A stretch of 64,000 bases of DNA from an uncultured Pseudomonadales bacterium. GTDB lineage: Bacteria > Patescibacteriota > Microgenomatia > UBA1400 > PJMF01. This document shows positions 1 through 64,000 of the stretch, one piece after another (positions within the stretch are counted from its first letter, which is position 1; each line of letters starts with the position of its first letter). The stretch spans positions 3,760-67,759 of the forward strand of contig CAYUQY010000004.1 of the NCBI GenBank assembly GCA_964447075.1, read 5' to 3'. The translations under genes were made by a program, and so were the position numbers. The notes under the pieces are model-generated. The model did not search any database. It was not told the DNA's origin and saw nothing but the letters and a program-made list of their open reading frames with translations.

Positions 1-971
1 TCTCTAAAAGATAGTGTATCTGAGAGCTCTTGAACAAGATGCCTGTCATTGACCAGTTTTTTCACTCCGTATTGTTTTCTTTTCTGCAAAATATACTTAA
101 TGTTCTTTATAACATCAATATATGATCTCAACTTTAGCACAAACCATCCACCAGCTATTGAATAAAAAAGAATAGACAACTCTGTCAGTAAAAATATTAA
201 TGCGAGCTTTAGCAAAGTCGTTTTTTCGTACATTTTTAATATGGATAACAATCTATTTCTTTCTATTAAGTAGAATTTCATTTTGTTTTTTGAAAAAGAA
301 TATTTATGTTTTACTATTGCATCTGGGACAAGAAAATGGTGGTATCCGAAAGCTAGTCCTCGAAAAGAGTAATCCTGATCCTCAGAATACATAAAAAACT
401 TCTCATCAAAATTTCCAACTAGTTTATAATAATGGCGAGGAACTAACATAGCTGCTCCAGAAACACTTCTAATTTCTTTATTAACAGTGAAATTCTCCGC
501 TTTTTCATTATAGCCACCGCAGTAGCCAAATCCTAAATAATGGAGTTCATTCCCAGCGGAATTTACTAGATGTGGACTCTTTTTGTGAACAATAAGTGGT
601 TGAATCAATCCCAATGATGATTTATATCGTTTGTATAACTTGCTATAACCCTTTAACAATGCAGAAATGGAATTCTTTCCTAAGATAGTGTCTGGGTTCA
701 GAACTAAGCAAAGGTCATTGTTTTGCATAAATACGTGAGCCATACCAATATTTGCAGCAGCAGCAAATCCAATATTGTTCTTAGGAAGAAAACAAACATT
801 TTTACAATGACTAAATTTAGTTATAAAGTCTTTAGTCAAATCTGTTGATCCACTGTCAATAAAAGTAATTAGCTCCAGTTTAGTCTTTTGTTGTTTTATT
901 GAACGAATAAGATCAGGCATGTCAGATTCATTGTTATGCGTAATAATAACTAATCCAATTCTTTTTTTCAT
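1..971 (-). CDS. Family 2 glycosyltransferase (GT2); partial, C-terminus runs off the window start
   Basis: Manual translation of the reverse strand from ATG (complement of 969-971) gives an uninterrupted ORF to position 1: MKKRIGLVIITHNNESDMPDLIRS...FIDSGSTD...YSEDQDYSFRG. These are the typical GT2 N-terminal motifs and an ED/DxD-like motif. It is missing from the ORF track because no stop lies inside the window. Confidence 0.75.
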   Translation of the reverse strand, partial: MKKRIGLVIITHNNESDMPDLIRSIKQQKTKLELITFIDSGSTDLTKDFITKFSHCKNVCFLPKNNIGFAAAANIGMAHVFMQNNDLCLVLNPDTILGKNSISALLKGYSKLYKRYKSSLGLIQPLIVHKKSPHLVNSAGNELHYLGFGYCGGYNEKAENFTVNKEIRSVSGAAMLVPRHYYKLVGNFDEKFFMYSEDQDYSFRGLAFGYHHFLVPDAIVKHKYSFSKNKMKFYLIERNRLLSILKMYEKTTLLKLALIFLLTELSILFYSIAGGWFVLKLRSYIDVIKNIKYILQKRKQYGVKKLVNDRHLVQELSDTLSFR

Positions 972-989
972 TCACTTAAGCCTTTCAAG

Positions 990-2735
990 CTATCTTACTT
1001 CATAAAGATGTTCATTACTTATGGTATATTCCTTTTGTTTAGAAAAGGAATAATTTACATCTCCCAAATCAAACACAAATTGAGATCTAGAATCTATGCT
1101 TTCTCCTGAGAGAGTCGCACCCTTTCCCACAACTAGATAGCTGACATTATAGACATCCAAGTAAAATGTCACATAAAAAAGTGTCAGAAGATCATTCCCA
1201 ACGAGAGTGATGTGACTGTCAGTCTTGTTCTGCTGCAACAATATTAATCTTGCTTCTTTAGCGATAGTCTGTAATTCATTTGTTTCTTTTCCTAAATTGA
1301 CAAAATCTCCTGTCACTACTGAGTTGGAGAAATAAATAGAAAATGGCAAATAAAAAACAAAGTATATTTGTAACGCCCACTTTCGTAGCCAAATGAATGA
1401 GAATAAAAATATAGAAAGAGTTTGTAGTATCAAAAAATAATGCAAATGTTCTCTTACGGCAGTAAAGCCTCTCAGTTCGGGTGAATCAATACCACCAATA
1501 ACAATTTTATTCATGCTATACCAAAGAAAGAACGCCGGGGCAAATGAAAACAAGATGAATAGATAACTATTCTTAGCCCTTTTTGAAAATAATTCATTGC
1601 TGTTTAAATTATTCAACATTATCATTGCTACTATATAAAAAGATGGAAAGATGAAGCTATAGTACCTAAAATGCAACCTCCCCAATGCCTGGCTAGGATC
1701 TGTGTGAGAGACAATAACTGTAAACAAAGAAACGACTAATATCAAAGAAAATGTAAATAGTGAAATAAGAAACAAAAATGACTGACGCTCTTCTTCTTTA
1801 TTTGTGACTACATATTGACTTTTAACTCCAATATAGAATGAAAGATGTGTCCAAAATGTGTAAATGAGATACAAAACAGGTAAGCCAAATATCGATACTA
1901 AAGTGAAGACATGGTTAGAAAGTACTAGAAAAAAAGATGATAAAAGGATAAGACCCTGTTGCTGAATTCTGCTCAAGAATAAACTTGGAATTACATTATA
2001 AATACCAGCAGCACCAGTATTTGTTACAGTGTAAGTATCAATTGTTAGCATGCGCAGAATTAGATAAGAAGAAATAATTAGCGCTACAAAAAATAACATT
2101 TTTTTAATCAGCTGCCTTTTTGAACTCATTTGCCTAAAATAGGCAGAACCTACAAAATACAATAAAGGTGGGATAATTATAAGCGCATGTATTTTTACTA
2201 ATAACAATAGCGCCAATACAATGCTAGAAAATAATAAATATTTGAATGATGTGCTTTTTGCAAAGGAAACTAATAATAAGACTAGAAACCAAAACAAACC
2301 GAAGTACATTGATTCTGGCATGAAAAATGCAGAATACCAATTTTGTGGAGAATAAAAAGTCAGAAACGCAACAACTAGAGATTGCACAGGTCCAACATAT
2401 CTCTTGGCAATGAGATATACGCACGTCACGCCACTAGCAAAAAATAATAAATTTAGTAACCTCGAGCAATCATAATAGTCATCACCACAAAGATTAATAA
2501 TCTTATAGAATCTTGAGTAAGCAAATGAAGGAATAATGAATCCTTCTATACCAGATTTTCTCACAAGTGCTGAATACTCTACCTCATCACCGAGCACAAA
2601 AACATTTAAACCCTGTTGCCTCTGAAAGAATATTTGCACAGAAAAGATTAAAAAGAAAATGAGGATTACAAGAGTAATGCGTGATACGTATTTATTATAG
2701 AAATTATTAATTATATTAAGAGAATTTTTTTGCAT
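990..2735 (-). CDS. Polytopic membrane glycosyltransferase-like protein resembling the GT-C fold (ArnT/PMT-like; divergent)
   Basis: 581 aa and highly hydrophobic with many predicted TM helices. The first loop after TM1 carries GDEVEY, an acidic DE motif like the other ArnT/PMT-like paralogues here. It sits in an operon with the downstream GT2. Confidence 0.5.
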   Translation of the reverse strand: MQKNSLNIINNFYNKYVSRITLVILIFFLIFSVQIFFQRQQGLNVFVLGDEVEYSALVRKSGIEGFIIPSFAYSRFYKIINLCGDDYYDCSRLLNLLFFASGVTCVYLIAKRYVGPVQSLVVAFLTFYSPQNWYSAFFMPESMYFGLFWFLVLLLVSFAKSTSFKYLLFSSIVLALLLLVKIHALIIIPPLLYFVGSAYFRQMSSKRQLIKKMLFFVALIISSYLILRMLTIDTYTVTNTGAAGIYNVIPSLFLSRIQQQGLILLSSFFLVLSNHVFTLVSIFGLPVLYLIYTFWTHLSFYIGVKSQYVVTNKEEERQSFLFLISLFTFSLILVVSLFTVIVSHTDPSQALGRLHFRYYSFIFPSFYIVAMIMLNNLNSNELFSKRAKNSYLFILFSFAPAFFLWYSMNKIVIGGIDSPELRGFTAVREHLHYFLILQTLSIFLFSFIWLRKWALQIYFVFYLPFSIYFSNSVVTGDFVNLGKETNELQTIAKEARLILLQQNKTDSHITLVGNDLLTLFYVTFYLDVYNVSYLVVGKGATLSGESIDSRSQFVFDLGDVNYSFSKQKEYTISNEHLYEVR

Positions 2736-2753
2736 GGAATGTATTTAGTAAAA

Positions 2754-3875
2754 CTAGTAGAACAATCTATTTATCATCTTTTTATAAACTCCCCATAATT
2801 TATACCATCTCATGTTTTCAATTTGTTTCATTTCTTTTAAAATTTGTATGTATGAAGACTCTACTTGAGAATAGCTCCCCTGCAAATGCAGAGCCCAACT
2901 TTCCAATTTTTTATAAGTTTTTTTAATTTTAATTATTTCCGATACTTTTTGCTTGGTTACAATAATGCTTTTCTTATAGTCCTTAATTAGCTTGCTGTAT
3001 TTTTCTTCAAAGTTTTCACTGTATACTTTCAGATTAGTACTTCTTTTTGTGTCTGTGTCCTGTGAAATTTGATTTGATAATGCCAGAAAATAAGCAGCTA
3101 AACCTAATCTGAGATCCAGACCTTTAATATATCTAGTATTCCAAGCAGCATTATCCATCCTTGGCAAAGTTTTAAAGCTACATATAGCAACAAAAAAATC
3201 ACTTTGCTGTGCATTGATTTTCACTCCAGATTGTGTGCAAAATTCACAAGTAATTTTTTTGCCAAAGAAGTTAACAATTTTGCTGCTACTTATACCCTTA
3301 CTGCTACCAATACTTGATTGAAGTGTAAAGTTTTGTACATAAACATTAACAATTGGAAAGAATTTCCTTAACAAAGCGACAAATTCATCATAAGAATATT
3401 CTTTTACGTGAAAAGGATTCCCAGAAGGATATAGAGCTTTATTTGGAGTTGAGACTACAAAAACTCCGTCCTTATTTAACACCTCTTTTACTTCTTGTAA
3501 AAAAACATCAGGTCTTTCTAAATGCTCAATAAGTTCAAATGCAGTAACAACATCAACTTTTTTATTTTCTAAGTGTTTTGACAATTCTTGAACATTGACT
3601 ACACTGAAAGTAGTTTTTTTATTTCTATAGTGTTTTTCTGCATAAGAGATTGCTTGAGAGGAAATATCAAACCCCAGCACCGACTTTGAATTACCAATTT
3701 GGGAAAGTATGTGAGAACCATAACCTACACCACACCCAGCATCTAACACATCCTTATTTTTTACAATAGTACTAGCAAACATATATCTGATAATATGCTC
3801 AAAGTACATTGCCTCATCAGTAACCATTTTCGGGATAATGCGTTCACCAGTAAATATAATTTCTTCGCTTATCAT
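2754..3875 (-). CDS. Class I SAM-dependent methyltransferase with a long C-terminal Lys-rich coiled-coil-like tail
   Basis: Motif I VLDAGCGVGYGS (GxGxG) and FELIEHL. The C-terminal ~150 aa are K/E-rich heptad-like sequence (KLIKDYKKSIIVTKQKVSEIIKIKKTYKKLESW...). Confidence 0.7.
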   Translation of the reverse strand: MISEEIIFTGERIIPKMVTDEAMYFEHIIRYMFASTIVKNKDVLDAGCGVGYGSHILSQIGNSKSVLGFDISSQAISYAEKHYRNKKTTFSVVNVQELSKHLENKKVDVVTAFELIEHLERPDVFLQEVKEVLNKDGVFVVSTPNKALYPSGNPFHVKEYSYDEFVALLRKFFPIVNVYVQNFTLQSSIGSSKGISSSKIVNFFGKKITCEFCTQSGVKINAQQSDFFVAICSFKTLPRMDNAAWNTRYIKGLDLRLGLAAYFLALSNQISQDTDTKRSTNLKVYSENFEEKYSKLIKDYKKSIIVTKQKVSEIIKIKKTYKKLESWALHLQGSYSQVESSYIQILKEMKQIENMRWYKLWGVYKKMINRLFY

Positions 3876-3956
3876 ACCAAGTATGTCATTTTTGTGATAA
3901 TATCAGTCAAACCTAATTTGGGCTAGTGTCAGACTCCCAATCAGTAGACCTTATTT

Positions 3957-4136
3957 ATGAACTCAACTCAAGATAGAGAACTACGCTGTCTCCAAGAAAA
4001 ATCAGATGAAGTAGATGAAGAACTTTCAAAACTTGAGCAGTACTACCAACAGCTAAAAAAAGTACGCGCTGAGGTATTAAATAGTAGAATCTACAACATC
4101 TGGATCAAACTTCCAGTCATTATTCGCCATTTTTAG
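3957..4136 (+). CDS. Hypothetical small protein (59 aa) in a divergent intergenic region
   Basis: ATG at 3957 and TAG at 4134-4136, hand-translated: MNSTQDRELRCLQEKSDEVDEELSKLEQYYQQLKKVRAEVLNSRIYNIWIKLPVIIRHF. It has no recognisable family and no obvious SD, and is below the ORF-track length cutoff. Confidence 0.2.
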   Translation: MNSTQDRELRCLQEKSDEVDEELSKLEQYYQQLKKVRAEVLNSRIYNIWIKLPVIIRHF

Positions 4137-4194
4137 CTATTTTTTTCAGTAGCTAAATTTCATTTAACCTATAACAGTTGAGATCAGTCATATT

Positions 4195-5574
4195 ATGAAG
4201 GAAAATACAGATTTTTTACTAGATAAGCTCAAGAAAATTGAAAGAACTCTTGAATTACATAAAAAAATTGCTGTAGAGGAAGAATGGTTTTCATCTGTCG
4301 TATCAAAAAAAAGTTTCAGATTGCTGCTAAAATTCGCGCAGTGGATCAAATTCTCGAAAAAACATGATCAGTTAACTACTGCAAGTTTTCAAACTTATAA
4401 CACTAATTGGGAAAGTGACGATCCAATTACATTTCCATTTGTTTCAAAACCTGATGTATCAGTAATCATAGTTGTTTGGAACAAACCAGACCTCACCTGG
4501 TTGTGTCTTAGATCATTAGCGGCAACACAACAATCTAACACCTCATTTGAGGTTGTACTAGTTGACAATTTCTCCAATGATTCCACAAGAAAAATGTTGC
4601 ACAAGGTAAAGAATATTCGTGTCATCCAGAATCAGAAGAATGTCGGTTTTCTGAAAGCTTGTAACCAAGCAGCTGCAAAAATAAAAGGTGAGTTTATTTA
4701 TTTACTCAACAATGATGCTGAGGTACAGAATGCAACTATTTCAGAGCTGCATCATTCATGCCTAAATTCGAACATAGGCGCTGCAGGATCAAAAATCATA
4801 CTTTCTTCTGGATTACTGCAAGAAGCAGGGAGCATTATCTTCCGTGATGGATCAGCACTTGGATATGGTAGAAATGAATATCCTGATGCAGATGAATTTA
4901 ATTTTACGAGAGTAGTTGACTTTTGTAGCGGTGCATCACTTATGATTAAAGCAAGTCTCTGGAAAAAAATAGGTGGTTTCGACAAAATATTTAATCCTGC
5001 GTATTATGAAGAAACCGATCTATGTATGCAACTACGAAACCTCGGATTTAGTATTCAGTACGTACCCCAGTCTCAAATCATTCACAGAGAATATTCATCA
5101 AGCAATGCAACACAAGCAATGGAGTTAATGAAAATAAACAGAAAAAAGTTTGCTCAAAAATGGTCCAAACAACTGATTGCTCATTTTGAACCCTCTACGA
5201 GTATGAAATCTGTCCTTTTTTCAAGAGATGCATATCGTAGGCCCGGATGCCTCATTGCAGTAAGCAACTTGGCAGAATTAGAAGCTGTTTTGTACAAAAC
5301 CAAACACATAGGCACATTCTCAAAAATTAGTGTAAAGTATCAACTTTCCTTCTTTATTCAACAGATATCTATGCAACATTTTTCTAACATACGTGAAAAA
5401 TTCGGTAGAGTATCAATTGAATGCATTTCTCCTGAAAAAACAATTACAGAGCTACTAAAATCTCGTGATGGTTTTTACCAGCATCTTGTTATCACGCCTT
5501 ATTTTGCACACACGAACAAGATATCAAGATTGATTGCTCTCTTGAAGAATCAACCTCAAATAAGTATTTGTTGA
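4195..5574 (+). CDS. Family 2 glycosyltransferase (rhamnosyltransferase-like) with N- and C-terminal extensions
   Basis: VSVIIVVWNKPDLTWLCLRSL, VVLVDNFSNDST, YLLNNDAEV, DFCSGASLMIK and GGFDKIFNPAYYEETDLCMQL are canonical GT2 motifs. About 150 aa at the C-terminus have no recognisable motif. Confidence 0.8.
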   Translation: MKENTDFLLDKLKKIERTLELHKKIAVEEEWFSSVVSKKSFRLLLKFAQWIKFSKKHDQLTTASFQTYNTNWESDDPITFPFVSKPDVSVIIVVWNKPDLTWLCLRSLAATQQSNTSFEVVLVDNFSNDSTRKMLHKVKNIRVIQNQKNVGFLKACNQAAAKIKGEFIYLLNNDAEVQNATISELHHSCLNSNIGAAGSKIILSSGLLQEAGSIIFRDGSALGYGRNEYPDADEFNFTRVVDFCSGASLMIKASLWKKIGGFDKIFNPAYYEETDLCMQLRNLGFSIQYVPQSQIIHREYSSSNATQAMELMKINRKKFAQKWSKQLIAHFEPSTSMKSVLFSRDAYRRPGCLIAVSNLAELEAVLYKTKHIGTFSKISVKYQLSFFIQQISMQHFSNIREKFGRVSIECISPEKTITELLKSRDGFYQHLVITPYFAHTNKISRLIALLKNQPQISIC

Positions 5575-5582
5575 TATAGCAT

Positions 5583-6923
5583 ATGAAAAAAATCTTACTC
5601 GTTGGACTTTCTCCACTGCCCATTCAAGACAGCCAATACAACCATGCTGGGGGAATACGAACATGGCTTTTTATCCAAAAAATCATTAAGATTTTCCCAG
5701 CATACCAACTGGATGTCCATCTTCTTCATGCTAATACTTTTGATAGCTCACCCTTTCAACCCACCTTTGATATGGGTCTCAAAAATATCACTATTCATAC
5801 AGCATCTGAAAATGCTTTTCACAAAGGATACCTTAAGCAAGTTCTCAGTAGACAACAATACGATGCTGTTATTAGTATAAATACTTACCCAAGTTACTTC
5901 ATGAGTTTAGAAGAACCTGCACAACCATGGTGGGCAGATTTGCAAGGTGATCCAGTTGCTGAGGGTCAGTGTAAATCATTTGCTGATTCCGACAACAATC
6001 ATTACATCAACGCAGTAGAAATGACCAAGTCTATTCTATCTCATGCAGATTATTTTTCATCTTGTTCTTATAGACAAAAACTAAGTATTATAGGACAACT
6101 TGGTATGGTAGGTAAACTTGTAAAAGAAAATGAAGGCATAGATCTTGTCTCTTCAATACCTTTGGCTGTCCCACCAGCTCCTCTAAACACTTACGCTAAA
6201 AATTCACGCTTTTTCCGTATTATTTGGATAGGTGGATACAACACTTGGGCGGACGGTTCAACACTTTTTAATGCGCTGTATTTTGCTTTCCAAGCAAGAG
6301 AGAATATTCGATTTATCTCAACTGGTGGCATTATTAAAGGACATAGCGATTATGTTTATAGTAATTTTCTGCAGGCAGTTCAAGATAGTGAGTACGCAAA
6401 TAGGTGCGAGTTAAAAGGGTATGTGGACAACGAAGAACTTGATCAGCTTTTGTTTACTTCTCACCTTGGTCTAAACATTGACCGCTTTAGTTATGAAGGC
6501 TATCTTGGTGGCAGAAACAGAATCAATACATTCACACACTACGGTCTACCAACCATTACCACAGCAACTTCAGAAATTCCACATGAGCTTGAAAAAATTG
6601 ACGCGGTAATGACATATCCCGCCGGTGATTATCACACGTGTGCACAAAAAATTATTTGGGCAGCAGATCATCCAAACGAAATTTCTGACATGCAGAAGAG
6701 AGCACAAAAATATCTATTAGAAGAAGCATATGCAGAAAAGCACTATCAGGCGTTCTATGAGTGGCTAGAAAACCCTCTCAAAAGCCATACTCTCCCACTT
6801 GACATTAGCGCTTCTGATCCCCCAAATACAAGAATTGACAAGAAACTCATGAGGTCCATATTGAAGTTTGGATACTCCAATGCCTTAAGGGCGTTTATTT
6901 CTGGTAATAGTGCAGAATCATAA
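5583..6923 (+). CDS. GT-B fold glycosyltransferase (GT4-like)
   Basis: The N-terminus MKKILLVGLSPLP...HAGGI looks like a GT-B N-domain. The C-domain ELKGYVDNEELDQLLFTSHLGLNIDRFSYEGYLGGRNRINTFTHYGLPTITTATSEIPHEL fits the GT4 E-x7-E-like region. Only 8 bp separate it from the preceding GT2. Confidence 0.55.
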   Translation: MKKILLVGLSPLPIQDSQYNHAGGIRTWLFIQKIIKIFPAYQLDVHLLHANTFDSSPFQPTFDMGLKNITIHTASENAFHKGYLKQVLSRQQYDAVISINTYPSYFMSLEEPAQPWWADLQGDPVAEGQCKSFADSDNNHYINAVEMTKSILSHADYFSSCSYRQKLSIIGQLGMVGKLVKENEGIDLVSSIPLAVPPAPLNTYAKNSRFFRIIWIGGYNTWADGSTLFNALYFAFQARENIRFISTGGIIKGHSDYVYSNFLQAVQDSEYANRCELKGYVDNEELDQLLFTSHLGLNIDRFSYEGYLGGRNRINTFTHYGLPTITTATSEIPHELEKIDAVMTYPAGDYHTCAQKIIWAADHPNEISDMQKRAQKYLLEEAYAEKHYQAFYEWLENPLKSHTLPLDISASDPPNTRIDKKLMRSILKFGYSNALRAFISGNSAES

Positions 6924-6927
6924 ATAC

Positions 6928-7701
6928 TCACAAAACATCCGCAAATGTACCCTCAGCCTTCCTAAAGAACCATAATCCGCCCACTACCATAGCAATCGCC
7001 ATAACAGCTCCAATTGCCAAACTTGCCCAATTTGGCCAGCCACCTGTAAACAAGACCTGTCTGTAGGCATTAATAAAAACAGCCATGGGGTTTAACCTAA
7101 ATGCAAATCGATACTGTTCTGGGAACATCTCGACTGTGTACATCACAGGAGTCAAGTAAAACCACAAGGTGAGTACCAAGGCGAAGAAGTACTGGACATC
7201 TCGATAGAATAGGTTACAGACAGAGAGTATCAGTGATAAGCCAAAAGTGAAGAGGGTCTGTATCAAGAGAATGGGAATTACTAGTAAGCTGTACTGACTC
7301 AGAGGTACCTGGAACCAGATAAGGAGTGCAAAGAAAGCTATCAAGGATAAGCAAAAATCGAAGAGTTTTGCTAAGAGTGAACTAATAACTAGAATTTCTC
7401 TAGGAAAATAAATTTTCTTGATTAAGCTTGCTCCGTCAACAAGTGAGGACTGAGCGCTATTTATCGAGCTCACAAAAAGAGTCCAAGGTAAAAGGCCGGT
7501 GTAGAGGAAGATTGGAAAGGGCACGCCTATGGCTGGTGACTTGAGAATATAGAGAAAGACAAAACTCATAATCATTATTTGGAAAAATGGGTTCAAGATA
7601 ATCCAAAAATAACCTAAGACTGACTGTTTGTAGCGAGCCTTGATCTCACGGATCGTCAGCTCGATGATCATGAAGTGGTATTTGTGAAAGAGTTGCAGCA
7701 T
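6928..7701 (-). CDS. wzm: ABC-2 type polysaccharide export permease (Wzm/TagG-like)
   Basis: 257 aa with 6 predicted TM helices. The start REIKARYKQSVLGYFWIILNP is typical of ABC-2 permeases. It lies immediately downstream of the Wzt-like ATPase. Confidence 0.8.
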   Translation of the reverse strand: MLQLFHKYHFMIIELTIREIKARYKQSVLGYFWIILNPFFQIMIMSFVFLYILKSPAIGVPFPIFLYTGLLPWTLFVSSINSAQSSLVDGASLIKKIYFPREILVISSLLAKLFDFCLSLIAFFALLIWFQVPLSQYSLLVIPILLIQTLFTFGLSLILSVCNLFYRDVQYFFALVLTLWFYLTPVMYTVEMFPEQYRFAFRLNPMAVFINAYRQVLFTGGWPNWASLAIGAVMAIAMVVGGLWFFRKAEGTFADVL

Positions 7702-7710
7702 AGTAATTAA

Positions 7711-8475
7711 TTAAACCAAGCTAATGTCAGTTAAGTACTGCTTAATAGCCTCATTAGTGACGCCATCGTACTGAAGATGACCTTCCTTAAGATACAAGAC
7801 CCTCGTACAGAACTCTTTCATAGTCTCCATACTGTGTCCCACAAAAATAATAGTCACGCCTTGGTCTCGGAACTCCTTCATTCTCTGTAGGCATTTCTGC
7901 TGAAACTGCAAATCTCCGACTGCCAACATTTCATCGACTAGAAGAATTTCTGGATCTAGTGATACAGCTACTGAGAAAGCCAAGCGCATGTACATACCAG
8001 AAGAATAAAACTTCACAGGTGTGTCCAAGAACTCACCCAGCTCACTAAAATCTACAATTTGTTTATACTTTAGCTTAACTTCATGGCGTGACATGCCCAA
8101 GATACTAGCATTTAGAAATATATTTTCTTGACCAGTGAGCTCGGGATGAAAACCCGCACCCAACTCGATGAGTGGGATCAAGCGTCCGCTGACACTGACT
8201 TTGCCAAAAGTTGGTTGGGAAACACCAGCGATCATCTTGAGAAGTGTTGATTTGCCAGCGCCATTTTTACCGATTACTCCAATGCTCTCTCCTTTGTTAA
8301 TCTGGAAACTAATATCTTTTAGAGCCGTAATGGATTCTCGTGTCTTTTTGCGACTCATCAAGGCTACCAACATTTCTTTAAGAGTCTTTTGGTGTTGAAG
8401 GTAAAAAGACTTAGTTACCTGGTTAAAGCTGATTACTGGAGAAGCTGAATCACTGTCTAACATGGGCATAAGCAT
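7711..8475 (-). CDS. wzt: ABC transporter ATP-binding protein for polysaccharide export (Wzt/TagH-like, short form without a C-terminal carbohydrate-binding domain)
   Basis: Walker A GKNGAGKST, signature YSSGMYMRLAF, Walker B ILLVDEMLAVGD and the H-loop FVGHSM are all present. At 254 aa there is no C-terminal extension. Confidence 0.9.
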   Translation of the reverse strand: MLMPMLDSDSASPVISFNQVTKSFYLQHQKTLKEMLVALMSRKKTRESITALKDISFQINKGESIGVIGKNGAGKSTLLKMIAGVSQPTFGKVSVSGRLIPLIELGAGFHPELTGQENIFLNASILGMSRHEVKLKYKQIVDFSELGEFLDTPVKFYSSGMYMRLAFSVAVSLDPEILLVDEMLAVGDLQFQQKCLQRMKEFRDQGVTIIFVGHSMETMKEFCTRVLYLKEGHLQYDGVTNEAIKQYLTDISLV

Positions 8476-8526
8476 AACACATGGATATCCTGATTTTACT
8501 CAATACTAAGGAGAAATACCTAAAAA

Positions 8527-9453
8527 TCACCCCCTCCTCTGCCCCTGGTACCACCTTGCTACATTCTTCACTCCGTCTTGAAGTGTGACTGTCGGTGTCC
8601 AGCCAAGTATTTTCTTTGCTTTCTGATATGAGAGTGCTGATCGAGCTTGTTCTCCTGGTCTTTCTGGACCGAACTGCTTGGCGCTAGGTGCCCCGAATTC
8701 CGATGCGACGATGTCAAAGACAGCGCTAGTGGATGTCTCTGTGTTGGTGCCGATATTCAACTCACCTACAAAGTCACTCTCAAGTGCTAGAACATTGGCG
8801 CGAACTACATCTTCAATATACACATAGTCTCTAGTATGTGAGCCATCTCCATTGATGACTGGTGACTTACCTGCTGCTAGGTACTCACAGAAGATGGCTA
8901 TCACACCACTTTCGCCATGAGGATTTTGCCTAGGGCCGTAGACATTGGAGTATCTCAAGACTGTGTAAGGAATCTTATACTCTTTGTGATAAAAATAAAG
9001 ATAAAGTTCGCCAGACTTTTTAGAGATGCCGTAGGGTGATAGAGGCTCTTCTCTCATCTCTTCATCGAATGGAACTTGCTTATTGCCGTAGATAACTCCC
9101 CCTGTAGAGGCCATGATGACTTTTTTGAGTCCCAGTGACTTGACAGACTCCATGATGTTGAGAAGTCCAAGAATATTGCTAGTGGCATCGAACTGGGGAT
9201 TCTTGACAGAGTAGCCTACTTGGATGTGAGCGGCGTGATGATTGATAACTTCAGGCTTAAAATCTGAAATAGCTTTCTGAACAGACTCTAGATTGGTAAT
9301 GTCTACCTGAAAAAACTTTGCCTGCGGATTGATGTACTCTGTTTTGCCACTAGAGAGATTATCCATAACCGCTACGGTGTGGCCCAAACTAATATAGGCA
9401 TCGACGATGTGCGAGCCGATAAAGCCAGCTCCACCAGTCACGAGAATTTTCAT
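8527..9453 (-). CDS. NAD-dependent sugar-nucleotide epimerase/dehydratase (GalE-like 4-epimerase family)
   Basis: MKILVTGGAGFIGSH Rossmann motif and the YGISK (YxxxK) catalytic motif. The ORF-track start at 9486 is a TTG. The ATG at 9453 immediately precedes the Rossmann motif and is preferred. Confidence 0.85.
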   Translation of the reverse strand: MKILVTGGAGFIGSHIVDAYISLGHTVAVMDNLSSGKTEYINPQAKFFQVDITNLESVQKAISDFKPEVINHHAAHIQVGYSVKNPQFDATSNILGLLNIMESVKSLGLKKVIMASTGGVIYGNKQVPFDEEMREEPLSPYGISKKSGELYLYFYHKEYKIPYTVLRYSNVYGPRQNPHGESGVIAIFCEYLAAGKSPVINGDGSHTRDYVYIEDVVRANVLALESDFVGELNIGTNTETSTSAVFDIVASEFGAPSAKQFGPERPGEQARSALSYQKAKKILGWTPTVTLQDGVKNVARWYQGQRRG

Positions 9454-9473
9454 GCAGACCTTTCTTGATGAGT

Positions 9474-10703
9474 TCAAGCTACCCAATATCCCTGTAGAAA
9501 GAGTATTGTATTAAATATAAGCCACAGAGTCGAGATAGATATGTAGAGAGCTCCGGATCTCGGGTGTTTGGCAAAGTACTTGCCTAAGCCTAGAAAAAAG
9601 GGTATCGAGATTAAGAAGTAGCGGGGTAAGCTAGAAAACGTACCTGTGAGAGTCGGGACAAAAAATGCCGATAGGGCAAAAAGAGTGTAGCTCCAACGAG
9701 TTGTTCTTGCCATGACGATCATCATGATCAAACCTACCCCACCCACTAAGAATTCAAGTAAAGAAGTAATAAATCTCAAGTCAAACGGAATAGTCGCTAA
9801 AATCTTAAGTGAACGCCAGAGTACTTGAGGGTAAATCACTAGTGAGTTTTGTCGCCCAGAGTTAAAAGCTGACTGAACATGAGCAAAATATAGCGGATCT
9901 CTAAACTCCAGCCACAAAAAGAGCATGTAGCCTATCAAGCCTAAACTTCCTAGAGAAAGAACTAGAATATTTTTGATGACGTTTGGCTTGAGAATTAAAC
10001 TCACTAAGTACTTAAGACCAATCCTTGGCTTAGAAACTAACTGTGAAGCATGCTCCTGCATCATCAGCTCCAGAATCATAGCTGGCAGAAGTAAAATTCC
10101 TACAATACGCGTCGCTGAGGCAAAGACTATAGTTAAGCTGACTAGATACCAATGACCCCTTTTAGCCAGCCAAAAACATGCTACCACCAAACATAAAAAG
10201 AGTGACTCTGTATAGAAAGCACCAAAGAATAATGCTGTTGGAAAAAGAAACAGAGTGAGTAGAGACCACTTGGCCACTTCTGCCCCACTCTCCTGTTTGA
10301 CAAAAAAGTACCACAAAATAAATAAAAGTAAGCCGAAAAAGTTAGTTAAAAACAAGCCAGTGCTTAGTAAGTTGAATCCTCCTAGGGCTAAATTGGGTAG
10401 ATAAAGCAACACAAAAGGAAAAACTGGAAAAAAAGCCTGCACCAGACCAGTGCCAATGTAACCTTTTTGGGCAATAGTCAGGTAGTGCACCCCATCAAAC
10501 CCAGCCCAAGAGTAGAGAGTTCGAGGCAAGCCGAACTTACTCAGTAAATCACCAGAGTAAGGAAAACTAGGACTGTAGGGTAAAAAGTGATCGGAGATCA
10601 AGCCTAGGGCTAGTAAGCTAGCTCTCCAGATAACAAAAAGAGAAACTAGGATTAAAAGCAAACGTGAGTTACTTGAAAAAAATTGCTTAAGTGTTTTAAA
10701 CAT
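9474..10703 (-). CDS. Polytopic membrane mannosyltransferase-like protein (PIG-V/GT76- or DUF2029-like GT-C)
   Basis: 409 aa and multi-TM. YSWAGFDGVHYLTIAQKGYIGTGLVQAFFPVFPF matches the WD..HY..IA..GY...AFFP pattern of PIG-V-type mannosyltransferases. This call is from memory of the family profile. Confidence 0.45.
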   Translation of the reverse strand: MFKTLKQFFSSNSRLLLILVSLFVIWRASLLALGLISDHFLPYSPSFPYSGDLLSKFGLPRTLYSWAGFDGVHYLTIAQKGYIGTGLVQAFFPVFPFVLLYLPNLALGGFNLLSTGLFLTNFFGLLLFILWYFFVKQESGAEVAKWSLLTLFLFPTALFFGAFYTESLFLCLVVACFWLAKRGHWYLVSLTIVFASATRIVGILLLPAMILELMMQEHASQLVSKPRIGLKYLVSLILKPNVIKNILVLSLGSLGLIGYMLFLWLEFRDPLYFAHVQSAFNSGRQNSLVIYPQVLWRSLKILATIPFDLRFITSLLEFLVGGVGLIMMIVMARTTRWSYTLFALSAFFVPTLTGTFSSLPRYFLISIPFFLGLGKYFAKHPRSGALYISISTLWLIFNTILFLQGYWVA

Positions 10704-12417
10704 ATTCCGCGGCCATCGGCTTTCCTGAAGTTGGTCTTTTTCTGATGATCCAGATCACTACTCCAACTCCAGCTACCAAAGAAATAAAGTTCCCTACAAC
10801 TCTAGACCAAGTCCACTGAGTAAATCTAGACTCCACATAGTAGTGACCTTCGTCCAATCTATAACTAATTCTTCCCTGTGAGGCTTCATCTACCTCATAC
10901 TCAATTAATTTTGACTTTCTTCGTAATTTACCTTCAATCAACGAAACATAGCTCTGCCAACCAGGAAACCACATAGTAGGCTCAACTATAACTGAACTAC
11001 TGTCTAAATCCAGAGTATAAATGTGCTTTGTGCCACTCCAAGATCTAACTAAAACCTTACCCCGTCCTGAAAGAATCTCTGCTGTAGGTTGCCAGTCACC
11101 CACTGCTTCATAAGCAAAATTTTTGGCTTTATTTTCATTTTGGACAGTAGTGGTCTGAGTAAAAGCCTCGTAGTCCACTGAAGTTCTATGGAAGTAATCT
11201 ACAGCTTTTAAGTTTAAAACTTGGGCAAACTGAACTCCTAAAAATATGAGAAAAAGTAGCTTCAGCCAAGCTCTAGAGCTCTGAAAAACCCAAGCTACAA
11301 CTGGTAAAACAAAGATAGACCAGAAAAATGCTAGTCTCCAGGGAAACTGGACATACTTGAGCAAATCGTAGCCAAAACTCCAAATGACTCTAGATGCTTC
11401 AGTCTGCAGGAGCACCATTGTCCAGCACAAGCCTATGCTTGCCAACATCAGCTTGGAGTGCTTTGCTACCCGAGCATCTGGCACAATGCAGTAGGAAACT
11501 GTGGCCAGAACTAAAGCGAGCCAACCAAGAGCTCCCAGCTGGAACGAGAGCGAGTCAATGTCACCTGCTACTGAGTATCCAAAGTTAAGTGGCGAAAACA
11601 ACAACTGATCTATAGTCACAAAGTGCTCGTAAAGAGCCCGATTGACTCCGGAAGAATCAAGGGCCGTCCAGCTCATCTCGGCTACGGCAGGCAGCCAGAA
11701 CCAGAGAGTTAGAAGTACTGCCATCAGAAGTACTGTTCCCAACTTCAACCAGCTTTTTATATTTTTTCCAAAAACAAACCAGGCATAGCTCAATAAAATA
11801 ACCGTCCCAAAAACTGCCGAGCCATTATGTGAGAGCAAAAATGCTACAACTAGGAGGAGGAACCCTATGAAGATCCTTAAAGATGTCGCCTGATTCTCGT
11901 TTGATATCTTAACAATCATCCAACTCAGACAAGGAAATAAACAGAAGGCCAGGATCTCTCCAACACCACCCCTAAAGTAAAGTAAATTTGCCAGGAAAGG
12001 CTGAGAAGCAAAAACTGCTGAAGCCACCAGACTTGCAGATAGTGATAATCTTTGCTCACGACACCACAAGAATGTGCCAACTACTCCAAGCAGCACAAAC
12101 GACATAACGATTAGCTTGTAGGTTAGCTCATACTCTACTTTAAAGAGAGAAAAAGGCAGCGAAATAATATTTGCTAAAGGATAGTTGAAGTTAAAAACTG
12201 GAAGGCCGTAGTGATTGAGTAAGTTGCCGGCCCATCTAGGAGGCAGCTGACCTTCTCTAAGAGCTATCTTGTAAGCTGCGAAACGGGCTAAGTGATTCTC
12301 TCCATCATGGGTGTAGGGAAACCCTGAGTGGAAGTAGAGCCTAGTCACCAAAAGAGTGATCGCCAGAAAAAAACAACCTAAAAATAATCTTTTTTTTGTT
12401 TGAGTAACTCTGAACAT
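10696..12417 (-). CDS. Uncharacterised polytopic membrane protein, subfamily B (N-terminal-loop HD..H..R motif); putative GT-C-like
   Basis: 573 aa. After TM1 comes YFHSGFPYTHDGENHLARFAAYKIALREGQLPPRW. It has many TM helices, a large C-terminal extracytoplasmic domain and a final TM anchor. The motif is shared with ORFs 17906 and 39471. Confidence 0.4.
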   Translation of the reverse strand: MFRVTQTKKRLFLGCFFLAITLLVTRLYFHSGFPYTHDGENHLARFAAYKIALREGQLPPRWAGNLLNHYGLPVFNFNYPLANIISLPFSLFKVEYELTYKLIVMSFVLLGVVGTFLWCREQRLSLSASLVASAVFASQPFLANLLYFRGGVGEILAFCLFPCLSWMIVKISNENQATSLRIFIGFLLLVVAFLLSHNGSAVFGTVILLSYAWFVFGKNIKSWLKLGTVLLMAVLLTLWFWLPAVAEMSWTALDSSGVNRALYEHFVTIDQLLFSPLNFGYSVAGDIDSLSFQLGALGWLALVLATVSYCIVPDARVAKHSKLMLASIGLCWTMVLLQTEASRVIWSFGYDLLKYVQFPWRLAFFWSIFVLPVVAWVFQSSRAWLKLLFLIFLGVQFAQVLNLKAVDYFHRTSVDYEAFTQTTTVQNENKAKNFAYEAVGDWQPTAEILSGRGKVLVRSWSGTKHIYTLDLDSSSVIVEPTMWFPGWQSYVSLIEGKLRRKSKLIEYEVDEASQGRISYRLDEGHYYVESRFTQWTWSRVVGNFISLVAGVGVVIWIIRKRPTSGKPMAAEYV

Positions 12418-12476
12418 TTTGGGCTTAACTCTTAGTTTGCAGTCACTAGAAAACTATGCTTTTACAGTTGATCAAG

Positions 12477-13550
12477 TTACTTAATTTTTTCTTTATTATT
12501 CTTTTCAAGCACTCTACGATATACCTCTAGAGTTTGTGAAGCAACTTTGCCCCATGTAAAGCTCTTTTCCCACTTTACGGCTGCTGCTACTCTATGCTTT
12601 CGTTTGAGACTAGACCAACCCAAGACCACCTTCATGGCGTTGGCAATATCTAAAGCTTCTGGAGTCTTGGCATACTCCACATAGTGACTACCGACTTCAA
12701 TAAGTGAGGAGTTGTGGGTCGAAACTACCGGAGTCTGACACCTCATGGCTTCAAGCACTGGCAAGCCAAAGCCTTCATACAAAGATGGCTGCACATAACA
12801 GACTGCTCCTGAGTATAACTTTGATAGAGCAAGGTCAGGCTTTTTGCCAAACTCAGTAAAAAAATGGACACGTTGTTCAACATCAGATAATGCAGATTGA
12901 TTCTCTATCATTCTCCACTCTTTGATCGGCTGTTTAATAAAGTTTCGGCCAGCACAAACCAAGTGAAGATCAGGTGGAAGAAACTTTAAAGCCTTAATTA
13001 ACTGGGGAATATTTTTGTTGTAGTTAATGTCTCCCACATAGAGAAAATACTTCTGAGGAACACCAAGCTCTTGGCGCTCTGAGTCACTAAGATCTTGCCT
13101 TGAAAGCATAGAGTTGGCTGCAAGCTCAATAACCTGAAGTTTTTTTTCAGAAACACCAAGATACTTAATGATGTCACGTTTTGAACTCTGAGAGTCGGTG
13201 ATGACCGCAGCTGCTCTTTTCAAACTAAACTTCTGTTGCAGTAATCGATAACTACCCTTGAAGCCCCTCAGATACTGCTTAGGAAAAAGCAGTGGAATCA
13301 CATCATGAACAGTCACCACAATTGGCCTGAGGTGTCTCAAAGGCAAAGTATGATAAAAAAGATCAAAGTAAGGATAGTGAACTACTTGCGCCTCTAGAGG
13401 ACTGTCAAGTAGCTCAACCCCCTCAATCTCACTAAGCGACTCAGCCAAAAATCTTGTGTAAGCGCCAACTCCTCTATGAGCACTGCCATCAAGAGTGGGT
13501 TTTTTATCCAAAAATATTTTCATATGACCTTCCCAGCAACTAGCAGTCAA
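12477..13550 (-). CDS. Family 4 glycosyltransferase (GT-B)
   Basis: YEGFGLPVLEAMRCQTPVVST is the canonical GT4 motif, within a GT-B two-domain layout. Confidence 0.85.
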   Translation of the reverse strand: MTASCWEGHMKIFLDKKPTLDGSAHRGVGAYTRFLAESLSEIEGVELLDSPLEAQVVHYPYFDLFYHTLPLRHLRPIVVTVHDVIPLLFPKQYLRGFKGSYRLLQQKFSLKRAAAVITDSQSSKRDIIKYLGVSEKKLQVIELAANSMLSRQDLSDSERQELGVPQKYFLYVGDINYNKNIPQLIKALKFLPPDLHLVCAGRNFIKQPIKEWRMIENQSALSDVEQRVHFFTEFGKKPDLALSKLYSGAVCYVQPSLYEGFGLPVLEAMRCQTPVVSTHNSSLIEVGSHYVEYAKTPEALDIANAMKVVLGWSSLKRKHRVAAAVKWEKSFTWGKVASQTLEVYRRVLEKNNKEKIK

Positions 13551-13594
13551 GTGTTTAGACTGAGCTCTACCACCTAGTCACTTAGATTCTAAGC

Positions 13595-14467
13595 TTATTT
13601 ATAGTTTTTTTTATCAATCTCTAGTCCTTGCTTCTTTCTCTCGTAGAGCTCCCAAAGCTTAAGAAAAGCAACCCAGTGATGAGCTCCACTCATGACTGCA
13701 AAAACAAAACCTGACATGCCATCTACATAGCCTCTGTGACGCAAAAAAATAAGAAAAAAAGTTTGAGATGGTAACCAGCAAAGATACTTAATCAGACTCA
13801 GAAGCGAGATCTGTACGCCACTGTCTAAGAGCTGGACAGCTTTGAATGTTGTGTAGTGATTGAACTTACGCAAGTAATCCGCAAAGGTAGGATTACTGTA
13901 GTGGATAAGATGACCCTGCGCAAAAGCCACCTCTCCCTCAACCTCTAGCTGCTCGTGGACATCTTTGGCTGGCAGAGTGGCATAACCTCTAATATAAAGT
14001 CTAGTAACGCAGTCAGGATACTGACCTCCCTTGGTTAGAAACTTGCCTAGAAACCAGTTCTTGCGCTTGAGACTCCAAGCTTTTGACTGGAAGTCTTGAA
14101 AGGCTGGTGCTGAGCTGACTAGATCTGAGTCATGCTTCAAACGACCAATAAAATCCAAGAGCTCAGCATCTACTTCCTCATCGGCGTCCAGCTGAAAGAC
14201 TAAATCACTTTTTGCCGCCTCTAGGCCCATTTTTTTATTGATGTGAAAGTTGAGCTTATTGGTGGTCTTAATTATCTTGGCGTGATACTTTTCTGCTATC
14301 GCAACTGTCCCGTCACTAGACTCACCATCGACCACAATAATCTCGTCGGCTAGCTTGGCAATAGATCCAAGAGACTTATCTAGCATCTCTGCCTCATTGT
14401 GCGCAGCCACTACTACAGATAAAGTAAGATCACCGCTATGATCAATATTTTTACTTGCATCAATCAT
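13595..14467 (-). CDS. Family 2 glycosyltransferase
   Basis: LSVVVAAHNEAEMLDKSLGSI, IIVVDGESSDGT and the DxD-like QLDADEEVD. Confidence 0.8.
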   Translation of the reverse strand: MIDASKNIDHSGDLTLSVVVAAHNEAEMLDKSLGSIAKLADEIIVVDGESSDGTVAIAEKYHAKIIKTTNKLNFHINKKMGLEAAKSDLVFQLDADEEVDAELLDFIGRLKHDSDLVSSAPAFQDFQSKAWSLKRKNWFLGKFLTKGGQYPDCVTRLYIRGYATLPAKDVHEQLEVEGEVAFAQGHLIHYSNPTFADYLRKFNHYTTFKAVQLLDSGVQISLLSLIKYLCWLPSQTFFLIFLRHRGYVDGMSGFVFAVMSGAHHWVAFLKLWELYERKKQGLEIDKKNYK

Positions 14468-14472
14468 AAAAT

Positions 14473-16077
14473 CTAAAGACCTTTCAACTGTAACTTCATA
14501 TTATCATCTCTCCAAATAAGTATCTTCTCACCTGTGTAGAGACCTTGATTGAAGTCGTTCGCCTGGGCATGGTCGATGAAGTGATAGCGACCAACTCTCT
14601 CACCGTACCTCAAGCCTATCCTATCAGGTTGCTGCTTGATGACAGAAGCAAAGTACTCTGACGGTGGAAGTTTAATATACCAGGCTGTCAGGATGTAGAG
14701 GTAACCACTACCGTCCTCTACAGCCACCATTTCGTCTGATCTACCCTGTTCTTGTAGTAGGCTCTCCACTTTCCCTACCATGGTCTTGTACTCAGGCATG
14801 AGATCTCTTGTCTGCCCAGGAAACAGGACAAAAAAACGATAAAAGTAAGTTCCAGCTTCAAACACAAATAACACCACAACTAAGACTCCAATTAATTTTT
14901 GCACAAACTGACTCTTACGAGAAGCTGCCCAAAGCTCTCTTGCGCCCCAAAGACAGATAAAAACAATCATCCAGAAAAAAAATAAACTACGGGTAGCATG
15001 AGGAGCGTCAACAGTGACAACTGCTGGCGCTAAACCTACCACAAGGAAAAACAAGATAAGCAAACATTCTCTGCTCCTTTTTTTTAAAGTAAAAAATACT
15101 CCTAAAATCAAGAACAGATACTCAACCCAATAGATATGCGCTGTCCCATGAGCTGTGTGCCAGGGGTGATTCCCACCCTTGATGACCAAAAAATCTGGTA
15201 ATAGACTTGAAACTGTTCTGGCACCAATCTCCCTAGCAAAGAAAACCACCCGATTGCCTAGAAGAGCTCTAGTGAAAGCTGACTCAAAAGAAGCCCTATA
15301 GTCAACTGACGCCTTCCATGTCAGTTGGTCAGAAAAAAGGGTGATACCTTTTTTTTGACCAGTAGAAGCAGTGAAAAGATACATGCCCGAAAGAAAGACT
15401 ATGGATAAGATGCAGACCGGCAAGATCCATTTTTTCACAGTTGTAGCACCTCGCCAAAAAATAAGTGCTACTACCACAAAAGGCAAAAGTAAAAGTGGGG
15501 TGTTGTAGGTACAGATTGCCAACAAGAAAAGTAAGGCTCCTACAGCATCAACTACTTTTCTTCGCTTAAACTCTCCAAACAGTAAAGTCAGGCTAGCTGC
15601 CAAAAGTGATAGCCCCATGTTAGCCTCAAAAGCAATTCTGGAATAGAAGAAAAAGATGGGTGTAAAGGCTATAATTACGGCAGAGCTCAGTGACCAGCTT
15701 GTTGAAAACTTCAAGACTTTGTGAGCAAAATAATATGTTGTAGTAATTAAGATTAAGCCTGAGAAGGCAGATGGTAAACGTACTGCAAAATCATGAAAAC
15801 CAAAGATCATAAAAGAAAGTGTCGTGGCTAGCATGTAGCCAATCAGCTTGAAGTCACCAAACGACTGAGGAGTAAGCGGCCAACTTCTAGCCCACTCATC
15901 TTTACCAGTCTGAAGTAGAAGAAACGAGTTGTATGCCAGAGCAGCCTCATCTCGATTGAGAATGGCTGGCAAGGAGTCTAAAAAGCTAAAGCGCAAAATA
16001 ACGACTAAAACAAATAGGGATACTACCAAAATTGATAAGAGCTTATGGTTTCTAAAGTTGTTTCTAGTTATGATCAT
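14473..16077 (-). CDS. ArnT/PMT-like (GT39/GT83-like) membrane glycosyltransferase resembling the GT-C fold, subfamily A
   Basis: 534 aa. TM1 is followed by the loop LNRDEAALAYNSFLLLQTGKDEW. It has about 10 or more TM helices and a C-terminal soluble domain. Confidence 0.6.
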   Translation of the reverse strand: MIITRNNFRNHKLLSILVVSLFVLVVILRFSFLDSLPAILNRDEAALAYNSFLLLQTGKDEWARSWPLTPQSFGDFKLIGYMLATTLSFMIFGFHDFAVRLPSAFSGLILITTTYYFAHKVLKFSTSWSLSSAVIIAFTPIFFFYSRIAFEANMGLSLLAASLTLLFGEFKRRKVVDAVGALLFLLAICTYNTPLLLLPFVVVALIFWRGATTVKKWILPVCILSIVFLSGMYLFTASTGQKKGITLFSDQLTWKASVDYRASFESAFTRALLGNRVVFFAREIGARTVSSLLPDFLVIKGGNHPWHTAHGTAHIYWVEYLFLILGVFFTLKKRSRECLLILFFLVVGLAPAVVTVDAPHATRSLFFFWMIVFICLWGARELWAASRKSQFVQKLIGVLVVVLFVFEAGTYFYRFFVLFPGQTRDLMPEYKTMVGKVESLLQEQGRSDEMVAVEDGSGYLYILTAWYIKLPPSEYFASVIKQQPDRIGLRYGERVGRYHFIDHAQANDFNQGLYTGEKILIWRDDNMKLQLKGL

Positions 16078-16090
16078 GATTTAATTCTCA

Positions 16091-17881
16091 CTACTCTTCT
16101 CTACATTTTACCTTGTCACCATCCTTATAAGCGTTGCAGCTCAGTTTATCTATGACAAAGGTTTTGGAGCCATCAAGACTAGACAACCACTCCAAGTTCT
16201 CGACTTTTCCTCCAACTCTCAGTGAGAGCTCATTTGTAAAAAAAGGATCACCAACTAAGACTACTTCTTGATATCCCTCTGATCTCCAGCCTGAAAAGCG
16301 ATCGAAAGAAGCTGTACCTAATTTGATAAAACTTTGCTCCTGAGCATAAATCTGTTGAATTTGAGCAGAACTGTAGTCACCATAGGCTAGCAACCAGAGG
16401 AAAAATCGTCCCTCAAATGGCAAGATATAAATGGGAGCCTGAGATGTAGAGGAAAGCTGATTGACAGCTGCTGCTAGATCAAGATACTCTCTCTGCCAGA
16501 AGCTGGCCGATGAGGCTGGATAAACAGTGAAGTACTGGTAGCCAAAAGAAGTGAGCTGGAACACTCCAGCTAAAACTATAGCTGAACCCAGAACTGAAGC
16601 TAGAAGCTTGCCACTCTGGGCTGAGCTACCAACAACTTTTAGAAAAAATTCATAACTCTTCATCGCCCCATATGACATAAAAAGAACAATTGGTATCAAG
16701 CTATTAAGTGAACGCAAGGCATGAGGCACTTCACCAGGAACACAAGCTGGAAGCAGGGCAAACATCCACCAAGAAAGCAGAAATAAAAACCTAGCTCTAT
16801 CGTGAGCAAAAAGTGTCAGCAGTCCTATCACTAAAAAAGGGGCAAAAATTGACAGAAATAAACCTGAGTGGCCGGTTCCATGCCTGAGGTTTGAGTCTCC
16901 ATTTAAAAATAAAAAATCGAAAGAAAGTGTGGTTGAGTAGTTTTTGAGTAGTTGCCTAGTTAGCAAAACGTGGCGATGATACATAAATTTTGACAAAAGA
17001 GTGTTCTCAGAGAGTGCTCTAAGATGAGTTGACTCAGCCGCATAGTCAGTGTTCAGAATCGAGTTTGCACTCAATCTGAAGTGATTCATACTTGGGTAGA
17101 AAGGTGAGCGAAATAAGAACTGAAGGCCAAGTAAATAGACAAAAATGGGGAGTACTAGGTAAATCACTAAAGATTTGAACAGCTTGGATAAAAGTAATTT
17201 ATTCTGGTTGGAAAGAGACGACTGAGCAGCTTTCTGAGAACTTGAAAGATGGTACGGCAGCTCAATCAAGAGCCAGTAGGCCACAACTACTCCCAACCAG
17301 ACGAATAGAACTGAAAAATAAGTATAGGTAGCCAATAATCCAAAAATTGAGGCAAAGAACAAGTAAAATTTATTTTTTCGTGACAGAACTAGACAAAGAA
17401 CTGATAAACCAAGCAAGAATTGAGCCAAATGACCCTCAAATCCTGCCCGCGAGAACATAATTGACCAAGGAGAAAATCCTAGAACTGCCATAGCTGAGAG
17501 CTGCAGAACTCTTCTAGATGACAAGGAGTACTGATTGAACAACAAGCGGGCAAGCAGACCAACCAGAGCAATACTGCCCACTCCAGCCATCAAGCTAGGT
17601 AAGCGTACTACCCAGTCATGTGCGCCCAGAATTTTTATAAAAAAAGCAGAGCTCCAGATGTAGATAGGAAGCTTGTAGTCACCATAAGAGTAAAATATAG
17701 GCTGCCACCAGTTTCTACCATAGATATCCAACCCTGTCTGGGCTACAGCCCTTGCATCCACAAAAATGGCCACTTCATCCCAGTAGAGTGAGACTGGTAC
17801 AGCTCCAAAACGAAAGCCACGTACAGCAACTGAAGTTGACAAAATAAAGAGGAAAAAAAACCAAAATAGCTTTTTTCTCAT
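16091..17881 (-). CDS. ArnT/PMT-like membrane glycosyltransferase resembling the GT-C fold, subfamily A
   Basis: 596 aa. The first loop is LYWDEVAIFVDARAVAQTGLDIYG, followed by a multi-TM core. Confidence 0.6.
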   Translation of the reverse strand: MRKKLFWFFFLFILSTSVAVRGFRFGAVPVSLYWDEVAIFVDARAVAQTGLDIYGRNWWQPIFYSYGDYKLPIYIWSSAFFIKILGAHDWVVRLPSLMAGVGSIALVGLLARLLFNQYSLSSRRVLQLSAMAVLGFSPWSIMFSRAGFEGHLAQFLLGLSVLCLVLSRKNKFYLFFASIFGLLATYTYFSVLFVWLGVVVAYWLLIELPYHLSSSQKAAQSSLSNQNKLLLSKLFKSLVIYLVLPIFVYLLGLQFLFRSPFYPSMNHFRLSANSILNTDYAAESTHLRALSENTLLSKFMYHRHVLLTRQLLKNYSTTLSFDFLFLNGDSNLRHGTGHSGLFLSIFAPFLVIGLLTLFAHDRARFLFLLSWWMFALLPACVPGEVPHALRSLNSLIPIVLFMSYGAMKSYEFFLKVVGSSAQSGKLLASVLGSAIVLAGVFQLTSFGYQYFTVYPASSASFWQREYLDLAAAVNQLSSTSQAPIYILPFEGRFFLWLLAYGDYSSAQIQQIYAQEQSFIKLGTASFDRFSGWRSEGYQEVVLVGDPFFTNELSLRVGGKVENLEWLSSLDGSKTFVIDKLSCNAYKDGDKVKCREE

Positions 17882-17905
17882 GGGGGATTTATCATATCAC
17901 CCTGG

Positions 17906-19735
17906 ATGGCTATATCTTCCCCTTTTCAAAGCTTACTCTTACGGACCAACAAGGCCTGGAGTATTGGAGTTGTTGCTCTAGTTGTTACTCTAGTCATAAC
18001 TGTTATGGGCCTACTAGGTACGCTACCTCTCTTTCACGATGGCCTCTACACTGCCCATGATATTTGGCACCAGATGGCTAGAGCCCATCACTACTTTGAA
18101 GTCGCCAAAGCAGGACAGTTCCCACCATATTGGGTAAGCAGCCTTGCTCAAGGATACGGCTACCCGCTTTTTTTCTTTTCGTACCACGCTCCTTGGTTGA
18201 TCGGACTGCCCTTGTCGTATCTTTTTTCAACAGAAGTCGTGATTAAACTTTTGTTCGGAGTTAGCTTTCTACTTTCAGGTTTCTCTATGTACTTTTTAGG
18301 TTATGTTATTTTTCGCCAAAAACTCCCCGCCCTTCTTTCTAGCGTACTTTACATGTGGGCTCCGTTTCATTTCTTAACCCTGTATGTAAGTGCTGCCATC
18401 GGCACTGCTTTCGTCTTTAGCTTTTTGCCTCTGGTTTTCATCGGACTAATTCTCTCAAAACAGCCTGGTAAACAAACGACCAGCATAGCCTGTTTGAGCG
18501 TAGGTTGTGCTGGCATTATCCTCTCGCACTTGATCACTTTCGTGATGTTTTTACCATTTTTTATTCTGGGATTGATCTATGTTTTGATCGATAAAACACG
18601 AGAAGTTTCTCTAGCCAAGATCTTTATGACTCTAGTTCTGGGGGGAGTGCTTAGTCTTGGAATAAGTAGCTTTTATTTAGTTCCTGCAGGCTACTACAAC
18701 AAGCTGACTGTTATCTCGACCCAAGCTGGGTTTGAAGACGTCTACAAGGGTAGTTTTGTTAATTTTTCACAGCTCATCTACTCACCTTGGGGTTTTGGAC
18801 CAATTATTTCTTCCGCCAAAGATGGTGAAATTTCACTTCAGCTCGGCCTTGGTCAATGGCTGGTAGTTCTCATGTCTATTTTAGTTCTTGGCTTAGGCAA
18901 AGTACTTAAGAGTAAGATACCTCAGACCAACCCTCTTACCAACCTGCTTATGTTTTGCCTCTGCTCGCTTGGGCTGTCTCTTTTTCTCATGACAGATGGC
19001 TCCAGACTTCTCTGGGACCTGGTCTCAAAAAATATCACCATCGACTATCCTTTTAGACTCTTAACCATTGGAATCTTTTTTTCCAGCTTGATAGGTGGCT
19101 GGCTACTTTATGCCATGAAGTCGTTACTCACCCAAGTTAGCCTGATAGGTAGAAAATTCAGAAGTATTGGCCTAGGTGTGACATTTATCAGCATAGTTAT
19201 AGTGATCTTGTACACCAATCGAAACTATGTTCGAGTCAATCTCTACACCAATGAGCCAGAATCACTCTATGTAGCCGCAGAGACTACTACCAACACTTTT
19301 CACGAGTACTTGCCGAAGAATGCCAAAAGAGAGCTCATAAATAAAGCCCACCAACCGATTGTTGCTTCCACGACAAATGAGGCTCATGTTTTATCTCAAG
19401 ACTCTTTTCAAAACTCCCTCCAAGTCATAGTTGAGTCTCCCACTGGGACAACTCTCACTTTCCGTCAATTTGATTTCCCTGGTCTGTCTGTGTTTCTCAA
19501 TGACCGTAAGTTACTTAAGCACACAACTGACGAAAGTGGCTTAATAAGAGTTGAGGTTCCAAGTGGCAAAAATACTCTCGTTGTAGAGTTTGTCAAAACT
19601 CCTTTGATTCAACTCAGTCTTTTTGTCACAGCCGTCTCTTTGGTTGTTCTGATCTACCTTGTTGCGCGTGAGATTATCTCCAAGGCTCATAAAAGTGCTA
19701 AAATACTAATACTCGATCCTGGAACACAAAATTAA
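17906..19735 (+). CDS. Uncharacterised polytopic membrane protein, subfamily B (HD..H..R motif)
   Basis: 609 aa. LFHDGLYTAHDIWHQMARAHHYFEVAKAGQFPPYW parallels ORFs 10696 and 39471. It has a C-terminal beta-rich extracytoplasmic domain and a terminal TM. Confidence 0.4.
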   Translation: MAISSPFQSLLLRTNKAWSIGVVALVVTLVITVMGLLGTLPLFHDGLYTAHDIWHQMARAHHYFEVAKAGQFPPYWVSSLAQGYGYPLFFFSYHAPWLIGLPLSYLFSTEVVIKLLFGVSFLLSGFSMYFLGYVIFRQKLPALLSSVLYMWAPFHFLTLYVSAAIGTAFVFSFLPLVFIGLILSKQPGKQTTSIACLSVGCAGIILSHLITFVMFLPFFILGLIYVLIDKTREVSLAKIFMTLVLGGVLSLGISSFYLVPAGYYNKLTVISTQAGFEDVYKGSFVNFSQLIYSPWGFGPIISSAKDGEISLQLGLGQWLVVLMSILVLGLGKVLKSKIPQTNPLTNLLMFCLCSLGLSLFLMTDGSRLLWDLVSKNITIDYPFRLLTIGIFFSSLIGGWLLYAMKSLLTQVSLIGRKFRSIGLGVTFISIVIVILYTNRNYVRVNLYTNEPESLYVAAETTTNTFHEYLPKNAKRELINKAHQPIVASTTNEAHVLSQDSFQNSLQVIVESPTGTTLTFRQFDFPGLSVFLNDRKLLKHTTDESGLIRVEVPSGKNTLVVEFVKTPLIQLSLFVTAVSLVVLIYLVAREIISKAHKSAKILILDPGTQN

Positions 19736-19746
19736 GGCTACCTCTT

Positions 19747-20472
19747 TTGAAAAAAATCAAACCTAAAGTTTTTATCGTCATGCCGGCTTACAACGCTGGC
19801 AAGACACTCAAAAAGACTCTCTCCGACATTCCAGATGGTGTGGCTGACAAAATAATCTTAGTTGACGACAGCAGCTCAGACGACACAACAGCTTTGGCCA
19901 AGAAACTTGGACTCGAAGTGGTATCTCATCCTCAAAACAGAGGTTATGGTGGCAATCAAAAGACCTGTTACACCATGGCTATCTCTCAAGGTGCTGATGT
20001 AGTTGTGATGCTTCATCCAGACTACCAGTACGATGCCTCGCTTATCCCAGAGATGATCAAGCCTATTGTGGACGGTCGTGTAGACGTTATGCTTGGCTCA
20101 AGAATTAGATCCAGAGCTGAAGTATTGGCAGGAGGTATGCCACTCTATAAATATCTAGGCAATAGATTTTTGACACTTCTAGAAAACACTATCTTAGGAC
20201 TTAATCTCTCTGAGTATCACACTGGTTATAGAGCTTTTAGCAGTCAGGTGCTCAAAAAAACTCCCTTTCACAAGTACTCTGATGACTTTGTTTTTGATCA
20301 AGAAATACTCTTTGGCCTTGTAGCTCGCGGTGCCAAAATTGGTGAAGTAGCTGTACCTGTACGCTACTTCCCAGAAGCCTCAAGCATCAACTTTTCTAGA
20401 AGCGTGACCTATGGTCTCTCTATACTATATGATCTTTTTGTCTATGTTATATCTAGAGGTAAAGCATTTTAA
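19747..20472 (+). CDS. Polyprenol-phosphate sugar synthase, family 2 glycosyltransferase (DPM1/GtrB/ArnC-like)
   Basis: VFIVMPAYNAGKTLKKTL, ILVDDSSSDDT, NRGYGGNQKT, HPDYQYDAS and GSR: the DPM1-like motif set. At 241 aa it is soluble with no TM. Confidence 0.8.
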   Translation: MKKIKPKVFIVMPAYNAGKTLKKTLSDIPDGVADKIILVDDSSSDDTTALAKKLGLEVVSHPQNRGYGGNQKTCYTMAISQGADVVVMLHPDYQYDASLIPEMIKPIVDGRVDVMLGSRIRSRAEVLAGGMPLYKYLGNRFLTLLENTILGLNLSEYHTGYRAFSSQVLKKTPFHKYSDDFVFDQEILFGLVARGAKIGEVAVPVRYFPEASSINFSRSVTYGLSILYDLFVYVISRGKAF

Positions 20473-20566
20473 GTACCAGTGAACAACTTAAATCACGACA
20501 GCCAAGCAAGAAGTGATGCGTCTTTCACGCAAAACTGAAGTTGGTTGCCAGTAAACTGCAAACCGC

Positions 20567-22312
20567 ATGAAAAAATCAATAATTTTGCTGTCAGTAATTT
20601 TTTTGGTAGGCTTGTTTTTTCGACTCTACAAACTAGATACTCTTCCCAATGAGCTGCACAGAGACGAAGCGGCAATTGGCTACAACGCCCTGTCCATTCT
20701 CAAGACAGGTAAAGATGAACATGGAGCTGGACCCTTTCCAACTGTTTTTTTATCTTTCGGTGACTACAAGTTACCAGGATTAATTTACCTAACAGCCGCA
20801 AGTATTCAGTTACTTGGAGTTTCTATTATTGCCGTGCGCCTACCTGTAGCCCTAGTTGCCTCACTGCTTGTTCCTGCTGTTTTCTTTTTGATCCACGAGC
20901 TCTACGCCAGCAAAAGAACTGCCCTCGTCGCAGCCTTCTTAGCGGCCACTTCTTTTGTCCACATCTTCACTTCTCGTACAGCGTACGAGCCTGCTGTAGC
21001 CCTAACACTCTTCATCACAGCTTTGACCTTTCTTCTTGCAGCTCGCCGCAGAACCGTTTTTTGGATTCCAGCTCTAATCTTTTTTAGCCTTTCCTTTTTT
21101 ACCTACAATGTTCCACTCCTGATAACTCCTGTCTTGCTTGGAGCCACACTCTACTTGTGGAGAGCTGAGTATCTGAAGAACAAAAAAGTCACAGCAGTAG
21201 CCATCGGAATTTTTGGATTAATTTGGTGTGTTTCACTTTTTAGCTTCAAAGACATTATCACCGGCAAGCTAGGAGCAACTATCTTCACCAACCAACCCTT
21301 GCTTCAAGAATCACTGGATAGACGCATTTCCTTGATGCGATCTGGCCTACCCTACAGATTCAGCAACATCGTCATCAACGACTACTTAGAGATGATTCAA
21401 AATATTTCAGAGCGCTATCTCAAAGCCTTTGATACCCAGTTTCTTTTTTTTGAAGGTGGAACCAATCACTGGCACAGTCTAGGAGGGATTAGAGTTGGTA
21501 ACCTCTCAATTTTCCTAGCACCATTTATAGCCTGGGGTTTATTTCTTCTTTTTTCAGATGTTCGCCATCCGTCAAAACTTTCAAAAGCTAGCCTTTTCTT
21601 GCTGATATACTTAGTTTTGTCTATGGTGCCAAATGGCATAACGATAGACTCACCTGTCACTAATAGGCTGATGGATTTTCAGCTCATTCTTTTGCTTTTA
21701 GCTGCCAAAGGAGTAGATACCTTTCTTCAATCAATCGGCGCTAAATTTGTGTTCAAAAAACATAAACTCCAGTATCTGAGTTTAGTTGGTAGCTTGAGTT
21801 TAGTGTACCTCTTCTTTTTCACTCGTTTCTGGCTCTCGTACTCGCAGCTCTTCAATCAAAAACTGGACAGATCGTGGGGAGAAGGTGCTACTCAACTAGC
21901 TCAAGAAGTAGCTCTCATCAGTAGTAAATATGATCAAATCTACATGTCGATGCAGCCAAACTCTGGTTTGCCTGATGTAGAGCTATTTTATGTATATTTG
22001 GCCCTTTTTAACCAAACTGATCCTGCTACCTTTCAAAAAACTGCAGTCTGGAAACATGACTCTAGTTTCCTGAGGCCAGCGTCATTCGACAAGTTTGTCT
22101 TCAAGAAAATAGGCCCTGAGATGAAAGAAGAGCTATCAGCGTTGTCTCAAAAAACTTCCAAGCCACAGACTCTGCTTAACCTAGAGTGGCTAGGCCCCAA
22201 CGAAGAACCAAGAGGAGATGCTGTCATTTTGATTAAGAACAGCTCTGGAGAGCCTTCCTGGCAAGCCACAGAGATAAAACTTGCACCAACTACCCCTACT
22301 GTTCATGAGTAA
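20567..22312 (+). CDS. ArnT/PMT-like membrane glycosyltransferase resembling the GT-C fold, subfamily A
   Basis: 581 aa. The first loop is LHRDEAAIGYNALSILKTGKDEHG. The last 13 codons and the TAA stop lie in copy 1 of the 57-bp tandem repeat. Confidence 0.6.
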   Translation: MKKSIILLSVIFLVGLFFRLYKLDTLPNELHRDEAAIGYNALSILKTGKDEHGAGPFPTVFLSFGDYKLPGLIYLTAASIQLLGVSIIAVRLPVALVASLLVPAVFFLIHELYASKRTALVAAFLAATSFVHIFTSRTAYEPAVALTLFITALTFLLAARRRTVFWIPALIFFSLSFFTYNVPLLITPVLLGATLYLWRAEYLKNKKVTAVAIGIFGLIWCVSLFSFKDIITGKLGATIFTNQPLLQESLDRRISLMRSGLPYRFSNIVINDYLEMIQNISERYLKAFDTQFLFFEGGTNHWHSLGGIRVGNLSIFLAPFIAWGLFLLFSDVRHPSKLSKASLFLLIYLVLSMVPNGITIDSPVTNRLMDFQLILLLLAAKGVDTFLQSIGAKFVFKKHKLQYLSLVGSLSLVYLFFFTRFWLSYSQLFNQKLDRSWGEGATQLAQEVALISSKYDQIYMSMQPNSGLPDVELFYVYLALFNQTDPATFQKTAVWKHDSSFLRPASFDKFVFKKIGPEMKEELSALSQKTSKPQTLLNLEWLGPNEEPRGDAVILIKNSSGEPSWQATEIKLAPTTPTVHE

Positions 22313-22386
22313 CAAAGCTCTCACAGAGAGATAAAACTTGCACCAACTACCCCTACTGTTCATGAGTAACAAAGCTCTCACAGAGA
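22273..22386. repeat. Perfect 57-bp tandem direct duplication (2 copies: 22273-22329 and 22330-22386)
   Basis: Unit gataaaacttgcaccaactacccctactgttcatgagtaacaaagctctcacagaga, read twice back-to-back with no mismatch. It contains the stop of the + gene in copy 1 and the stop of the - gene in copy 2. Confidence 0.9.
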
Positions 22387-24191
22387 ACTTTGGGCGTGAG
22401 TGACTCTAGATTGAAGTTATCCTGTCTAACGTGACTAAATCGATCTAAGTTGTGCTGGGCACAGAGAGTGTCGTTGTAGATCCTAAAGATAGCTCCTGAG
22501 TCAAGTAGTGAGGGTATTGCTCTTGTGACTAGACTCTTCTTGTCGTAATCGAGAGGAGTGCTCTCACACCAGCCTATATTGGCGTCAGCAATAACGGTTG
22601 TCTGACCATCAAACATTTCTGGCTTCAGACAAGCTGTGTCCACTCTGAGATTGTTAAGCAGGTACTTTTCTGATTTAACTGCCTGTTGAATTTGAGACAT
22701 ATTCTCACTGTTAATTGATTGAGAAAAGTAGAGGATTTCCTCAAACACAAATCTGCTTTCATCGGCTAGAACAATTAGTTTTTGTGTTCTTGGAAGGCGC
22801 AGATAGTAGTTGGCTACCACTCTCTCAGCAAAGTAAGTTCCTCTAGTACCAATGATAGGTAGTCGAAAAAAGTACTCAAAGGAAAAACGACTCACGAAAA
22901 TGAAGTAAACGATGATGATTGACGATCTCAACCACCACTTCGAGCTCGACCATACTGTACCCAGCCCAACTCCTGCCAACAAAACATAGGTAGGAATGAG
23001 AAGGCTAGCTCGAAATGCAATCCAAGTATCACGCCTACTCAAGGCCACTGGCAAAGGAGCTGTCAACAACAAGCCTGTAATCAAAATAGCAGCCAGACGA
23101 TACTCCTTCTTTTTCCACAACACTCCAAAACCTATCACTATAAAAACTAAATCTACTGTGTGAAAAAATCCCAATGACCAGACTGAAAATGGATTGCGCA
23201 CTGGCTCGCCAGACACAAAAAAGAGCCTTAGGTCAAAGCTTTCTACATACTTAGCTATAAACTCTTTAGTAAGATAGGTGTACTTATTGGAAACGGTACT
23301 TAACCAAGGAACGTCAAGAGTTAGCTGGCGATCTTCATTGACTAAGGCTTGGACTCGACTCATGTCAGAAAATATAAAGTCTCCTAGACGACTGCTAGCT
23401 TTCTGATTTTTTAAGTTTAGTAAGAAAAAAGCTACCATCACGAAGCCGCTGCAGAAGAACACTACCCAAGTAAAGACACTGTGCCAAGATATTTTCTTTG
23501 AGAGCTGTCTAGACTCAAGATAATCGTAAGTAATGAGCAAGATAATTATCGGCAAGAAAACTACTTTGTGTCCTTGATACTGATAGAAACCCAAACTAAG
23601 CGGCAAGAGTGTCAAAAGCTTCCACCAACCCTTTGTTCTCAAGAATATCCAGATGCCTGAGAAGTAACACAACAAGCTTAAAAGAGGATCAAAACCACTT
23701 CTAGAAAACTGGAACAGCCAGGGATTAAAAGTAGCTGCTAGAGCTACACTGATAGCAATGACCCGATTGGAAAACAGCTTTAAAGCCACTGCCGACAAAA
23801 CCACTATCATCAATACCCCTGCCATGATGGACACAAGCTTGGCAGATAGCGGCCAGACCGCTGTCACTAAAAAACCCAGAGACATTAAAACGCCTGGTAG
23901 TTCAGCAAAAAGAGGATGGGCAACTGTCAAGCTCCAGGGTCTCCACTCACCTGATTGATCGGAGCCTGTCAAACTCACACTGCGAGCTTGATTGAGGTAA
24001 AAAACCTCGTCATGGCTAACCACGGGTGGAAGGCTTTCAATTTTGTAGACACGCCCCAAAATAGCGAACAGTACTAGAAGGCACCAAAAAAGTGTCCATC
24101 TGTTTTTTAAAGAGAGTAGTTTTTTAACAAGCATTTTTTTGTTTAACATAGGCTGTGGCATCGTAAAAATAAACGTAACGTAGTGAACCAT
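22353..24191 (-). CDS. ArnT/PMT-like membrane glycosyltransferase resembling the GT-C fold, subfamily A
   Basis: 612 aa. The first loop is VSHDEVFYLNQARSVSLTGSDQSGEW. The C-terminal ...LCESFVTHEQ* is encoded on the reverse strand of repeat copy 2. The start is uncertain: ATG at 24191, or internal ATGs at 24149 or 24134. The last would give the 11-bp ATGCTTGTTAA start/stop overlap with the upstream gene. Confidence 0.6.
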   Translation of the reverse strand: MVHYVTFIFTMPQPMLNKKMLVKKLLSLKNRWTLFWCLLVLFAILGRVYKIESLPPVVSHDEVFYLNQARSVSLTGSDQSGEWRPWSLTVAHPLFAELPGVLMSLGFLVTAVWPLSAKLVSIMAGVLMIVVLSAVALKLFSNRVIAISVALAATFNPWLFQFSRSGFDPLLSLLCYFSGIWIFLRTKGWWKLLTLLPLSLGFYQYQGHKVVFLPIIILLITYDYLESRQLSKKISWHSVFTWVVFFCSGFVMVAFFLLNLKNQKASSRLGDFIFSDMSRVQALVNEDRQLTLDVPWLSTVSNKYTYLTKEFIAKYVESFDLRLFFVSGEPVRNPFSVWSLGFFHTVDLVFIVIGFGVLWKKKEYRLAAILITGLLLTAPLPVALSRRDTWIAFRASLLIPTYVLLAGVGLGTVWSSSKWWLRSSIIIVYFIFVSRFSFEYFFRLPIIGTRGTYFAERVVANYYLRLPRTQKLIVLADESRFVFEEILYFSQSINSENMSQIQQAVKSEKYLLNNLRVDTACLKPEMFDGQTTVIADANIGWCESTPLDYDKKSLVTRAIPSLLDSGAIFRIYNDTLCAQHNLDRFSHVRQDNFNLESLTPKVLCESFVTHEQ

Positions 24192-25863
24192 TGGCTGAGC
24201 GAATTACCTTGAGTGGCTCAACAAAATCAAGTTCTTCGTTGGTCATGAAGACAGCTCTTTGACCCAGTTTTTCAGCCTCACAACCTACAGAATCAAGTGA
24301 AACATCTTTGACAAAAATATTATTATAGTTGACCGTGTGCTGAAAGCCTGAAGCTTCTTTTTCTCCAAGGACCGCCGATGATTGATACTTCTGGGGATCA
24401 AGGTGGTTGTAAAAAGCATAAAACATAATTGGATCTGAGAAAAATGGCCTAATGACGACTCTCGTCTCAGGGCTAAAAGTACTCAGATACTCATACGACT
24501 CAGGTAAGTAAGATTGATACAGAGCATCATTTTTGAGGCTATGGATAAAAATAAAGTCAGAAACAAACCGTAAACCTGAAAAACTATAAATGACTCCCCA
24601 GGCTAACCAAAAGCAACTTAAGGCAAGGCGGCCATGTTTATGGCGAGAGTTAAGGATCATAGATGTCAAGCTAAGAGCGCCAGCAACTATCAAAATTAAA
24701 ATAAAAGGAAAAAGCGCAGACATTCGCACTTTTTGGGCTTCGCCAGCGAGTATGGTAGGAATAGGCGTAACGATCAAACCAAGCAGCACCAGCCATTTTG
24801 CTAAAGGATCTAGTCCTAGAGTTTTGGGAAAACAAATAAAAGCTACCAAGCCAATAATCAGCAGTGGATAAACAAGCGGGAAAAACTGGCCAGTTTGATC
24901 AACAGTCAAAAAAGGTGTGTCTTTTTCCCCTTGGGTGACAAGATATTGAGGTGAAAAAACATGAAGATAGCGCGATGCAAGAGTGCTGATAACTTCGAGT
25001 GGCTTGTTCCAGAGCAAGCTACAGACTGATAGTGGTAACTGCATGTTACAGAAAGTGCGCTGCTCATTGATTTTTTGGGCTAGGCCAGTATCTGAGGTAA
25101 TACCCACTTGTTTGTAGCGGCTGGTAAAAGAGCTAATAGCTGCCGGTTGAAAGAGAGGCAGAACGGTCAGAACAAAAGCCAGAATCCAGATAAAAATAGA
25201 TTTTCGCGGAAGGTTAGTTTTTTTATCTGAGTAAAACAGCCAAGTTGAGCAGAAAATTAAAATCAGAGCGGTGATAGGTCGATATGAGATGTAAGCATAC
25301 CAAGTCAGAGCCAGTGAGATACCAGAGCTTACTAAGAAGATCTTGTGGTACTTCGGAGACTGTAGGGCTGCTCCCAAAAGTGACAAGCCCAGGGTAAAGA
25401 GGAACAGAGCCAAGTTAGACTCCAATCCAAAGCGACTCAAGAAAATACTCCAAGGACTGAAAGCGGTCACAACTGCTGCCAGAGAGAAAGCCCACCATCT
25501 CTTGTCATTTTTCCAAAAGATTGCCAACATCAAAAAACCAGAAACAAGTGGCAGGACACTCCCTGCCAAAGCAGAGGGAACTCTGATGCTCAGGGTACTA
25601 AGACCCATGCTAGCCACAACTGGCATCAGACTGTAAGCATAGGCAGGCAGTTTATCGTCACCAAACCCTTTAAATATAACCGGCCACGAGCTGGAGTGTT
25701 CATCTCTGCCAGTAGCAAGAAGAGAGTAGGCGATGTATCCAAAGTGAGCCTCATCTACTAAGGCACCTTTGGGTGCAGAACCTAGCTGCCAAAAACGCAT
25801 GAGAGCACCTGAAATCAGAGCCAAAACAAGCAAAATAACTGGGAGTAGATAAGACTTTTTCAT
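24124..25863 (-). CDS. ArnT/PMT-like membrane glycosyltransferase resembling the GT-C fold, subfamily A
   Basis: 579 aa. The first loop is GALVDEAHFGYIAYSLLATGRDEHSSSWPV. It has a multi-TM core and a C-terminal soluble domain. Confidence 0.6.
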   Translation of the reverse strand: MKKSYLLPVILLVLALISGALMRFWQLGSAPKGALVDEAHFGYIAYSLLATGRDEHSSSWPVIFKGFGDDKLPAYAYSLMPVVASMGLSTLSIRVPSALAGSVLPLVSGFLMLAIFWKNDKRWWAFSLAAVVTAFSPWSIFLSRFGLESNLALFLFTLGLSLLGAALQSPKYHKIFLVSSGISLALTWYAYISYRPITALILIFCSTWLFYSDKKTNLPRKSIFIWILAFVLTVLPLFQPAAISSFTSRYKQVGITSDTGLAQKINEQRTFCNMQLPLSVCSLLWNKPLEVISTLASRYLHVFSPQYLVTQGEKDTPFLTVDQTGQFFPLVYPLLIIGLVAFICFPKTLGLDPLAKWLVLLGLIVTPIPTILAGEAQKVRMSALFPFILILIVAGALSLTSMILNSRHKHGRLALSCFWLAWGVIYSFSGLRFVSDFIFIHSLKNDALYQSYLPESYEYLSTFSPETRVVIRPFFSDPIMFYAFYNHLDPQKYQSSAVLGEKEASGFQHTVNYNNIFVKDVSLDSVGCEAEKLGQRAVFMTNEELDFVEPLKVIRSANGSLRYVYFYDATAYVKQKNAC

Positions 25864-25942
25864 GTGCTAATTTGCTATATCCAGAGTATACTCCTATAGG
25901 TCTGACACTTCACTAAGCTTTTTAGTTGCCGGACTCAACTTC

Positions 25943-27052
25943 ATGTCAGATATCTCTCTCTCCTCCAAAAACTACAACTTTGCCTTCGATGTAGTTCGTT
26001 GTCTAGCTATCATAGGCATCATTGCCATTCATGTCCTCTATCCCATTTATGCTCGCACGGACTTCATGGGCGGAATCTCCTGGTGGATAGCTACTGTTAT
26101 CAACACCTTTTCTCGTCCAAGTGTGCCACTGTTTGTGATTCTAAGTGGAGCACTGCTGATGTCAAGTCCTCAAGTTTCAAGCTGGAGGTTCATTGTCTCC
26201 AAAACATTTTTTCGGGTTGTGGTTCCGCTCGTGGTCTGGAGTAGTATTTACCTCTGGTGGGAAACAAGTAAGGGAAGCAAAATGGACTGGGGTATTTTTC
26301 TAGACATGCTTGCTTCTGGTAACCTCTATCACCTCTATTTTTTGGTTATTCTTGTGCCACTCTATCTACATGCACCAGGTCTTGCTCTTGTGTTCCAGCA
26401 AAAGTCTAAGACTCTGCCTCTCTATTTTATGTCACTTGGAGTCGTTCTTGGCTTATGTCTTGGTTTTGTAGCCTACTTCATCTACAAGAATAGCAATGTT
26501 CTCAACGCCTTCACACTCTGGCTACCTTACGCAGGGTACTTCTTTTTTGGTAAGTGGGCTGTTGATCAGAACTTTACAAAACGTCAGCTACAGCTCTGGT
26601 TGCTAACTTACGTAGTAAGCACTCTCGCTACTTTATTTCTTGGCATCAACAGTCTCAGGCAGCTATCTGAGGGTAACCTACTTTTTTGGAAAGTGGGAGG
26701 TCTAGAGTACTTCACTGATTACCACTCCCCCACTGTCACTGCCAATGCCTTAAGTCTCTTCGTTTTACTGATCTCATATCTGAAGCTGCAGAAAAAGACT
26801 TCTCAGTTAGTGATGGCCATCAAGCTGTCTGCTTTTCACTTGGCACGTGCTAGCTTTGGCATGTACTTGATTCACTCTATCGTCATTAATGTTTATGATC
26901 AATTAGGATACTTTACCTATCTGCCGCAGTACGGTCCGATCTGGGTCTCAGGACTTTCTAAGCTCATGACTGTAGTTGTCACTAGCTTTGTAGTCGTGAG
27001 TATTATTAAACGGGTACCTTTTCTAAAAGTAGTGATTGGGGAAAAAACTTAA
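25943..27052 (+). CDS. Acyltransferase family 3-like integral membrane protein (putative glycan O-acyltransferase)
   Basis: 369 aa with about 10 TM helices. The N-terminus FAFDVVRCLAIIGIIAIHV resembles the Acyl_transf_3 start (R..a...V...H). Confidence 0.45.
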   Translation: MSDISLSSKNYNFAFDVVRCLAIIGIIAIHVLYPIYARTDFMGGISWWIATVINTFSRPSVPLFVILSGALLMSSPQVSSWRFIVSKTFFRVVVPLVVWSSIYLWWETSKGSKMDWGIFLDMLASGNLYHLYFLVILVPLYLHAPGLALVFQQKSKTLPLYFMSLGVVLGLCLGFVAYFIYKNSNVLNAFTLWLPYAGYFFFGKWAVDQNFTKRQLQLWLLTYVVSTLATLFLGINSLRQLSEGNLLFWKVGGLEYFTDYHSPTVTANALSLFVLLISYLKLQKKTSQLVMAIKLSAFHLARASFGMYLIHSIVINVYDQLGYFTYLPQYGPIWVSGLSKLMTVVVTSFVVVSIIKRVPFLKVVIGEKT

Positions 27053-27053
27053 C

Positions 27054-28571
27054 TCAAGGTTTTTTGAGAGTATAAACTTCAAAACTTCGACCTTCTTGTG
27101 AGAACTCAAGCTTGGACATCTGTCTGAACCCTAGCTTCTCTTCTAGGTCGATAATCTTATGATCTTCTAGACAGTTGTCACCTTGTTTGCAGATGTAGAT
27201 GCGCCTGACAGGAGCTATGGAGCTCGAAGAGATGTCTAGGTTGGGATCTTGTGAAGTGGAAAACTGATCGAAGGGATTTTTGTTCACTTCTCTAGGCCAG
27301 ATATACTTGAGGCTATCTCTATAGAATTTGTAAGGCACGTCAACTACTGTGTAACTCTCGCCTCCAGCCTCAGACTCAATTTTATGGATTAAAGTTGAAA
27401 GAATTTGGTAGTCATGCTGGGGAGATGCAGTAAAAAGAGGCTGATGCGAAGTAGCAAGAACAGAGACTAGAGTAATCGTGACAACCTGAGCTACTGTCGC
27501 TTTCCAGTTGGTCCCAAGTCGATTCAGTAGAGATGAAAGCAAACAAACTGGTAAGTAAACACAAAATAATAAATAGAACTCATGCTTATCCCCTCTGTAG
27601 ATTCTCATACCAACCAAACTGCTTAAGAAAAAACCTAGAAGAATTAAATCGCTTGTATATCTAGTAAATCCAGACTTAGCAGCTTCCAAAACCCTCAGAG
27701 TCAAATGTAGTAAGCTAAAGCCTAAGAGTAACCTGCCAAGTGCGATGGATGGAGAGCTGACACCTATAAAAGTTTCGAAGAGGGAAGGTAGAGAGGTAGT
27801 AAAAAACGGCAACAACCTAGTCCTTTGATAAAATTGAGAGTGATCTTCTCTAAAAAAGTGCCAGATGTTTGTAAAATTATTTAGGGTTACGGTAAGGTCG
27901 AAGAGAAGTGGCAACAAGGTGCTTGCGCCAGCAAGAATAGCTACCAACCACCACTTTCTTGAAGTTGGCTGTCGTACAAAGCTCCAGATAACCACTGGGC
28001 CCAAGAAAAAAAACAGAATAAATGCTTGATAATGGAGCTGAAATGCCAGCATAGCGGCAACTATAGCTACCGTTGGCCAAACTTTACTTTTTGTCTTGAT
28101 AAGCTCACAAACAGCCAAAAACATTAAACTCGAAAAGAAAGGAATCATGTTGGGATTCCAGGCAAAAACACTAAAAGTGATCGCAAATGGTGAGACTGCA
28201 TAGAGAATACCCATCGCTATCCCAGAGCGGATTGACCAGTGACGAAACCCAATTAAAAAAAGAATTACTGGTGTAAAAGACTCAACTAAAACGATCATAA
28301 GTGAGGCGGAAGTAGGCCAGCCATTACTCAACCAAAATGGAATAGCCATCAGATAGTAGTAAAACGGCATGACATAAAAGTCGCCTACGCTAGCTTTAGG
28401 ACCTAAGACAAAAGGCGTTCCTGTCTGGATATGGTCCCAAACATAGAGAGCATCACGACCGTGATCGTCCCCGAACTGGTTGATGTGGTTCAACTGAAGT
28501 AACCGCAGACCCAGACTAAGAAGAAAAAGCAGTGTAATTAAAACTGGAACTTTATATTTGCGAAAAAACAT
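27054..28571 (-). CDS. Uncharacterised polytopic membrane protein, subfamily C (D-x-G-R-D-A / YYYLMA-PF motifs); putative GT-C-like
   Basis: 505 aa. QFGDDHGRDALYVWDHIQTGTPFVLGPKASVGDFYVMPFYYYLMAIPF closely parallels ORF 58659. Confidence 0.45.
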   Translation of the reverse strand: MFFRKYKVPVLITLLFLLSLGLRLLQLNHINQFGDDHGRDALYVWDHIQTGTPFVLGPKASVGDFYVMPFYYYLMAIPFWLSNGWPTSASLMIVLVESFTPVILFLIGFRHWSIRSGIAMGILYAVSPFAITFSVFAWNPNMIPFFSSLMFLAVCELIKTKSKVWPTVAIVAAMLAFQLHYQAFILFFFLGPVVIWSFVRQPTSRKWWLVAILAGASTLLPLLFDLTVTLNNFTNIWHFFREDHSQFYQRTRLLPFFTTSLPSLFETFIGVSSPSIALGRLLLGFSLLHLTLRVLEAAKSGFTRYTSDLILLGFFLSSLVGMRIYRGDKHEFYLLFCVYLPVCLLSSLLNRLGTNWKATVAQVVTITLVSVLATSHQPLFTASPQHDYQILSTLIHKIESEAGGESYTVVDVPYKFYRDSLKYIWPREVNKNPFDQFSTSQDPNLDISSSSIAPVRRIYICKQGDNCLEDHKIIDLEEKLGFRQMSKLEFSQEGRSFEVYTLKKP

Positions 28572-28579
28572 AACTAGAT

Positions 28580-30490
28580 TTACTTAACAAGAAGTATTTT
28601 CCAAATTTCTTCATTTTGTGGACCTTTCACACTCTCCAAAACTCTAACAGATTCAAACTTATTACTTACTTTTTCAAACATGGCTGGTGAAACAGCTACT
28701 ACACCTTTGGTAATCTCATCAATTGAGTTAAAAAAGACCATCCGTTTTGGAAAAGTCATACTTAGAAGCTCACCCTGATCATGATAATTTATTTTGTCAT
28801 TTTTCTGCACGACTATGGGATCAATTTTACTATAAAACCAGTAGTACATAGCCGGCCTTCCCTGTGATCTAGCCACGAACTGTGTTTCGCTGGAGTAGTC
28901 TTGATCAATAGCTTCAAGTTTGGAGAAGAGCTCTTGATAACCATACTGCCACCAGGCTACTGCCGCTTGTTTGGTATAGATAGTTGTGTAGTAACTCCAG
29001 AAGAGTCCGAACTGGGTTAAAACTGAAAGTACCAGGAGGCCAATCGTCACAATCTTCATCCCGAAACTTGGCATGAGTAGTTTTTTTAAGTTAAACGTAG
29101 TAAATAAAACATTTCTTGAGACTGAAGCCTGCAGTTGCGATGCGCTTTTGAGTACTACATTAACTAGACTACTTGCCCCTACTGTCGACACCACCAACCA
29201 GACTGGTAAAGTAATCAGAATTCTCAAAGCATGGGGGGAGCCAAAAGAGATAGCAGAAGGCAAGATGCCTATAAATAGCCAGAAGGACAGTAGTAAGTAC
29301 TTCCTAGAAAAGTTTTTGATCACTACTACCAAGCCAAAAAAAAGAAAAACTAAGTCTAGAGGATAGAACAAGCCGAAGTAGCCAGTAGAGTGTCGCAAGT
29401 TACTATCTCCACTCAAAAACAAAAAATCCAGTCTAAAGTGGGAGAAAAAATTGGCAGTAATCTCTTTAGCAAACAAGACGTAGCGATGAAAGATAAGTCT
29501 TGAAACTAAAGTATGACCACTCTGCTCAATAAGTCGATTGCTTTTTTCAATGATGGAAATGTCAGTAAAGATACTCGTTTGGGCAAACCGCTGTTGCAGG
29601 ACAGGACTTCTTGAGGCCAACAAGATTGGCGTCACAAGAGATAAAAAGAGAGCAGTTAGTCCTACAAATAAGTAGCGTTTTTGCTGAAGATTCTGTATCA
29701 AGCTTTTTTTTAAGCTAAAGCTAGGAGAAAGTTTAAGAGAAAAAAGGTACTCAAGCATGAGATAAACCCAAAGTATTGGCGCCACAACTCTGGCTGCGTG
29801 ATAGGCATACATGGACAGTCCAAATAAAACTGTACCTGCCGCCAACTGAACATAAGAGGAAAAAGCAAAACTTTCATTCTTGCTAAGAGCAAGAGTTTTT
29901 TTGCTAGACTTAATCTCAGTTGCTGATGATCTATTTGAGTTAACAACCACAACTGTTTCTTGGCCAAACTCAACTGCAGCTCTCATCAAAATTACGGCCC
30001 AAAGAATGAGACAACTACTCAAGTTTACCTCCCATCCACCTCGAGAAAACATCACTGCCCAAGGATTGAGTGATGCAAGGAACATACCTAGCAACTGAAG
30101 CCTGTTACTCTTGGTGAGCTGTTTGATCAAAACGCCTACTCCAATCACTATCATTACCCCAGCAACTACGCTCGGGAGTCTGACTGCTTCCACAGTTAAG
30201 CCAAAGAGAGCTATAAAAGGAACTACAGCATAAAAATAAAGGCTAGGTTTCCAGTCACCAAAAGACTCAAAAGCAACTACTGGAAAAAAATTACCATGAT
30301 GATCTTTGCCAGTTTTTAAAATGGAGTAGGCATCATAACCCAGTGCTACTTCTTCCCAATATGGGGAAGGAGGCGTGCTTGTAAGGAGTGTTAGCCGTAC
30401 TCCTAAAGCAAGAAAAACTAGCAAGCTAAACAAAAGTCCGAACCAATGTGCTGAGAGAAATCGTCTAGTGTTTTCAATCATATTTTTCAT
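28580..30490 (-). CDS. ArnT/PMT-like membrane glycosyltransferase resembling the GT-C fold, subfamily A
   Basis: 636 aa. The first loop is SPYWEEVALGYDAYSILKTGKDHHGNFFPV. Confidence 0.6.
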   Translation of the reverse strand: MKNMIENTRRFLSAHWFGLLFSLLVFLALGVRLTLLTSTPPSPYWEEVALGYDAYSILKTGKDHHGNFFPVVAFESFGDWKPSLYFYAVVPFIALFGLTVEAVRLPSVVAGVMIVIGVGVLIKQLTKSNRLQLLGMFLASLNPWAVMFSRGGWEVNLSSCLILWAVILMRAAVEFGQETVVVVNSNRSSATEIKSSKKTLALSKNESFAFSSYVQLAAGTVLFGLSMYAYHAARVVAPILWVYLMLEYLFSLKLSPSFSLKKSLIQNLQQKRYLFVGLTALFLSLVTPILLASRSPVLQQRFAQTSIFTDISIIEKSNRLIEQSGHTLVSRLIFHRYVLFAKEITANFFSHFRLDFLFLSGDSNLRHSTGYFGLFYPLDLVFLFFGLVVVIKNFSRKYLLLSFWLFIGILPSAISFGSPHALRILITLPVWLVVSTVGASSLVNVVLKSASQLQASVSRNVLFTTFNLKKLLMPSFGMKIVTIGLLVLSVLTQFGLFWSYYTTIYTKQAAVAWWQYGYQELFSKLEAIDQDYSSETQFVARSQGRPAMYYWFYSKIDPIVVQKNDKINYHDQGELLSMTFPKRMVFFNSIDEITKGVVAVSPAMFEKVSNKFESVRVLESVKGPQNEEIWKILLVK

Positions 30491-32169
30491 GGTGTTTTAA
30501 CAATTACAAATCTGATTTTACCGTCGCTGCCATAGATCAACTTGTCTGCTAGTTTTGGCTCAATTTCATCTGGAGTAGCCAATATCAAAGTTTTTTTTGA
30601 GGATAAATCACCTATGTTGATGTGGTCTGGAAATTGATACTTTATCAAAGCTCCACCGCGGTACCAAATAGGGTCTGTGTGTCTCACAAATAGGGTGTAG
30701 ATGTATGGCTGGCCATACACTGAAGTAATCAGTACTTTGTCTACTTCTTCTTCATGAGCCACTGCATACTCCATGGCTTCTAGATATCCATCCTGATAAT
30801 CAGCCGCACTCGCAGTAGCAAAGGCTGTAAAGTAGTGATGGGAGTAGCTCAAAACAAAAAAGGAGTGCAGCAGCACTCCAGTTCCGACCAGGACTCTAGC
30901 TATAAGGATTGAGTCAACCTTATTTTTACTAGAAAAGAAAACTCGCCCAGAGCTCACTAGCTTACTCATACAAATGTAAAAACCTAGGACACTCAAGCCT
31001 ATCCAACCTGGAAGAGCTAGAAGAGCTCGATTGCTGTGAGGTACATCTCTACCTATAATGGCAGGTAGAAAACCTATCACCACCCAAGCAAGAAAGAAGA
31101 TTAAAAGCTTCATGTACGGCTCTTTTCTTACTCTTGAACTAAAGGCGGCTCGCAAGATTGTGACTAAACTAGCTACTCCCAAGACAAACTCTGTAGGGAA
31201 TAACACTCCCCACATGCCATCTCCATGTCTTAGATTAGTTGTAACTCCTCCCACCAAGAAATCAGGATTCAAATGAGCTACTGTTCGCTCCAGGAGCATG
31301 ATTGAAGTAGTCACTGGATCGAGGTTAAGTCCGAAAACACTGCTCTGTAAAAATCTCTCCGAGCCGCTCCCAAAAAATGAGTCTTTGATCATTGGTAGTA
31401 GCAGTATGGTAGATATCACCAAAACTTGAAAAAGTATTATCTTGCGACTTTTCCAAAGCGGCCAAAAGCAAAGCACGAAACTAGTCATAACCAGGGGGAC
31501 AACAATTTTGGCTGAGTGGTAGCTGTACATCGAGCACACAAGTAGAACAGCTGCGCCAGCTACTTGAAGTAGCTGGTACTTAATTCCTAAGGCCTTAAAG
31601 AAAGTTCTCTGCAAGAGTAAGTCAGACATCAGCCAAGTTCCTAAAATAAGCAGTGTTAAGCTCAGTCCGCTCTCAAATGCAGTTCGTGAAAAATGAACAT
31701 GCCAAGGTGAAAAAGAGATCATGGCCAAGCCTAAAGTAGATAACCAGGTCACATATTTTGGCTCTAGTTTCAGATAAGGCTCAGAAAGCAAAGATTTTAA
31801 AACTGCGCCTATAGCTACTACAGCAGCTACTCCACTTAGAGCAAAAGGTAGTCTGACTGCAAAAGAGTTGAGACCAAACAAAAAAGTAAAGAAGCTATTA
31901 AGGTAAATAGCAAATGGAGCTTTGAAGTCTCCAAATGAGCGGAAAGAAAAAGGAAGTCTAGCTAACCACTCATCTCTGCGTGTCTGCCAAATTCCATAGC
32001 CATTGTATCCAATCGCCACCTCATCCCATGCCATGCCGTGAGGAACTTCTCCCAACTTAAAAAATCTAAAAATTGTGGCAGCTAGTAGCAACAAAGTAAG
32101 AAGTAATACTACCGGCTTTGAAAACCAGAACTGAATTTTTTTGATGATTTGGGCTGTATTACCTGACAT
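30487..32169 (-). CDS. ArnT/PMT-like membrane glycosyltransferase resembling the GT-C fold, subfamily A
   Basis: 560 aa. The first loop is MAWDEVAIGYNGYGIWQTRRDEW. A 4-bp ATGA overlap with the downstream paralogue is seen. Confidence 0.6.
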   Translation of the reverse strand: MSGNTAQIIKKIQFWFSKPVVLLLTLLLLAATIFRFFKLGEVPHGMAWDEVAIGYNGYGIWQTRRDEWLARLPFSFRSFGDFKAPFAIYLNSFFTFLFGLNSFAVRLPFALSGVAAVVAIGAVLKSLLSEPYLKLEPKYVTWLSTLGLAMISFSPWHVHFSRTAFESGLSLTLLILGTWLMSDLLLQRTFFKALGIKYQLLQVAGAAVLLVCSMYSYHSAKIVVPLVMTSFVLCFWPLWKSRKIILFQVLVISTILLLPMIKDSFFGSGSERFLQSSVFGLNLDPVTTSIMLLERTVAHLNPDFLVGGVTTNLRHGDGMWGVLFPTEFVLGVASLVTILRAAFSSRVRKEPYMKLLIFFLAWVVIGFLPAIIGRDVPHSNRALLALPGWIGLSVLGFYICMSKLVSSGRVFFSSKNKVDSILIARVLVGTGVLLHSFFVLSYSHHYFTAFATASAADYQDGYLEAMEYAVAHEEEVDKVLITSVYGQPYIYTLFVRHTDPIWYRGGALIKYQFPDHINIGDLSSKKTLILATPDEIEPKLADKLIYGSDGKIRFVIVKTP

Positions 32170-32195
32170 AGTCTCTCCAAAAATACGCGATTATT

Positions 32196-33062
32196 CTAAG
32201 TTGTAGAGCCTCTAGAGCTCCTGAGTCTTTTCCAACACCAGTATGGTGTCCAAAAAATAAATGCTAGTTTCTGCCATGCGTCAGCGTTCTTCCAAGAAAA
32301 GTAGCGACTGTTACGCCAGCTAACTTGCTCCATATTTTGTTTACCTAATATAGTCTTGTTAGTGCTCTCATGCTGATGAACTACTGTAGCTTTTTCATCA
32401 AACTGTACTTTCCAACCCCTAGCTCGAGCTCTAAATGAAAGATCAACATCTTCCCAGTAGGCAGGCGAAAAGGCTTCATCAAAACCACCTAACTCTAAAA
32501 ATTTGTCACGATCAAAAAGGCCACTCCCACCACTTACCCAGGCAGTCAAACCAGACTTATAACTCTCTGCACGTGAGTGGTGAAACATGCCTCTCTCAAA
32601 CCAGAGTCTGTTGCGTCCACCCAACTTTCCTTCATCCTCAAGCTCCAGACAGCCAACACCAAATACTTTGGAGTCGTCAAAGTGTTTACTCAATACATCC
32701 AAAACATCTGACTCTGGAGAAACGTCGTTGTTGATCAAAAAGACTAATGGATTTTTGGCCAGTCTGACTCCACGATTGCAGCTCACCGCAAAACGCAAAT
32801 TTTTGTCATTGATCACTAGGGTCAGCTTCACATTCTTGGCCGCCATAAGTGTGGGAGAAATGGAGCTGCTACTCCAGCTCCCAAGTGTATCTTTGGAGAG
32901 TGAAAAAGTATCGACTAGCCAGGTCACAGAATCATCATTGCTACAGTCATCAAGTATCAAAATCTCATCACCGCTGCGTAAACAAGCTAGCAAAGATGTT
33001 AAATTTTTCTTGAGAAGGTCAAGTCCATTGTAGGTGGGAACGATAACTGAAACGTGAAGCAT
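32196..33062 (-). CDS. Family 2 glycosyltransferase
   Basis: VSVIVPTYNGLDLLKKNLTSLLAC, ILILDDCSNDDS, INNDVSPE and YWEDVDLSFR. Confidence 0.8.
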   Translation of the reverse strand: MLHVSVIVPTYNGLDLLKKNLTSLLACLRSGDEILILDDCSNDDSVTWLVDTFSLSKDTLGSWSSSSISPTLMAAKNVKLTLVINDKNLRFAVSCNRGVRLAKNPLVFLINNDVSPESDVLDVLSKHFDDSKVFGVGCLELEDEGKLGGRNRLWFERGMFHHSRAESYKSGLTAWVSGGSGLFDRDKFLELGGFDEAFSPAYWEDVDLSFRARARGWKVQFDEKATVVHQHESTNKTILGKQNMEQVSWRNSRYFSWKNADAWQKLAFIFWTPYWCWKRLRSSRGSTT

Positions 33063-33152
33063 ATTTAGTTTTTTACTTGGATTTGTAGTGGCATCACTAG
33101 TAATTTTATATCAAGAACATTGTTTCTTTACGGGCGGAAACTTGCCCAAACA

Positions 33153-34310
33153 TCAACCATCTATCATTTTTTTCAAAGTGGATCTAAATCTAGCTGGACT
33201 GTAAGACTGCGAACAGGATATCAATGATTGGCGCAGCTGGCTCACCTCTTTGATTACTTCACTATCCACTGAACTCAATTTACTCATCCACTCCAGAGTT
33301 TTTTCTCGGCACTGCGAGCTGGTTTGCCAGGTTAGACTCTCAAAATTGCTTAGGATTTCTTTCTGGCCACCTTTACCTACGACGATAGGAACACAGCCAT
33401 GAGCCATAGCCTCAACTGTACTAATCCCAAAGTGCTCAATCTTTTCTGGGTGAGCTGCTTCGTCCTCACCATACCCCGCAGCATGCCAATAGATACTAGC
33501 CTCATCATATAGCTTAGTCAGAGCTTGTTTATCTGCTTGGTGAACAAACTCTATCGGATATCCAGCTGCAGCCTCGTGCAAGGCCTTAACGTACTCATAG
33601 TCCTCCACACCCCCCACCAGAATTAGTTTCCAGCCAGTAACTGTACTGCTACCACGGTTAATCATGTCTCTAAAAATATTGATCAAAATATCCTGCTTCT
33701 TAGCATGTAGTTGGCGAAAGAAGCGGCCTACTGTAAGAATTGATTTCTTTTTCTTAAGTAGTATTTCCTTATCTGCATTTTTTTCATTAATCATCGGGTA
33801 GTGGACAAAACCAATTGAAGTTTTCCAGCTCTTTTCTACAATTTTTTGAGTAAAAATGGAGTTGGCATTTTTGCAGCACCAGTTGAGAAGTTTTAATCTA
33901 TTAAGTAAGCCTTGTTGGGGTGATGTAAAAGGTACTTGAATATGAAGAATATTTTTTTTAGCTAGACTTAAAAAAAGACTCCCGTCGGTAACTGCATACA
34001 TCAAGTCAAACTGCTTTGTCCACCAGAGTTTTTTCCACTTATCCTCTGATCCAATCGGTGTTTTAATAAAAACAATGTCCTTCAACGAAATTTCAAAAAA
34101 CTTCTCGTAGTTGCTGGCAATCTGGGCGTAGATCGCCTCATCACTCTGCAACTCTTTATGCTCTAGGCGATAGAGAGAAAGCGTTCTGTTGCTTATGGCT
34201 ACGTTGACAGAGTGACCAAGCTCTCTCAAGCTTACTGCCACATCAAAAAAATACTTTTCTCCACCACCAAAGTGTTTTGGAACATAGGGTGAGTAAAGGC
34301 AGATTTTCAT
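33153..34310 (-). CDS. Family 4 glycosyltransferase (GT-B)
   Basis: N-terminus MKICLYSPYVPKHFGGGEKY and C-domain EHFGISTVEAMAHGCVPIVVGKGGQKEIL. Confidence 0.8.
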   Translation of the reverse strand: MKICLYSPYVPKHFGGGEKYFFDVAVSLRELGHSVNVAISNRTLSLYRLEHKELQSDEAIYAQIASNYEKFFEISLKDIVFIKTPIGSEDKWKKLWWTKQFDLMYAVTDGSLFLSLAKKNILHIQVPFTSPQQGLLNRLKLLNWCCKNANSIFTQKIVEKSWKTSIGFVHYPMINEKNADKEILLKKKKSILTVGRFFRQLHAKKQDILINIFRDMINRGSSTVTGWKLILVGGVEDYEYVKALHEAAAGYPIEFVHQADKQALTKLYDEASIYWHAAGYGEDEAAHPEKIEHFGISTVEAMAHGCVPIVVGKGGQKEILSNFESLTWQTSSQCREKTLEWMSKLSSVDSEVIKEVSQLRQSLISCSQSYSPARFRSTLKKMIDG

Positions 34311-34331
34311 AATTTGTTAGCTATTTTTTCA

Positions 34332-35090
34332 CTACTTTAAAATTACCAAGTAAAATCTATTCGTGCTTGAGCTCCACTTCTTGTGACCTACCAGAAACGG
34401 ATAAACTACTAAATTACAAGCTAAATAAAGGCTAATTTTGATGAAAAACCAGATGTGATTGAGAAGTGAGTTTGAGAACTGAGATATCTGCAGCTTCATG
34501 AAAAAGGCTGATAGCCTGTGGTCTCCAGCGTACCAGAGCTGACCTTGGAACTGCTTGCGCCACTTTTCAATCTCTCCTGTAGTAGGCAAGCCATTTTTAA
34601 TGTGCTCATTCAAGAACTCAACATCTACTCCTCGTTTTAGAAGCTCTTGTTTCAAGCTATGCTCGCCTCTAACATGCTCGCTTGTACCAAGCGGGGCAGA
34701 GCAGATTAGTCTTTTTTTGGAGACTCTAAGCATTTCTGTGACCAAAGCCAGCCTTTCGTCAACTCTCACATGCTCTAGAACATCGATGCAAAGAACTGTG
34801 TCAAATGATTGATCGGAGAAAGGTATATTTTTGCCGTCGTAAACTAAGTCCTTTTGACTTGGCTGGTGATGGTTGAAAATTTTAGAAGAGGCGCTGTCTA
34901 CATTGATCGTGAAGTACTCACTTGACTCAATCACAGACTCCAAAACTCTCTGCTCTCCACCCACATCTAGAACTTTGCCCTTGTCAGGAATCAATTTGCT
35001 AATAAATCTTTGGCGCTCATGAATGTCGGGAGGAAGACACCAAAATGCCTTAACCAGATAATGCTCAAAAGTACTCAAAGCCTTGATCAT
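34332..35090 (-). CDS. Probable SAM-dependent methyltransferase (Methyltransf_11/23-like)
   Basis: GKVLDVGGEQRV is a degenerate motif I. FDTVLCIDVLEHV and KKRLICSAP are class I post-I/II-like motifs. The call is weak. Confidence 0.45.
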   Translation of the reverse strand: MIKALSTFEHYLVKAFWCLPPDIHERQRFISKLIPDKGKVLDVGGEQRVLESVIESSEYFTINVDSASSKIFNHHQPSQKDLVYDGKNIPFSDQSFDTVLCIDVLEHVRVDERLALVTEMLRVSKKRLICSAPLGTSEHVRGEHSLKQELLKRGVDVEFLNEHIKNGLPTTGEIEKWRKQFQGQLWYAGDHRLSAFFMKLQISQFSNSLLNHIWFFIKISLYLACNLVVYPFLVGHKKWSSSTNRFYLVILK

Positions 35091-35905
35091 ATTTTGGCAT
35101 CTTTCCAGTCTTGGGCAACCTCTTTTTCTTTAGCTGAGTAGAGCTCCTCGAGGGTAGGTTTTTTCTGCAGCTCCCAGAGATTGATGTAGAGAAGTGTTTT
35201 ATTTATGGCCTGAACGACTGACTCTACAAATCCTTCTTGACCATCTTTATAGCCTTTCCAAAAAATATAGCGCCTTAAAAACTCCATCATGCCTTTGCGG
35301 ATGATGTCAAACAAGCTCACTTTTGCAGCAGAGTCCTCGTTCAAAAGTCGAGCTTCTATGGCTGTCCAGTCGATGGTTTTCCTCAAACCATCCATAGTGT
35401 TACGATGTGTCAGATGTAGTAAAGGAGTATGGAGAGTGACGGTTGCACCCACATCGACAGGACTCTCATGTATCTCTCCATGCCAACCTTTAAAAAATGA
35501 TTTTCTAAAGATACGCGTAACTGACTCATCTTGCCACCCACCATACTTGAAAAACTTACCATACATCATGTTCTGCCTTATCATTGTCAAAGCATTGTGA
35601 GGTGTTGTCTCGACATGAACCATGATCTCGCGAGCCAATGGTGGCAAAATACGCTCATCTGCGTCCACATAGAGAAGCCAGTCACAGCTAGCTCTATCAG
35701 CACCTTCTTGCCTAACTCTGGATAATGATGACGAATTTATCGAAAAAACCTTCGCACCATGGAGCTGGGCTAACTCGACAGTACGATCTGAAGAACCAGA
35801 GTCGATCACGACTACTTCATCACACCAAGCTAGAGTAGCCAAACAGTTGGCTATCATAAGCTCTTCATTGCGAGCTATGACAATGGCTGAAATACTTGAG
35901 TTCAT
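35087..35905 (-). CDS. Family 2 glycosyltransferase
   Basis: ISAIVIARNEELMIANCLATL, VVVIDSGSSDRT and YVDADERI. Confidence 0.8.
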   Translation of the reverse strand: MNSSISAIVIARNEELMIANCLATLAWCDEVVVIDSGSSDRTVELAQLHGAKVFSINSSSLSRVRQEGADRASCDWLLYVDADERILPPLAREIMVHVETTPHNALTMIRQNMMYGKFFKYGGWQDESVTRIFRKSFFKGWHGEIHESPVDVGATVTLHTPLLHLTHRNTMDGLRKTIDWTAIEARLLNEDSAAKVSLFDIIRKGMMEFLRRYIFWKGYKDGQEGFVESVVQAINKTLLYINLWELQKKPTLEELYSAKEKEVAQDWKDAKI

Positions 35906-36813
35906 ATTTGTTGCTTGCCCATTCTACCTAAAATAAAGTCAACTGTAGCCTGCCTCTCTATGTGTGTACCTTGAACTAAGAATCTAAGACTAAGCTTGAA
36001 GGCTGTCAATCTCACTCTATTGGTGCCAAATTTAAACGAAAAGTAAAGCCTATTTCTGGTCTGGTAGTACTGGTGAGTTCTAGAGCCAACTCCTCCTGTA
36101 GAGCCTGCATTCTTGTGCCAAATTCTAGAGAATGGATCCAACAAAACCTCGTACCCTGCTCTAGAAATTTTGAGACTAAGTGCCACATCCTCAAAGTAGA
36201 GAAAGTACTTCTCATCAAACCCACCGACTCTCTGGATGACTTTACTGGGTATAAGCATACAACAGCCAGTAGCAAAGTCGCACTCTTGAACCTCATCGAA
36301 CTGCCCAGTGTCTACCTCATCCACTCCTCTGTGAAAACCAAGCAAGTTTAGCCAGTCCATACTGCCACCTGCATACCAAAGTACTTGCCCCCTACTGTCT
36401 TTGGAGTAACTTTTTTTAAAGTACTCACAGCCCTTAGCAAAGTATATCTTTGGCGAGATCACACCAGCTCTAGGGTGAGCTAGGGCACACTCCACTAGAT
36501 TCTCGACGGAGCTGGGTTCAACTAGAGTATCGCTATTCAGCAGGAGTAAGTAATCTGGCTGAAAAGTGCTAAGAGCATACTTAATACCTAAGTTGTTACC
36601 TGCTGTAAAACCTAAATTTGCGTCTGAGCGAATTACTTCTGTTCTGCGAGGGGAGTTCACTCCATGACTAAAAATTTCTTTTGAGCCGTTGTCGACAACT
36701 ACTACCGATAACTTGATTTTCTTTGTCTCCGCTAAGCTGAGAGAACGTAAACACTCTCTGGTTTCTTTCTCACTGTTGTAGTGGACAATAATCACAGATA
36801 CTGATTGGGACAT
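35902..36813 (-). CDS. Family 2 glycosyltransferase (rhamnosyltransferase-like)
   Basis: VSVIIVHYNSEKETRECLRSL, VVVDNGSKE, LLLNSDTLV and DFATGCCMLIPSKV. Confidence 0.8.
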   Translation of the reverse strand: MSQSVSVIIVHYNSEKETRECLRSLSLAETKKIKLSVVVVDNGSKEIFSHGVNSPRRTEVIRSDANLGFTAGNNLGIKYALSTFQPDYLLLLNSDTLVEPSSVENLVECALAHPRAGVISPKIYFAKGCEYFKKSYSKDSRGQVLWYAGGSMDWLNLLGFHRGVDEVDTGQFDEVQECDFATGCCMLIPSKVIQRVGGFDEKYFLYFEDVALSLKISRAGYEVLLDPFSRIWHKNAGSTGGVGSRTHQYYQTRNRLYFSFKFGTNRVRLTAFKLSLRFLVQGTHIERQATVDFILGRMGKQQI

Positions 36814-36840
36814 ACATGGGCTATTGTAGCTTAAAAGAGC

Positions 36841-37776
36841 CTAAATAAGCAGCTTGCGCCTCAAGCGCCAATAAAGCTGCGTTACTCCTGAGGTACGAGC
36901 TGCGTGCCAATCTGCAATCCAGTAGTTGAGCTCCCTCTGGAAGGATCGCAAACTGCCTATCATCTGCAGCTGAGATGAACTATGACTTCCTGAAAAATCT
37001 GCTTTTTCCCATCGTTTGAGCAGGCTCACAGACTGATACATGCTCTGCAGTAGAGACAGTCCTGCTCCATGCATGCCATCTTGAATTCCTGAAAGTGCAA
37101 AAAATCTTCTCAAAAAATCAGAGTAAAAGGCAGTGAGTAAATGCTCAGGCGTCAACTCTGTATCTGTTTTTTTTCTGCGCTCATCACTGTGACTTGCTTC
37201 GATCGAGGTGTAACGATTTAGTCTCTCTACAAACTGCGAAATTGTCTGATAGTTGTGATGCAGAATCGCTAAAGACTCACTCTCTGGCAGGTCAGCAACT
37301 TCACCGCTCACTTCCGGTATCGAGTGAATACTGTCTTGCCACTTGACACTGCCACGTCTAAATAAACGAAGCTGGTAGTCTGGCCACCAGCCAGTGTGTT
37401 TGAGCCACTTACCAAAAACCAGGTTACATCTTGCGACTCTGTAAGCTACGACTTCTAACTGCAAAGCACTGTCTTGTTTTACAACTTCGGCAATTTTTTG
37501 TGATAGTGCTTGAGGCAGCTCTTCGTCAGCATCCAAGACAAGTATCCACTCTCCGATAGCCTTGGAGATAGCGATGTTTCGCGCAGGCTCGACATAGTTG
37601 TAGTCCTTATCCAGAGAAAAAACTTTGCAGCCCAATCCACGTGCTATATCCAGAGTCTCATCACTGCTCATCATATCAACTACAATCACTTCATCACTTA
37701 TGCTCTGAATACTCTGCACTGCTCTGGCGAGAGTGCTAGCCGCATTTTTGGTGTTGATAATGACTGAGAGTGACAT
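36841..37776 (-). CDS. Family 2 glycosyltransferase
   Basis: LSVIINTKNAASTLARAV, VIVVDMMSSDET and VLDADEE. Confidence 0.8.
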   Translation of the reverse strand: MSLSVIINTKNAASTLARAVQSIQSISDEVIVVDMMSSDETLDIARGLGCKVFSLDKDYNYVEPARNIAISKAIGEWILVLDADEELPQALSQKIAEVVKQDSALQLEVVAYRVARCNLVFGKWLKHTGWWPDYQLRLFRRGSVKWQDSIHSIPEVSGEVADLPESESLAILHHNYQTISQFVERLNRYTSIEASHSDERRKKTDTELTPEHLLTAFYSDFLRRFFALSGIQDGMHGAGLSLLQSMYQSVSLLKRWEKADFSGSHSSSQLQMIGSLRSFQRELNYWIADWHAARTSGVTQLYWRLRRKLLI

Positions 37777-37801
37777 ATCTTTTAGATTACTTTAGTTTAC
37801 T

Positions 37802-39433
37802 CTAGTGTTTGGCCACCTTCAAACTCGATATTTCAAACAGCAATTTTTGTTTGCCAGTAATCAAGATTGAGAGTAAGTAAGTTAGACCAGTAAAAAAGAT
37901 TCCAGAGAAATACCAACTCCAGCTGAGACTCCACAACTCCAAACCCAGCACAGCCACACAGGCCATAGCCACTGCAGAAAGAAGTTGTCTCCAGACATTC
38001 TCCCAAACTTTAATAGGAACTATTTTTTTGAAACTCCAGATGGGCAGAATAGAAGTAAATGAAATAATGATAGCTGCCCAGGCTACTCCATTGAAGCCTA
38101 ACCACCACATGAGAGGGATGGTCAGAACCCAAGTCAGAGCTGTCCAAAAAACCATCAACTTCAGAGTAGTGTTTATCTCTCCTATAGCATTGAGCGCATT
38201 CATGAGTGGACTGGATACTGCTCCCCAACCTATGCTGAGGGTGAATAAAACCAAGGAAAGCAAGGCTGGCTGCCACTTTAGATATCTCGGCTCAAGAATC
38301 GTGAGAGGTGCCATGAAAACAGACATCCCAACTACTATCGGAAAGATAATTAAAGTTATAAAGAACAGTGACTTTTCGACTACAGAGCCTAAAAGTTTTT
38401 TATCGTGCTGAAGTCTGGAGAAGGTTGGAAAAGTAACAGCCATCACATTTTGGACAGTAAGATTATAAGGATACATAGACCAATTTTTGGCCCAAGTAAC
38501 ATAACCAAACTCGCGAAGAGGCAGGTAGTACCCCAGACATAAGTAAAAAAATTGATCTTTTAGTCGTGCTAGAAGATCGTTGAGTTGAAACTTGAAGCCA
38601 AACTTCATCAAGGTGCTCAGAGATGAACGATCCCAGGCAAAGTGAGGTCTCCACCACTCAATGTAAAACATAGCCAACACGCCACTTAGGGATCTCACCA
38701 AAGTAGCCAAGACGTATGACCACACTCCCCAACCAGTTACAACCATTCCAACTAAACAGACATTGAAGCTAAGTTGCTCTATTATTTGAGGCCAAACTAG
38801 CTTTTGAAAATCAAGTCGCCTCTCTAGCTTTAGTGAAGGTACAGTCTTTAAGCTAGCCAAGGGGAAAGCAAGTGCTAGAGCTAGAGCCAACCAGGTACCC
38901 ACCTCACCTGTCTTTTCAGCTATCAATCCCTCATGCCGGCTCCAGCTACAACTAGAAGGAAATAATTGAATCGCACAGCCTGCATATCTCAATAAATTGG
39001 ATCCCTGACTTGAGATCAGAAAAATGGTAATGCCTACTATTAACCAGGATAAAAGCTGTTGAACAGAAAAGGCTGTTGCATAGTCAGCTTCTGTAGGCTC
39101 GTCTTTTTTCTGAATTAGAGCTGCAGCCAAACCTATGTCAGAGAAGAAAACCAGCATACCCACTATCTGGGTCACAAAACCATAAATACCAAACTCTTCG
39201 GGACTTAGATACTTGCTAAGTAGTAAGCTAGCCACCAAACCAATTATTTGCAAGAAGATAGTACGACCAAAGTACGACATCGCTCCTGAGACGGACTTCT
39301 TTTTTACGCTTTCAAAGTTCAGAGCGTCAGCTACTAGTGAGGATGATTTTGGTAGAGACATACTGTAGAGACTTTTCAAATGGTACCAGATCTCGCTTAC
39401 AATTAGTTTTAAATTTAAATCAAAATTTAACAA
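37802..39433 (-). CDS. wzx: Wzx-type polysaccharide flippase (MOP superfamily, Polysacc_synt-like)
   Basis: FGRTIFLQIIGLVASLLLSKYLSPEEFGIYGFVTQIVGMLVFFSDIGLAAALIQKK is the characteristic PST-family N-terminal region. It has 12 or more TM helices. The first ~24-51 residues may be untranslated, with alternative ATGs at 39361 and 39280. Confidence 0.65.
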   Translation of the reverse strand: MLNFDLNLKLIVSEIWYHLKSLYSMSLPKSSSLVADALNFESVKKKSVSGAMSYFGRTIFLQIIGLVASLLLSKYLSPEEFGIYGFVTQIVGMLVFFSDIGLAAALIQKKDEPTEADYATAFSVQQLLSWLIVGITIFLISSQGSNLLRYAGCAIQLFPSSCSWSRHEGLIAEKTGEVGTWLALALALAFPLASLKTVPSLKLERRLDFQKLVWPQIIEQLSFNVCLVGMVVTGWGVWSYVLATLVRSLSGVLAMFYIEWWRPHFAWDRSSLSTLMKFGFKFQLNDLLARLKDQFFYLCLGYYLPLREFGYVTWAKNWSMYPYNLTVQNVMAVTFPTFSRLQHDKKLLGSVVEKSLFFITLIIFPIVVGMSVFMAPLTILEPRYLKWQPALLSLVLFTLSIGWGAVSSPLMNALNAIGEINTTLKLMVFWTALTWVLTIPLMWWLGFNGVAWAAIIISFTSILPIWSFKKIVPIKVWENVWRQLLSAVAMACVAVLGLELWSLSWSWYFSGIFFTGLTYLLSILITGKQKLLFEISSLKVAKH

Positions 39434-39470
39434 AAAAATGATTGATACTCGAAGTCAAAGTAACTTCTAA

Positions 39471-41279
39471 CTAATTTAAGTTGCTGTTCTTTTTTAGCAA
39501 CCAACCTTGACGATAAGCTAAAATTAATCCACCAACTATGCTTAAAACAGTAGTTAGATCGCTCCACCATCTGACTGGAGTCTTGCCAAGCTGAAGCCCC
39601 ACTTTCTGCATACCTGGCTGAACATCAATTTGAATCGTACCTAAATCGCTTGGTCTAGTAGCCACTTCCTGGCCATCAACATAAGCCTTCCATCCAGGAA
39701 AGAAAACTGTGTGAAAGGAGAAACTGCCAGTAGATTGGACAGATATTTCTAGCAGCTTTTCTTGTGACCTATTCACAAGGACTTTGTTTTTGGAGCTATC
39801 ACAACTTGGACAAGTAATAAGTAGCTCTGCTTGGCTTAGTTCGAGGTCACTAGCTTCCATAAGGTTTTGCTTCTCACCTTTTTTAAGATCTAATGTAAGA
39901 GGGATGTAGTCAGGCAAAATACCACTCATTTTAGTCTGAATTTTGACAGGCTCTGTAAAGTACAAGGCTTCTGAGTTGTCCAAAAATGACTCTGGCTGAA
40001 AGTACTTTGCGTTGAGTAAAAAAGCACCTATTAAGACGATTGAGACAATCGGTACCATGGTTTTATTCTTTATGAATCCCAGTAACTGCCCGCAAAGAAG
40101 TGACAGGAAAACCACACCTACGCCCAAGAATCTCCATGGAAACTGAGCTGTCTGGAGAGGTTGGATGACATCCCAAATGGGCTTGGATTTTTCCAGAGAA
40201 AGAAACAGTGACCCGACCATCAAGCAAAAAATTAAGATGAACTGGGATGTAGCTAAATCTGCTAGCTTGAGCTGCTTTTTTATGAGAGAAATAAGGAACA
40301 GACCTAGTGACAGAACCACTGCTAGGAGCTGACCGTAACCCAAGAAAAAAGACATACCGTCGTCTGGTCCCCACGACGAGCCTGTAAATCCCCAGTTCGG
40401 GGTCAAAAATTGACGAATGTAGAGGAAGTGTTGAGAGTAGTGAAAGTAACCTCCCAAGATATCTTTTAAGTGGGTAAGATCTTTTTCTAGTAAAGCTGGA
40501 AAAAGATAAAAAGCTGTCAGACCCACGGCCAGTCCTGCCGATAGAAACAGAGCTTGAATCGACTTTTTCAGTGACAAACTATGCTCTTTCTTGTGTCTCT
40601 CTTGCCAAAGCATGCCTAGAGAAAATGCTGCAATAAAGGGCGCTGAGATCATGGTTGTGATGTTATGGCTTAAAAAAAGTGTGCATAAACTTAGGGTCAG
40701 AACTAGGCCACCATACTTTTCTCCTCTAACAACTTTCATAACTCCTAGAAGCACCCAAGGAAGAGACATAATGCCCCAGTTCTCAGAAACTGCTCCTCTA
40801 ACATAGAAGTTGACTGCCCTGTAAGGAGCTAAACTCAAGGCAGAGGACGAGACTAAAGCTGCCCAGACGCTACCATGAAGCTTCAAAGAAAGTAGGTAAC
40901 AACCCCAAAAAGTCAGAACAGCGCATAGAATATAAAGCAGTTTGATGCTCAAGATTGCATCTGGCCAGATCAAGTAGGCCATCCCACCCAAGTAGTACGG
41001 AAGTGGTGCATAGAAGATGTAGAGGGGCATGCCGTAGCCATAACCCAGATTGGCAGACCAACGCACCGGAACTTGGCCATCTGCGAGGCCTCTAGCCATC
41101 TCGACAACTCTGGCTGCATGGGTGTAGTCATGAACTCTGAAAAAAGTAGGCTCCAGCATGGGCACTAGAGTTGAAAAGATGCAGATCAGGGCTACTAAGG
41201 AAACCAGCCAAGCCTGCTTTTTCCAGATCTGAGACCACTTTAAACTGTACTTTGAACTGAAAAGTGACATGGGCTCCAT
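39471..41279 (-). CDS. Uncharacterised polytopic membrane protein, subfamily B (HD..H..R motif)
   Basis: 602 aa. TFFRVHDYTHAARVVEMARGLADGQVPVRWSANLGYGYGMPLY parallels ORFs 10696 and 17906. It ends in a C-terminal beta-rich domain plus a TM. Confidence 0.4.
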   Translation of the reverse strand: MEPMSLFSSKYSLKWSQIWKKQAWLVSLVALICIFSTLVPMLEPTFFRVHDYTHAARVVEMARGLADGQVPVRWSANLGYGYGMPLYIFYAPLPYYLGGMAYLIWPDAILSIKLLYILCAVLTFWGCYLLSLKLHGSVWAALVSSSALSLAPYRAVNFYVRGAVSENWGIMSLPWVLLGVMKVVRGEKYGGLVLTLSLCTLFLSHNITTMISAPFIAAFSLGMLWQERHKKEHSLSLKKSIQALFLSAGLAVGLTAFYLFPALLEKDLTHLKDILGGYFHYSQHFLYIRQFLTPNWGFTGSSWGPDDGMSFFLGYGQLLAVVLSLGLFLISLIKKQLKLADLATSQFILIFCLMVGSLFLSLEKSKPIWDVIQPLQTAQFPWRFLGVGVVFLSLLCGQLLGFIKNKTMVPIVSIVLIGAFLLNAKYFQPESFLDNSEALYFTEPVKIQTKMSGILPDYIPLTLDLKKGEKQNLMEASDLELSQAELLITCPSCDSSKNKVLVNRSQEKLLEISVQSTGSFSFHTVFFPGWKAYVDGQEVATRPSDLGTIQIDVQPGMQKVGLQLGKTPVRWWSDLTTVLSIVGGLILAYRQGWLLKKNSNLN

Positions 41280-41498
41280 TCTACCTGTGAAAGGCTGAAA
41301 AGTATCGGGCTCTGTTCTACTCCATCCTAACTTATGCCACAGTCACCTTGAAACCAGGTGTAGCTCTTTCTAGCCAACTGAGCTTTAGACCCTGATCTCT
41401 TGAGCTTAACACCTTAGCTTGAGCTTAAGGTGCCACTTCCCAGTCTTAGTTGTTCATCAATCGAGACTAATTACCAAATGACTAGTACAATGTGAGGA

Positions 41499-42572
41499 GT
41501 GACAGCAACCACAGCTCGGCTCCATTTACTCGCAGTCTTCAAGGCTTTTTTTTGGCTATGTTTTTTTATCCTCTGCTTAGGAGTAATTATTTTGGGAGTT
41601 CTAGGAGTTTATTTCTGGGGCAAGCTTTCCGACTTCACTACTACAGCCAAGATTACTCCTGAGGCTCTCCATGAGCTTATCAAAACTGGTGTCGCCACCA
41701 AACCAAGACAGACTCATGATAGATCACTTTTCTTAGTCTTGGGCAGTGATGAGCTAGCTGGACGACCTGGGCTTCCCACGCTAACTGACAGCATACTCTT
41801 AGTCACTGTAGACGCTCAGCATGCCAAGATTTCTACCCTTAGCATCCCTCGAGATCTCTGGAGTAGTGAGTTCAAAACTCGCTTTAACTCTCTCTACGAG
41901 TATGGCAAAAAAAAATACCCTGATGAGCCTGAGAAGTTGGTCAGAGAGGCTCTCGAAAGTACTCTTCAACTCAAGATAGACTACACTCTTGTCATCACCA
42001 TCGAACAGCTTCAAGAGTTGATAGATGCTCTAGGAGGTGTGGATGTAGACGTCAAGGAATCTTTTGTCGATACTAGCTTCCCCAGAGCAGATGTCGACGT
42101 GACTGTAGAACGCAGTCCCACTAAACTCTTCGAAACCATTTCTTTCGCAAGTGGTGTCGAGCACATGAGTGGCGAGAGAGCCCTCAAGTACATGCGCAGT
42201 CGTCATGCAACTGGAACGCAAGGTAGTGATACAGCTAGAGCCGAGCGACAGCAGACTGTTTTTGCAGCCATACTTGCCCTTACAAAGCAACGCAGCTTCT
42301 TTTTTGATACTTCAAGACTAGGCGTCCTCTTTTCTTTTTACAAAAAAAACTTTGATCACTTCTTCCCCATGACTGAAGCTATCGGCTTAACTTACCAAGC
42401 CTTCCCCAAAATAATGCAACTTCAGTTTGCCTCACACGAACTAGCAGTATTTCCAGAAAATCCTGATGGCGTAATCACTCATCCTCTGCCTAATAAATAT
42501 GGCGGTCAGTGGGTCTGGGAGATTAAAGATAAAACTAAACTCCAGGAGTTCGTCAAGAAAGCGCTTTTTTGA
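41499..42572 (+). CDS. LytR-CpsA-Psr (LCP) family glycopolymer phosphotransferase
   Basis: An N-terminal TM anchor, then LFLVLGSDELAGRPGLPTLTDSILLVTVDAQHAKISTLSIPRDLW, the LCP core with its conserved R/D residues. The start codon is a GTG. Confidence 0.8.
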   Translation: MTATTARLHLLAVFKAFFWLCFFILCLGVIILGVLGVYFWGKLSDFTTTAKITPEALHELIKTGVATKPRQTHDRSLFLVLGSDELAGRPGLPTLTDSILLVTVDAQHAKISTLSIPRDLWSSEFKTRFNSLYEYGKKKYPDEPEKLVREALESTLQLKIDYTLVITIEQLQELIDALGGVDVDVKESFVDTSFPRADVDVTVERSPTKLFETISFASGVEHMSGERALKYMRSRHATGTQGSDTARAERQQTVFAAILALTKQRSFFFDTSRLGVLFSFYKKNFDHFFPMTEAIGLTYQAFPKIMQLQFASHELAVFPENPDGVITHPLPNKYGGQWVWEIKDKTKLQEFVKKALF

Positions 42573-42825
42573 TACAATGTAGCAACCTTACTACGCAAGC
42601 TCACTTTTTAGACAAGCAATCCAGTCAAGTTCTTTGGTGAAGACTATCTATCTAACATGATATTTGCAAACACTCACTACCCCAACCTCTTAAGAATCTG
42701 CCTTGTAGTGATTGTCTGCTTGGCACTTGCAGCTGGCTACTACAGCGACGCAGTTTCTCTTTCTCTCAAAAAATATCAACTTTTAGAATCAAGGTAGCTC
42801 TCGAGTACTTCAAAAAAGGATTACG

Positions 42826-43842
42826 ATGCAAAAAACAATCATGGTCACAGGTGGAGCTGGTTTTATCGGAAGTAATTTTATCCGCCACTGGCTTAAAAAT
42901 TACCCTGACAACAGGATAATCAACTTTGATGCTCTAACCTATGCCGGAAATCTATCTAGTCTCAAAGACATAGAGAGCCTACCCAACTATCGCTTTGTCA
43001 AAGGGGACATTAGAAAAGTTGAGCAAGTAGAGCCAATTGTGGCTGAGTCCGACCTGGTCGTGCACTTTGCAGCTGAGAGCCACGTAGATCGCTCGATTCT
43101 TGGACCTCAAGAGTTCATCCAAACAAATGTCGTAGGCACACAGGTTCTTTTAGACTGTGCTGTAAAAACAAAGCTAAAACACTTTCACCATGTTTCGACT
43201 GACGAAGTCTTTGGCTCGCTTGAGTTAGAAAGTTCTGAAAAATTTGACGAAAGCAGACGCTATGATCCCAGAAGTCCTTACTCTGCCAGCAAGGCGGCTT
43301 CTGATCACTTAGTGAGAGCCTATGGCGACACTTATGGTCTCAACTACACTCTGACCAACTGCTCCAACAACTATGGTGAGTACCACTTCCCAGAAAAATT
43401 TATTCCTCTGGCAATCACCCAAGTTCTGGAAGGCAAGAAAGTACCTGTCTATGGTGATGGCCTCAACGTGAGGGACTGGCTCTATGTCCAAGATCACTGC
43501 CGAGCGATTGATCTAGTAATTAACCACGGTAAGTCGCAGCAGACCTACCTTGTTGGCGGCATGAGTCATGATGTGAGCAATCTAGAGCTGATCAAGCTCA
43601 CCCTCAAACTAATGGGGAAAAGCGAAGATATGATCGAGTATGTCAAAGATAGACCAGGTCATGACCGTCGTTACGCAGTCAATTGGAGTCACATCAACAG
43701 CACTCTTGGCTGGAAACCATCGGTCTCACTTGAAGAAGGTCTGACCAAAACTATAGCCTGGTACTCAAACAACGAGAGTTGGTGGAAGCCACTCAAAACT
43801 AAAGCTCAAGAATTTTTTACCCAAAACTATAAAACAATCTGA
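42826..43842 (+). CDS. rfbB: dTDP-glucose 4,6-dehydratase
   Basis: IMVTGGAGFIGSNFIRH, HVSTDEVFG, YSASKAASDHLVRAY and NCSNNYGEYHFPEKFIP match RmlB end to end. An AAGGA SD lies upstream. Confidence 0.9.
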   Translation: MQKTIMVTGGAGFIGSNFIRHWLKNYPDNRIINFDALTYAGNLSSLKDIESLPNYRFVKGDIRKVEQVEPIVAESDLVVHFAAESHVDRSILGPQEFIQTNVVGTQVLLDCAVKTKLKHFHHVSTDEVFGSLELESSEKFDESRRYDPRSPYSASKAASDHLVRAYGDTYGLNYTLTNCSNNYGEYHFPEKFIPLAITQVLEGKKVPVYGDGLNVRDWLYVQDHCRAIDLVINHGKSQQTYLVGGMSHDVSNLELIKLTLKLMGKSEDMIEYVKDRPGHDRRYAVNWSHINSTLGWKPSVSLEEGLTKTIAWYSNNESWWKPLKTKAQEFFTQNYKTI

Positions 43843-43843
43843 A

Positions 43844-43863
43844 GTAGAGACTCTACTGAGTCT
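43844..43863 (+). terminator. Weak hairpin immediately after the rfbB stop, followed by an A/T-rich tract
   Basis: agactc-tact-gagtct at 43848-43863 (6-bp stem, 4-nt loop), then aaatattaattt. There is no clean U-run, so terminator function is uncertain. Confidence 0.2.
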
Positions 43864-43939
43864 AAATATTAATTTCACAAAGTAAGATTATTAACTGTAC
43901 CAGATTACAAAATCAGAAATTTTATTTTTAGAAAGCTGT

Positions 43940-44833
43940 ATGTCAAAAATTCCAGTCCTAGGCACAGGCCTGAATGGCCTAGTAGGCTCAAAACTTGCAA
44001 GCGACTTTGCTACGAGCTACGACTTTGATAATCTTGATCTATCAGATCCAAAAAGACCTGTAGACATTACAAAGTACGACGATGTAGCTCAGGTTTTTGA
44101 GAGCTCAAAGGCAGAAGTGGTCGTCCACTTTGCCGCCTTCACCGATGTCACAAAAGCATGGGCTCAGAATGGTGACAAATCTGGTTCAGCCTATAGAGTA
44201 AATGTCATTGGGACCCAAAATATAGTTCAGGCAGCTGAAGCAACTGGCAAACACTTGATTCACATCTCCACAGCCTATGTTTTTGATGGGAACAAGGATG
44301 AGCTCTATGTTGAGACAGATCTGCCAAATCCAATTGAGTGGTACGGTCAAACCAAACTTCTAGCGGAGGAGGCAGTCCTAGAGATGGGTCACAAGGCAAG
44401 TATTTTGCGTATTGATCAGCCTTTTAGATCTGACGTGCATCTGCGCAAAGATATTGTGAGACGACTACTAGAGAGCATGAGTTCCGGAAAGCTCTATCCC
44501 CAGTTCGTTGATCACAGTTTTGGGCCTACTTGGATAGATGATTTTGCCAAGGTCATAGACTGGTTTATACGGACCAAAAGTACTGGAGTTTTTCACGCAA
44601 GTAGTGGTGAGAGTTGGAGTGACTTTGAGTTCGCAGTTAAGCTCAAGAATCTCTTTTATCCAGATGTTGAGATTGTAAAAGGACACCTTGGTGAGTATCT
44701 TAAAACCCTGGGTAGGCCCTATCAAAAAAACACGGCTATGTCCAACCAAAAGCTGGTTAAGAGCTTGGATTTTAAATTGAAGAGCATTAACCAAGCTTTA
44801 GAGATGGTGATACTTGACAAAGCAATCACTTAA
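43940..44833 (+). CDS. rfbD: dTDP-4-dehydrorhamnose reductase
   Basis: VLGTGLNGLVGSKL, HISTAYVFDG and YGQTKLLAEE are RmlD substrate-binding-family motifs. Confidence 0.85.
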   Translation: MSKIPVLGTGLNGLVGSKLASDFATSYDFDNLDLSDPKRPVDITKYDDVAQVFESSKAEVVVHFAAFTDVTKAWAQNGDKSGSAYRVNVIGTQNIVQAAEATGKHLIHISTAYVFDGNKDELYVETDLPNPIEWYGQTKLLAEEAVLEMGHKASILRIDQPFRSDVHLRKDIVRRLLESMSSGKLYPQFVDHSFGPTWIDDFAKVIDWFIRTKSTGVFHASSGESWSDFEFAVKLKNLFYPDVEIVKGHLGEYLKTLGRPYQKNTAMSNQKLVKSLDFKLKSINQALEMVILDKAIT

Positions 44834-44850
44834 TCGCACTTCATCTCGCC

Positions 44851-47034
44851 ATGTTCAAAGTCAAGTTTAGAAAAAAGTATTTTAGTAGCATTTTAATCTT
44901 ACTTTTTTTTTGCATAATTTTTTTCCTCTCCTGGTGGACAGATCCCACACCTCAACTTCAAGGGACACTCCTCATCTATGACAGGCACGGTAAGCTTATT
45001 TATCAACAAGCTGGAGCCGTGGTCAGACGAAAGCAAAATGTCTCTTTAGACCAAGTACCAAAGATGCTCCAGGAGGCTGTAGTTCTCACTGAGGATGAAA
45101 GATTCTGGCAACACCTTGGCTTTGATCCGCTGGCCATACTCAGAGCTAGCTACGACAACAGTGCTAGTGGTGAAGTCAGGTCAGGAGCCAGCACCATCAC
45201 CCAACAACTGATCCGCATCACTGTCATCTCTCCCTACTCTCGCGCTCCCAACACTCTGACGCGTAAACTGCAAGAAGTTTTGATGGCAACAAGGTTAACC
45301 TTTGCCAAAACCAAGAATCAAGTGCTGGAAACTTACCTAAATGAAGTTCATCTTGGGCACGGTACGTATGGAGTAGAAGCTGCTTCTCGATACTACTTTG
45401 ATCGAACTGTTTCTGGACTCTCGATATCTCAGTCTGCCCTGCTAGCTGGCCTTATAGCCAATCCTTCTGCCTTTGATCCTTTTGATTTTCCCAAACAAGC
45501 CACTTCACGACGCAATAAAGTTCTTCAAAAGATGCTAGATGCTGGAGCAATAGATGCAGAACAACTGAGTATTTCTCAGATAGAGCCACTACCCACAGTA
45601 GCTCATGCCCAAAACATAGTCTCTCCTCACTTTGTCCAAATGGTGATCAGCGAGCTTGAAAAACTGAAACTCTGGCCAAGTAGTGAAGGCTTAGTTGTTC
45701 AGACAACTCTCGATTCTGACTGGCAAAAAGTAGTTGAGTCGACAGCGACACTTCAGATAGAAAAAATTAAAGTCGATCATCTTGCTTCCAATGCTGGAGT
45801 GGTAGTACTTGAAAATAAATCTGGGAAGATTTTAGCTCTCTTGGGTAGTGTAGGTTTTGAGGATGTTCAGCTGCAAGGTCAAAACAACATGGTTTTGGCT
45901 CAAAGACAGCCTGGATCAGCGTTTAAACCCCTCACTTACGCAGCTGCTTTTCAAAACGGAGTCATAACCCCTGATACGCTTATTGATGATCGAGCCAAAG
46001 CTTATCTGACTAAATCAGGTGAAGGCTTTATTCCCAACAACTATGATGGTCGCTATCATGGCTTGGTAAGCGCCCGCACGGCGTTAGCATCCTCATACAA
46101 CGCTCCTGCTGTGGAAGTCTTAAGCCGGGTCTCAGTCGGCAAGACTTTAGAGTTTGCCAAAAAACTTGGCATCTCCACTTTGCGCTCAGTTGACAACTAC
46201 GACTTGGCTTTAACCCTAGGTGGTGGAGAGGTAAATCTGTTAGAGCTCACTAACGCTTATGCAACTTTTGCTAGACGGGGTCAAAGTAAACGGACATTTT
46301 TCATCAACTCAGTCACTAACTCTGGGGGCGCACAACTCTATAGCCACGTCGATGACGTGACTGATAGAGTCATGGATGAAAAAACAGCCGATCAAATCAA
46401 TGAAATCCTCAGCGACACCACAGCTAGAATGCCAGGATTTGGACAGAGATCTCCTCTGGAAACTGCCGTTCAGGCTGCTGTCAAAACCGGCACTACTACA
46501 GACTGGCACGACAACTGGACGATAGGCTACACGCCCACCCACACAGTAGGAGTCTGGGTAGGTAACTCTGACAACTCCCCCATGCGTCGGATCACAGGTG
46601 TAACAGGAGCTGCTCCAATTTGGCATGAGATTATAGAGTTACTATCTGCAAACGCACCAAACACTAAGTTTGTGCGTCCTGGACAAGAAACAAGTTTTCA
46701 GCAAAATATCACAGTTGAAGATGATCAGGATGATAGTCTTTTACAAATTATTAGTCCTAAACACTTAAGTACTTTTGAAGTTTTGCCTTCAAGACTGGAG
46801 ACACTTAGTCTTGAAGTCACTCCTTATAAACTAGTAGTTTCGGTAGATTGGTATCTGGATCATCAACTCCTTGAGCTGTCCGAGTGTCAAGTAAGCTCAA
46901 AAACCAGCTGCCAATGGAGAGCTACTAGAATCGGTGAACATACTCTCTTTGCTGTGGCACATCTAGATAACGGCTCAAAAATTAAGCTTGATGAGCTTAA
47001 GTTTTCAGTTCAGGAATACAAGAAGGAGTGGTAA
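44851..47034 (+). CDS. Class A penicillin-binding protein (GT51 transglycosylase plus transpeptidase; PBP1C-like context)
   Basis: An N-terminal TM anchor. GT51 motifs EDERFWQHLGFD and TYLNEVHLGHGTYGVEAASRYYF. Transpeptidase motifs SAFKP (SxxK), SYN and KTGTT. Confidence 0.85.
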   Translation: MFKVKFRKKYFSSILILLFFCIIFFLSWWTDPTPQLQGTLLIYDRHGKLIYQQAGAVVRRKQNVSLDQVPKMLQEAVVLTEDERFWQHLGFDPLAILRASYDNSASGEVRSGASTITQQLIRITVISPYSRAPNTLTRKLQEVLMATRLTFAKTKNQVLETYLNEVHLGHGTYGVEAASRYYFDRTVSGLSISQSALLAGLIANPSAFDPFDFPKQATSRRNKVLQKMLDAGAIDAEQLSISQIEPLPTVAHAQNIVSPHFVQMVISELEKLKLWPSSEGLVVQTTLDSDWQKVVESTATLQIEKIKVDHLASNAGVVVLENKSGKILALLGSVGFEDVQLQGQNNMVLAQRQPGSAFKPLTYAAAFQNGVITPDTLIDDRAKAYLTKSGEGFIPNNYDGRYHGLVSARTALASSYNAPAVEVLSRVSVGKTLEFAKKLGISTLRSVDNYDLALTLGGGEVNLLELTNAYATFARRGQSKRTFFINSVTNSGGAQLYSHVDDVTDRVMDEKTADQINEILSDTTARMPGFGQRSPLETAVQAAVKTGTTTDWHDNWTIGYTPTHTVGVWVGNSDNSPMRRITGVTGAAPIWHEIIELLSANAPNTKFVRPGQETSFQQNITVEDDQDDSLLQIISPKHLSTFEVLPSRLETLSLEVTPYKLVVSVDWYLDHQLLELSECQVSSKTSCQWRATRIGEHTLFAVAHLDNGSKIKLDELKFSVQEYKKEW

Positions 47035-47063
47035 AATTACCTTTGAGGTCGAGAGACTTAATA

Positions 47064-50000
47064 ATGAAAACCAAGTCACGTCTGCCCCCACAACCACTCT
47101 GGACAAAAGCTTTTTCTATGTTGAGGAAGTTTCAGAAAAAGTTACGACTGCTTACAGCAAAAAAACTACCACAACTGTCAAAGATATTTTCCTCGAGGCT
47201 AAAACTAATAGTCTTTGACTGGAAAAGATTTTTAGCCTCAGATCGCGTGAGTCTAGTTCAAGAGCTAGCACTTAACTCATTTAGGCAGCTAAAAACTTTT
47301 GCTATTTTCCTCAAAAAATATTTTCTCACTAGAGTAAGCCAGTTTGTCACTAACTTTAGAACGGCTTCTCTAAGAACAAAAGTCCGACTCTTAATTCTAC
47401 CAGTATTTTTGTGCCTCCTGGCTCTCTTTACCTGGCAGTCTAGCTCTCTTTTCACACCCCCAAAAGTTGTAGTCACATTTCCCGACAGTCAGTCTCGAGA
47501 TGTTTCCGTCGCCACCAAGGTTACTATCCAGTTTGATCGACCTATGCTGAGTCAGCACTTTGGTACTCCTCTCAAGTTTGGAAAAACTACTGCATCCGAG
47601 CTAACTCCAGTGCAGTTTTCTAGTGATGAAAAACCAGATTCAGTTTCCTGGCAAGGCAGCAACACTCTGAGCTTCACTCCTGCTTCCCCGCTTGAGAGAA
47701 ATACTGAGTACATCCTGAAGGTTGATCGTGGTTTGTTCTCAAGTTACTTTGTACCGCTGTGGCAGGCACAGACTGTCAAGTTTACGACAGAAGGCGATCC
47801 CAAAATTTTACTTGCCTCACCTCAAGGAGAAATTCTGGAGAAAAAACCAATCATCACGATTATGTTTGACCGCCCTATGGTCCCAGTCACTCTGGAGGGC
47901 AAAGAAGCTGATGACAGTAGTGACATGCTGAAGTCACCTCTGATCTTTATCCCCCTAGTTCCTGGCAGCGGCAGGTGGCTAGGTAGCTCTGCCTATGAGT
48001 GGACTCCAGATAAAAACCTAGCTCCAGCCACTACCTTTCAGTATGGGGTGGCCCCAGGTCTCAAAGCACAAGATGGCTCACAAATGCTCCAATCTCACAG
48101 CTTTAGTTTTGAAACAGAGAGCCCACACGTAGCTCTTCCAGTCTGTACTGGATCTCAGATGGAGTGTGAGTCATTTGAGTCCCAGAATGCAAACACTGTC
48201 ACTGTACCAGCTAGTGGTGAAAAGTATGCCAATATTGCTACTCCGATAGTAGTCAACCTTAACTTGCCGGTAACTCTTGAGTCAGCGCAAAGTAGCGTAA
48301 AACTCTTTGCCGAGAGAGGAGCTACCACTCTTCGAGATGTGCCAGCCACCATTCAAGTTCATAAAAAACAGATAATCCTGACCCCAAATCAACCTCTTGA
48401 GCGAGAACTCAGCTATAGGATTCAGATTTCCCCTGGCTTAAAAACACTCGGAGGGCCAAATCAATCGAAAGATAGTTACTCCTTCTACTTCAAAACCGCT
48501 CCTCTGCCCAAAGTCCTAAGCTCAGATCCCAGTGATGGTACCAAGAACTCTGACGAAACATCTCAACTAAAAGTGAAGTTCAACGCCCCGATGAAGCAGT
48601 CAAGCTTCAATGGACGACTCCACATTGATCCACTCCCTAAGGGCGATCTTGATCTCTACTTCTCCAACTACTCCGATAACAATACTTTGAGCATCAACAG
48701 CAGCTTCGAGAGATCAACCAGCTACAAAGTCACGCTAGACCCTGAAGTTGTTGATCAGCACGGCACTCCTCTTGGTAAATCATTTCAATTTTCTTTTGAG
48801 ACTGCCCCATATGATTCAACTGTAGTGATCGAGCCATCTGGCACCTACTTTGCCACTTTTAGTCAGAGTCTCGGTCCAAAATTTCTAGTCAGATCTAGGA
48901 ACACCAGTTCAGTATCTGTAGATGTATTTAAGATTGATAGGTCATCATTTTTGGAGTTGTATCGAGCTAGACAGAACTATCAAGAAAGTGAAGAGTTTCG
49001 ATCCTGGCAGTACTTTAGCACCCAGAAACTATCCAAACTTAATTCTTGGCAGATACCTATCGAGTCTCCGCTTAATGTCTCCAAAAAAATGGTTCTAGAA
49101 CTAAAAGATGATAAGGGTCAAAAACTACCAGCTGGCATGTATCTACTGGATCTCTCAGTTCCCAAAGGCAAGCGTCGTGATCGGACAGTGGTCATCATCT
49201 CTGACTCAGCTACAACCTTCAAGATCTCACCTCAAGATATGCTCATCTGGGCAGTTAATCAGTCAAACGGTCAGCCGATATCCAAGCAAAACATAGAGAT
49301 TACAGACAAAGTTGGTGAGTCACAGGGCTTAGGTCAGACCAACTCAGATGGAGTTTGGCAGCTGCACGACTCAATGCCGTACTCAAGACTACTTGAAAAA
49401 AACAAAGGCCAGCTAGTTTTGTTTGCCTTTCTCAAAGAAGGCGACAACGAAACAGTCGTTGCCTCTGACTGGTCAAGTGGCCTTGATGGCAGCGACTTTG
49501 GATTAAACAGCTCCTACTACCCCACAAAGACAAATGATAAACAAAATGAAGTTTATTTACTGATAGATCGACCGATCTATCGGCCTGGTCAAAAAGTCTA
49601 CTACAAAGGCGTAGTGCGTAGGCGTCAAGACAACAACTACACCCTTCCCACCCCTAACTCGCCACTTCAACTGACTGTCCATGATAGCCAGAACAAGGAA
49701 ATATACGCTACTACTGTCACGACATCTTCAGCTGGGAGTTTTGCAGGCGAGTTTAGCTTGGGACAGTCTGGTAAAGTCGGGGAGCACTCTCTAGTGGTCA
49801 AGATGGGAGAGACGCAAGCCTCTCAAGATTTCCAAGTCGAGATGTTTAGAACTCCAGAATTTGCAGTCAAAATACTTACTCCACAACAACTACTTATAGA
49901 TGAGCTTATCAAGCCCACTATCTCAGCCTCTTACTACTTTGGAGCTCCTCTTCCTAGAGCAAAGGTCAGCTGGAGCCTGACAGGGCAGGATGCTCCTTAC

Positions 50001-53000
50001 ACCTGGTCAAAAGACCGCAACTTCGAGTTTGGCGACGCTGACTCTGACTGGTACACTCCATGGTGGAGTCGGGAGAACACAAGCTACTTTGGTCAAGAGC
50101 TGGGCAAAGGTAAGGGTCTAACTGATAAATCTGGTGAGCTTAAACTCTCCTTGCCTATCTTGGAAAAAAAGAAAACCAATCGCCGTCTCAGACTTGAAGC
50201 TACAGTTGAAGACATCTCTCACCAGACAAGTATTGCCAACTCTCAAGAGTTTCTAGTTTACAACTCATCTCTAGATGTTGGACTTAAGCCCCTCACGTAC
50301 ACTTCAATAGCTGGAGCTCCAGCCGGAGCCGAAGTTGTGACCATAAACTCTGCTACTGGAGAAGAAAAACCAGCTCTTCCCATAAACATTCAAATCCTAC
50401 GCCGCAGCTGGAGCTCAATTCGTGAGAAAAATCCCAATGATGGCCAGCTCTACTGGATCAGCAAACCAATCGATAGTTTTATCGAATCTCAGCAACTGAT
50501 GAGTGATCAACACGGCAGAACAAAAGTAGTGTTTACCCCTCAGGAGGCTGGAACTTACAAAGTTCAGGCTGAAGTGAAAGATGATCAAGGCAGAACTGCT
50601 GTTTCTTCTACCTTTATCTGGGTAACTGGTGACAATGGTCACTTTAACCAAGCCAATAACGATCGAGTCCCACTTATTCCGGACAAGCAAGAGTATAAAG
50701 TAGGTGAAAAAGCTAAAATAGGAGTCGCAGCCAACGTACAATCTGGTATCGGCTTAGTCACCACAGAGAGAAACGGCGTTTATTCTTACCAAGTGCTGAC
50801 CAAGCCAGATCAGCTCAAGTCATTTTCTATCGATATCAATCAGGAGCTTGTACCCAACATCTTTGTCTCGGCTCTCTTTGTCCATCCCAGCACAGACTTT
50901 AGAGCTCCCCCTGACTTCAAGATGGGTATCACCGAGATTAGAGTTAGTGATCCTACCAAACATCTTAATGTAGAGTTTTTAAGTGAAAAGAAAGAGTATT
51001 TACCTGGTGAAGTCCTGAAGTCTAAAGTAAAAGTTACTGATCAGAACGGCGCACCGGTTCAAGCAGAGGTAGCCGTAGCGGTAGTGGACCAAGCAGTTTG
51101 GAGCTTAGCGAGAGTAGAGCTGCCAGATATTTTTGAGCTGTTCTACAGGCCGCAACAGTATGCTGTCAGCACAAGCCATAGCCTGACTCTCTCCATGGAT
51201 AGAATCAATGCCAACACCCTAGTTGGAGCTAAGGGTGGTTCCGGTGGTGGAGGCTGTGAGGGCGGAGACTGTGGAGCGACCACAATGAGAGACAACTTTG
51301 CAGACACTGCTTACTGGAATGCAAGCCTTGTCACCAACTCTCAAGGCATAGCTGAGTTTGAAGTTAAGCTTCCTGACAACTTAACCCAGTGGCGCCTGAG
51401 TGGTGTTGCAGCTACAGACTCAACAGCTGTAGGACAAGGAAGTAGCTCAGTAGTTGTCACTAAGCCTATCTTGATCACTCCCTACCTACCCAGATTCGTA
51501 AGCCTAGGCGATGAAGCCACACTTTCTGCCAGTGTTCACAATCTGACTTCTAGTGATCAAAACTTGAGTATTACTCTAGAACTAAATGGAGGCGAAGTAG
51601 TTGGGAACTCCTCTACATCACTTTTGCTTCCTGCACATACACAGAAAAAAATCGTCTGGCCTAGTAAAATTACAACCTTACAGACAAATCTTGAAGCTAA
51701 AATCACCGCCTCCAATCAACTTCAAGTTCTGGACTCTGTAAAAGTTGTGCTGCCGATGCAGCTCAACAATCAGCTCCAGCAAACTACCACCTCAGGCACA
51801 CTCTCTGGCAGGACTATCGAGCAAATTAAGCTACCTACTGGAGCAGTATCTGAGTTGAGTAAACTAAAACTAACCCTCTCAAGCTCTAGGGTTGGAGCAG
51901 CCATCTCCGGAGTTCAAAACTACATAGCTGAGTATCCTTTTTACTGTACTGAGCAAACAGTGGCGAAGCTCGTAATCATGCTGGGATTTCTGGAGTTGAA
52001 CAACCAGGGTGAAACTTATCAGCAGGGAGTTAGCATCTCCAACTCTCCTCAAGCTGTCGTGACAGACGCTATCGAGAGACTGGTGGCCACTCAAAATCCA
52101 GACGGCGGCTGGGGCTGGTGGGGCAGTAGTATGAGTAGTGACCCAGTCTTAAGCAGTATGGCTACCTCTGCCCTCTGGGAAGCCAAACAGTCGAGTCAAG
52201 TAGTACCTGATGTTACTCTTGATAAAGCCGCTACTTATCTGAGTTCCCTGCTCTCCATCTACTCAATTTCTAGTGATGAACAAGCCATTGTAGTCGAGGC
52301 TTTAACTAAGCTCAAAAAAGTTGATACTGCCACACTCAATAGGATTTTTGAGCACAGGCGTGAAGTTACTTTAACAAGTAGAGCATATCTCTTACTAGCT
52401 ATTCAGAGATCAAGTGGGGTCGATCAGATCGAGAAAACTCTACTTCAAGAGCTACTCTCTTTAGCTAAACTATCCAACACTTCTGTCCACTGGGAAGAGA
52501 ACTCAAAGAGCTCATGGAGGCTATTTTCTAACTCAGCTGGTCTAACTGCCCTCATGATAGAGGCATCTCTAAATGAAAGTCCTGACCATCCATACATAGC
52601 AAGAGCTATTTCCTGGCTAGAAAGTGCCAAGCACGATGGCCACTGGAGCTCAACTCACGATACTAGGTTGGTAGCTCATGCAGTTAGCCGAGTCGCAAAG
52701 CTAGAAAAAGCAGGTTTTTCACAACCATCGTGGCAAGCCAAGTTTCTAAACCAGAATGAGAGCGGACAGTTCGAACACAAAGACATCTTCAAAAATATTG
52801 ATCTCAACTTTTCTCTCAAAGATCTGAAAAGTGAGCAATCTCAAGAGCTATCTTTAGAAAAGAGCGGATGGTCCAATCTTTACTACAACTTAACTGCAGA
52901 TTTTGTCTTCCCTTTTGCAGCTTCAAAGCCCACCTCCAATGGCTTTACCCTCATTAGAGAACTTCAAACTAAAAGCGGGAAAAAATTAAGCAACACAGTG

Positions 53001-53387
53001 ACTACAGATGAGGAGATTTGGGTCAAGTTGACGCTTGTTTCGCCACAGGAGCGTCATCATGTAGTCATTGAGGACAAGCTACCTGCTGGCTTTGAGCCAG
53101 TCAACGAGAGCTTGGCCACTACTACTCTAGATGTATCACCACCTAAGCTAGACTCAGCCCTAGAAACGCCCGACAATCTAACTGAGCTGTTCGCAGACCA
53201 TCAAGAGATGCGCAGTGACAGAACTTTACTTTTTGTTGAAAATCTCACACCGGGGGTGTACTACTTCTCCTACAGAGTTCGACCAAGTATCAAGGGCAAG
53301 TTTCAGTATCCTCCAGCCGTAGTCTCAGAGATGTACTTTCCAGATGTCAAGGCTGCATCTGATGGGGGCTGGATCGAGATAAAGTAA
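47064..53387 (+). CDS. Bacterial alpha-2-macroglobulin family protein (thioester-containing), membrane-anchored
   Basis: About 2100 aa. The CTEQ thioester motif (YPFYCTEQTVAKL) is at nt 51944-51955. N-terminal tandem Ig-like repeats follow the pattern ...FDRPM... A Gly/Cys-rich segment GAKGGSGGGGCEGGDCGATT lies about 230 aa upstream of the thioester. A basic N-terminal tail precedes one TM (VRLLILPVFLCLLALFTW). The ORF-track start is a GTG at 47028 that overlaps the PBP stop. The ATG at 47064 with a GAGAGA SD 8 nt upstream is preferred. Confidence 0.85.
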   Translation: MKTKSRLPPQPLWTKAFSMLRKFQKKLRLLTAKKLPQLSKIFSSRLKLIVFDWKRFLASDRVSLVQELALNSFRQLKTFAIFLKKYFLTRVSQFVTNFRTASLRTKVRLLILPVFLCLLALFTWQSSSLFTPPKVVVTFPDSQSRDVSVATKVTIQFDRPMLSQHFGTPLKFGKTTASELTPVQFSSDEKPDSVSWQGSNTLSFTPASPLERNTEYILKVDRGLFSSYFVPLWQAQTVKFTTEGDPKILLASPQGEILEKKPIITIMFDRPMVPVTLEGKEADDSSDMLKSPLIFIPLVPGSGRWLGSSAYEWTPDKNLAPATTFQYGVAPGLKAQDGSQMLQSHSFSFETESPHVALPVCTGSQMECESFESQNANTVTVPASGEKYANIATPIVVNLNLPVTLESAQSSVKLFAERGATTLRDVPATIQVHKKQIILTPNQPLERELSYRIQISPGLKTLGGPNQSKDSYSFYFKTAPLPKVLSSDPSDGTKNSDETSQLKVKFNAPMKQSSFNGRLHIDPLPKGDLDLYFSNYSDNNTLSINSSFERSTSYKVTLDPEVVDQHGTPLGKSFQFSFETAPYDSTVVIEPSGTYFATFSQSLGPKFLVRSRNTSSVSVDVFKIDRSSFLELYRARQNYQESEEFRSWQYFSTQKLSKLNSWQIPIESPLNVSKKMVLELKDDKGQKLPAGMYLLDLSVPKGKRRDRTVVIISDSATTFKISPQDMLIWAVNQSNGQPISKQNIEITDKVGESQGLGQTNSDGVWQLHDSMPYSRLLEKNKGQLVLFAFLKEGDNETVVASDWSSGLDGSDFGLNSSYYPTKTNDKQNEVYLLIDRPIYRPGQKVYYKGVVRRRQDNNYTLPTPNSPLQLTVHDSQNKEIYATTVTTSSAGSFAGEFSLGQSGKVGEHSLVVKMGETQASQDFQVEMFRTPEFAVKILTPQQLLIDELIKPTISASYYFGAPLPRAKVSWSLTGQDAPYTWSKDRNFEFGDADSDWYTPWWSRENTSYFGQELGKGKGLTDKSGELKLSLPILEKKKTNRRLRLEATVEDISHQTSIANSQEFLVYNSSLDVGLKPLTYTSIAGAPAGAEVVTINSATGEEKPALPINIQILRRSWSSIREKNPNDGQLYWISKPIDSFIESQQLMSDQHGRTKVVFTPQEAGTYKVQAEVKDDQGRTAVSSTFIWVTGDNGHFNQANNDRVPLIPDKQEYKVGEKAKIGVAANVQSGIGLVTTERNGVYSYQVLTKPDQLKSFSIDINQELVPNIFVSALFVHPSTDFRAPPDFKMGITEIRVSDPTKHLNVEFLSEKKEYLPGEVLKSKVKVTDQNGAPVQAEVAVAVVDQAVWSLARVELPDIFELFYRPQQYAVSTSHSLTLSMDRINANTLVGAKGGSGGGGCEGGDCGATTMRDNFADTAYWNASLVTNSQGIAEFEVKLPDNLTQWRLSGVAATDSTAVGQGSSSVVVTKPILITPYLPRFVSLGDEATLSASVHNLTSSDQNLSITLELNGGEVVGNSSTSLLLPAHTQKKIVWPSKITTLQTNLEAKITASNQLQVLDSVKVVLPMQLNNQLQQTTTSGTLSGRTIEQIKLPTGAVSELSKLKLTLSSSRVGAAISGVQNYIAEYPFYCTEQTVAKLVIMLGFLELNNQGETYQQGVSISNSPQAVVTDAIERLVATQNPDGGWGWWGSSMSSDPVLSSMATSALWEAKQSSQVVPDVTLDKAATYLSSLLSIYSISSDEQAIVVEALTKLKKVDTATLNRIFEHRREVTLTSRAYLLLAIQRSSGVDQIEKTLLQELLSLAKLSNTSVHWEENSKSSWRLFSNSAGLTALMIEASLNESPDHPYIARAISWLESAKHDGHWSSTHDTRLVAHAVSRVAKLEKAGFSQPSWQAKFLNQNESGQFEHKDIFKNIDLNFSLKDLKSEQSQELSLEKSGWSNLYYNLTADFVFPFAASKPTSNGFTLIRELQTKSGKKLSNTVTTDEEIWVKLTLVSPQERHHVVIEDKLPAGFEPVNESLATTTLDVSPPKLDSALETPDNLTELFADHQEMRSDRTLLFVENLTPGVYYFSYRVRPSIKGKFQYPPAVVSEMYFPDVKAASDGGWIEIK

Positions 53388-53396
53388 TGTTAGAGC

Positions 53397-54062
53397 TTAC
53401 AGTACTGTTTTTTTTCTCCACTCTGCTATCAATTTATGATTGCCTTCCAACAAAACTCTAGGAACATCTAAGTCTCGAAAAGTTTCAGGTCTAGTGTACT
53501 GTACAGAGCCCAATGCACCTGGCTGACTGTGTGACTCAGCTTGGTTACTTAGCTCATTGCCCAGAACTCCTGGAACAAGGCGTGTGACAGCGTCAAGCAT
53601 AACCAGACCTGCGCTCTCTCCGCCGCTAAGAACATACTCACCTATGCATTTTTCCTCAGTAGTGAAGTGATCAGCCACGCGCTGATCTACGCCCTCGTAG
53701 TGACCGCAGATAATAACTAAGTCATTGAGCAAACTGTAACGCCATGCATCGCTCTGAGTGAAGTTACTTCCTCTAGCAGAGGTCAGGATGACCATAGGAG
53801 AGTTTAGCTGGAGAGACTCTAAAGCAAGTACAATCGGCTCTACTTTCATAACCATGCCCGGACCACCGCCAAAAGGACGATCATCCGTGACCCTTTGCTT
53901 ATCAACCGCAAACTGCCTAATATCTACTACATGATACTTAACTAGGTTTTTTTCGGCTGCTCTCTTGATCATCGACGTTCCCAAAGGCGACACAAAGAAC
54001 TCAGGAAAGAGCGTCAAGAGATGGATCGTCAAAGTAGGTGTCTGTGTTATACTTTTGGTCAT
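53397..54062 (-). CDS. trmD: tRNA (guanine37-N1)-methyltransferase
   Basis: LTIHLLTLFPEFF, RVTDDRPFGGGPGMVMKVEP and the C-terminal LLEGNHKLIAEWR are TrmD signatures. The ORF-track start (GTG at 54110) would overlap the divergent dehydrogenase gene. The ATG at 54062 is chosen by alignment to the conserved TrmD N-terminus. Confidence 0.8.
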   Translation of the reverse strand: MTKSITQTPTLTIHLLTLFPEFFVSPLGTSMIKRAAEKNLVKYHVVDIRQFAVDKQRVTDDRPFGGGPGMVMKVEPIVLALESLQLNSPMVILTSARGSNFTQSDAWRYSLLNDLVIICGHYEGVDQRVADHFTTEEKCIGEYVLSGGESAGLVMLDAVTRLVPGVLGNELSNQAESHSQPGALGSVQYTRPETFRDLDVPRVLLEGNHKLIAEWRKKTVL

Positions 54063-54087
54063 ACTCAAGATAGATATTGTACCTCTT

Positions 54088-55416
54088 ATGCACATCTGCG
54101 TCATCGGCACTGGTTTTGTGGGCGTAGTCAGCAGTGGAGTCTACGCTTCATTGGGTCACAAAGTAATAGGACTCGACATAGATCCCCACAAGATCGACCA
54201 GCTCAAACAGGGAACTGTGCCTTTTTACGAACCTGGACTAACAGAGCTTCTGGTCAAGCAGCAAGCCACTGGAAACCTAAGCTTTACGACCAGCTACAAA
54301 GAGGCTATTTCTTCAGCTGAAGTAATCATTATTGCTGTGGGCACACCATCAGCAGCAGATGGTCAAGCTGACTTGAGGTATATTTTTGCCTCCTGCCAAT
54401 CACTTGCCCCTTTCCTCCAACCAAAGGCTATCATAGCTATTAAGTCTACTGTTCCTCCAGGAACTTTAGCAAAAGTAAACAGCATCATTACTGGGTACTT
54501 TTCACAAAATCACTCTGAAAAAAAGCCTCCCCACTACTCCCTCGCCTCACTCCCAGAATTTCTTAAAGAAGGCACAGCTGTTGAAGACACAGTTCATCCA
54601 GATAGGGTGGTAATTGGTGCCAGCTCGAATGAGGTTTTTGAAGTCTTGAGCCAGCTACACCTACCACTCACTCCCAACATCGTAAAAATATCTCCAGAGT
54701 CAGCTCAGATGGCTAAGTACTCGGCGAACGCTTATCTAGCCACACGAATTACTTTTATCAATCAAATATCTGACCTGTGTCAAAAAAATGGAGCTGATGT
54801 CCAGGAAGTAATAGCTGCTATCTCTCCTGATAAAAGGATCGGTCCTCACTACTGGTACCCTGGACTTGGGTATGGTGGTTCCTGTTTTCCCAAAGATGTC
54901 AAAGAGCTAGCTGCATACTCTAGAAGTGTGGGTGAAGGTAACAATCTTTTCAACAAAATTAACGAGCTAAATGAGAACCGCATTTGGATGTTACTAGATG
55001 CCTTTGCTGATAAAATTGGCGGATGGGAAGGCAAAAATATCGCTTTACTTGGTCTATCCTTCAAACCCAACACCAACGATACGCGAGAAGCTCCTAGTAC
55101 CAAAATAATTCCTTACCTCATGTCACATAGCTGTAAGATTTTGGGTTATGATCCTAAAGCTGAGATTGTTCAAGAAAGTAACTCTGATAGTTCAGGATCA
55201 TTCAAGCAAGAGTCTTCGATCTTGAAGACTGTAAAAAATGCTGATGTAGTAATTGCTGTAGTTGAGTGGCCTGAGATAATTAAATGGGATTTTTCTGCAA
55301 CCAAAGAAACCAAAAAACAGTGCTTTATCGATGCTCGCAATCAATTTGACCGTAGTGCCATCACAAAGCTTGGCTATCACTACCTTGGTGTAGGAACCAC
55401 AAATCAGCATGACTAA
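54088..55416 (+). CDS. ugd: Nucleotide-sugar dehydrogenase (UDP-glucose/GDP-mannose dehydrogenase family; probable UDP-glucose 6-dehydrogenase)
   Basis: MHICVIGTGFVGVVSSG Rossmann motif, AVGTP, KSTVPPGT and the catalytic GYGGSCFPKD. The ORF-track N-terminal 41-aa extension is antisense to trmD and is rejected. Confidence 0.75.
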   Translation: MHICVIGTGFVGVVSSGVYASLGHKVIGLDIDPHKIDQLKQGTVPFYEPGLTELLVKQQATGNLSFTTSYKEAISSAEVIIIAVGTPSAADGQADLRYIFASCQSLAPFLQPKAIIAIKSTVPPGTLAKVNSIITGYFSQNHSEKKPPHYSLASLPEFLKEGTAVEDTVHPDRVVIGASSNEVFEVLSQLHLPLTPNIVKISPESAQMAKYSANAYLATRITFINQISDLCQKNGADVQEVIAAISPDKRIGPHYWYPGLGYGGSCFPKDVKELAAYSRSVGEGNNLFNKINELNENRIWMLLDAFADKIGGWEGKNIALLGLSFKPNTNDTREAPSTKIIPYLMSHSCKILGYDPKAEIVQESNSDSSGSFKQESSILKTVKNADVVIAVVEWPEIIKWDFSATKETKKQCFIDARNQFDRSAITKLGYHYLGVGTTNQHD

Positions 55417-55444
55417 CAAACTACACACTGCATAACAAATCAAA

Positions 55445-56422
55445 ATGTCTAAAAAAATACTTATCACCGGTGGAACAGGCTTTGTGGGCTCACATCTTAT
55501 CGAGCTACTGTCAAAGGAAGAGCCTGGAGCAACACTCCACAGCACTACTTTTAAAGCAGTTGATAGCTATGTCTCAGCGAACTTCCCCGAAGTTACTCAA
55601 CACAGTCTAAACTTAACCGACAAGCAAGCTACATTTGAGCTTATCTCTACGGTGATGCCCGACGAGCTCTACCACTTAGCCTCAATCTCAGCTGTGGGCT
55701 CTAGTTTTGAAAATGTGCGTGATATCCTGCACAACAATCTAACTCTTCACCTCAATGTCCTAGAGGCTGTCAAAGAGTGTTCTCCAGATACAAAGATGCT
55801 GAGTGTTGGCTCAGCTGAGTGCTACGGTCAATCCAATCTAAAGTTCTTGACTCCTCTAGATGAAACAGCCCTCCCTCTGCCCACCAATCCCTACTCTATT
55901 TCAAAGCTCACCCAAGAGATGCTCAGTCTTTACTATGCTCGCTCTTACAAGCTAAACATCGTCTGTGCTCGACCCTTCAATCATGTTGGTGAGCGCCAAA
56001 CACCCAACTTTGCAGTCAGCGCTTTTGCCTCGCAGATAGCTGCCATTGAGCTTGGCTTGCAGTCACACCTAAGTGTAGGCAATCTAGAGACAGTTCGTGA
56101 CTTTTCTGATGTTAAAGACATAGTGAGAGGCTACTCCACTCTGATGTCTGTTGGTCAAGGCTCGCAAATTTATAATCTTGGAAGTGGTAAAGGCTACCGT
56201 ATTCAAGATATACTCAATAAGTTGATCAGCTTAGCCAGGGTTGAGATCAAAGTTGAGAGTGACCCAAAGCGTATGAGACCTAGTGACACCGCTTGGCTGT
56301 TAGCTGACATTGGTAAAATAAAGTCTTTGGGTTGGTCACCAAAGATTGAGATCATGAACACATTGGAGAGAACTCTGGAGTACTGGCGAGATCAGAAGTC
56401 GCTCTTGGTAGAAAAAAAATAG
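55445..56422 (+). CDS. rmd: GDP-4-dehydro-6-deoxy-D-mannose reductase (Rmd-like short-chain dehydrogenase)
   Basis: ILITGGTGFVGSHL, YSISK, ARPFNHVGERQ, VGNLETVRDFSDVKDI, YNLGSG and DPKRMRPSD closely parallel Pseudomonas Rmd as I recall it. It sits directly upstream of gmd. Confidence 0.65.
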   Translation: MSKKILITGGTGFVGSHLIELLSKEEPGATLHSTTFKAVDSYVSANFPEVTQHSLNLTDKQATFELISTVMPDELYHLASISAVGSSFENVRDILHNNLTLHLNVLEAVKECSPDTKMLSVGSAECYGQSNLKFLTPLDETALPLPTNPYSISKLTQEMLSLYYARSYKLNIVCARPFNHVGERQTPNFAVSAFASQIAAIELGLQSHLSVGNLETVRDFSDVKDIVRGYSTLMSVGQGSQIYNLGSGKGYRIQDILNKLISLARVEIKVESDPKRMRPSDTAWLLADIGKIKSLGWSPKIEIMNTLERTLEYWRDQKSLLVEKK

Positions 56423-56475
56423 CTGGTGTAACTTAAAGAGTAGCTTTTTCTAGAGCTACTAGAGAGAAAAATTCT

Positions 56476-57450
56476 ATGAAAAAAGCTTTCATATCCGGAA
56501 TCACAGGACAAGATGGTTCGTACCTTGCAGAGTTGCTACTAGAAAAAGGCTACAGTGTCTACGGCTTGACTAGGCGCACTAGCACCCAGAACTTTGAGCG
56601 CATCGCTGCCGTCAGACATCATGCCAATCTAGAGCTAGTTTCAGGCGACCTACTCGATCAACATTCCTTGACCATTGCTCTTAAAGATATTCAGCCTGAT
56701 GAGGTCTACAACTTGGCAGCTCAATCTTTCGTCAAAGCCAGCTGGGATCAGCCAGTCTTGACAGGAGAGTTTACGGCTCTAGGTGTGACAAGGATGCTTG
56801 AAGCTGTCAGATTTGCCTGTCCCAAAGCTAAGTTTTATCAAGCTAGCTCATCAGAAATGTTTGGCAAAGTCCAAGCTGTTCCCCAGACAGAAAGTACCCC
56901 TTTCTACCCTCGCTCTCCCTACGGTGTCGCCAAAGCCTACGGACACTGGATCACAGTTAACTATCGTGAGTCATTTGATATGTTTGCTGTCTCTGGTTTG
57001 CTGTTCAATCACGAGTCTCCTAGAAGAGGCCTTGAGTTTGTTACTCGCAAGATAGCTAACGCAGTAGCTAGAATCAAGCTAGGTAAACAAGAAAAAATTG
57101 AGCTAGGCAACCTTGGTGCCAAAAGAGACTGGGGATACGCTAAGGACTATGTCGAAGCCATGTGGCTAATGTTGCAACAAGCCAACCCTGAAGACTATGT
57201 GATTGCAACAGGTGAGACACACTCTGTAAGAGAGTTTCTAAAATCAGCTTGTGATGTGGTCGGCATCAAAGACTGGCAGAATATTTATCTTCACAATCCT
57301 AAGTACGATCGTCCAGCTGAAGTAGATCTCCTGATAGGTGATGCAAGCAAAGCTAAAAGAGAACTTGGTTGGCAGCCAACTGTTTCATTCGAAGAACTAG
57401 TTAAGATTATGGTCGAAGCAGAGTTAGAAAATGAAGGAAAAAACCCATGA
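56476..57450 (+). CDS. gmd: GDP-mannose 4,6-dehydratase
   Basis: [29 protein letters not shown] and [10 protein letters not shown] are Gmd signatures. Confidence 0.9.
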
Positions 57451-58604
57451 AGAAGGCTATAGTCATCATTCCAACCTACAACGAAAAAGAGAACATCGGA
57501 CCAACCCTCTCAGCTGTGAGCAAGGTATTTGAGCAGATAAAGTCATGGGAGATGCAGGTTTTGGTTGTAGACGACAGCTCTCCAGACGGAACCGGTCAGG
57601 TGGTAATAGATCTACAGAAACAGTACCCTTGGCTAGAGCTTCTCTCCAATCCCAAAAAATCTGGTTTAGGTGGAGCTTACCTTAAGGCCATGGAGCATGC
57701 CTTTGGCAAACTAGGAGCTGACATCGTGTTTGAGTTTGACGCTGATCTACAACATGACCCAAACAAAATTCCTGCCTTCTTGGAAAAAATTGATCAGGGA
57801 GCAGATATGGTTCTGGGCTCACGTTACATGAAGGGTGGAAGTATTCCTGCCTCTTGGGGAGTACACCGCAAATTTTTAAGTTTTTTTGGCAATCTATTGA
57901 TTAGAGCTCTCTTTCTAAGCCCTCACCTCAGTGACTGGACATCTGGTTATAGAGCTATTACAAGGAAAGTTTATGATGTAGCTCATCTTGGTCTTCAGTC
58001 TGAGAGATTCACTGGCTACGCATTTCAGATCGGTTTTCTCTACAAGGCCTTCAGAGCTGGATTTAAGATTGAAATGGTGCCATACCACTTTGCTGATCGA
58101 ACAGTTGGTATCTCCAAAATGAGCTCTGAGTATGCCAAGAACACCATAATTTTCATCTTTAAAATTCGTATTTTGGAGATTTTGGCTAGCAGAAAATTCA
58201 AATTTTTGGTCGTAGGGTCGATAGGAGCTGGAGTTCAGCTAAGCTTCCTGACTTTATTTAGATCACTCATGCTCTTTGAGCTAGCCTATATCTTGAGTAT
58301 TGAGATGGCAGTGATCTCCAACTTCTTGCTCAGCAATACTTGGACCTTTGCAGATCGAAAGCTTCCCTTGTCAGCTTGGCCAGCCAAGTTTTTGACTTTC
58401 AATCTCTCTTCTGCCGGATCAATTATCATTCAAACGATTATCGGCATAACTGGTAAAAATACCATTGGACTGATAGCCCTTTTTACTCTGCCGATACTCA
58501 ACATTTTGGTAGACACTGGGCATGTTTATGCTATCGTAGGCATCCTAGTTGGTCTGGTCTGGAACTTCTACGCTTACTCCAAGTTTGTCTGGAAAAAATC
58601 GTGA
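57447..58604 (+). CDS. Polyprenol-phosphate sugar synthase (DPM1/GtrB-like GT2) fused to a C-terminal GtrA-like 4-TM domain
   Basis: [41 protein letters not shown] and GSRY form the GT2 part. The C-terminal 130 aa have 4 TM helices with [18 protein letters not shown]...[11 protein letters not shown], GtrA-family-like. A GAAGGA SD lies upstream. Confidence 0.8.
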
Positions 58605-58658
58605 TCCAATTTATCTTATTTTCTTACTACAGGCCGTTACTCTAGATTTAAGCAAAGC

Positions 58659-60227
58659 ATGAAGTACTCTCCAAGCTTGACAATTTCCAACATCAAGAGC
58701 TTTGTCGTGAGACGTACACTCTACGACTGGTTGCTACTAGCTTGCCTCAGCCTTGCTAGTTTTTTAAGAGTTTGGAATCTACCCAACACCATCCAGTTTC
58801 TCAGTGACCAAGGGAGAGACGCCATCGTAGTCATGAGATTTATACGTTTTTTCGACCCAATGCTGATCGGTCCTGTCACTAGTAACGGCAACATGTATCT
58901 AGGTCCGGCTTACTACTACCTCATGGCTCCATTCTTGGCTCTTACTTTTCCATCTCCTATTGGTCCGGCTTACGGGGTGGCTATTTTTGGAGTCTTGACG
59001 GTCTTTTTGATTTACTATTTAGGTAGAGAAATGGTAGGTAAATCCGCAGCAGTCTTGGCTGCTTTTATGGCTAGCATTTCTGGAGTTCTAGTAGAGTATT
59101 CACGTTTTAGCTGGAATCCAAACTTGGCCCCTCTGGTCATGATGTTGTTGATTTGGTCACTCTTTCGATTTTGGACCAGAAGTAGATGGTACTTTGTCTT
59201 GAGCATACTTTGGTTCTCACTTCTCATTCAGCTCCACTACGTAACTTTACTAACTGCTCCAGTCATCGGTTTTGTTTGGCTTGCCTGTTTGATAGAACAG
59301 ACTCGTTTGAAGAAAGAAAAAGTGCACAGGGCTTGGTCGACACTCAAACTATTTTTGCCTTCCACCTTGAGTGGTATTTCTGTGTTCATACTCTCACTCC
59401 TCCCACAAATTATTTTTGAGTTTCTGCATAATTTTATTAATACCTCCTCATTTTTAAGCTTCATAGGAAGAGAGGACGGATCTTTTACCAGAGTAGGAAC
59501 TAGCATCAAGTTCATGAGAGTTTTGGGGGAGCTCCACGGCCGGAGTATGCAGATATTATTTGAGATGTTCATCGGCACCTCACGTCAGCTAAACACTTGG
59601 CTAGTAGTACTGGTAATTTTAGGTAGTATCTTTCTCTGGAGATCACTCAAAAATCAGAGTGACAAAAAAGCTTTTAGCATCACTGTTCTTTCTCTAGTCA
59701 CTGCTGCAGTAGGTTTGGCATTTTATCGTGGTAGTGTTTTTCACCACTACGTTCTCTTTACGATTCCTGTCACTTTCTTGCTCTTTGGTCAGATAATTAT
59801 CTTTTTATGGAAGAAGTTCCTTGTCAAGATACTTCTGCTTGCGTTCCTAAGTTACTTCATCCTCTGGAACATATCTACTGTCCCACTTAAGTCTCAAGGC
59901 TGGAAGTTGCGCGACATAGAGCGTGTTGCCAACAGTGTTTTAGCAAGAGTTAAACCAGGAGAAAAGTACAATATTGTCCTACTTTCTGAGATAAAAGACT
60001 TTGAAGGGACTAACTACCGCTACTTTTTAGAAGCAAGTGAAAAACCACCTGTCTCAATTGAGAAAAGAGGTGAAACTGAAACTCTCTTTATCATCAATGA
60101 GGATGGGAAACTCAAAGACACGCCCAATGACTCCCCCATCTATGAGATAGTAGTTTTCCCCAATCACAATCCAAGTGAAGTTTACAGTGACTCAGGGGGT
60201 CCAAGAATTACAGTCTTAAGAAAGTAA
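58659..60227 (+). CDS. Uncharacterised polytopic membrane protein, subfamily C (D-x-G-R-D-A / YYYLMAPF motifs); putative Gtr-type GT-C transferase
   Basis: 522 aa. QFLSDQGRDAIVVMRFIRFFDPMLIGPVTSNGNMYLGPAYYYLMAPF parallels ORF 27054. It lies between the two GtrB-like GT2 genes. Confidence 0.45.
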   Translation: MKYSPSLTISNIKSFVVRRTLYDWLLLACLSLASFLRVWNLPNTIQFLSDQGRDAIVVMRFIRFFDPMLIGPVTSNGNMYLGPAYYYLMAPFLALTFPSPIGPAYGVAIFGVLTVFLIYYLGREMVGKSAAVLAAFMASISGVLVEYSRFSWNPNLAPLVMMLLIWSLFRFWTRSRWYFVLSILWFSLLIQLHYVTLLTAPVIGFVWLACLIEQTRLKKEKVHRAWSTLKLFLPSTLSGISVFILSLLPQIIFEFLHNFINTSSFLSFIGREDGSFTRVGTSIKFMRVLGELHGRSMQILFEMFIGTSRQLNTWLVVLVILGSIFLWRSLKNQSDKKAFSITVLSLVTAAVGLAFYRGSVFHHYVLFTIPVTFLLFGQIIIFLWKKFLVKILLLAFLSYFILWNISTVPLKSQGWKLRDIERVANSVLARVKPGEKYNIVLLSEIKDFEGTNYRYFLEASEKPPVSIEKRGETETLFIINEDGKLKDTPNDSPIYEIVVFPNHNPSEVYSDSGGPRITVLRK

Positions 60228-60306
60228 TCTAAAGATATAGCTTTCGCAAATAGGATTGACTACATGAAGCTAGTTAAAACTCTGACACATTGCTTTGGGA
60301 GAATTT

Positions 60307-61071
60307 ATGTTAAGTAATAAAATCTTTTTATCAGTTGTTGTCCCTTCATTTAATGAAAAGGCCAACATCGAGCGTCACTGCCTAGAGCTTGTTTCTGAGT
60401 ACTTATCCAAGCAGTCGTACTCTTGGGAGGTAATCTTGAGCGACGATGGCTCAACAGACGGAACTTGGGAGGATCTGGAGAATTTTGCCAAGACTCATCC
60501 TGGATTTAGAGCTCTTGCTAACACCCACGCTGGCAAAGGACCAACTGTTCAATCTGGTATGTTGGCAGCATCTGGGGAGTGGAAGCTTTTTACAGACTTT
60601 GATCAATCTACACCACTAAGTGAGATTGAGAAGCTTTTTCCTTTTAGCGATAGGTTTGAGGTTGTAATTGGGTCACGTGAGATTGCGGGCGCGTCCCGCG
60701 CCCGCGAACCCATTCATCGCCACCTCATGGGTAGGGTCTGGAACTTGACCGTCCAGGCATTAGCTGTGCCAGGAATTCTAGACACTCAATGCGGCTTCAA
60801 GCTCTTCAAAGGAACAGTCTCAGATCAACTTTTTAAAAACTTAGTTGTCTACTCACGCTCCAACTCTACTTCCAATGCTTTCACTGGAGCCTTCGATGTA
60901 GAGCTACTTTTTTTAGCCAGAAAACTTGGTTACAAAATTAAAGAGGTTCCCATCAGCTGGAAACACTACACCACTGCTCGCGTTAGTCCCGTTCGCGACT
61001 CACTTCGAATGTTGCGTGATATTGTTCGAATTCTCTGGGCAAACTCTAGAGGACTCTATAAGATTAGCTAG
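60307..61071 (+). CDS. Polyprenol-phosphate sugar synthase-like family 2 glycosyltransferase (DPM1/GtrB-like)
   Basis: LSVVVPSFNEKANIERHCLELV, VILSDDGSTDGT, DFDQSTP and GSRE. The start is moved to the ATG at 60307, which has a GGGAG SD 6 nt upstream. The ORF-track start is 60295. Confidence 0.8.
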   Translation: MLSNKIFLSVVVPSFNEKANIERHCLELVSEYLSKQSYSWEVILSDDGSTDGTWEDLENFAKTHPGFRALANTHAGKGPTVQSGMLAASGEWKLFTDFDQSTPLSEIEKLFPFSDRFEVVIGSREIAGASRAREPIHRHLMGRVWNLTVQALAVPGILDTQCGFKLFKGTVSDQLFKNLVVYSRSNSTSNAFTGAFDVELLFLARKLGYKIKEVPISWKHYTTARVSPVRDSLRMLRDIVRILWANSRGLYKIS

Positions 61072-61178
61072 AGGCTTCTGTTCATCAGAAGTTGTCATTG
61101 ATTGTTTTAAGCATTCGTCAACTTTAATTAAGCACCTAACAGGTCTAGTTTATAAAATTTAACTTTTCCTGATGCTCT

Positions 61179-64000
61179 ATGTTTAACAAATCACTCTTCT
61201 ATCTTTTCGTCGGATTATACTTGGTTGCTTTTCTTTTCTATGCCCTTTTTTCCTTTTCCCTAACCGACCCAAACTTGAGCTTCACGTCTTGGTTGCCATA
61301 CTGGAAGTTTCAGTGGTGGATGTGGGCCACTTTCTTTCACAACTCATATCTTCTATCTTCCAGTTATCTCAGCTTAGTTACTTTCATATTTGCTTGCTAC
61401 TTAGCCATTTACTATCTACTTCTCAAATCTACAGATAATTTTGGTCTGAAAAGAATAATCATCGGAGTCACGGCTTTGATACTAGGGATGCTAGTTATTT
61501 CCAACAATGCTTTATCTCATGACATGTTCAACTATATTTTTAATGCCAAAATGGTGATGGTGTATCAGGCGAATCCTCATCTTCAAACAGCCCAAGAGTT
61601 TGCAGCTAGTGATACCTGGGTGAGGTTTATGCACAACACTCACACTCCAGCCCCATATGGTTTTGGTTGGACAGTCTGGTCATTGATTCCTTTCATACTT
61701 GGTTTACAAAAGTTCACCATTACTTGGCTACTCTTCAAACTCTGGAGTTTGTGTAGCTGGTTTTTTATGATCTGGTCAATAAATTTCTTGTCGAAAAAAC
61801 TCTCAGGAAAGGAGATAAGCTTGGCATCCTGGTTTTTAATTTTTGCCAATCCTCTTATTTTGATTGAGATACTTGGAAATGGTCACAATGATCTCTGGAT
61901 GATGGCTCCTGCTGTGTGGTCGCTAGGGATACTCTTAACAGCTTCTAAGAATGGAAAAGTATCACTCAAAAACATCTTTTTTTCTGGTGTCTTACTCTTT
62001 CTCTCCATAAGTACCAAGCTAGCTTCTCTAACATTACTTCCCATTTGGCTCATGGTCACTGGAGTAGTTGTAGCTCGGGTTTATTTGAGTAAAAATTCTC
62101 TTGTTCCTAAGCTCTGGATTAAGCTTCAGCCTCATGTGCCATTTTTCTGTTCACTACTTCTTTTTGGACCTCTCTTCACTGCTCAGTCTCAACAGTTTTT
62201 ACCCTGGTACTTAAGCTGGGTATTAATCTGGATTCCAGTTACTTTTGGTCAAAATTGGTGGAAAAGATCATTAATTTTTCTGAGTTTTTTGAGCTTGCTA
62301 CGTTACTATCCTTTCTTGGCAGTGGGTGAGTACACACCAGCTGTAATTTTGCAACAAAAAATGATCACCTGGGTGCCATTTGGAGTCTGGTTGTGCTTAG
62401 AGGGTCTTGTTCTCGCCCTAAATTTTACCAAAATCAATCTTCTACTTTCTGGTCAAATCAAAAAATTGCGATTCATTCTGCGTTTATGGCCATTTGTTTT
62501 GCTGATCTTGGTGTATCTCTTGTTACACTTTTATCGTCTAGATTTCTTTCCTGTTTTTGCTGATGAATCAATTTATATTCGCTGGGCTCAATTAATCATT
62601 GATGATCCTGGTAGGTACGCTTTTTTTGCCCTCAATGATGGCAAGACGCCACTTTTTATGTGGCTACTCGTACCCTTGCAGTTCTTATTTAGCAATCAAC
62701 TGGTAGCTGGTAGAGTTTTGGCAGTTCTGGTGGGTTTACTCCAGCTGTGGGTCGTACAAGCTACGATCAAGTCTTGTGGTGGTCGTAAAAGTACTCAGCT
62801 TCTTGGCATGACTATGGTTTGCTTTTTGCCCTTTTGGTTTTTTCACCATCGTATGGCACTTATTGATGGTTTATTGACTTTATGTTTATCTGGAGCAACT
62901 TATTTTCTAGTTAGATTCCACCAGAGCGTCCAGTCTAGTCACTCTCAACATCTTAGACTTAAGCTGATAGCTTTGTCCGGAGCTTGTTTCGGTCTTGCTC
63001 TTTTAACCAAACTGCCAGCTCTTTTCTTTTCACCAGTATTTTTCTTGTCCAATTTGTTCTTTTACCCAGTTAGTTCTAGAAGTCTCAGCGTCTGGAAAAG
63101 TAATTTTTGGTACTGTTTACTTGGAGCTGGGTTGGGGCTCTTGATGTTTACCTTGCTAGCACTTCACCCTGCTTTTGGTCAGCTTTTCAGAAGAAGTGGT
63201 GACTTTACTTTTACCATCGTTGAGTCTCTCAAGGGTGGGTGGTTGCACTCCCTAACCCAGAGTAGTTATGCCCTGGCTGGTGTGATCAACTACATGAGCT
63301 TGCCCGTGGTTATTCTGTCCTTGTGGGGTGTGTTTATGGATAAAACTAGACGCTACAGCGGGTTTTTTATCCTTTGTGCTCTCTGCTACCTGCTTCCTTT
63401 CGCGCTGCTTGGCAAGATAGTCTTTATTCGTTACTTACTTCCTCTTAGTTTTTTTCTAACTGTGAGCGCGGCTCTGACTTTTCAGCGACTCTATGAGCAG
63501 TGGTTTGTAGATGTGTCTCAGCTGTCCAAAAAAGTTTTAGCTGCTATTTTTTTGACCACACTCCTCAGTGGAGCTGCTCAAACTTCTAGTAGTTTTATCA
63601 TTCCTTTACTCACAAGTTATGACTCAGTGCCTTTTAGCCCTTCCGACCGAACTCAGTATCTGGAAGACTGGTCTTCAGGGCATGGTATTTTTGAAACAGT
63701 GGAGTACATACGAAAACAAGCACTTGATCACACCATTTCTATTGCCACTGAGGGCAGCTTCGGGACTCTACCAGATGGAATTCTCCTGCTTTTACATCGT
63801 AGTGATCTAAGGAACATTTCTGTCTCAGGCATAGGTCAGCCAATTGCAGGACTTTCTCCAGAGTTTCTGGCTCACTCCAAAAAATTTGATCAAACAATTC
63901 TAGTTGTTAACTCACATCGTTTACTGATGTCGTTAGGCGACAGTCCAAAAATCATAGAACAGTGTCGACCCCACAACGCTCCATGCTTCCAGGTTTTCGA
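61179..64000 (+). CDS. Very large polytopic membrane protein, partial (>940 aa); apparent tandem of two GT-C-like modules (DUF2029/GT87-like N-module plus ArnT/PMT-like C-module)
   Basis: Hand translation from ATG 61179 in frame 0 to the window end found no in-frame stop. Frame alignment was checked at 62100, 63000 and 63960. The second half restarts with TM-loop-DE architecture (LRFILRLWPFVLLILVYLLLHFYRLDFFPVFADESIYIRWAQL). The ORF track missed it because no stop lies inside the window. Confidence 0.55.
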   Translation, partial: MFNKSLFYLFVGLYLVAFLFYALFSFSLTDPNLSFTSWLPYWKFQWWMWATFFHNSYLLSSSYLSLVTFIFACYLAIYYLLLKSTDNFGLKRIIIGVTALILGMLVISNNALSHDMFNYIFNAKMVMVYQANPHLQTAQEFAASDTWVRFMHNTHTPAPYGFGWTVWSLIPFILGLQKFTITWLLFKLWSLCSWFFMIWSINFLSKKLSGKEISLASWFLIFANPLILIEILGNGHNDLWMMAPAVWSLGILLTASKNGKVSLKNIFFSGVLLFLSISTKLASLTLLPIWLMVTGVVVARVYLSKNSLVPKLWIKLQPHVPFFCSLLLFGPLFTAQSQQFLPWYLSWVLIWIPVTFGQNWWKRSLIFLSFLSLLRYYPFLAVGEYTPAVILQQKMITWVPFGVWLCLEGLVLALNFTKINLLLSGQIKKLRFILRLWPFVLLILVYLLLHFYRLDFFPVFADESIYIRWAQLIIDDPGRYAFFALNDGKTPLFMWLLVPLQFLFSNQLVAGRVLAVLVGLLQLWVVQATIKSCGGRKSTQLLGMTMVCFLPFWFFHHRMALIDGLLTLCLSGATYFLVRFHQSVQSSHSQHLRLKLIALSGACFGLALLTKLPALFFSPVFFLSNLFFYPVSSRSLSVWKSNFWYCLLGAGLGLLMFTLLALHPAFGQLFRRSGDFTFTIVESLKGGWLHSLTQSSYALAGVINYMSLPVVILSLWGVFMDKTRRYSGFFILCALCYLLPFALLGKIVFIRYLLPLSFFLTVSAALTFQRLYEQWFVDVSQLSKKVLAAIFLTTLLSGAAQTSSSFIIPLLTSYDSVPFSPSDRTQYLEDWSSGHGIFETVEYIRKQALDHTISIATEGSFGTLPDGILLLLHRSDLRNISVSGIGQPIAGLSPEFLAHSKKFDQTILVVNSHRLLMSLGDSPKIIEQCRPHNAPCFQVF

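Follow-up and report, generated by a model that had tools for sequence, protein, structure and literature searches.

In Gram-positive bacteria it is established that a GT-A lipid-phosphate-sugar synthase, a flippase and a GT-C glycosyltransferase act together on wall polymers (PMC8035078). Such three-component systems include GtrA/GtrB/Gtr*, CsbB/GtcA/YfhO, GtlA/GtlB, CsdA-F and GacI/J/K/L, and known genomes carry about 1–4 GT-A/GT-C pairs over several Mb, with three in B. subtilis and three in L. lactis (PMC8035078). The window studied here, meaning the whole 64-kb stretch of DNA that was analysed, shares their part list: a GT2 synthase, a GtrA-type flippase element and an adjacent PMT_2/YfhO-type GT-C. 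The targets of these systems are wall polymers, and the window likewise has an LCP ligase nearby. It differs from them in holding 15 GT-C genes for about three synthases within 64 kb and in having no free-standing GtrA gene, the domain being fused to 57447 only (genes are named here by their first coordinate). In addition, its PIG-V-like and ALG3/PimE-like types are absent from the GT-C table of the three-component review (PMC8035078).

A second comparison is offered by the mycobacterial and corynebacterial array of PimE, MptA/B/C, EmbA/B/C, AftA-D and Rv3779, with Ppm1, PpgS and DPA synthesis. There, two donors are shared by the GT-C enzymes of the PimE/Mpt/Emb/Aft set, much as a few donors would probably be shared in the window. 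However, sequence identity between the two arrays is just 9–12%, and none of the window genes themselves could be assigned to the Emb, Aft or GT87 sequence families. The window belongs to a roughly 1-Mb episymbiont-type genome, whereas the host of the other array is a mycolate actinobacterium; its genes are far more tightly clustered and it contains GT-C/GT-C fusions. With the Arn pathway of lipid A (Ugd-ArnA-ArnC-ArnT), one module of the window, M1, shares the overall logic and some of the families, namely a UDP-glucose dehydrogenase, an SDR, an ArnC/DPMS-like GT2 and a PMT_2-type GT-C, but M1 is without ArnB, ArnD and the formyltransferase, includes a GDP-mannose 4,6-dehydratase (GMD) and has three GT-C and two GT2 where the Arn pathway has one of each. 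In relatives, the nearby LCP and rhamnose genes suggest that the acceptor is more likely a wall polymer of Gram-positive type than lipid A. Finally, the N-terminal module (N-module) of gene 61179 and the family of gene 9474 are small (~400 aa), all-membrane GT-C proteins and in this resemble the eukaryotic and archaeal lumenal mannosyltransferases ALG3, ALG6, PIG-M and PIG-V (GT-C class B); they differ in being bacterial and in adjoining, or being fused to, large class A GT-C. In the literature searched for a GT-C expansion in CPR bacteria we found no specific description, and one Microgenomates genome paper noted 29 glycosyltransferase genes (PMC7143001).

Results

A sequence-only reading of the window had counted about 16 GT-C paralogues. 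We amended this number to 15 genes with 16 modules, which occupy 26.6 kb, or 41.5% of the 64-kb window; the predicted ORF coordinates listed earlier were all confirmed, with only the start of the third GT2 amended. Family HMMs, BLAST links and predicted folds support a GT-C identity for all 16 modules. Direct Pfam matches above cut-off were obtained for 990, 14473, 20567, 17906, 39471, 58659 and the C-terminal module (C-module) of 61179, while 10696 and the N-module of 61179 were assigned by fold. Genes 16091, 28580, 22353, 24124, 30487 and 27054 were connected to directly matched modules by BLAST (E ≤ 1e-8), and 9474 was assigned through the Pfam matches of its family members. An NCBIfam scan of the GT-C genes gave no usable names, and PDB sequence-profile searches with families B and C, the N-module and 9474 returned nothing meaningful. 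By hydropathy, each module has 6–10 strongly hydrophobic segments and 61179, with its two modules, has 15, and the AlphaFold models of the GT-C proteins were all-helical membrane bundles. The HMM matches and predicted folds ruled out Wzy, WaaL or transporter identities, so that the proposal of GT-C membership was borne out with no paralogue resembling these other proteins. Alignments with orthologues from other genomes also upheld the predicted conservation of an acidic motif in loop 1, where one or more conserved acidic residues were found in every GT-C family of the window. From its position directly after TM1, this loop is probably extracytoplasmic, and the adjacent DPMS-like GT2 genes are consistent with the use of lipid-phosphate sugars by these enzymes at the outer face.

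The largest group, family A (14473, 16091, 20567, 22353, 24124, 28580 and 30487), is held together by all-against-all BLASTP links of 1e-5 to 1e-43 at 23–30% mutual identity, and its profile had ArnT as the sole match among PDB sequences (E 0.01). An acidic pair occupies one alignment column, being DE in six of the seven genes and EE in 28580; gene 990, the C-module of 61179 and every one of their orthologues from other genomes likewise have DE in this column. Hence the earlier claim of a first-loop DE in eight ArnT/PMT-like genes held for seven, including the C-module, and failed for 28580. The PMT_2 or PMT cut-off was passed by 990, 14473, 20567, 58659 and the C-module, whereas 16091 and 28580 scored below it and 22353, 24124, 30487 and 27054 gave no match to either Pfam model. 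Within the family, the ArnT/PMT-like 14473 (14473–16077, minus strand; RDE; PMT_2 29.4 bits, above cut-off) has an orthologue in L002/L023 scoring 373 bits, compared with 143 bits for its best in-window paralogue. Gene 16091 (16091–17881, minus; WDE; PMT_2 17.9 bits, below cut-off), whose orthologue scores 408 bits, is linked at 3e-43 to 28580 (28580–30490, minus; WEE; PMT_2 18.7 bits, below cut-off), and 20567 (20567–22312, plus; RDE) exceeded both the PMT_2 (31 bits) and the PMT (29.1 bits) cut-offs. The most divergent member, 22353 (22353–24191, minus; HDE), has neither a Pfam match nor the FGDxKLP motif; it aligns with family A and has BLAST links to 16091 (1e-8) and 28580 (6e-10). Gene 24124 (24124–25863, minus; VDE), also without a Pfam match, is linked to 20567 (8e-27) and 28580 (9e-24), and 30487 (30487–32169, minus; WDE), the final gene of module M2, is linked to 28580 (4e-31) and has orthologues in L017, L020 and L021. 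Outside the family, the singleton 990 (990–2735, minus), with GDE in loop 1 and ~8 hydrophobic segments, is of the PMT_2 type (30.3 bits against a cut-off of 26.1); together with the alignment of its DE, this agrees with its earlier description as a divergent DE-type gene.

Family B was recognized as GT-C, as proposed, through Pfam for 17906 and 39471 and through its fold for 10696. Gene 17906 (17906–19735, plus) scored 30.1 bits with PTPS_related (cut-off 26.4), and 39471 (39471–41279, minus), the first gene of M2, scored 31.8 bits with YfhO (cut-off 28.5) and has orthologues at 314–330 bits. The YfhO/PTPS_related-like 10696 (10696–12417, minus), whose C-terminal part comprises a beta-sandwich domain and a final TM helix, gave no YfhO/PTPS_related Pfam match itself, and many of its homologues carry PF10131. 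An HD pair is invariant in the family (H50-D51 in 39471 numbering). Directly next to 10696, and overlapping this upstream gene by 8 nt, lies the small GT-C gene 9474 (9474–10703, minus; 409 aa). It had been called PIG-V-like, and the name fits its family: among 34 members about 43–61% identical to 9474, PIG-V (Mannosyl_trans2, PF04188) was matched by 17, PMT_2 by 13, GT87 by six and ALG10 by four, and P0124, 51–52% identical to 9474, scored 32 bits with PF04188 (cut-off 22.4). However, 9474 itself fell below detection, with no Pfam match even at E ≤ 10, so that it counts as a divergent relative of PIG-V through its family, short of certified membership. D70 is invariant in this family. Although both 9474 and the N-module of 61179 are small GT-C, hhalign found no relation between their families (probability 1.7%), and we rejected them as close paralogues. 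Furthermore, in other CPR genomes a 10696-like and a PIG-V-like protein are fused into one of 917–951 aa, as seen in about 19 of the 120 best homologues of 10696. Two GT-C pairs are fused in some genomes and split in others, and the partners of each probably work as a physical pair: a family B enzyme and the PIG-V-like protein in one, the ALG3/PimE-like N-module and the PMT-like C-module in the other.

In the window, the second of these pairs reads as a single gene. In 61179, the N-module (61179–62468, plus) is a small ALG3/PimE-like GT-C with D115 invariant in NALSHDxFNY, and the C-module (62469–64000, plus), scanned separately from the N-module for Pfam scores, is of the PMT_2/PMT type with ADE (PMT_2 38.1 and PMT 33.7 bits, both above cut-off). 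The open frame of 940 codons runs past the end of the window, the gene stop lying ~12 codons further, and the product annotated in the source (P0365) has 938 aa. None of the 16 members of the N-module family matched any model in the Pfam library used, ALG3 and GT87 included, and the Pfam entry of the family in precomputed annotation is PF26314. Its likeness to ALG3/PimE is one of fold only, at 10–12% identity, with ALG3, GPI-MT-I and ALG6 among the best fold matches.

Family C also proved to be GT-C as suggested, 58659 (58659–60227, plus; part of M1) by its PMT_2 match (38.6 bits) and 27054 (27054–28571, minus; GDD...GRD motif) by a BLAST link to 58659 (6e-21). Orthologues of 58659 score 340–447 bits in at least 14 loci. 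The acidic residues of this family are D50 and D54, with DD or DQ where family A has DE, and 27054 has a weak NCBIfam match to Agl23 (3.8e-4); because of these two features, some members with the GT-C fold may lack a transferase role. Precedents for this are PIG-U in the GPI transamidase and Agl23 in archaea. Extended to several of the paralogues, this would leave pseudo-enzymes or accessory subunits (scaffolds, flippase helpers or acceptor binders) and far fewer than 16 transferase activities, which we regard as very improbable, since the loop-1 acids are invariant as expected of active GT-C enzymes (D115 of the N-module, H50-D51 of family B, D70 of the PIG-V-like family and D/E-E of family A).

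We then considered the candidate donor synthases. Three GT2 genes had been described as GtrB/DPM1-like; all three contain PF00535 and adjoin GT-C genes, and each has its best PDB match in the archaeal dolichol-phosphate-mannose synthase of P. furiosus (DPMS, 5mlz), in agreement with a DPMS/ArnC/GtrB-like character that is strong for 57447 only. Gene 57447 (57447–58604, plus; GT2 101.6 bits) carries a fused GtrA/DPMS TM domain (GtrA_DPMS_TM, PF04138, 47.6 bits) and matched 5mlz at 4.3e-38 over residues 3–331, followed by ArnC at 1e-13. The short 19747 (19747–20472, plus; 241 aa; PF00535 74 bits) sits between GT-C genes 17906 and 20567; its 5mlz match was 1.5e-6, ArnC ranked under three GpgS entries among its PDB matches, and its best NCBIfam matches, AglJ, PpgS and Dol-P-hexose transferase (1e-23 to 1e-18), were all below cut-off. 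For the third gene, the listed ORF starts at a TTG at 60295 instead of at 60307 as given earlier (60295–61071, plus; 258 aa; PF00535 72.6 bits). This candidate second lipid-phosphate-sugar synthase of M1 matched 5mlz at 6.8e-12 and ArnC at 7e-8, another glycosyltransferase entry ranking between the two. In relatives, its place is invariably after or before the family C gene on one side and the N-module gene on the other. Family scans detected no GtrA or TM domain in 19747 or 60295; known synthases without such a domain exist, for example PpgS and the catalytic domain of Ppm1. Matches of all three GT2 genes to specific NCBIfam synthase models were far below cut-off (PpgS 80/370 bits, ArnC 49/529 bits), and PgfS was among the best for 57447 and 60295. 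Thus 57447 appears to be the only strong polyprenol-phosphate-sugar synthase of the three, and the weaker 19747 and 60295 could be ordinary GT2 enzymes.

To place the locus, it was compared with 22 related genome loci, all 22 of which come from Patescibacteria MAGs, some of them misnamed. The source is therefore a CPR genome, Pacebacteria/Microgenomates-like Patescibacteria, as had been guessed from the letters alone. Relatives have GT-C clusters of their own, with at least five genes in 21 kb of L023 and six in 11 kb of L024; the expansion is unusual relative to Firmicutes, but it recurs within the CPR lineage of the source. The idea of a single combinatorial extracytoplasmic system was too simple. 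The window consists of at least three gene modules, each with its order conserved in other CPR genomes and each combining GT-C enzymes with cytoplasmic GT2/GT4 enzymes and a Wzx or Wzm/Wzt exporter, with an LCP ligase and sugar-nucleotide genes nearby. At least 11 CPR genomes share the M1 order UGDH-SDR-GMD-DPMS-GTC-GT2-GTC-GTC, and M2 and M3 each recur in 2–3. The sugar-nucleotide genes of M1 (53965–57450, plus) encode UDP-glucose dehydrogenase, an SDR and GMD (TIGR01472, 441 bits; cut-off 415). The cytoplasmic assembly genes of M2 (32196–39433, minus) were identified with Pfam as a GT2, a GT4, a methyltransferase, three GT2 and a Wzx-type flippase, the last (37802–39433) with MOP flippase NCBIfam matches; the M2 genes stand in the same order in L017, L020 and L021. 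In M3, cytoplasmic GT4 and GT2 genes identified with Pfam (12477–14467, minus) lie between family B and family A genes in L002/L023 and are also present in L024. The window further encodes a Wzm/Wzt-type glycopolymer ABC exporter of permease and ATPase (6928–8475, minus; ABC2_membrane and ABC_tran), with A. aeolicus Wzm (9e-17), a mycobacterial O-antigen/LPS-type ABC permease and TarG as the best PDB matches of the permease, and an LCP (LytR-CpsA-Psr) glycopolymer-to-peptidoglycan ligase (41499–42572, plus; PF03816, 103.7 bits). There are about 11 cytoplasmic GT2/GT4 enzymes in all. Gene 5583 (446 aa), considered as a further membrane glycosyltransferase, was rejected as it has no hydrophobic segment and no family match. 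Among the ORFs of at least 150 aa in the window, Wzx was present and no Wzy, O-antigen ligase, WecA/MraY or Bac_transf was found; with no initiating phosphoglycosyltransferase, Wzy or WaaL-type ligase detected, the pathways cannot be closed from the window sequence. Genes for PBP1C, alpha-2-macroglobulin and TrmD (53397–54110, minus) break up the locus, so the adjacency of the modules may be partly coincidental.

The scores of orthologues exceed those of all in-window paralogues 2–5 times, and a neighbour-joining tree groups each with its window gene, indicating that the GT-C enzymes are old and individually conserved. Wherever orthologues were found the paralogues are ancient, and recent duplication was rejected, the paralogues being 23–30% identical and the orthologues closer. 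This bears on whether the genes are exchangeable accessory cassettes that follow no fixed pathway and vary the surface antigens as a defence against phages or in host recognition, as the Gtr clusters of Shigella and Salmonella do. Such a variable decoration arsenal would fit the region 17906–30490, whose seven GT-C, a GT2 and an acyltransferase have almost no orthologues in the loci compared (one weak 28580 match in L020). It would also fit the left end of the window, where 990 sits at a GC of 0.32 compared with about 0.42 elsewhere, and the differing module content of relatives. However, where orthologues are found gene order is strictly conserved across genomes only 36–48% identical, the paralogues are old, and we noticed neither mobile-element genes nor repeats or tRNA insertion sites in the window. 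On balance we find this explanation distinctly improbable.

Another possibility is that the targets are proteins. PMT-like GT-C enzymes would then O-glycosylate secreted or surface proteins (S-layer, pilins, Ser/Thr-rich regions), the paralogues differing in the protein classes that they recognise, for which actinobacterial Pmt and the streptococcal Pgf system are precedents. The Pfam model PMT (protein O-mannosyltransferase) is matched above cut-off, in addition to PMT_2, by 20567 and by the C-module of 61179, the PgfS matches of 57447 and 60295 point the same way, and Ser/Thr-rich regions are glycosylated by GT-C enzymes in streptococci (PMC12041528). Nevertheless, we consider it unlikely: the PMT scores are low and PMT_2 matches commoner, characterised Gram-positive PMT_2 members act mostly on teichoic acids and wall polysaccharides (PMC8035078), no obvious acceptor protein is encoded within the modules, and the Wzx, Wzm/Wzt, LCP, rhamnose and many cytoplasmic glycosyltransferase genes indicate a polysaccharide.

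Discussion

Collectively, we favour as reasonably probable that the locus is a cell-envelope glycan super-locus for the extracytoplasmic assembly and branching of wall-linked glycopolymers. The donor sugars, acceptors, linkages, topology and pairing in this proposal are those that we infer for a locus whose families and folds, motifs, gene order and lineage were observed. Precursors would be supplied by sugar-nucleotide enzymes (RmlB/RmlD, UDP-glucose dehydrogenase, GDP-mannose dehydratase and SDRs), and cytoplasmic GT2/GT4 enzymes would build lipid-linked glycans that are exported through the Wzx flippase or the Wzm/Wzt ABC exporter. In parallel, single sugars would be loaded onto polyprenol phosphate by 57447 and probably by 19747 and 60295 (DPMS/ArnC-like), with the GtrA-type domain of 57447 probably aiding the flipping of its product. 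At the outer face, the 15 GT-C enzymes would transfer these lipid-phosphate sugars to the growing glycans, each with its own acceptor or linkage, before the LCP enzyme attaches the finished polymer to peptidoglycan. Since the GT-C enzymes outnumber the donor synthases by about 5:1, it is probable that a few donors serve most of them and that acceptor or linkage sets them apart. In this scheme the multi-component logic of the Gram-positive type is known, and the conserved CPR modules and the split or fused GT-C pairs appear to be new.

A bolder extension, which we put forward as possible though doubtful, is a lineage-specific assembly line outside the cell in Pacebacteria/Microgenomates-type CPR bacteria, in which obligate GT-C pairs polymerise and branch a surface heteropolysaccharide. 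Each pair would consist of a small ALG3/PIG-V-like and a large PMT/YfhO-like module, split or fused, and would draw on few polyprenol-phosphate sugars. If true, the line would be the counterpart, in these bacteria, to the mycobacterial LAM/arabinogalactan machinery or to the eukaryotic ALG pathway in the ER lumen, and it might form the surface with which an episymbiont contacts its host.

Much of bacterial diversity belongs to the CPR, whose members have genomes of ~1 Mb and are believed to spend their lives attached to other cells. The small ALG3/PIG-V-like GT-C found beside PMT-like ones are new bacterial examples, and the eight-gene M1 and the split or fused GT-C pairs are portable targets for heterologous expression and structural work. 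That more than 26 kb of GT-C genes lie in 64 kb of a small genome, in modules that are conserved, implies that an elaborate extracytoplasmic glycan is central to the biology of these bacteria.

Results

Composition of the GT-C gene set

The window is densely coded (coding fraction 96%, 44 genes), and genes for membrane glycosyltransferases of the GT-C fold, designated here by their start coordinates, make up 26.6 kb or 41.5% of it. Every gene named in an earlier sequence-only reading was found where that reading had placed it, and its roughly 16 GT-C paralogues resolved into 15 genes with 16 modules. All-against-all BLASTP reproduced its grouping exactly: family A (14473, 16091, 20567, 22353, 24124, 28580 and 30487; 23–30% identity, E 1e-5 to 1e-43), family B (10696, 17906 and 39471) and family C (27054 and 58659), with 990, 9474 and 61179 showing no link to other GT-C genes of the window. 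Two family A ORFs, 22353–24191 (−) and 24124–25863 (−), overlap by 68 nt as listed; the true start of 22353 probably lies downstream and the overlap is smaller, because several in-frame Met codons occur among its first 20 codons. The GC content is about 0.42 across the window and 0.32 in the first 4 kb (1–4000), which contains a rhamnosyltransferase-like GT2 gene truncated at the start of the window, the GT-C gene 990 and a methyltransferase gene. This end may be laterally acquired or a variable end of the locus.

With the curated Pfam cut-off as the criterion for a direct family match, PMT_2 was matched by 990 (30.3 bits), 14473 (29.4 bits), 20567 (31 bits, with PMT at 29.1 bits), 58659 (38.6 bits) and the C-terminal half of 61179 (38.1 bits, with PMT at 33.7 bits), PTPS_related by 17906 (30.1 bits) and YfhO by 39471 (31.8 bits). 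The PMT_2 matches of 16091 and 28580 fell under the cut-off, and other family members were joined to Pfam-matching genes by BLAST at E ≤ 1e-8. Gene 9474, described earlier as PIG-V-like, had no Pfam match of its own; the description held at the level of its family (34 proteins, ~43–61% identical to 9474), in which 17 of 34 matched PIG-V/Mannosyl_trans2, 13 PMT_2, six GT87 and four ALG10, all of which we take to be GT-C families of one Pfam clan. Structure modelling was applied to the two least supported modules, 10696 and the N-module of 61179 (61179–62468), and the N-module family has a recent Pfam entry, PF26314.

Alignments revealed that the acidic pair following the first transmembrane segment forms one column across family A, 990, the C-module of 61179 (62469–64000) and family C. 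Six family A genes, 990, the C-module and all their orthologues from other genomes have DE at this position; 28580 has EE, and the family C members have DD or DQ. Thus 990 is indeed a DE-type gene, and the first-loop DE ascribed to eight ArnT/PMT-like genes is present in all except 28580. An invariant first-loop Asp was also found in the N-module (D115), family B (H50-D51, 39471 numbering) and the 9474 family (D70). Resemblances to PIG-U and Agl23 could suggest that the paralogues are partly non-catalytic, but invariant loop-1 acidic residues in every family make this very improbable. None of the GT-C paralogues resembled Wzy, WaaL or transporters; with the family matches and the conserved loop motif, the GT-C observation was therefore confirmed.

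Candidate donor synthases

Three GT2 genes, each directly adjoining GT-C genes, had been proposed as GtrB/DPM1-like. The product of 57447 combines a GT2 domain (101.6 bits) with a GtrA/DPMS transmembrane domain (47.6 bits) and aligns over 330 residues with the Pyrococcus dolichol-phosphate-mannose synthase 5mlz (4e-38), followed by ArnC and GtrB, so that its prediction as a polyprenol-phosphate-sugar synthase is well supported. The short GT2 proteins 19747 and 60295 are plausible candidates for the same role, with 5mlz as best solved relative (1.5e-6 and 6.8e-12, respectively). For 60295 one other glycosyltransferase entry and then ArnC follow, while for 19747 ArnC ranks below three GpgS entries and the top NCBIfam matches are AglJ, PpgS and Dol-P-hexose transferase. 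All NCBIfam scores of these candidates were far under the family cut-offs.

Relatives and age of the paralogues

With 61179 as query, a search covering one genome per species yielded 22 loci (36–48% identity), all from Patescibacteria/CPR MAGs, including Pacebacteria, Paceibacterota, Microgenomates and Woesebacteria; for 9474, 10696 and the N-module, too, every named homologue came from Patescibacteria, in agreement with the CPR affinity anticipated from sequence. Seven of the loci (L001, L003, L008, L010, L012, L020 and L021) are titled 'uncultured Pseudomonadales' and L002/L023 'Vitreimonas sp.'. These proteobacterial labels are probably wrong, since gene content and similarity to named Pacebacteria/Patescibacteria records indicate CPR.

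The relatives are equally rich in GT-C genes, with at least five in 21 kb of L023 (a 1.41-Mb contig) and six in 11 kb of L024, and we therefore regard GT-C density as a trait of the lineage and not an oddity of this contig. By comparison, three GT-A/GT-C pairs are described in each of B. subtilis and L. lactis (PMC8035078).

Orthologues scored far above the best in-window paralogues for 14473 (373 versus 143 bits), 16091 (408 versus 154), 10696 (442 versus 87), 39471 (330 versus 147) and 58659 (447 versus 86). In a neighbour-joining tree, a phylogeny having been proposed with the sequence-only reading, these window genes each paired with their own orthologue and internal branches were long. 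The duplications are therefore old wherever orthologues were captured. Among the fetched loci there was no orthologue of 17906, 20567, 22353, 24124, 27054 or 990, and 28580 was matched weakly, in L020 alone.

Conserved modules

Mapping all window proteins against the ORFs of the fetched loci showed the window to be made up of several conserved modules, of which three emerged. M1 comprises UGDH, SDR, GMD, the DPMS-like 57447, family C 58659, GT2 60295 and the N- and C-modules; at least 11 genomes share this gene order exactly, two of them with RmlB/RmlD upstream. M2 (family B 39471, Wzx, three GT2, GT4, GT2 and family A 30487) has the same order in L017, L020 and L021, and the weak 28580 match occurs in L020 only. 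M3 (epimerase, PIG-V-like 9474, family B 10696, GT4, GT2 and family A 14473 and 16091) is present in L002/L023 and partly in L024. A fast-changing decoration arsenal appears distinctly unlikely for the parts where this could be tested, as synteny is conserved there and the paralogues are old, but such an arsenal may account for 17906–30490 and the low-GC left end.

The stretches separating the modules encode a Wzm/Wzt-type exporter (with Wzm, a mycobacterial O-antigen/LPS-type ABC transporter permease and TarG as its best PDB matches), an LCP ligase, RmlB, RmlD and acyltransferase_3, together with the unrelated PBP1C, alpha-2-macroglobulin and TrmD. Adjoining the exporter and directly downstream of GT2 gene 4195, 5583–6923 (+) encodes a protein of 446 aa that lacks hydrophobic segments and matched nothing in Pfam or NCBIfam. 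The segment 44851–53387 (+) contains a classical pbpC-A2M pair, here in the middle of a glycan locus of a CPR genome. Its class A PBP scores 497.3 bits with the PBP_1c equivalog model (cut-off 494.2). The gene directly downstream, which overlaps it, encodes a bacterial alpha-2-macroglobulin of 2119 aa; this protein has bMG10, A2M, bait-region and MG2 domains, and its CTEQ thioester motif lies near residue 1649. The ORF at 53397–54110 (−) overlaps the annotated UGDH start; a match to TrmD, the tRNA m1G37 methyltransferase (167 bits), ruled out that it is noise. Because TrmD occupies this interval, UGDH probably starts near 54088, where the matches to its family models begin.

Split and fused GT-C pairs

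Gene 61179 is an open frame of 940 codons running past the window end; its full product, P0365, is 938 aa as called in public data and extends past the window by 12 residues. All other genomes examined that carry both parts have two adjacent genes instead (N-module ~400–450 aa, C-module ~500–560 aa), often overlapping by a few bases in different frames. A search of 1.84 billion representative proteins gave 1,993 matches, and of the best 150 none was fused apart from the protein of the source itself. At the junction near 62440–62480 (+) the parts share one frame with no stop codon, adjoining an A6 run, and the fusion is either real and lineage-specific or a single-base error. An in-frame TTG there could still start the C-module separately.

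Conversely, 10696 and 9474 (9474–12417, −) are separate genes in the window with an 8-nt overlap, and they form single proteins of 917–951 aa in about 19 of the best 120 homologues of 10696, among them P0260, P0286, P0294 and P0330 of other CPR genomes. In both pairs a small all-membrane GT-C enzyme is combined with a larger GT-C enzyme that carries an extracytoplasmic domain. As two independent pairs occur both split and fused, the partners probably act in physical association.

Discussion

Some matches to PMT models and to PgfS-like GT2 proteins would fit protein O-glycosylation as the main role, but the gene context points to polysaccharide and we consider that role unlikely. In polysaccharide assembly, nucleotide sugars would first be synthesised, and lipid-linked glycans would be built by cytoplasmic GT2/GT4 enzymes and exported via Wzx or Wzm/Wzt. 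DPMS-like GT2 enzymes would provide polyprenol-phosphate monosaccharides, to be added outside the membrane by GT-C enzymes, and LCP would anchor the polymer to peptidoglycan. No gene for an initiating phosphoglycosyltransferase, Wzy or WaaL was found within the window; these functions may be encoded outside the window, or polymerase or ligase roles may fall to some of the GT-C enzymes.

In mycobacteria, many GT-C enzymes (PimE, Mpt, Emb and Aft) build a polymer from two common donors. Taking the fold matches into account as well, this array is probably the closest functional analogy, because the window likewise sets many GT-C enzymes against few donor synthases, at about five per synthase.

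The superfamily of every component and the working principle are already known, and for this uncultivated organism we infer the function of the GT-C locus. In the literature searched, four features are apparently undescribed: the scale and clustering of GT-C genes in a ~1 Mb genome, the conserved modules M1–M3, the occurrence of small GT-C enzymes resembling ALG3 or PIG-V alongside PMT/YfhO-like ones, and the split and fused GT-C pairs.

Follow-up and report, generated by a model that had tools for sequence, protein, structure and literature searches.

The window, by which we mean the whole 64-kb stretch of DNA analyzed here, carries 14 to 15 GT-C enzymes, three of which form a group of their own:

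10696..12417, minus strand: paralogue A, a predicted GT-C-fold membrane protein of 573 aa, with no Pfam match of any kind
17906..19735, plus strand: paralogue B, a predicted GT-C-fold membrane protein of 609 aa, Pfam PTPS_related
39471..41279, minus strand: paralogue C, a predicted GT-C-fold membrane protein of 602 aa, Pfam YfhO, at the head of a conserved operon

A sequence-only reading of this DNA, which gave no strands, had placed all three open reading frames exactly and had proposed that they make up a three-member subfamily. This was borne out. Over their full length, the proteins are 24% (A/B, E 3e-22), 25% (A/C, E 6e-22), and 27% (B/C, E 8e-42) identical by BLASTP, and when the window's 14 GT-C-like proteins are compared all against all by BLAST, the three form an exclusive cluster. 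None showed significant BLAST similarity to the window's 11 other GT-C-like genes, the best outside match being at E~1e-3; thus, the grouping of exactly three is real and far beyond chance.

Hydropathy and AlphaFold models give the same layout for A, B, and C: TM1, a first loop of 60 to 70 aa, a multi-TM core, an extracytoplasmic C-terminal beta-sandwich of about 130 to 140 aa, and a terminal TM helix. The order of these parts is the one read earlier from the sequence; the C-terminal domain, described there as large, is of moderate size. Crude hydropathy undercounts helices compared to the AF2 models, and its use was confined to TM1, the first loop, and the C-terminal domain. Directly after TM1, all three proteins carry H-D-x(2,3)-H-x(2,3)-R, followed by GQxPxxW and then YGxPx[F/Y]. 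The positions of the motif are as follows:

12283..12309, minus strand: first-loop motif of A, HDGENHLAR, residues 37-45
18056..18082, plus strand: first-loop motif of B, HDIWHQMAR, residues 51-59
41109..41132, minus strand: first-loop motif of C, HDYTHAAR, residues 50-57

The motif strings quoted in the sequence-only reading are present in all three proteins; the spacing (HD-x3-4-H-x3-R) and the residues that follow (given as G(Y/L)PxF) needed slight correction to the forms above. B has an additional, earlier "HD" at residues 43-44, which is nonhomologous.

Conservation along the protein is highest in the first loop. In an alignment of 24 sequences spanning the A-, B-, and C-type orthologue groups, which is the conservation check that the earlier reading had called for, the H, D, and R of the motif are invariant, and H50, D51, and R57 of C are kept in 55 of the 55 sequences of alignment A2. 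Among database homologues, HD.{2,3}H.{2,3}R occurs in 116/120 of C type and 117/120 of B type. The eight complete A-type orthologues, from eight other genomes and taken from loci already retrieved, all have it in the form HDG[NQ]NHL[IV]R.

The AlphaFold models are confident and predict a 13-helix membrane fold of the GT-C kind, within the 7 to 13 TM helices of that class and with its arrangement. The top 22 Foldseek matches of C are all GT-C proteins, so that the structural comparison suggested with the original proposal came out in its favor; the oligosaccharyltransferases AglB, STT3B, and PglB rank among the best structural matches. In the C model, the stretch from TM1 to TM2 contains helices 53-66 and 92-104, as expected for a GT-C first loop, and the motif residues H50, D51, and R57 sit between TM1 (residues 9-42) and the first loop helix (53-66), with H-D in A, B, and C replacing the usual GT-C acidic pair (DxD/DE type). 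Three further elements of C can be placed on the DNA:

40131..40142, minus strand: FPWR of C, residues 380-383, directly before a TM helix, with a candidate phosphate-binding Arg
39582..39785, minus strand: extracytoplasmic C-terminal beta-sandwich of C, residues 499-566, a possible acceptor- or carbohydrate-binding module
39483..39578, minus strand: terminal TM helix of C, residues 568-599, a helix in the model

The helix at FPWR begins at residue 381 in the model; P381 is invariant, and R383 is at least 90% conserved. This Arg appears analogous to one that other GT-C families conserve ahead of a late TM helix (PMC7801869), R415 of AftA being an example (PMC10265970), and may likewise bind phosphate. 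Terminal hydrophobic segments equivalent to that of C were found by hydropathy at residues 540-558 of A and 568-586 of B.

Family searches tie the group to the GT-C clan, with marginal scores. C scores 31.8 bits against Pfam YfhO (PF09586; gathering cutoff, 28.5), with only profile positions 66-390 of 835 aligned, and B scores 30.1 bits against PTPS_related (PF10131; cutoff, 26.4), both just above threshold; the Pfam search gave no YfhO match for A or B, and against PTPS_related C reaches 21.9 bits, below the cutoff, and A has no match. Both models belong to the GT-C clan (CL0111; PMC7801869). The proposal of a GT-C subfamily, with YfhO-like and DUF-type proteins as candidates, is therefore supported, and the Pfam search brought up no rival family. 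What had been named in advance as evidence against it, a clear assignment to a well-characterized non-glycosyltransferase family, did not appear for A, B, or C in Pfam, NCBIfam, or the PDB. NCBIfam gave no meaningful match, and the only marginal sequence match in the PDB was AftD (E 0.14). Across 56 family members, Pfam matches were to PTPS_related in 41 (the most frequent; best E, 1.6e-13), GT-C_AftD in 30, YfhO in 26, and PMT_2 in 26, the counts for PTPS_related and YfhO being taken at E<=0.01. The family is very large, comprising 8,558 clusters (50% identity, E<=1e-30). Our literature search found no experimentally tested or biochemically characterized member, and PF10131 itself came up there only in passing, as a family of the GT-C clan whose function is unknown.

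The neighborhood of B is consistent with use of a lipid-linked donor:

19747..20472, plus strand: GT2 of 241 aa, 12 bp downstream of B, Pfam Glycos_transf_2, a candidate polyprenyl-phosphate sugar synthase for the donor of B

The best PDB sequence matches of this GT2 include the dolichol-P-mannose synthase 5mlz and the Und-P-Ara4FN transferase ArnC. An orthologous GT2 (49-71% identity) adjoins the B orthologue in all four other genomes examined, making the pair common to 5/5 genomes with the window included; in one of them the two genes stand by themselves amid an unrelated context. This arrangement mirrors the csbB-yfhO operon (PMC5836110). The database homologues of B, 220 in number, all come from Microgenomates-type Patescibacteria and are all named "hypothetical."

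C heads a longer operon, and further genes of the cluster bear on its role:

37802..39433, minus strand: Wzx/MOP-type flippase, directly downstream of C, Pfam Polysacc_synt_3, E 9.6e-50
32196..37776, minus strand: rest of the C operon, with Pfam assignments of GT2 (36841), GT2 (35902), GT2 (35087), methyltransferase (34332), GT4 (33153), and GT2 (32196)
41499-42572, plus strand: LytR-CpsA-Psr (LCP) ligase, divergent from C, by Pfam
42826-43842, plus strand: RmlB, divergent from C, by Pfam
43940-44833, plus strand: RmlD, divergent from C, by Pfam
57447..58604, plus strand: fusion of a GT2 (Glycos_transf_2, E 6e-29) to a GtrA/DPMS TM domain (GtrA_DPMS_TM, E 2.3e-12), a candidate polyprenyl-P-sugar synthase or flippase
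60295..61071, plus strand: DPMS/ArnC/GtrB-like GT2, PDB matches to DPMS (5mlz, E 6.8e-12), ArnC, and GtrB (sll0501)

The order C-Wzx-GT2-GT2-GT2-GT4-GT2 is found in most of 80 Patescibacteria loci, a Wzx-type flippase adjoining the C orthologue in 70. LCP (57/80), RmlB (56/80), and RmlD (53/80), where found, are almost always encoded on the other strand, upstream of the C orthologue. In most genomes the operon holds five cytoplasmic glycosyltransferases and Wzx without a DPMS-like GT2. In an alternative order, seen in about nine loci (L023, L046, L053, L054, L061, L065, L068, L069, and L072), an orthologue of the GT2 at 60295-61071 is directly upstream of the C orthologue. A CsbB/GtrB-type partner accompanies B in 5/5 genomes and C only in this minority order, and none was seen for A.

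Our preferred reading, to which we give a probability of about 0.7, is that A, B, and C are paralogous extracytoplasmic glycosyltransferases of the GT-C fold, from a large family marginally captured by PTPS_related and YfhO, which would use lipid-linked donors and employ the motif Asp as a base. The relatedness of the three, their GT-C fold, the conservation of the motif, and the gene neighborhood are shown; the kind of donor, the catalytic residue, and the acceptor are inferred. Finding such enzymes among genes for glycan synthesis is what one would expect, and, coming from so large a family, the three are fairly ordinary. The constant presence of a DPMS/GtrB/ArnC-like GT2 beside B, and the conserved operon in which C stands with a Wzx flippase and cytoplasmic glycosyltransferases, divergent from LCP-RmlB-RmlD, support lipid-linked donors, and we propose the following sequence of steps. 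A cytoplasmic DPMS/GtrB/ArnC-like GT2 (19747-20472 for B; possibly 60295-61071 for C) would put a sugar on polyprenyl phosphate, and a flippase would carry the lipid-linked sugar outward, the candidates being the Wzx-type protein (37802-39433) and the GtrA domain of 57447-58604. The GT-C membrane core may then bind the lipid phosphate, perhaps through the invariant K113 and the FPWR Arg. The catalytic base would be the motif's invariant Asp, at the junction of TM1 and the first loop, with the invariant Arg and the flanking His orienting it or else binding a cation or phosphate. Finally, the sugar would be moved to an acceptor outside the membrane, which the C-terminal beta-sandwich probably helps to hold. 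In this way, A, B, and C probably add sugars to the cell surface. The most likely acceptor would be a rhamnose-containing wall glycopolymer attached to peptidoglycan by the LCP ligase; a surface protein is possible. There is precedent for a Wzx-type flippase working with a GT-C enzyme and a lipid-P-monosaccharide, with LCP ligation last, in GacK/GacL (bioRxiv 10.1101/180810), and MATE flippases have the same role in other three-component systems (PMC11127046).

For the catalytic step, a role that the earlier reading had also suspected for the His/Asp/Arg cluster of this loop, we propose D51 of C as the catalytic Asp and R57 as its partner. The motif Asp is placed where most GT-C enzymes hold theirs, in the segment joining TM1 to the first juxtamembrane helix, the equivalence being one of topology. 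In most of these enzymes the catalytic Asp is on ECL1, and AftA has R132, on the next helix, to hold D128 (PMC10265970); K39 and D41, essential in AftD, are also near the N-terminal end (bioRxiv 10.1101/2019.12.22.885152). Since the HD motif lies ahead of the region aligned by Pfam and hhalign, the motif itself is not demonstrably common to the characterized GT-C families.

A different donor has to be considered for C and possibly for A: a polyprenyl-diphosphate-linked oligosaccharide flipped by Wzx, on which the enzyme would act as an en bloc transferase, a primer extender, or a polymerase, filling the role of Wzy, WaaL, or OST-type enzymes before LCP ligation to peptidoglycan. We consider this unlikely overall, even though for C an operon that in most genomes combines five cytoplasmic glycosyltransferases with Wzx and lacks a DPMS-like GT2 fits such a donor at least as well as a monosaccharide. 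The place of C at the head of this operon in most of the 80 genomes, divergent from LCP-RmlB-RmlD, agrees with it, as does the lack of any Wzy_C or O-antigen ligase Pfam match for A, B, C, or the other window proteins scanned. The oligosaccharyltransferases among the best structural matches point the same way, and the divalent cation required by GT-C enzymes with diphosphate donors could be bound at the His/Asp/His cluster. Nevertheless, the OST signature WWDYG is absent from A, B, and C, and the tight coupling of B to its GT2, together with the DPMS-like GT2 directly before C in the alternative order, argues for a monosaccharide donor; Wzx-type flippases have also been proposed for Und-P-monosaccharides, GacK among them. 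Membership in the OST family proper (STT3/PglB/AglB, GT66) was rejected given the lack of a WWD motif and of a PF02516 match, and the likeness is structural only.

Considerably less probable is that the GT-C fold has been kept without transferase activity, the proteins serving as scaffold or substrate-binding subunits, in the manner of PIG-U in the GPI transamidase, or as flippases of lipid-linked sugars. It was at one time speculated that YfhO flips the donor it uses (PMC5836110), which would favor such a role, but active enzymes typically show what is seen here, an Asp/Arg/His cluster that is invariant and a first loop under strong conservation; every one of the best structural matches is an active transferase, and the dedicated GT2 partner of B argues for an enzyme that consumes a donor. 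Scarcely credible is the literal sense of the database name, by which these would be pterin enzymes related to 6-pyruvoyl-tetrahydropterin synthase with the His/Asp cluster as a metal site. Some homologues are called "6-pyruvoyl-tetrahydropterin synthase-related protein," and PF10131 bears that name; however, the proteins have a 13-helix membrane GT-C fold and not a soluble T-fold, PF10131 is itself a GT-C clan family of unknown function (PMC7801869), and no pterin genes lie near A, B, or C, where the whole neighborhood is devoted to glycan biosynthesis. We rejected this identity on the membrane fold and the glycan context.

Reading A, B, and C as extracytoplasmic glycosyltransferases invites comparison with known systems, among them the YfhO family (PF09586). 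It includes YfhO of B. subtilis and S. aureus (LTA GlcNAc transferase), Listeria Lmo1079 (WTA), and streptococcal PgtC2 and PgfM1/M2 (protein O-glycosylation). Common features are membership in the GT-C clan, a topology of about 13 TM helices in which the last two flank an extracytoplasmic domain, pairing in an operon with a GtrB/CsbB/DPMS-like GT2, as for B, and donors expected to be Und-P-monosaccharides, with wall polymers or proteins as the targets (PMC5836110, PMC8035078, PMC12041528). A, B, and C differ in their length of about 600 aa and C-terminal domain of about 135 aa, compared to a 389-aa loop in B. subtilis YfhO (PMC5836110), in the borderline score of C and the failure of A and B to pass, and in coming from Patescibacteria rather than Firmicutes. 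PTPS_related has the same multi-TM core, and NCBI homologues are named after the PF10131 model, but that model begins after the first loop and does not contain the HD motif.

Among mycobacterial arabinofuranosyltransferases, AftA (GT85) similarly holds its catalytic Asp by an Arg one helical turn on (D128/R132), and AftD has its essential Asp (D41) near the N terminus; the acceptors of both are wall glycans later ligated by an LCP enzyme, and rhamnose genes are nearby here. Identity to them is only 9-13%, however, and no decaprenyl-phospho-arabinose pathway genes were seen here; the Asp of AftA is on ECL2, and AftD has three CBMs and binds ACP. The PMT_2/ArnT/PMT enzymes (GT39/GT83), with about 10 paralogues in the window, share a homologous membrane core and the same gene cluster, and hhalign detects the window's PMT_2-like GT-C proteins at 97% probability (E 3e-11) over that core. 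Their first loop is not alignable, they have a D-E motif in place of H-D-x2-3-H-x2-3-R, and in A, B, and C the C-terminal domain is followed by a terminal TM helix. Membership in the PMT_2/ArnT-like family (PF13231) was set aside, with no PF13231 match, an H-D motif, and PMT_2 paralogues in the window to which BLAST finds no similarity. All component types of the streptococcal GacI/GacK/GacL rhamnopolysaccharide side-chain system are found in the window, namely an Und-P-sugar GT2, a Wzx-type flippase, a GT-C transferase, an ABC-exported rhamnan, and an LCP ligase, the pathway assignment being by analogy only; GacL differs in being a PMT_2-type GT-C enzyme, not of the YfhO/PTPS_related type.

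One can take the role of C further, although we offer this tentatively and regard it as doubtful: C-type enzymes might be the conserved extracytoplasmic priming or polymerizing glycosyltransferases of a wall glycopolymer pathway common to the Microgenomates-type Patescibacteria, made up of C, Wzx, and five cytoplasmic glycosyltransferases and divergent from LCP-RmlB-RmlD, with the motif as a distinct GT-C active site built on a His-assisted or metal-binding Asp. If so, the logic of the pathway would resemble that of mycobacterial arabinogalactan, with a lipid-linked primer, GT-C extension outside the membrane, and LCP ligation, and the H-D-x2-3-H-x2-3-R loop would be a mechanistically distinct GT-C active site deserving its own CAZy family.

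For annotation, the misleading "6-pyruvoyl-tetrahydropterin synthase-related" is better read as "GT-C glycosyltransferase," and D51 and R57 are clear mutagenesis targets for the first biochemistry on the PTPS_related/YfhO-like branch. Envelope chemistry in the Patescibacteria (CPR) is almost unknown, the organisms being mostly uncultured, and our search found no relevant paper on their glycosylation. With C in a gene order that dozens of species keep and that gives it a flippase, a peptidoglycan ligase, and rhamnose genes as neighbors, the locus provides a concrete candidate for a CPR wall-polymer pathway.

Three open reading frames of the window encode the paralogues considered here.

10696-12417, minus strand: A, 573 aa
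17906-19735, plus strand: B, 609 aa
39471-41279, minus strand: C, 602 aa

These coordinates, first given in a sequence-only reading, match the ORF listing exactly. In full-length BLASTP alignments, A and B share 24% identity (E 3e-22), A and C 25% (E 6e-22), and B and C 27% (E 8e-42). When the GT-C-like membrane proteins of the window, at least 14 in number, were compared all against all by BLAST, A, B, and C formed a closed cluster, the best E-value to any protein outside it being only about 1e-3; the earlier grouping of the three as one subfamily was therefore correct. Seven PMT_2-like proteins made up a second cluster and the products of the genes starting at 27054 and 58659 a pair, with at least five sequence groups among the 14 proteins. 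Fourteen GT-C-type membrane glycosyltransferases within 64 kb is an extraordinary density, and the genome, from the Patescibacteria, is probably small. The genes (starts at 990, 9474, 10696, 14473, 16091, 17906, 20567, 22353, 24124, 27054, 28580, 30487, 39471, and 58659) span 990-61071; the products of 22353, 24124, 27054, 30487, and 9474 had no Pfam match at E<=0.01. Beyond them, 61173-63998 (plus strand) is open throughout and continues past the window end, for which reason it is missing from the ORF listing; it encodes at least 942 aa of a very hydrophobic protein. This product, with '...SHDMFNY...GNGHNDLW...' in the N-terminal part and a PMT_2-like 'FADESIYIRW' later, looks like two fused GT-C-like modules.

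The first-loop motif strings originally quoted are present (HDGENHLAR from residue 37 in A, HDIWHQMAR from residue 51 in B, and HDYTHAAR from residue 50 in C), but the spacing was slightly off, the right form being H-D-x(2,3)-H-x(2,3)-R. In all three proteins it is followed by GQxPxxW and then YGxPx[F/Y]; an additional HD, 7 residues upstream of the motif in B, is non-homologous. A regular expression for the motif matched 116 of 120 C-type and 117 of 120 B-type proteins, the exceptions mostly having Gln or Asn for the second His, while one protein has Tyr in the first His position and another is truncated; HDG[NQ]NHL[IV]R was found in all eight complete A-type orthologues. An alignment of 24 sequences covering the A-, B-, and C-type groups has 21 invariant positions (numbered as in C: H50, D51, R57, W74, G83, P85, F89, K113, P152, P174, H205, P261, Q290, S310, G314, W369, P381, Y440, G529, G547, and G556); a noncatalytic role for the three proteins is unlikely. 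The most conserved segment is the first loop (residues 43-91), with a mean top-residue frequency of 0.59 to 0.67 versus 0.43 overall. It is distinctive in its invariant H-D...H...R, where DxD or DE is usual.

Confident AlphaFold2 models were obtained for C (pLDDT 91.2, pTM 0.92) and A (pLDDT 86.7, pTM 0.90). In a Foldseek search of the PDB with C, the top 22 matches were all GT-C proteins, among them AftA, STT3, PglB, EmbC, ArnT, AftD, and DPY19, at 6-15% sequence identity; no solved YfhO-type structure was among the PDB matches. The model of C also bears out the proposed layout of TM1, a multi-TM core, a C-terminal extracytoplasmic domain, and a terminal TM helix. A short, basic N terminus leads into TM1 (residues 9-42); H50-D51 lie in the short linker past it, and H54 and R57 are borne by a loop helix (residues 53-66). 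The GQxPxRW and GYGxPxF stretch separates this helix from a second short one (residues 92-104), after which the membrane core begins. A conserved FPWR (residues 380-383) stands directly ahead of a TM helix, and the extracytoplasmic region (residues about 427-566), which ends in a beta-sandwich (residues 499-564), precedes the terminal TM helix (residues 568-599). A pair of juxtamembrane helices in this position, between TM1 and TM2, is a hallmark of solved GT-C enzymes. In most of these enzymes a conserved Asp on ECL1 marks the active site, and in AftA R132 on the next helix holds the catalytic D128 (PMC10265970); AftD has an essential K39 and D41 at its N-terminal end (bioRxiv 10.1101/2019.12.22.885152). 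From topology and conservation, we infer that D51 and R57, at the TM1/loop-helix junction, are the counterpart of this catalytic Asp (AftA D128/R132). YfhO of Bacillus subtilis, in which catalytic residues could not be identified, has a similar architecture of about 13 TM helices, the final two flanking an extracytoplasmic domain, but with a far longer loop of 389 aa (PMC5836110); the compact size of A, B, and C is distinctive.

Membership in the GT-C superfamily, a candidate at the outset, is firmly established by Pfam, the models, and Foldseek. YfhO or PTPS_related membership in the Pfam sense is borderline: B exceeds the cutoff for PTPS_related (PF10131; 30.1 bits, cutoff 26.4), C exceeds that for YfhO (PF09586; 31.8 bits, cutoff 28.5) with PTPS_related under the cutoff at 21.9 bits, and A has no Pfam match. 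No NCBIfam match was found for any of the three, nor did they belong to the PMT_2, OST (oligosaccharyltransferase), or Wzy families. Since the Pfam matches of 56 family members at E<=0.01 are split over PTPS_related (41), GT-C_AftD (30), YfhO (26), and PMT_2 (26), the family lies within the GT-C clan, between several models that each capture it weakly. A profile search of PDB sequences gave AftD as the only match, a marginal one (E 0.14). By hhalign, the alignment to the PMT_2-like GT-Cs of the window (97% probability, E 3.4e-11) runs from residue 92 onward only; the membrane core is homologous to theirs and the first loop different.

More than 1,093 homologues of C stand in a 90%-clustered database, nearly all metagenomic or from Patescibacteria MAGs. 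They are named 'hypothetical protein' or, in occasional cases, 'membrane protein YfhO' or '6-pyruvoyl-tetrahydropterin synthase-related protein'. PF10131 is itself a GT-C clan member of 'function unknown' (PMC7801869), and a 'pterin synthase' reading of A, B, and C is unlikely. B belongs to a separate orthologue group in Daviesbacteria, Blackburnbacteria, Pacebacteria, and Microgenomates, every member named 'hypothetical', and A-type orthologues (37-39% identity) occur in eight of the genome loci retrieved. A profile of the 24-sequence alignment, run against 1.84 billion cluster representatives, found 28,314 proteins at E<=1e-3, 15,875 at E<=1e-10, and 8,558 at E<=1e-30. By this census the HD-motif family is very large, and it is already in databases under misleading names and with marginal Pfam coverage; therefore A, B, and C are further members of an existing kind and no new kind. 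The family also includes tandem duplications or very long multimodule proteins (P0241, 1116 aa; P0242, 1093 aa; P0288, 1670 aa; and P0243, 3329 aa, with 6 stretches matching the profile), which could be real fusions or gene-calling readthrough. Dozens of GTDB/GenBank MAG records with the Patescibacteria-specific cluster (L002, L003, L005, and many more) are titled 'uncultured Pseudomonadales bacterium', some with isolate names containing 'PATE'; these titles look like taxonomic mislabeling.

The window is a single long glycan-biosynthesis region of an uncultured Patescibacteria genome; B has 100% identity to a protein on Logan contig SRR8670878_19510. The Pfam matches of the window comprise many PMT_2-type GT-Cs, GT2 and GT4 enzymes, an acyltransferase, methyltransferases, and a GT2-GtrA fusion; Wzm/Wzt, a Wzx-type flippase, and an LCP ligase; and RmlB/RmlD, UDP-glucose dehydrogenase, and GDP-mannose dehydratase. 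The genes that bear on the context of B and C are as follows.

19747-20472, plus strand: GT2 (241 aa), starting 12 bp past B
37802-39433: Wzx-type flippase, following C in its operon
41499-44833: LCP-RmlB-RmlD, divergent from the C operon
60295-61071, plus strand: DPMS/ArnC/GtrB-like GT2

The GT2 beside B has dolichol-P-mannose synthase and ArnC among its best PDB sequence matches. An orthologue of it (49-71% identity) adjoins the B orthologue (about 39% identity) in four of four other genomes, in one of which the two genes occur by themselves within an unrelated neighborhood; csbB and yfhO of Firmicutes are arranged in this way (PMC5836110, PMC8035078). The start codons of B and the divergent 16091-17881 (minus strand) lie 24 bp apart (17881-17906), leaving hardly any space for two promoters, so one annotated start may be wrong or the promoters intragenic. 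The A operon (minus strand), which lies upstream of Wzt/Wzm, has the gene order PMT_2, PMT_2, GT2, GT4, A, 409-aa membrane protein, epimerase. The 409-aa protein (9474-10703, minus strand) is polytopic, shares 8 bp with the end of A, lacks a Pfam match, and has a 28%-identical relative in another genome locus (L086) with a weak PMT_2 annotation; it is possibly a further divergent GT-C or PIG-V-like enzyme partnering A.

The C operon is strikingly conserved among Microgenomates-type genomes, which is a further distinctive feature. Among 80 species-representative genomes, all Patescibacteria, a Wzx gene lies directly past the C orthologue in 70, and most loci have the order C-Wzx-GT2-GT2-GT2-GT4-GT2. 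LCP (57/80) and RmlB (56/80), when present, are nearly always upstream on the opposite strand. In about nine genomes, an orthologue of the GT2 at 60295-61071 stands directly ahead of C, with an A-type gene after C, beside PMT_2 genes. Between RmlD and TrmD, relative to the synteny conserved elsewhere, the window has an insertion (44851-53387, plus strand) in which the gene for a class A PBP of 727 aa (transglycosylase and transpeptidase) overlaps at its end with the start of one for a bacterial alpha-2-macroglobulin of 2119 aa, a PBP1c/A2M-type pairing. TrmD (53397-54110, minus strand, GTG start) and the 5' end of UDP-glucose dehydrogenase (53965-55416, plus strand, TTG start) overlap on opposite strands by about 145 bp; Pfam matches begin at residues 49 and 42, respectively, and both starts as listed are probably too far upstream.

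We favor, with a probability of about 0.72, A, B, and C being extracytoplasmic GT-C glycosyltransferases of the three-component type, the working mode of YfhO/GtrB-type systems, whose YfhO topology they share. We imagine that a DPMS-like GT2 would charge polyprenyl phosphate, that a flippase would expose the donor, and that the GT-C enzyme would then move the sugar onto a wall glycopolymer or surface protein. In this scheme the catalytic base would be D51, with R57, H50, and H54 serving for positioning or ion binding; K113 and R383 are candidate phosphate ligands. A Wzx-type flippase working with a GT-C enzyme and Und-P-monosaccharide, followed by LCP ligation, has a precedent in GacI/GacK/GacL (bioRxiv 10.1101/180810), and MATE-family proteins fill the same flippase role in other three-component systems (PMC11127046). 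Proteins, too, can be acceptors for YfhO-family enzymes (PMC12041528), so the acceptor may be of either class.

In the main alternative, the substrate of C would be a diphosphate-linked oligosaccharide flipped by Wzx, and C would be a polymerase or en bloc transferase. The conserved operon, with its five cytoplasmic GTs, would suit this role, and no match to a Wzy or ligase family was seen. However, C lacks the OST signature WWDYG, it resembles monosaccharide-donor enzymes in structure equally or more closely, and DPMS-like GT2 partners exist, which makes such a role improbable. It is a tentative and rather doubtful further step that C is the core enzyme acting outside the membrane in a conserved pathway for a CPR wall polymer; if it is, the interest of the finding would increase.

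Follow-up and report, generated by a model that had tools for sequence, protein, structure and literature searches.

A probable, very recent 57-nt tandem duplication at the tail-to-tail ends of two predicted GT-C glycosyltransferase genes

Two convergent genes for predicted GT-C-type glycosyltransferases meet at a perfect 57-nt tandem repeat in the window, which is the whole 64-kb stretch of DNA analysed here, from an uncultured Patescibacteria bacterium. We judge it highly likely that this repeat is a genuine and very recent tandem duplication spanning a 17-nt tail-to-tail overlap of the two genes, and the complete lack of divergence between the copies points to a young event. The duplication is silent for both proteins, each of which is now encoded up to its stop codon by a copy of its own.

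Results

Extent and uniqueness of the repeat

Tandem Repeats Finder describes positions 22270-22386 of the window as an array with a period of 57, 2.1 copies, 100% matches and zero indels. A direct comparison reveals that 22270-22326 is identical to 22327-22383 and that the match continues for a further 3 nt (AGA, 22384-22386). The copies are arranged head to tail in the same orientation and abut without intervening DNA (2 x 57 nt + 3 nt); the sequence across the junction of copy 1 and copy 2 is CTCTCACAGAGAGATAAAACTTGC, and the array is flanked by GCCAC on the left and by ACTTTGGG on the right. The initial annotation had described a perfect 57-bp tandem duplication at 22273-22386, of which the perfection and the period stand and the start is corrected to 22270. 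No other direct repeat in the 64-kb window reaches 25 nt, and a window scan for the 32-nt core of the unit, with up to three mismatches allowed, finds two sites only, for a chance expectation of 0. The features of the locus are listed below by window position.

20567-22312, + strand: the + gene, 581 aa, a predicted PMT/PMT_2-type GT-C glycosyltransferase
22190-22381, - strand: a mechanically called ORF of 63 aa that runs antisense to the + gene at its 3' end and is mostly repeat
22270-22326, no strand assigned: copy 1 of the 57-nt unit, which covers the + gene from the final base of T568 through codons E569-E581 to its TAA
22313-22352, no strand assigned: the intergenic spacer, 40 nt of repeat sequence throughout, which would stand in place of the ancestral 17-nt overlap
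22327-22383, no strand assigned: copy 2 of the 57-nt unit, which on the - strand carries C590-Q598 (598-aa numbering) and the TAG of the - gene
22353-24191, - strand: the - gene, a 612-aa ORF (598 aa in public gene calls, which begin at 24149), predicted to be a membrane protein of GT-C fold with a soluble domain at its C-terminus
22384-22386, no strand assigned: the AGA extension, a putative boundary microhomology inside an AGAGA run that forms most of the - strand codon L589

The + gene ends with EIKLAPTTPTVHE (in a longer form, SWQATEIKLAPTTPTVHE), and its TAA at 22310-22312 lies inside copy 1. The - gene ends with LCESFVTHEQ (in a longer form, TPKVLCESFVTHEQ), and its TAG at 22353-22355 lies inside copy 2. 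Reading of the sequence bears out the earlier assignment of the final 13 codons and TAA of the + gene to copy 1 and of the final 10 codons and TAG of the - gene, on the opposite strand, to copy 2. The ORF at 22190-22381, which had been regarded as spurious, exists mechanically and shows no sign of being a gene.

Effect of the duplication on the two genes

When one copy is deleted in silico, re-translation yields 581-aa and 612-aa products that are both unchanged. In the resulting single-copy form, the + gene extends to 22312 and the - gene has its stop codon from 22296 onwards, which gives a convergent overlap of 17 nt that includes both stops. A convergent overlap of ~15 bp had been proposed for the single-copy state; the overlap itself exists, and the in-silico deletion corrects its size to 17 nt. 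The accompanying proposal that the duplication separates the two genes is confirmed, since the single-copy form overlaps by 17 nt and the present form has a 40-nt spacer. Each gene enters the copy that adjoins its unique flank and stops there, so that neither protein is altered. The only consequence would be structural, in that an overlap has been exchanged for a 40-nt spacer and the 3' ends, which no longer have nucleotides in common, may evolve independently.

The two readings of the unit are under different degrees of constraint. In the family alignment of the + gene, W565 is the last conserved residue, and the tails beyond it comprise 7-17 aa and are unrelated in sequence. The tail of the + gene (16 aa after W565) lies within this range, and the orthologue in the relative designated L003 stops 7 residues sooner (...WQATEITLQH). 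With such variability across the family, the unit as read on the + strand amounts to a lineage-specific tail free of constraint. The - family has a conserved tail, in which Cys590 (598-aa numbering; the C in LCESFVTHEQ) is an invariant residue, like C507, C528 and C563 of the same protein, and the orthologue P0119, which is 56% identical to the - gene, terminates at the equivalent residue with FCEQFIIQEQ. The last 20 residues of the - gene have pLDDT values of 83-87 in its AlphaFold model and include a helix at 586-593. The conservation of this tail shows that the - strand reading of the unit is under protein constraint. Judged from these comparisons, both C-termini are authentic, with the - gene ending together with its orthologue P0119 and the + gene ending within the range of its family, in which the tail sequence is unconserved.

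Identity of the two gene products

In Pfam searches, the + gene exceeds the cut-offs of both PMT_2 (31.0 bits; cut-off 26.1) and PMT (29.1 bits; cut-off 22.7), and the - gene has no match at E <= 0.01. The profiles of the two families align with each other at 99.9% probability (E 8.8e-34, 422 columns), and searches of PDB sequences with both profiles return no matches. The model of the - gene (mean pLDDT 83.8, pTM 0.85) was compared with PDB structures by fold, and at E <= 0.001 only GT-C enzymes are retrieved, with TM values of about 0.4-0.5; the matches are STT3/PglB/AglB, ArnT, ALG12/ALG9, Pmt4 and DPY19. Additionally, an [RH]-D-E motif located just past the first helix is invariant in both families, as R32-D33-E34 in the + family and H46-D47-E48 in the - family. 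In its position after TM1, in the first extracytoplasmic loop, we take it to be the catalytic DE/DxD motif of PMT and ArnT. The Pfam and profile comparisons support both genes as predicted GT-C-type glycosyltransferases, to which the predicted fold adds for the - gene only. The earlier description of the pair as convergent GT-C paralogues is in keeping with these results, with the relationship being a distant one.

The locus is situated in a large glycan-synthesis island, which also contains many more GT-C-like genes, GT2/GT4 enzymes, an acyltransferase and a Wzx-like flippase.

Assembly breaks at the repeat

The window originates from a short-read metagenome-assembled NCBI contig of 70,392 nt, to which the 100% protein matches P0001 and P0118 belong. 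Logan contigs covering the same locus were reached through exact look-ups of neighbouring proteins and come from two runs, SRR8670878 and SRR8670877. The contigs SRR8670878_19510 (72,708 nt) and SRR8670877_1179 (69,812 nt) both end at window position 22299, and SRR8670877_31764 (35,138 nt), the one contig from which the position of the right-hand break is read, begins at window position 22357. In a de Bruijn simulation at k=31, which we take to be the k of the Logan assemblies, the duplicated sequence produces a left unitig that ends at 22299 and a right unitig that starts at 22357, in base-exact agreement with Logan, whereas the single-copy sequence produces no break. The Logan contigs reach 30 nt into the repeat from both sides, which is consistent with k=31.

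The SRR8670878 contig matches the window over 12.4 kb with zero differences, and the SRR8670877 contigs differ from it by 4 and 5 SNPs, which indicates that the junction is carried by two slightly different consensus populations. The left contig of SRR8670878 (72,708 nt) is longer than the source contig (70,392 nt), and the assemblies are therefore independent of each other; the independence of the two runs is limited, as their accession numbers are adjacent and they may come from one study or site. A literature search for the two accessions found no paper. The breaks of the k=31 assemblies show indirectly that the tandem junction is present in the reads of both runs. The choice posed at the outset between a very recent event and an assembly artefact thereby tips in favour of a real event, because the breaks in two runs fit the duplicated state and a single-copy sequence predicts none. 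Exact look-ups of the + and - proteins, in an index without the source record, returned nothing, the Logan copies of both being cut at the repeat, and an exact search of JGI metagenomes with 23 nt of the left flank gave 0 matches and no further populations.

Arrangement of the gene pair in relatives

Within the searched collections, no genome exceeds 56% amino acid identity for the - gene or 55% for the + gene (in L003), and no single-copy sister was found; GTDB representatives reach at most 42% identity. As a close genome was not found, the arrangement of the gene pair was compared instead, with the use of 51 loci of GTDB species representatives found via the - gene family, plus L003, all of which were screened for a convergent neighbour of the + family. 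The named relatives are mostly Patescibacteria (Pacebacteria/Paceibacterota, Woesebacteria, Levybacteria and Microgenomates-type). The convergent pair is kept in five relatives, as follows.

L003 (GCA_964479905.1): gap of 147 nt between the convergent genes
L004: gap of 6 nt
L011: gap of 2 nt
L013 (CP011212.1): overlap of 17 nt
L033 (CAZSHY010000050.1): overlap of 17 nt

In L013, in L033 and in the single-copy form of the window, the TAA of the partner gene is the reverse complement of a TTA that lies across the F-[IV] codons of the conserved C-x-x-F-[IV] tail. The overlaps in L013 and L033 demonstrate that the arrangement proposed for the ancestor really occurs in relatives. Additionally, only 1, 4 and 9 nt separate the genes of the remaining convergent pairs of the window, and a compact or overlapped ancestor is in line with so compact a genome. 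An overlapped single-copy ancestor is thus plausible.

Origin of the duplication

The duplication would most likely have arisen by replication slippage or unequal sister-strand exchange at the 3-nt AGA, which lies inside AGAGA runs that are 57 nt apart. The probability that a boundary extends by at least 3 nt by chance is ~0.05, the observed extension being 3 nt, so the AGA microhomology is only suggestive of slippage. Slippage between the 8-nt CACAGAGA repeats that bracket the region was also considered and rejected as a simple explanation, as these are 55 nt apart, compared with a period of 57, and would not account for the register on their own. Overall, the duplication is probably near-neutral.

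Alternative explanations

The identity of the copies and the origin of the window from a short-read metagenome-assembled contig would also be expected if the genome held one copy and the segment had been written twice, for example through an untrimmed overlap between contig ends, and assemblers are known to fail by duplicating a segment exactly where contigs are joined. This reading is very unlikely, as the independent k=31 assemblies are interrupted in two runs at the very bases predicted for the junction, where a single-copy genome predicts no break; in addition, 57 is, to our knowledge, not a default k of common metagenome assemblers. We assign a larger, though still minor, probability to a real duplication that is polymorphic, with a population that mixes genomes of one copy and of two or more, since a perfect 57-nt repeat is easily gained and lost. 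Both states encode identical proteins and no selection between them is obvious, the zero divergence of the copies implies a young event, and the k=31 graph has the same topology for pure and for mixed populations, such that the breaks are compatible with any exact copy number above one and with the coexistence of single-copy genomes. A mixture has no direct evidence against it; the source assembly resolved two copies, which suggests that this state is at least well supported, and the junction occurs in both runs. We infer that two copies are the dominant state of the population.

The duplication may also have been selected, either for releasing the structurally constrained C-terminus of the - protein from its overlap with the + tail or for lessening antisense pairing or interference between the convergent 3' ends. 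The conserved and confidently modelled tail of the - gene, the variable tail of the + gene and the non-overlapping arrangement in several relatives are compatible with such an adaptive uncoupling, and engineers part overlapping genes in the same manner, by duplicating the overlap (PMC9952402). Adaptive uncoupling is nevertheless improbable, because the identical 17-nt overlap has been kept in two distant relatives, which indicates that the overlap is tolerated over long periods, and because the copies lack any divergence and the spacer contains neither a terminator nor significant RNA structure. It is likewise doubtful, if slightly less so, that the locus shows a natural "decompression" at its very beginning, in which a conserved 17-nt overlap has just been resolved by duplication in a form that may be selected, because it frees the Cys-containing C-terminus of one GT-C enzyme, and may also be segregating as a copy-number polymorphism. 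Least probable of all is a non-coding function of the repeat, be it as terminator, small RNA or protein-binding repeat, or as the att scar or target-site duplication left by a mobile element. A weak terminator-like hairpin is present on the - strand at the junction of the copies (22330-22318), with a 5-bp CTCTC/GAGAG stem followed by CTTTGTTACT. The region contains 2 terminator-like matches, compared with 0.8 +/- 0.8 expected from shuffles, the folding z-scores range from -0.74 to +0.81, Rfam gives no match at E <= 1, and both frames of the unit read as ordinary coding sequence. With its short stem, shuffle-level counts and unremarkable folding, an intrinsic terminator or RNA element was rejected. 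A mobile-element scar or dispersed repeat was rejected as well, given that the copies abut and that no other copies occur in the 64 kb; moreover, target-site duplications are usually far shorter than 57 nt.

Discussion

Small tandem duplications that arise through slippage are ordinary mutations, and the duplication favoured here resembles those that are attributed in bacteria to slippage or microhomology in its identical head-to-tail copies, its lack of a spacer and its length of tens of nucleotides; the 3-nt AGA at its boundaries, which chance would also give about 5% of the time, may be a further likeness. It differs from most described short tandem duplications in its unusual location, in that the unit covers the stops of two convergent genes and is neutral for the proteins, whereas those disrupt or extend a reading frame. 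Exact short duplications are also produced by joins in de Bruijn graphs, and a perfect short duplication in a short-read metagenome contig is what the two cases have in common; the present locus differs from such artefacts in that k=31 assemblies of two runs carry the graph signature of a real junction.

The origin of convergent overlaps in prokaryotes has been attributed to stop-codon movement (PMC4161906), and the overlaps of the proposed ancestor, L013 and L033, which are alike and are set by the placement of the stop codons, fit this model. Convergent overlaps in bacteria are mostly of 4 nt, as CTAG or TTAA (bioRxiv 10.64898/2026.09.10.750558), compared with the 17 nt proposed here. Duplication as a route to the loss of an overlap is absent from both of these sources (0 occurrences of "duplicat"), and in the overlapping-gene literature, among the matches listed, "tandem duplication" appears only in an unrelated context. 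The closest parallel is from recoded synthetic genomes, in which overlapping genes are refactored by duplicating the shared segment so that each gene has a private copy and the proteins are unchanged (PMC9952402). The operation and its outcome are the same as at the present locus, which differs in being natural, in concerning convergent 3' ends and in having copies that have neither diverged nor been recoded as yet.

The locus shows a familiar kind of event that has occurred naturally at a neat position, and does not represent a new kind of element. As the duplication is very probably real, both gene ends should be retained in annotation and the repeat-encoded ORF should be ignored. For small tandem repeats in metagenome-assembled genomes more generally, the break points of k=31 contigs from independent assemblies can substitute for read mapping. 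The current understanding of glycosyltransferases, of Patescibacteria and of mutation mechanisms is unchanged by the finding, which would provide a clean natural example of a convergent overlap that is lost in one step with both proteins left untouched.

GT-C array and glycan island

Large membrane proteins of the GT-C type, or candidates for this type, are unusually densely arrayed across window positions 990-41279, with GT2/GT4 enzymes and an acyltransferase interspersed among their genes. The array includes the + gene and the - gene, two convergent neighbors named after their strands, and the features are as follows.

GT-C-type and associated genes of the array
990-2735, PMT_2 match over the Pfam cut-off
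14473-16077, PMT_2 match over the Pfam cut-off
16091-17881, PMT_2 match, sub-threshold in Pfam
17906-19735, PTPS_related match over the Pfam cut-off
20567-22312 (+), the + gene, PMT_2 match over the Pfam cut-off
22353-24191 (-), the - gene, assigned to GT-C from profile comparison and fold
24124-25863, candidate GT-C, 25% identity to the + gene (E 5e-28)
28580-30490, PMT_2 match, sub-threshold in Pfam
37802-39433, Wzx-like flippase, interleaved with the GT-C-type genes
39471-41279, YfhO match over the Pfam cut-off

The G+C content is 0.32-0.36 in window 1-6000, compared with 0.40-0.46 across the remaining window, and the PMT_2-type gene at 990-2735 lies inside this low-G+C stretch, which may be a compositionally distinct, acquired portion of the glycan island. 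When the contigs of the sequencing run SRR8670877 are compared with the window, the SNPs are clustered, with 4 in 46 nt (18202-18247) and 3 in 52 nt (24835-24886), both clusters falling within GT-C-like genes; this pattern resembles short tracts of recombination or gene conversion more than it does point mutations at scattered sites.

Additionally, a bacterial alpha-2-macroglobulin-like protein of 2119 aa with MG2, bait-region, A2M, bMG10 and Big_5 domains is encoded at 47028-53387 (+), in what is apparently a Patescibacteria genome.

The - gene and its family

Where the - gene starts is ambiguous, in that the longest ORF begins at 24191 and public gene calls begin at 24149 (598 aa, the version used for residue numbers). 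The start at 24191 produces a 68-nt overlap with the end (24124) of the upstream co-directional gene, and a 26-nt overlap remains with the start at 24149. No Pfam model exists for the - gene family, the members of which carry a C-terminal soluble alpha/beta domain (window 22353-22800, residues about 450-598). Four cysteines in this domain are invariant in the family (C507, C528, C563 and C590), which suggests an extracytoplasmic domain with two disulfides.

Many public MAG records with a member of the family, which is otherwise typical of Patescibacteria, are titled "uncultured Pseudomonadales bacterium" (loci L009, L010, L012, L017-L021 and others), and one record each is titled "Vitreimonas sp." and "Limisphaerales". 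Such records seem to carry the wrong taxonomic label or to hold mis-binned contigs.

Two distant relatives, L013 (CP011212.1, titled as a TM6 bacterium; 5739-5755) and L033 (CAZSHY010000050.1; 1399-1415), have an identical 17-nt overlap in the same convergent gene pair. In both, the TAA of the partner falls on the strand opposite the F-[IV] codons in the conserved C-x-x-F-[IV] tail. Either the 17-nt overlap is of ancient origin, or it has come about repeatedly.

Follow-up and report, generated by a model that had tools for sequence, protein, structure and literature searches.

A PBP1C-type synthase gene followed by a probable type I, membrane-anchored alpha-2-macroglobulin gene in a Microgenomates-type CPR bacterium

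Two neighbouring genes in the 64,000-nucleotide stretch of DNA analysed here (the window) probably constitute a co-transcribed envelope module of a Microgenomates-type CPR bacterium, pairing a PBP1C-type synthase with a downstream type I alpha-2-macroglobulin (A2M), a reading to which we assign a probability of about 70%. It draws on an observed domain architecture, on motifs, on a native-like predicted fold, on membrane topology signals and on a conserved adjacency of the two genes.

The gene pair and its PBP

Both open reading frames lie where the initial annotation had placed them, with the PBP first, and, given their lengths and E-values, both are far beyond chance. Their neighbours in the window are rmlD and trmD. 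The features of the PBP and of the junction are as follows.

44851..47034, + strand: class A PBP gene, PBP1C type (ORF of 727 aa; Pfam, NCBIfam, homologue names)
44881..44937, + strand: PBP membrane anchor near the N-terminus, about residues 11-29, FSSILILLFFCIIFFLSWW (read from the translation)
45019..45534, + strand: GT51 glycosyltransferase domain, residues 57-228 (Pfam PF00912 Transgly, E 1.5e-56)
45796..46635, + strand: Transpeptidase domain, residues 316-595 (Pfam PF00905, E 7.6e-28)
46723..46956, + strand: BiPBP_C-like C-terminal beta domain, residues 625-702 (PF06832, sub-threshold)
47028..47066, + strand: PBP/A2M gene junction (TAA stop 47032-34; candidate starts GTG 47028, TTG 47043, ATG 47064)
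47064..53387, + strand: thioester A2M gene (2107 aa from ATG; frame open from 47028)

The catalytic motif set of the PBP (EDxxFxxHxG, GxSTxTQQ, RKxxE, SxxK, SxN and KTG) is intact, with EDERFWQHLG at 81, GASTITQQ at 112 and RKLQE at 138 in the GT51 domain, and SAFK at 356, SYN at 415 and KTG at 545 in the Transpeptidase domain. The protein passes the NCBIfam model TIGR02073 (PBP_1c) marginally (497.3 bits, cut-off 494.2) and with 491.1 bits stays under the cut-off of PBP_1a_fam (508.75); its closest named homologues are entries called 'penicillin-binding protein 1C' from Roizmanbacteria and Shapirobacteria. BiPBP_C, a PBP1C signature domain, is recorded in most of the close homologues (45-48% identity), and the tail of the window protein reaches 16.6-21 bits against PF06832 (21 bits, E 3e-4, for the tail alone) with a gathering score of 26.8, a sub-threshold match which counts against the preferred reading. 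Judged by its sequence, the protein belongs among the class A PBPs to the PBP1C type.

The A2M would comprise 2119 aa if translated from GTG 47028 and 2107 aa from ATG 47064, the latter being the start of an identical public gene call (P0001), and the three candidate starts are spaced from -7 to +29 nt relative to the PBP stop. The stop had been described as overlapping or abutting the A2M start; this holds for GTG 47028, the only start to give an overlap, which is adjoined by AAGGAG at 47023-28, but not for TTG 47043 or the annotated ATG 47064, which leave gaps of 8 and 29 nt. As Shine-Dalgarno sites are scarce across the window, the start is not selectable from the sequence, and because of this ambiguity and this rarity the translational coupling announced by the same annotation was not established.

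Anchor, stalk and body of the A2M

The A2M can be divided along its length into the following parts.

47064..47378, + strand: basic N-terminal cytoplasmic tail, about 105 aa (charge count)
47379..47438, + strand: single TM anchor, residues 118-137, KVRLLILPVFLCLLALFTWQ (Kyte-Doolittle)
47454..48803, + strand: four Big_5 Ig-like domains forming the stalk, residues 143-592 (Pfam, AlphaFold)
48885..50615, + strand: MG series bMG2-like, bMG3, MG2, bMG5, bMG6, residues 620-1196 (Pfam)
50673..51104, + strand: A2M_BRD bait-region domain, residues 1216-1359 (PF07703, E 5.3e-21)
51174..51284, + strand: disordered bait segment with Gly-rich core, residues 1383-1419 (pLDDT, alignment)
51306..51578, + strand: A2M (MG) domain past the bait, residues 1427-1517, LPDNLTQW at 1448 (PF00207, E 3.2e-21)
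51921..52940, + strand: thioester domain (TED), residues 1632-1971 (TED_complement; thioester codons 51945-51956)
52941..53345, + strand: bMG10 C-terminal domain, residues 1972-2106 (PF17973, E 1.5e-27)

A basic tail, a single TM anchor and the lack of a lipobox, all three claimed at the outset, are borne out. Residues 1-118 contain 28 K+R versus 4 D+E, the anchor is the sole Kyte-Doolittle peak above 1.6 in the whole protein, and the lipobox pattern [LVI][ASTVI][GAS]C was not found in the A2M, whose sole N-terminal Cys, Cys129, lies mid-TM in the context VFLC. A cleavable signal peptide or lipobox at a downstream start was also looked for; none of the in-frame starts (47028, 47043, 47064, 47118, 47121, 47247 and 47409, the last inside the TM helix) gives a short signal peptide, and there is no usable downstream start. 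The tail matched no Pfam family and is predicted by AlphaFold as two long low-confidence helices, while in Microgenomates relatives the tails measure 58-150 aa and some contain additional TM helices. A juxtamembrane R(V/W)R(M/L)xRxP and a post-TM PP(K/R)IxVTFPG are conserved among relatives, and TM-only anchoring is common to all CPR relatives examined. The Ig-like N-terminal extension, likewise part of the original description, corresponds to four Big_5 domains, which score 53, 18 (weak), 33 and 37 bits when Pfam is applied piecewise and are predicted by AlphaFold as four beta-sandwich domains.

The MG and thioester architecture, for which HMM searches and structure prediction had been suggested as checks, emerges concordantly from Pfam and two AlphaFold models. 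On the whole protein Pfam recognises Big_5, bMG3, MG2, A2M_BRD, A2M and bMG10; TED_complement reaches 29.1 bits (gathering score 22) when the segment is scanned alone and falls below threshold in the whole-protein scan. This weak recognition of the TED counts against the preferred reading, as does the presence in bMG10 of RSDR (at 2062), one substitution from RDDR; the conserved Met-Tyr is found as SEMY, and the MG10 motifs RDDR and ExMY have been functionally described as thioester-shielding (PMC4498604). The thioester motif CTEQ occupies residues 1640-1643 within YPFYCTEQ (1636-1643), in a TED predicted to be an all-helical toroid. In the model of the C-terminal 928 aa (pLDDT 82.5, pTM 0.71) the sole long disordered stretch is the bait; the best fold matches of this model are native ECAM (5a42; E 3.5e-51, TMq 0.64) and native Sa-A2M (4u48), ahead of the protease-activated forms (TMq 0.41-0.47). 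For the model of the N-terminal half the best matches are the MG domains of ECAM (5a42, E 4.4e-36) and Sa-A2M (E 8.6e-35), over some 740 alignment columns, and the Salmonella and E. coli A2Ms align in sequence with the window protein over about 900 residues. Motifs and predicted models support placing the window A2M in the thioester (type I) class.

Two classes of bacterial A2M have been distinguished and a defence-plus-repair hypothesis put forward (PMC3328433, PMC3735191). The type II proteins, P. aeruginosa MagD and E. coli YfaS, share the A2M/MG fold family with the window A2M; MagD has no CxEQ, and its gene lies apart from pbpC in a six-gene magABCDEF operon (PMC3735191). Type II was rejected for the window protein, which has CTEQ and as neighbours rmlD, the PBP and trmD, with no mag-like genes nearby.

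Conserved adjacency, the bait and Hint domains

The closest relatives are found in Microgenomates (CPR) and then in Chloroflexota. The survey of related genomes that the initial annotation had recommended found the PBP-then-A2M adjacency kept in 10 of 10 clade loci with unrelated flanks; these comprise L001, L002 and eight loci picked via PBP homologues without reference to A2M, every one of the eight having an A2M of 1954-2352 aa directly downstream on the same strand. When loci are anchored on A2M, 26 of 81 have a class A PBP no further than 10 kb away (the 26 matches being the total over 1.07 Mb of flank), and it is adjacent in 24 of these 26; the 55 loci with no PBP within 10 kb count against the preferred reading. 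So does the arrangement in many Chloroflexota, where PBP and A2M converge and are not co-transcribed. In the Gracilibacteria locus L038 no PBP stands next to the A2M. Proteins of 1850-2190 aa with Big_5 dominate the list of A2M homologues, this architecture occurring also in Chloroflexota, Acidobacteria and Myxococcota.

Coordinates, disorder and alignment with the Sa-A2M bait agree in locating, at the bait position, the Gly-rich segment with two Cys that had been noticed about 230 aa before CTEQ. The stretch GAKGGSGGGGCEGGDCGATT spans residues 1400-1419, and with CTEQ at 1640-1643 Cys1410 therefore lies 230 aa ahead of the thioester Cys. Residues 1383-1418 have a pLDDT below 50, so that the bait amounts to only about 36 aa, and the segment aligns with Sa-A2M residues 935-960; disorder is reported for the ECAM bait, Arg923-Leu942 (PMC4498604). 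Across 39 homologues the bait varies in length between conserved anchors, and its KGG(S)GGGG core is kept family-wide. Length, Big_5 stalk and Gly-rich core being family-wide, the only unusual feature is the pair of bait Cys (Cys1410, 51255-57; Cys1415, 51270-72; Cys-x4-Cys). The view that this A2M differs from the usual lipoprotein form thus stands in comparison with enterobacterial members but not within its own clade, where the length, Big_5 domains, bait core and TM anchoring are normal.

A bacterial intein-like Hint domain is located exactly at the Gly-run bait site in at least 107 A2M clusters, mostly without a name; these Hint-bearing A2Ms are relatives and not the window protein, in which neither whole-protein nor piecewise Pfam scans matched a Hint family. 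The insert, of 129-130 aa, lies between the A2M_BRD and A2M domains at ...GG-CF...VHN-(D/Q/E)KGG (hyphens marking its ends) and runs from Cys1 to His-Asn. CxEQ is lost in 48 of the 107 Hint-bearing clusters, about half, and the thioester mechanism is therefore not universal in the wider family, a further point against the preferred reading.

It is conceivable, if rather doubtful, that the Gly run and Cys of the bait are the scar of a lost Hint and that the ancestor was an A2M with a self-cleaving bait, in which case Cys1410 would be a surviving Cys1 of the Hint, and E-G-G would represent what was once the C-extein (D/Q/E)KGG. The homologous bait site is occupied by a Hint in five of the eight sister A2Ms sampled, as in the clusters above, and the window bait reads ...GGGG-C-E-GG-D-C... 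in a protein where Cys is rare (6 of 2119 residues); the Hint-less homologue P0085 likewise has GGG-C-GGGGGG, and the near-identical flanks of P0003 (Hint-less) and L085 (Hint) imply a recent gain or loss. Yet Hint-less sisters (GGGG-G-E-GG-PET) are colinear with the window segment, and TGT, the codon of both Cys, is a single transversion away from GGT, the Gly codon that fills the run, so that point mutation would be enough to produce a bait Cys. Moreover, the window A2M holds no further Hint remnant, and the Gly-rich core is present in distant Hint-less A2Ms, including Sa-A2M.

Known systems and possible functions

The homology to yfhM-pbpC proposed for the pair is corroborated by Pfam and NCBIfam, alignment, fold matches and PBP1C-named homologues. 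In E. coli the order is opposite, with yfhM abutting a downstream pbpC, whereas in the window the PBP comes first. With ECAM and Sa-A2M the window A2M has in common the MG series, BRD, disordered bait, CxEQ in the TED, MG10 cap, the native fold (as predicted) and a PBP1C-type class A PBP as neighbour. It differs from them in length (2107 versus 1653 aa, at about 20% identity), the roughly 450 extra N-terminal residues being the tail, TM helix and four Big_5 domains, and in its anchor, where a TM helix preceded by some 105 aa of basic tail replaces the signal peptide and lipobox of ECAM (PMC3328433), which are a trait of the characterised enterobacterial members and not of the fold family. Alike in architecture, length class and KGGxGGGG core, and frequently linked to a class A PBP, are the Big_5 A2Ms of Chloroflexota, Acidobacteria, Myxococcota and others (25-30% identity), known by database names only ('alpha-2-macroglobulin family protein', 'Ig-like domain-containing protein', 'YfaS'); most of the Chloroflexota members, however, carry a lipobox-like ...L(A/S)(A/G)C in a short signal sequence, which the window protein lacks, and their PBP is often downstream and convergent rather than upstream and co-directional. 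A2M homologues are reported in Gracilibacteria, Paceibacteria, WWE3 and other Patescibacteria and were proposed as a shield against host proteases (PMC8080830, PMC9793634). These CPR A2Ms, likened to the window protein by description, are giant (1895-2368 aa) and membrane-associated as it is, and the two reports make no mention of a PBP1C partner, anchor type or bait.

Large membrane A2Ms have also been listed among putative host-interaction surface proteins, namely Vamp_6_203 and Vamp_19_245 of the CPR predator Vampirococcus lugosii (PMC8080830) and others in Patescibacteria (PMC9793634), which, together with a long predicted Ig-like stalk and the presumed absence of an outer membrane from this type of cell, would suit an adhesin or "harpoon" by which an episymbiotic CPR cell tethers itself covalently to surface proteins of host or prey via the thioester, neutralising no protease, with PBP1C remodelling the wall where contact is made. 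We regard this as improbable: the same two reports read the A2Ms as protection from host proteases, the apparatus that protease-triggered A2Ms possess (bait, BRD, MG10 shielding) is conserved in full, and the Big_5 architecture occurs likewise in free-living Chloroflexota, Acidobacteria and Myxococcota. A regulator or scaffold that mainly serves to position PBP1C across the wall or to activate it there, trapping being secondary or lost, would follow a logic analogous to that of the Lpo activators of PBP1A/B. The strict adjacency within the clade is consistent with it, as are the direct contact of the ECAM C-terminus with PBP1C proposed by Neves et al. (PMC3328433) and the loss of CxEQ in some relatives (L085, YPYSGIEQ, besides the 48 clusters), whereby the family can evidently persist without a thioester. 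The window A2M, however, keeps its thioester motif, shielding residues and disordered bait, and most Chloroflexota A2M loci are without a nearby PBP, so that an A2M can work without a linked one; such a role is very improbable.

For the preferred envelope module we envisage that PBP and A2M, from genes that may be co-transcribed or coupled, are each tethered through an N-terminal TM helix to the cytoplasmic membrane, on its outer face, where the A2M body would be borne on its stalk of four Big_5 domains and may contact the PBP physically. By analogy with ECAM and Sa-A2M, a foreign protease would cleave the disordered Gly-rich bait (residues about 1383-1419), and the ensuing conformational change would release the Cys1640-Gln1643 thioester, presumed to form and to be shielded until then by the MG10 Met-Tyr pocket, for covalent trapping of the protease, while PBP1C, again by analogy, would polymerise and cross-link glycan such that the wall is repaired or maintained. 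Since the host, unlike those of ECAM and Sa-A2M, belongs to CPR/Microgenomates, a group regarded as having no outer membrane, the label 'periplasmic' initially attached to the pair is doubtful, and the A2M would be located at the surface. The window pair is a variant of the known PBP1C-A2M unit, with a TM instead of a lipid anchor and a reversed gene order.

The gene pair and its junction

The link between alpha-2-macroglobulin (A2M) and penicillin-binding protein 1C (PBP1C) was defined in Gram-negative bacteria, where its rationale is periplasmic defence and wall repair following a breach of the outer membrane. The window locus, whose two ORFs lie exactly where they were first placed, belongs to the type I A2M/PBP1C system. 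Ordinary domain and family searches recognise it, and no new category is needed.

Features of the pair and in-frame candidate starts of the A2M
44851-47034, + strand, class A PBP of the PBP1C type, 727 aa
47028-53387, + strand, A2M, 2119 aa from GTG
47028, + strand, candidate A2M start GTG, 7-nt overlap with the PBP
47043, + strand, candidate A2M start TTG, 8-nt gap from the PBP
47064, + strand, candidate A2M start ATG, 29-nt gap; the public gene call (P0001, 2107 aa)

There are two classes of bacterial A2M, of which the common one, bearing a CxEQ thioester (type I), is juxtaposed to PBP1C, and the two proteins together have been proposed to provide protease defence and wall repair (PMC3328433, PMC3735191). 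The upstream protein of the pair contains complete GT51 and transpeptidase motifs, with Pfam matches to Transgly (residues 57-228, E 1.5e-56) and Transpeptidase (residues 316-595, E 7.6e-28) and a weak match to BiPBP_C. Its closest named relatives belong to Woesebacteria, the "Microgenomates group", Roizmanbacteria, Shapirobacteria and Gottesmanbacteria; several of these are labelled PBP 1C and most contain BiPBP_C. The initial annotation had recognised the pairing as that of yfhM with pbpC, an assignment upheld by the PBP itself, which exceeds the NCBIfam PBP_1c equivalog cut-off by a small margin (497.3 vs 494.2 bits), by the CTEQ motif of the A2M and by the match of its fold to those of ECAM (the E. 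coli YfhM A2M) and Sa-A2M (the Salmonella A2M).

The same annotation had the PBP stop overlapping or abutting the A2M start. The stop codon TAA occupies 47032-34, and the overlap therefore holds for GTG 47028, whereas TTG 47043 and ATG 47064 leave a gap. Sequence leaves all three starts standing, because the AAGGAG at 47023-28 touches GTG 47028 with no spacer, and Shine-Dalgarno sites are rare in the window, being usable in only 3-4 of its 33 genes. Translational coupling of the two genes is no more than plausible. Among the Microgenomates relatives the gap ranges from 4-5 nt (loci L001, L002 and L087) up to 133 nt, and in one, L085, a small ORF of 165 aa lies between the two genes. What is conserved, then, is the tight co-directional adjacency, and not the gene overlap. 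A promoter and terminator scan of 41-55 kb returned the same counts as shuffled sequence and is therefore uninformative on the operon.

Next to the pair, rmlD ends 17 nt 5' of the PBP, and trmD, the sole housekeeping gene of the window, lies convergent 10 nt past the A2M. A cell-envelope glycan island takes up nearly all of the 64 kb. It comprises at least nine GT2 and two GT4 genes, genes for at least six PMT_2/YfhO-type (GT-C-like) membrane proteins and for a Wzx-like flippase, an ABC-2 exporter pair, an LCP ligase, an acyltransferase_3, two SAM methyltransferases and a number of sugar-nucleotide enzymes; tRNA and Rfam scans of positions 1-64000 gave zero matches. Eight minus-strand ORFs of 409-636 aa (9474-12417, 16091-17881, 22353-25863 and 27054-32169) match no Pfam family at 1e-4, contain 6-10 hydrophobic segments apiece and presumably encode uncharacterised polytopic glycan polymerases, ligases or GT-C-like proteins, while the ORF at 5583-6923 (446 aa) has neither a Pfam match nor a hydrophobic segment. 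Composition gives no sign of a recent horizontal island around the pair (GC 0.44-0.46 vs 0.41-0.45 in its surroundings); positions 1-6000, at 0.32-0.36 vs 0.40-0.46 elsewhere in the window, could belong to the glycan island but have been acquired separately.

Domains, bait and membrane anchor of the macroglobulin

The A2M domain architecture previously claimed for the second gene is substantiated both by Pfam and by structural modelling. Searched whole, the protein matches Big_5, bMG3, MG2, A2M_BRD, A2M and bMG10, and a piecewise scan adds bMG5, bMG6 and a weak bMG2, together with TED_complement, the thioester domain, at 29.1 bits (gathering score 22); CTEQ occupies residues 1640-1643. The AlphaFold model of residues 1192-2119 (pLDDT 82.5, pTM 0.71) finds its top PDB matches in native ECAM (5a42, E 3.5e-51, TMq 0.64) and Sa-A2M (4u48), and matches the protease-activated forms less well than the native one. 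The N-terminal model (pLDDT 80.7) predicts a TM helix, four Ig-like domains and a series of macroglobulin (MG) domains, its top PDB matches again being ECAM and Sa-A2M over ~740 alignment columns. The Ig-like repeats reported earlier correspond to the four Big_5 units of the piecewise scan.

The Gly-rich segment GAKGGSGGGGCEGGDCGATT (residues 1400-1419), which had been noted, with its two Cys residues, where a bait region would be expected, does stand in the bait position: the single long disordered stretch of the model of residues 1192-2119 is 1383-1418, which spans it, and phmmer aligns residues 1396-1423 with Sa-A2M 935-960. In ECAM the disordered bait is Arg923-Leu942 (PMC4498604). Across 39 homologues the bait is flanked by two conserved anchors and varies in length from ~25 to ~100 residues, and its poly-Gly core, KGG(S)GGGG, is kept family-wide, such that the Gly-rich core is not peculiar to the window protein and only the Cys-x4-Cys pair is unusual. 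This pair was found in no other clade member examined; the distant homologue P0085 has one Cys behind a GGG run. The protein contains only six Cys, four of which form two close pairs, Cys1410/Cys1415 (51255-51272), the C-x4-C of the bait, and Cys373/Cys380 (48144-48167), a C-x6-C in the disordered linker joining the second and third Big_5 domains. Each pair falls within a low-pLDDT loop of the models, a setting compatible with small disulfide loops outside the cytoplasm.

The proposal of a TM anchor without a lipobox stands. Residues 118-137 form the sole Kyte-Doolittle hydrophobic peak of the protein and are preceded by a strongly basic region (28 K+R vs 4 D+E), which matches no Pfam family and is modelled by AlphaFold, at low confidence, as two long helices. 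The N-terminus contains no lipobox, and no start codon stands in frame between residue 74 and the TM segment, which rules out a downstream start with a cleavable signal peptide or lipobox. Same-clade relatives likewise have no lipobox; some carry a basic tail and one TM segment, others three to five such segments. Since these relatives share the juxtamembrane R(V/W)R(M/L)xRxP and the post-TM PP(K/R)IxVTFPG motifs, the anchor region is genuinely coding. The N-termini of several Microgenomates relatives (loci L001, L083, L084, L086, L087 and L088) place two to four extra TM segments before the final anchor helix, at a site where the window protein has amphipathic basic helices only. The N-terminal membrane module of the clade is highly plastic. 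In most of the Chloroflexota homologues, by contrast, a lipobox-like L(A/S)(A/G)C closes a short signal sequence.

The characterised type I protein, ECAM, is 1653 aa long with a signal peptide and lipobox (PMC3328433), whereas the window A2M is anchored by a TM segment with a basic tail and raised on an N-terminal stalk of four Big_5 domains. The gene order also differs, yfhM preceding and abutting pbpC in E. coli K-12 whereas the PBP comes first in the window, as does the envelope type of the host. All four differences are common to the clade of the window locus. Type II (MagD/YfaS) identity was considered and ruled out, CTEQ being present and a mag operon absent.

Conservation of the pair

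The nearest A2M relatives are from Roizmanbacteria (38%) and Woesebacteria (36%), the latter of the Microgenomates group of the Patescibacteria, followed by Chloroflexota (25-30%), with Peribacteria and Gracilibacteria also represented. The pair was traced through loci gathered by either gene. In 26 of 81 A2M-anchored loci a class A PBP lies within 10 kb, adjacent in 24 of the 26; by orientation, 14 are co-directional with the A2M and upstream of it, 10 converge on it from downstream, and one is downstream in the same direction. A PBP is present in 16 of the 42 loci whose flanks reach 3 kb or more on both sides, and the 26 hits in total fall in 1.07 Mb of flank, a linkage far above that expected if each genome had just a few class A PBP genes. 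Eight PBP homologues were also picked without regard to A2M, and all eight have an A2M of 1954-2352 aa directly downstream, with unrelated flanks. The unit is tightly conserved in CPR/Microgenomates, with a TM-anchored, stalked A2M and reversed gene order, and is frequently linked in Chloroflexota.

Hint domains in related baits and the proposed role of the pair

A more surprising lead than the window locus itself is the Hint domain, of 129-130 aa, present in the A2M bait in five of eight sampled sister loci.

A2Ms with a Hint domain in the bait
L083, 10321-17013
L085, 10994-17377
L086, 10490-17041
L088, 9925-16983
L089, 10431-16769
Proteins: P0241, P0242, P0250-P0396

In these loci the domain is inserted directly behind the KGGSGG(G) bait core, as ...GG|CF(T/A)...(W/F/Y)VHN|(K/Q/D)KG...; it contains a TxxH block, matches Pfam PT-HINT at 43-74 bits and has as its nearest solved structure 2LWY, a "bacterial intein-like domain" (BIL; E 5.5e-11). 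A homologue search with the L083 bait and Hint segment gave 9 fragments only. An exhaustive phmmer census with a 204-aa fragment of bait-region domain (BRD) plus Hint, clustered at ≤50% identity, yielded among its top 150 hits at least 107 distinct A2M clusters in which the Hint stands between the BRD and the A2M domain. In all 107 of these the Hint begins CF after GG and finishes HN. At +1, 90 have D, Q or E, and just 7 have a nucleophile (Ser), leaving 100 with none; a downstream CxEQ is present in 59 and absent in 48 (~45%). The named clusters among the same hits, three from Patescibacteria and one from Bipolaricaulota, are labelled "alpha-2-macroglobulin family protein" or "polymorphic toxin-type HINT domain-containing protein". 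L085 has lost its thioester Cys (YPYSGIEQ), and many other Hint-bearing A2Ms lack theirs with the remaining architecture intact. A literature search for intein or Hint together with macroglobulin located nothing relevant, which is not proof of novelty.

The data establish the architecture, motifs, fold and synteny of the pair. We infer activity, interaction and localisation by analogy with ECAM and PbpC, and put at about 70% the probability that the window pair works like these two, on the outer face of the cytoplasmic membrane. A protease would cleave the bait, the A2M would change conformation and capture the protease covalently via Cys1640-Gln1643, and the linked PBP would then synthesise or repair the wall. 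Much less probably, the A2M would act as a covalent adhesin or as a regulator of the PBP. A further reading, which concerns only the origin of the bait, is that its Gly run and Cys mark the empty or decayed site of a self-cleaving Hint domain. The window A2M has no Hint domain; its Cys1410 occupies the position of Hint Cys1 and is followed by E-GG, resembling the C-extein (E)KGG, but a simple Gly-to-Cys change explains this equally well, the Cys codons being TGT amid a GGN run that includes several GGT. We consider it unlikely that the segment is such a site, with the bait cut or acyl-transferred from within, now or in the past. If it were, the CPR module would be a self-arming surface device and not a passive trap awaiting a foreign protease, its arming being autoproteolytic or redox-gated via the Cys-x4-Cys. 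In the relatives, a Hint/BIL domain in the bait, if functional, would be a new way to arm or process a thioester protein.

Large membrane A2M proteins have previously been remarked in CPR genomes as a possible shield against host proteases (PMC8080830, PMC9793634). Because the pair is kept in CPR/Microgenomates with a TM-anchored A2M, the A2M-PBP1C partnership is independent of the lipoprotein anchor. The CPR host cell is presumed to have no outer membrane, and, if so, the partnership would be independent of the periplasm too. Its conservation in CPR constrains models of the pair's role, and organisms with small genomes evidently keep the module as worthwhile.
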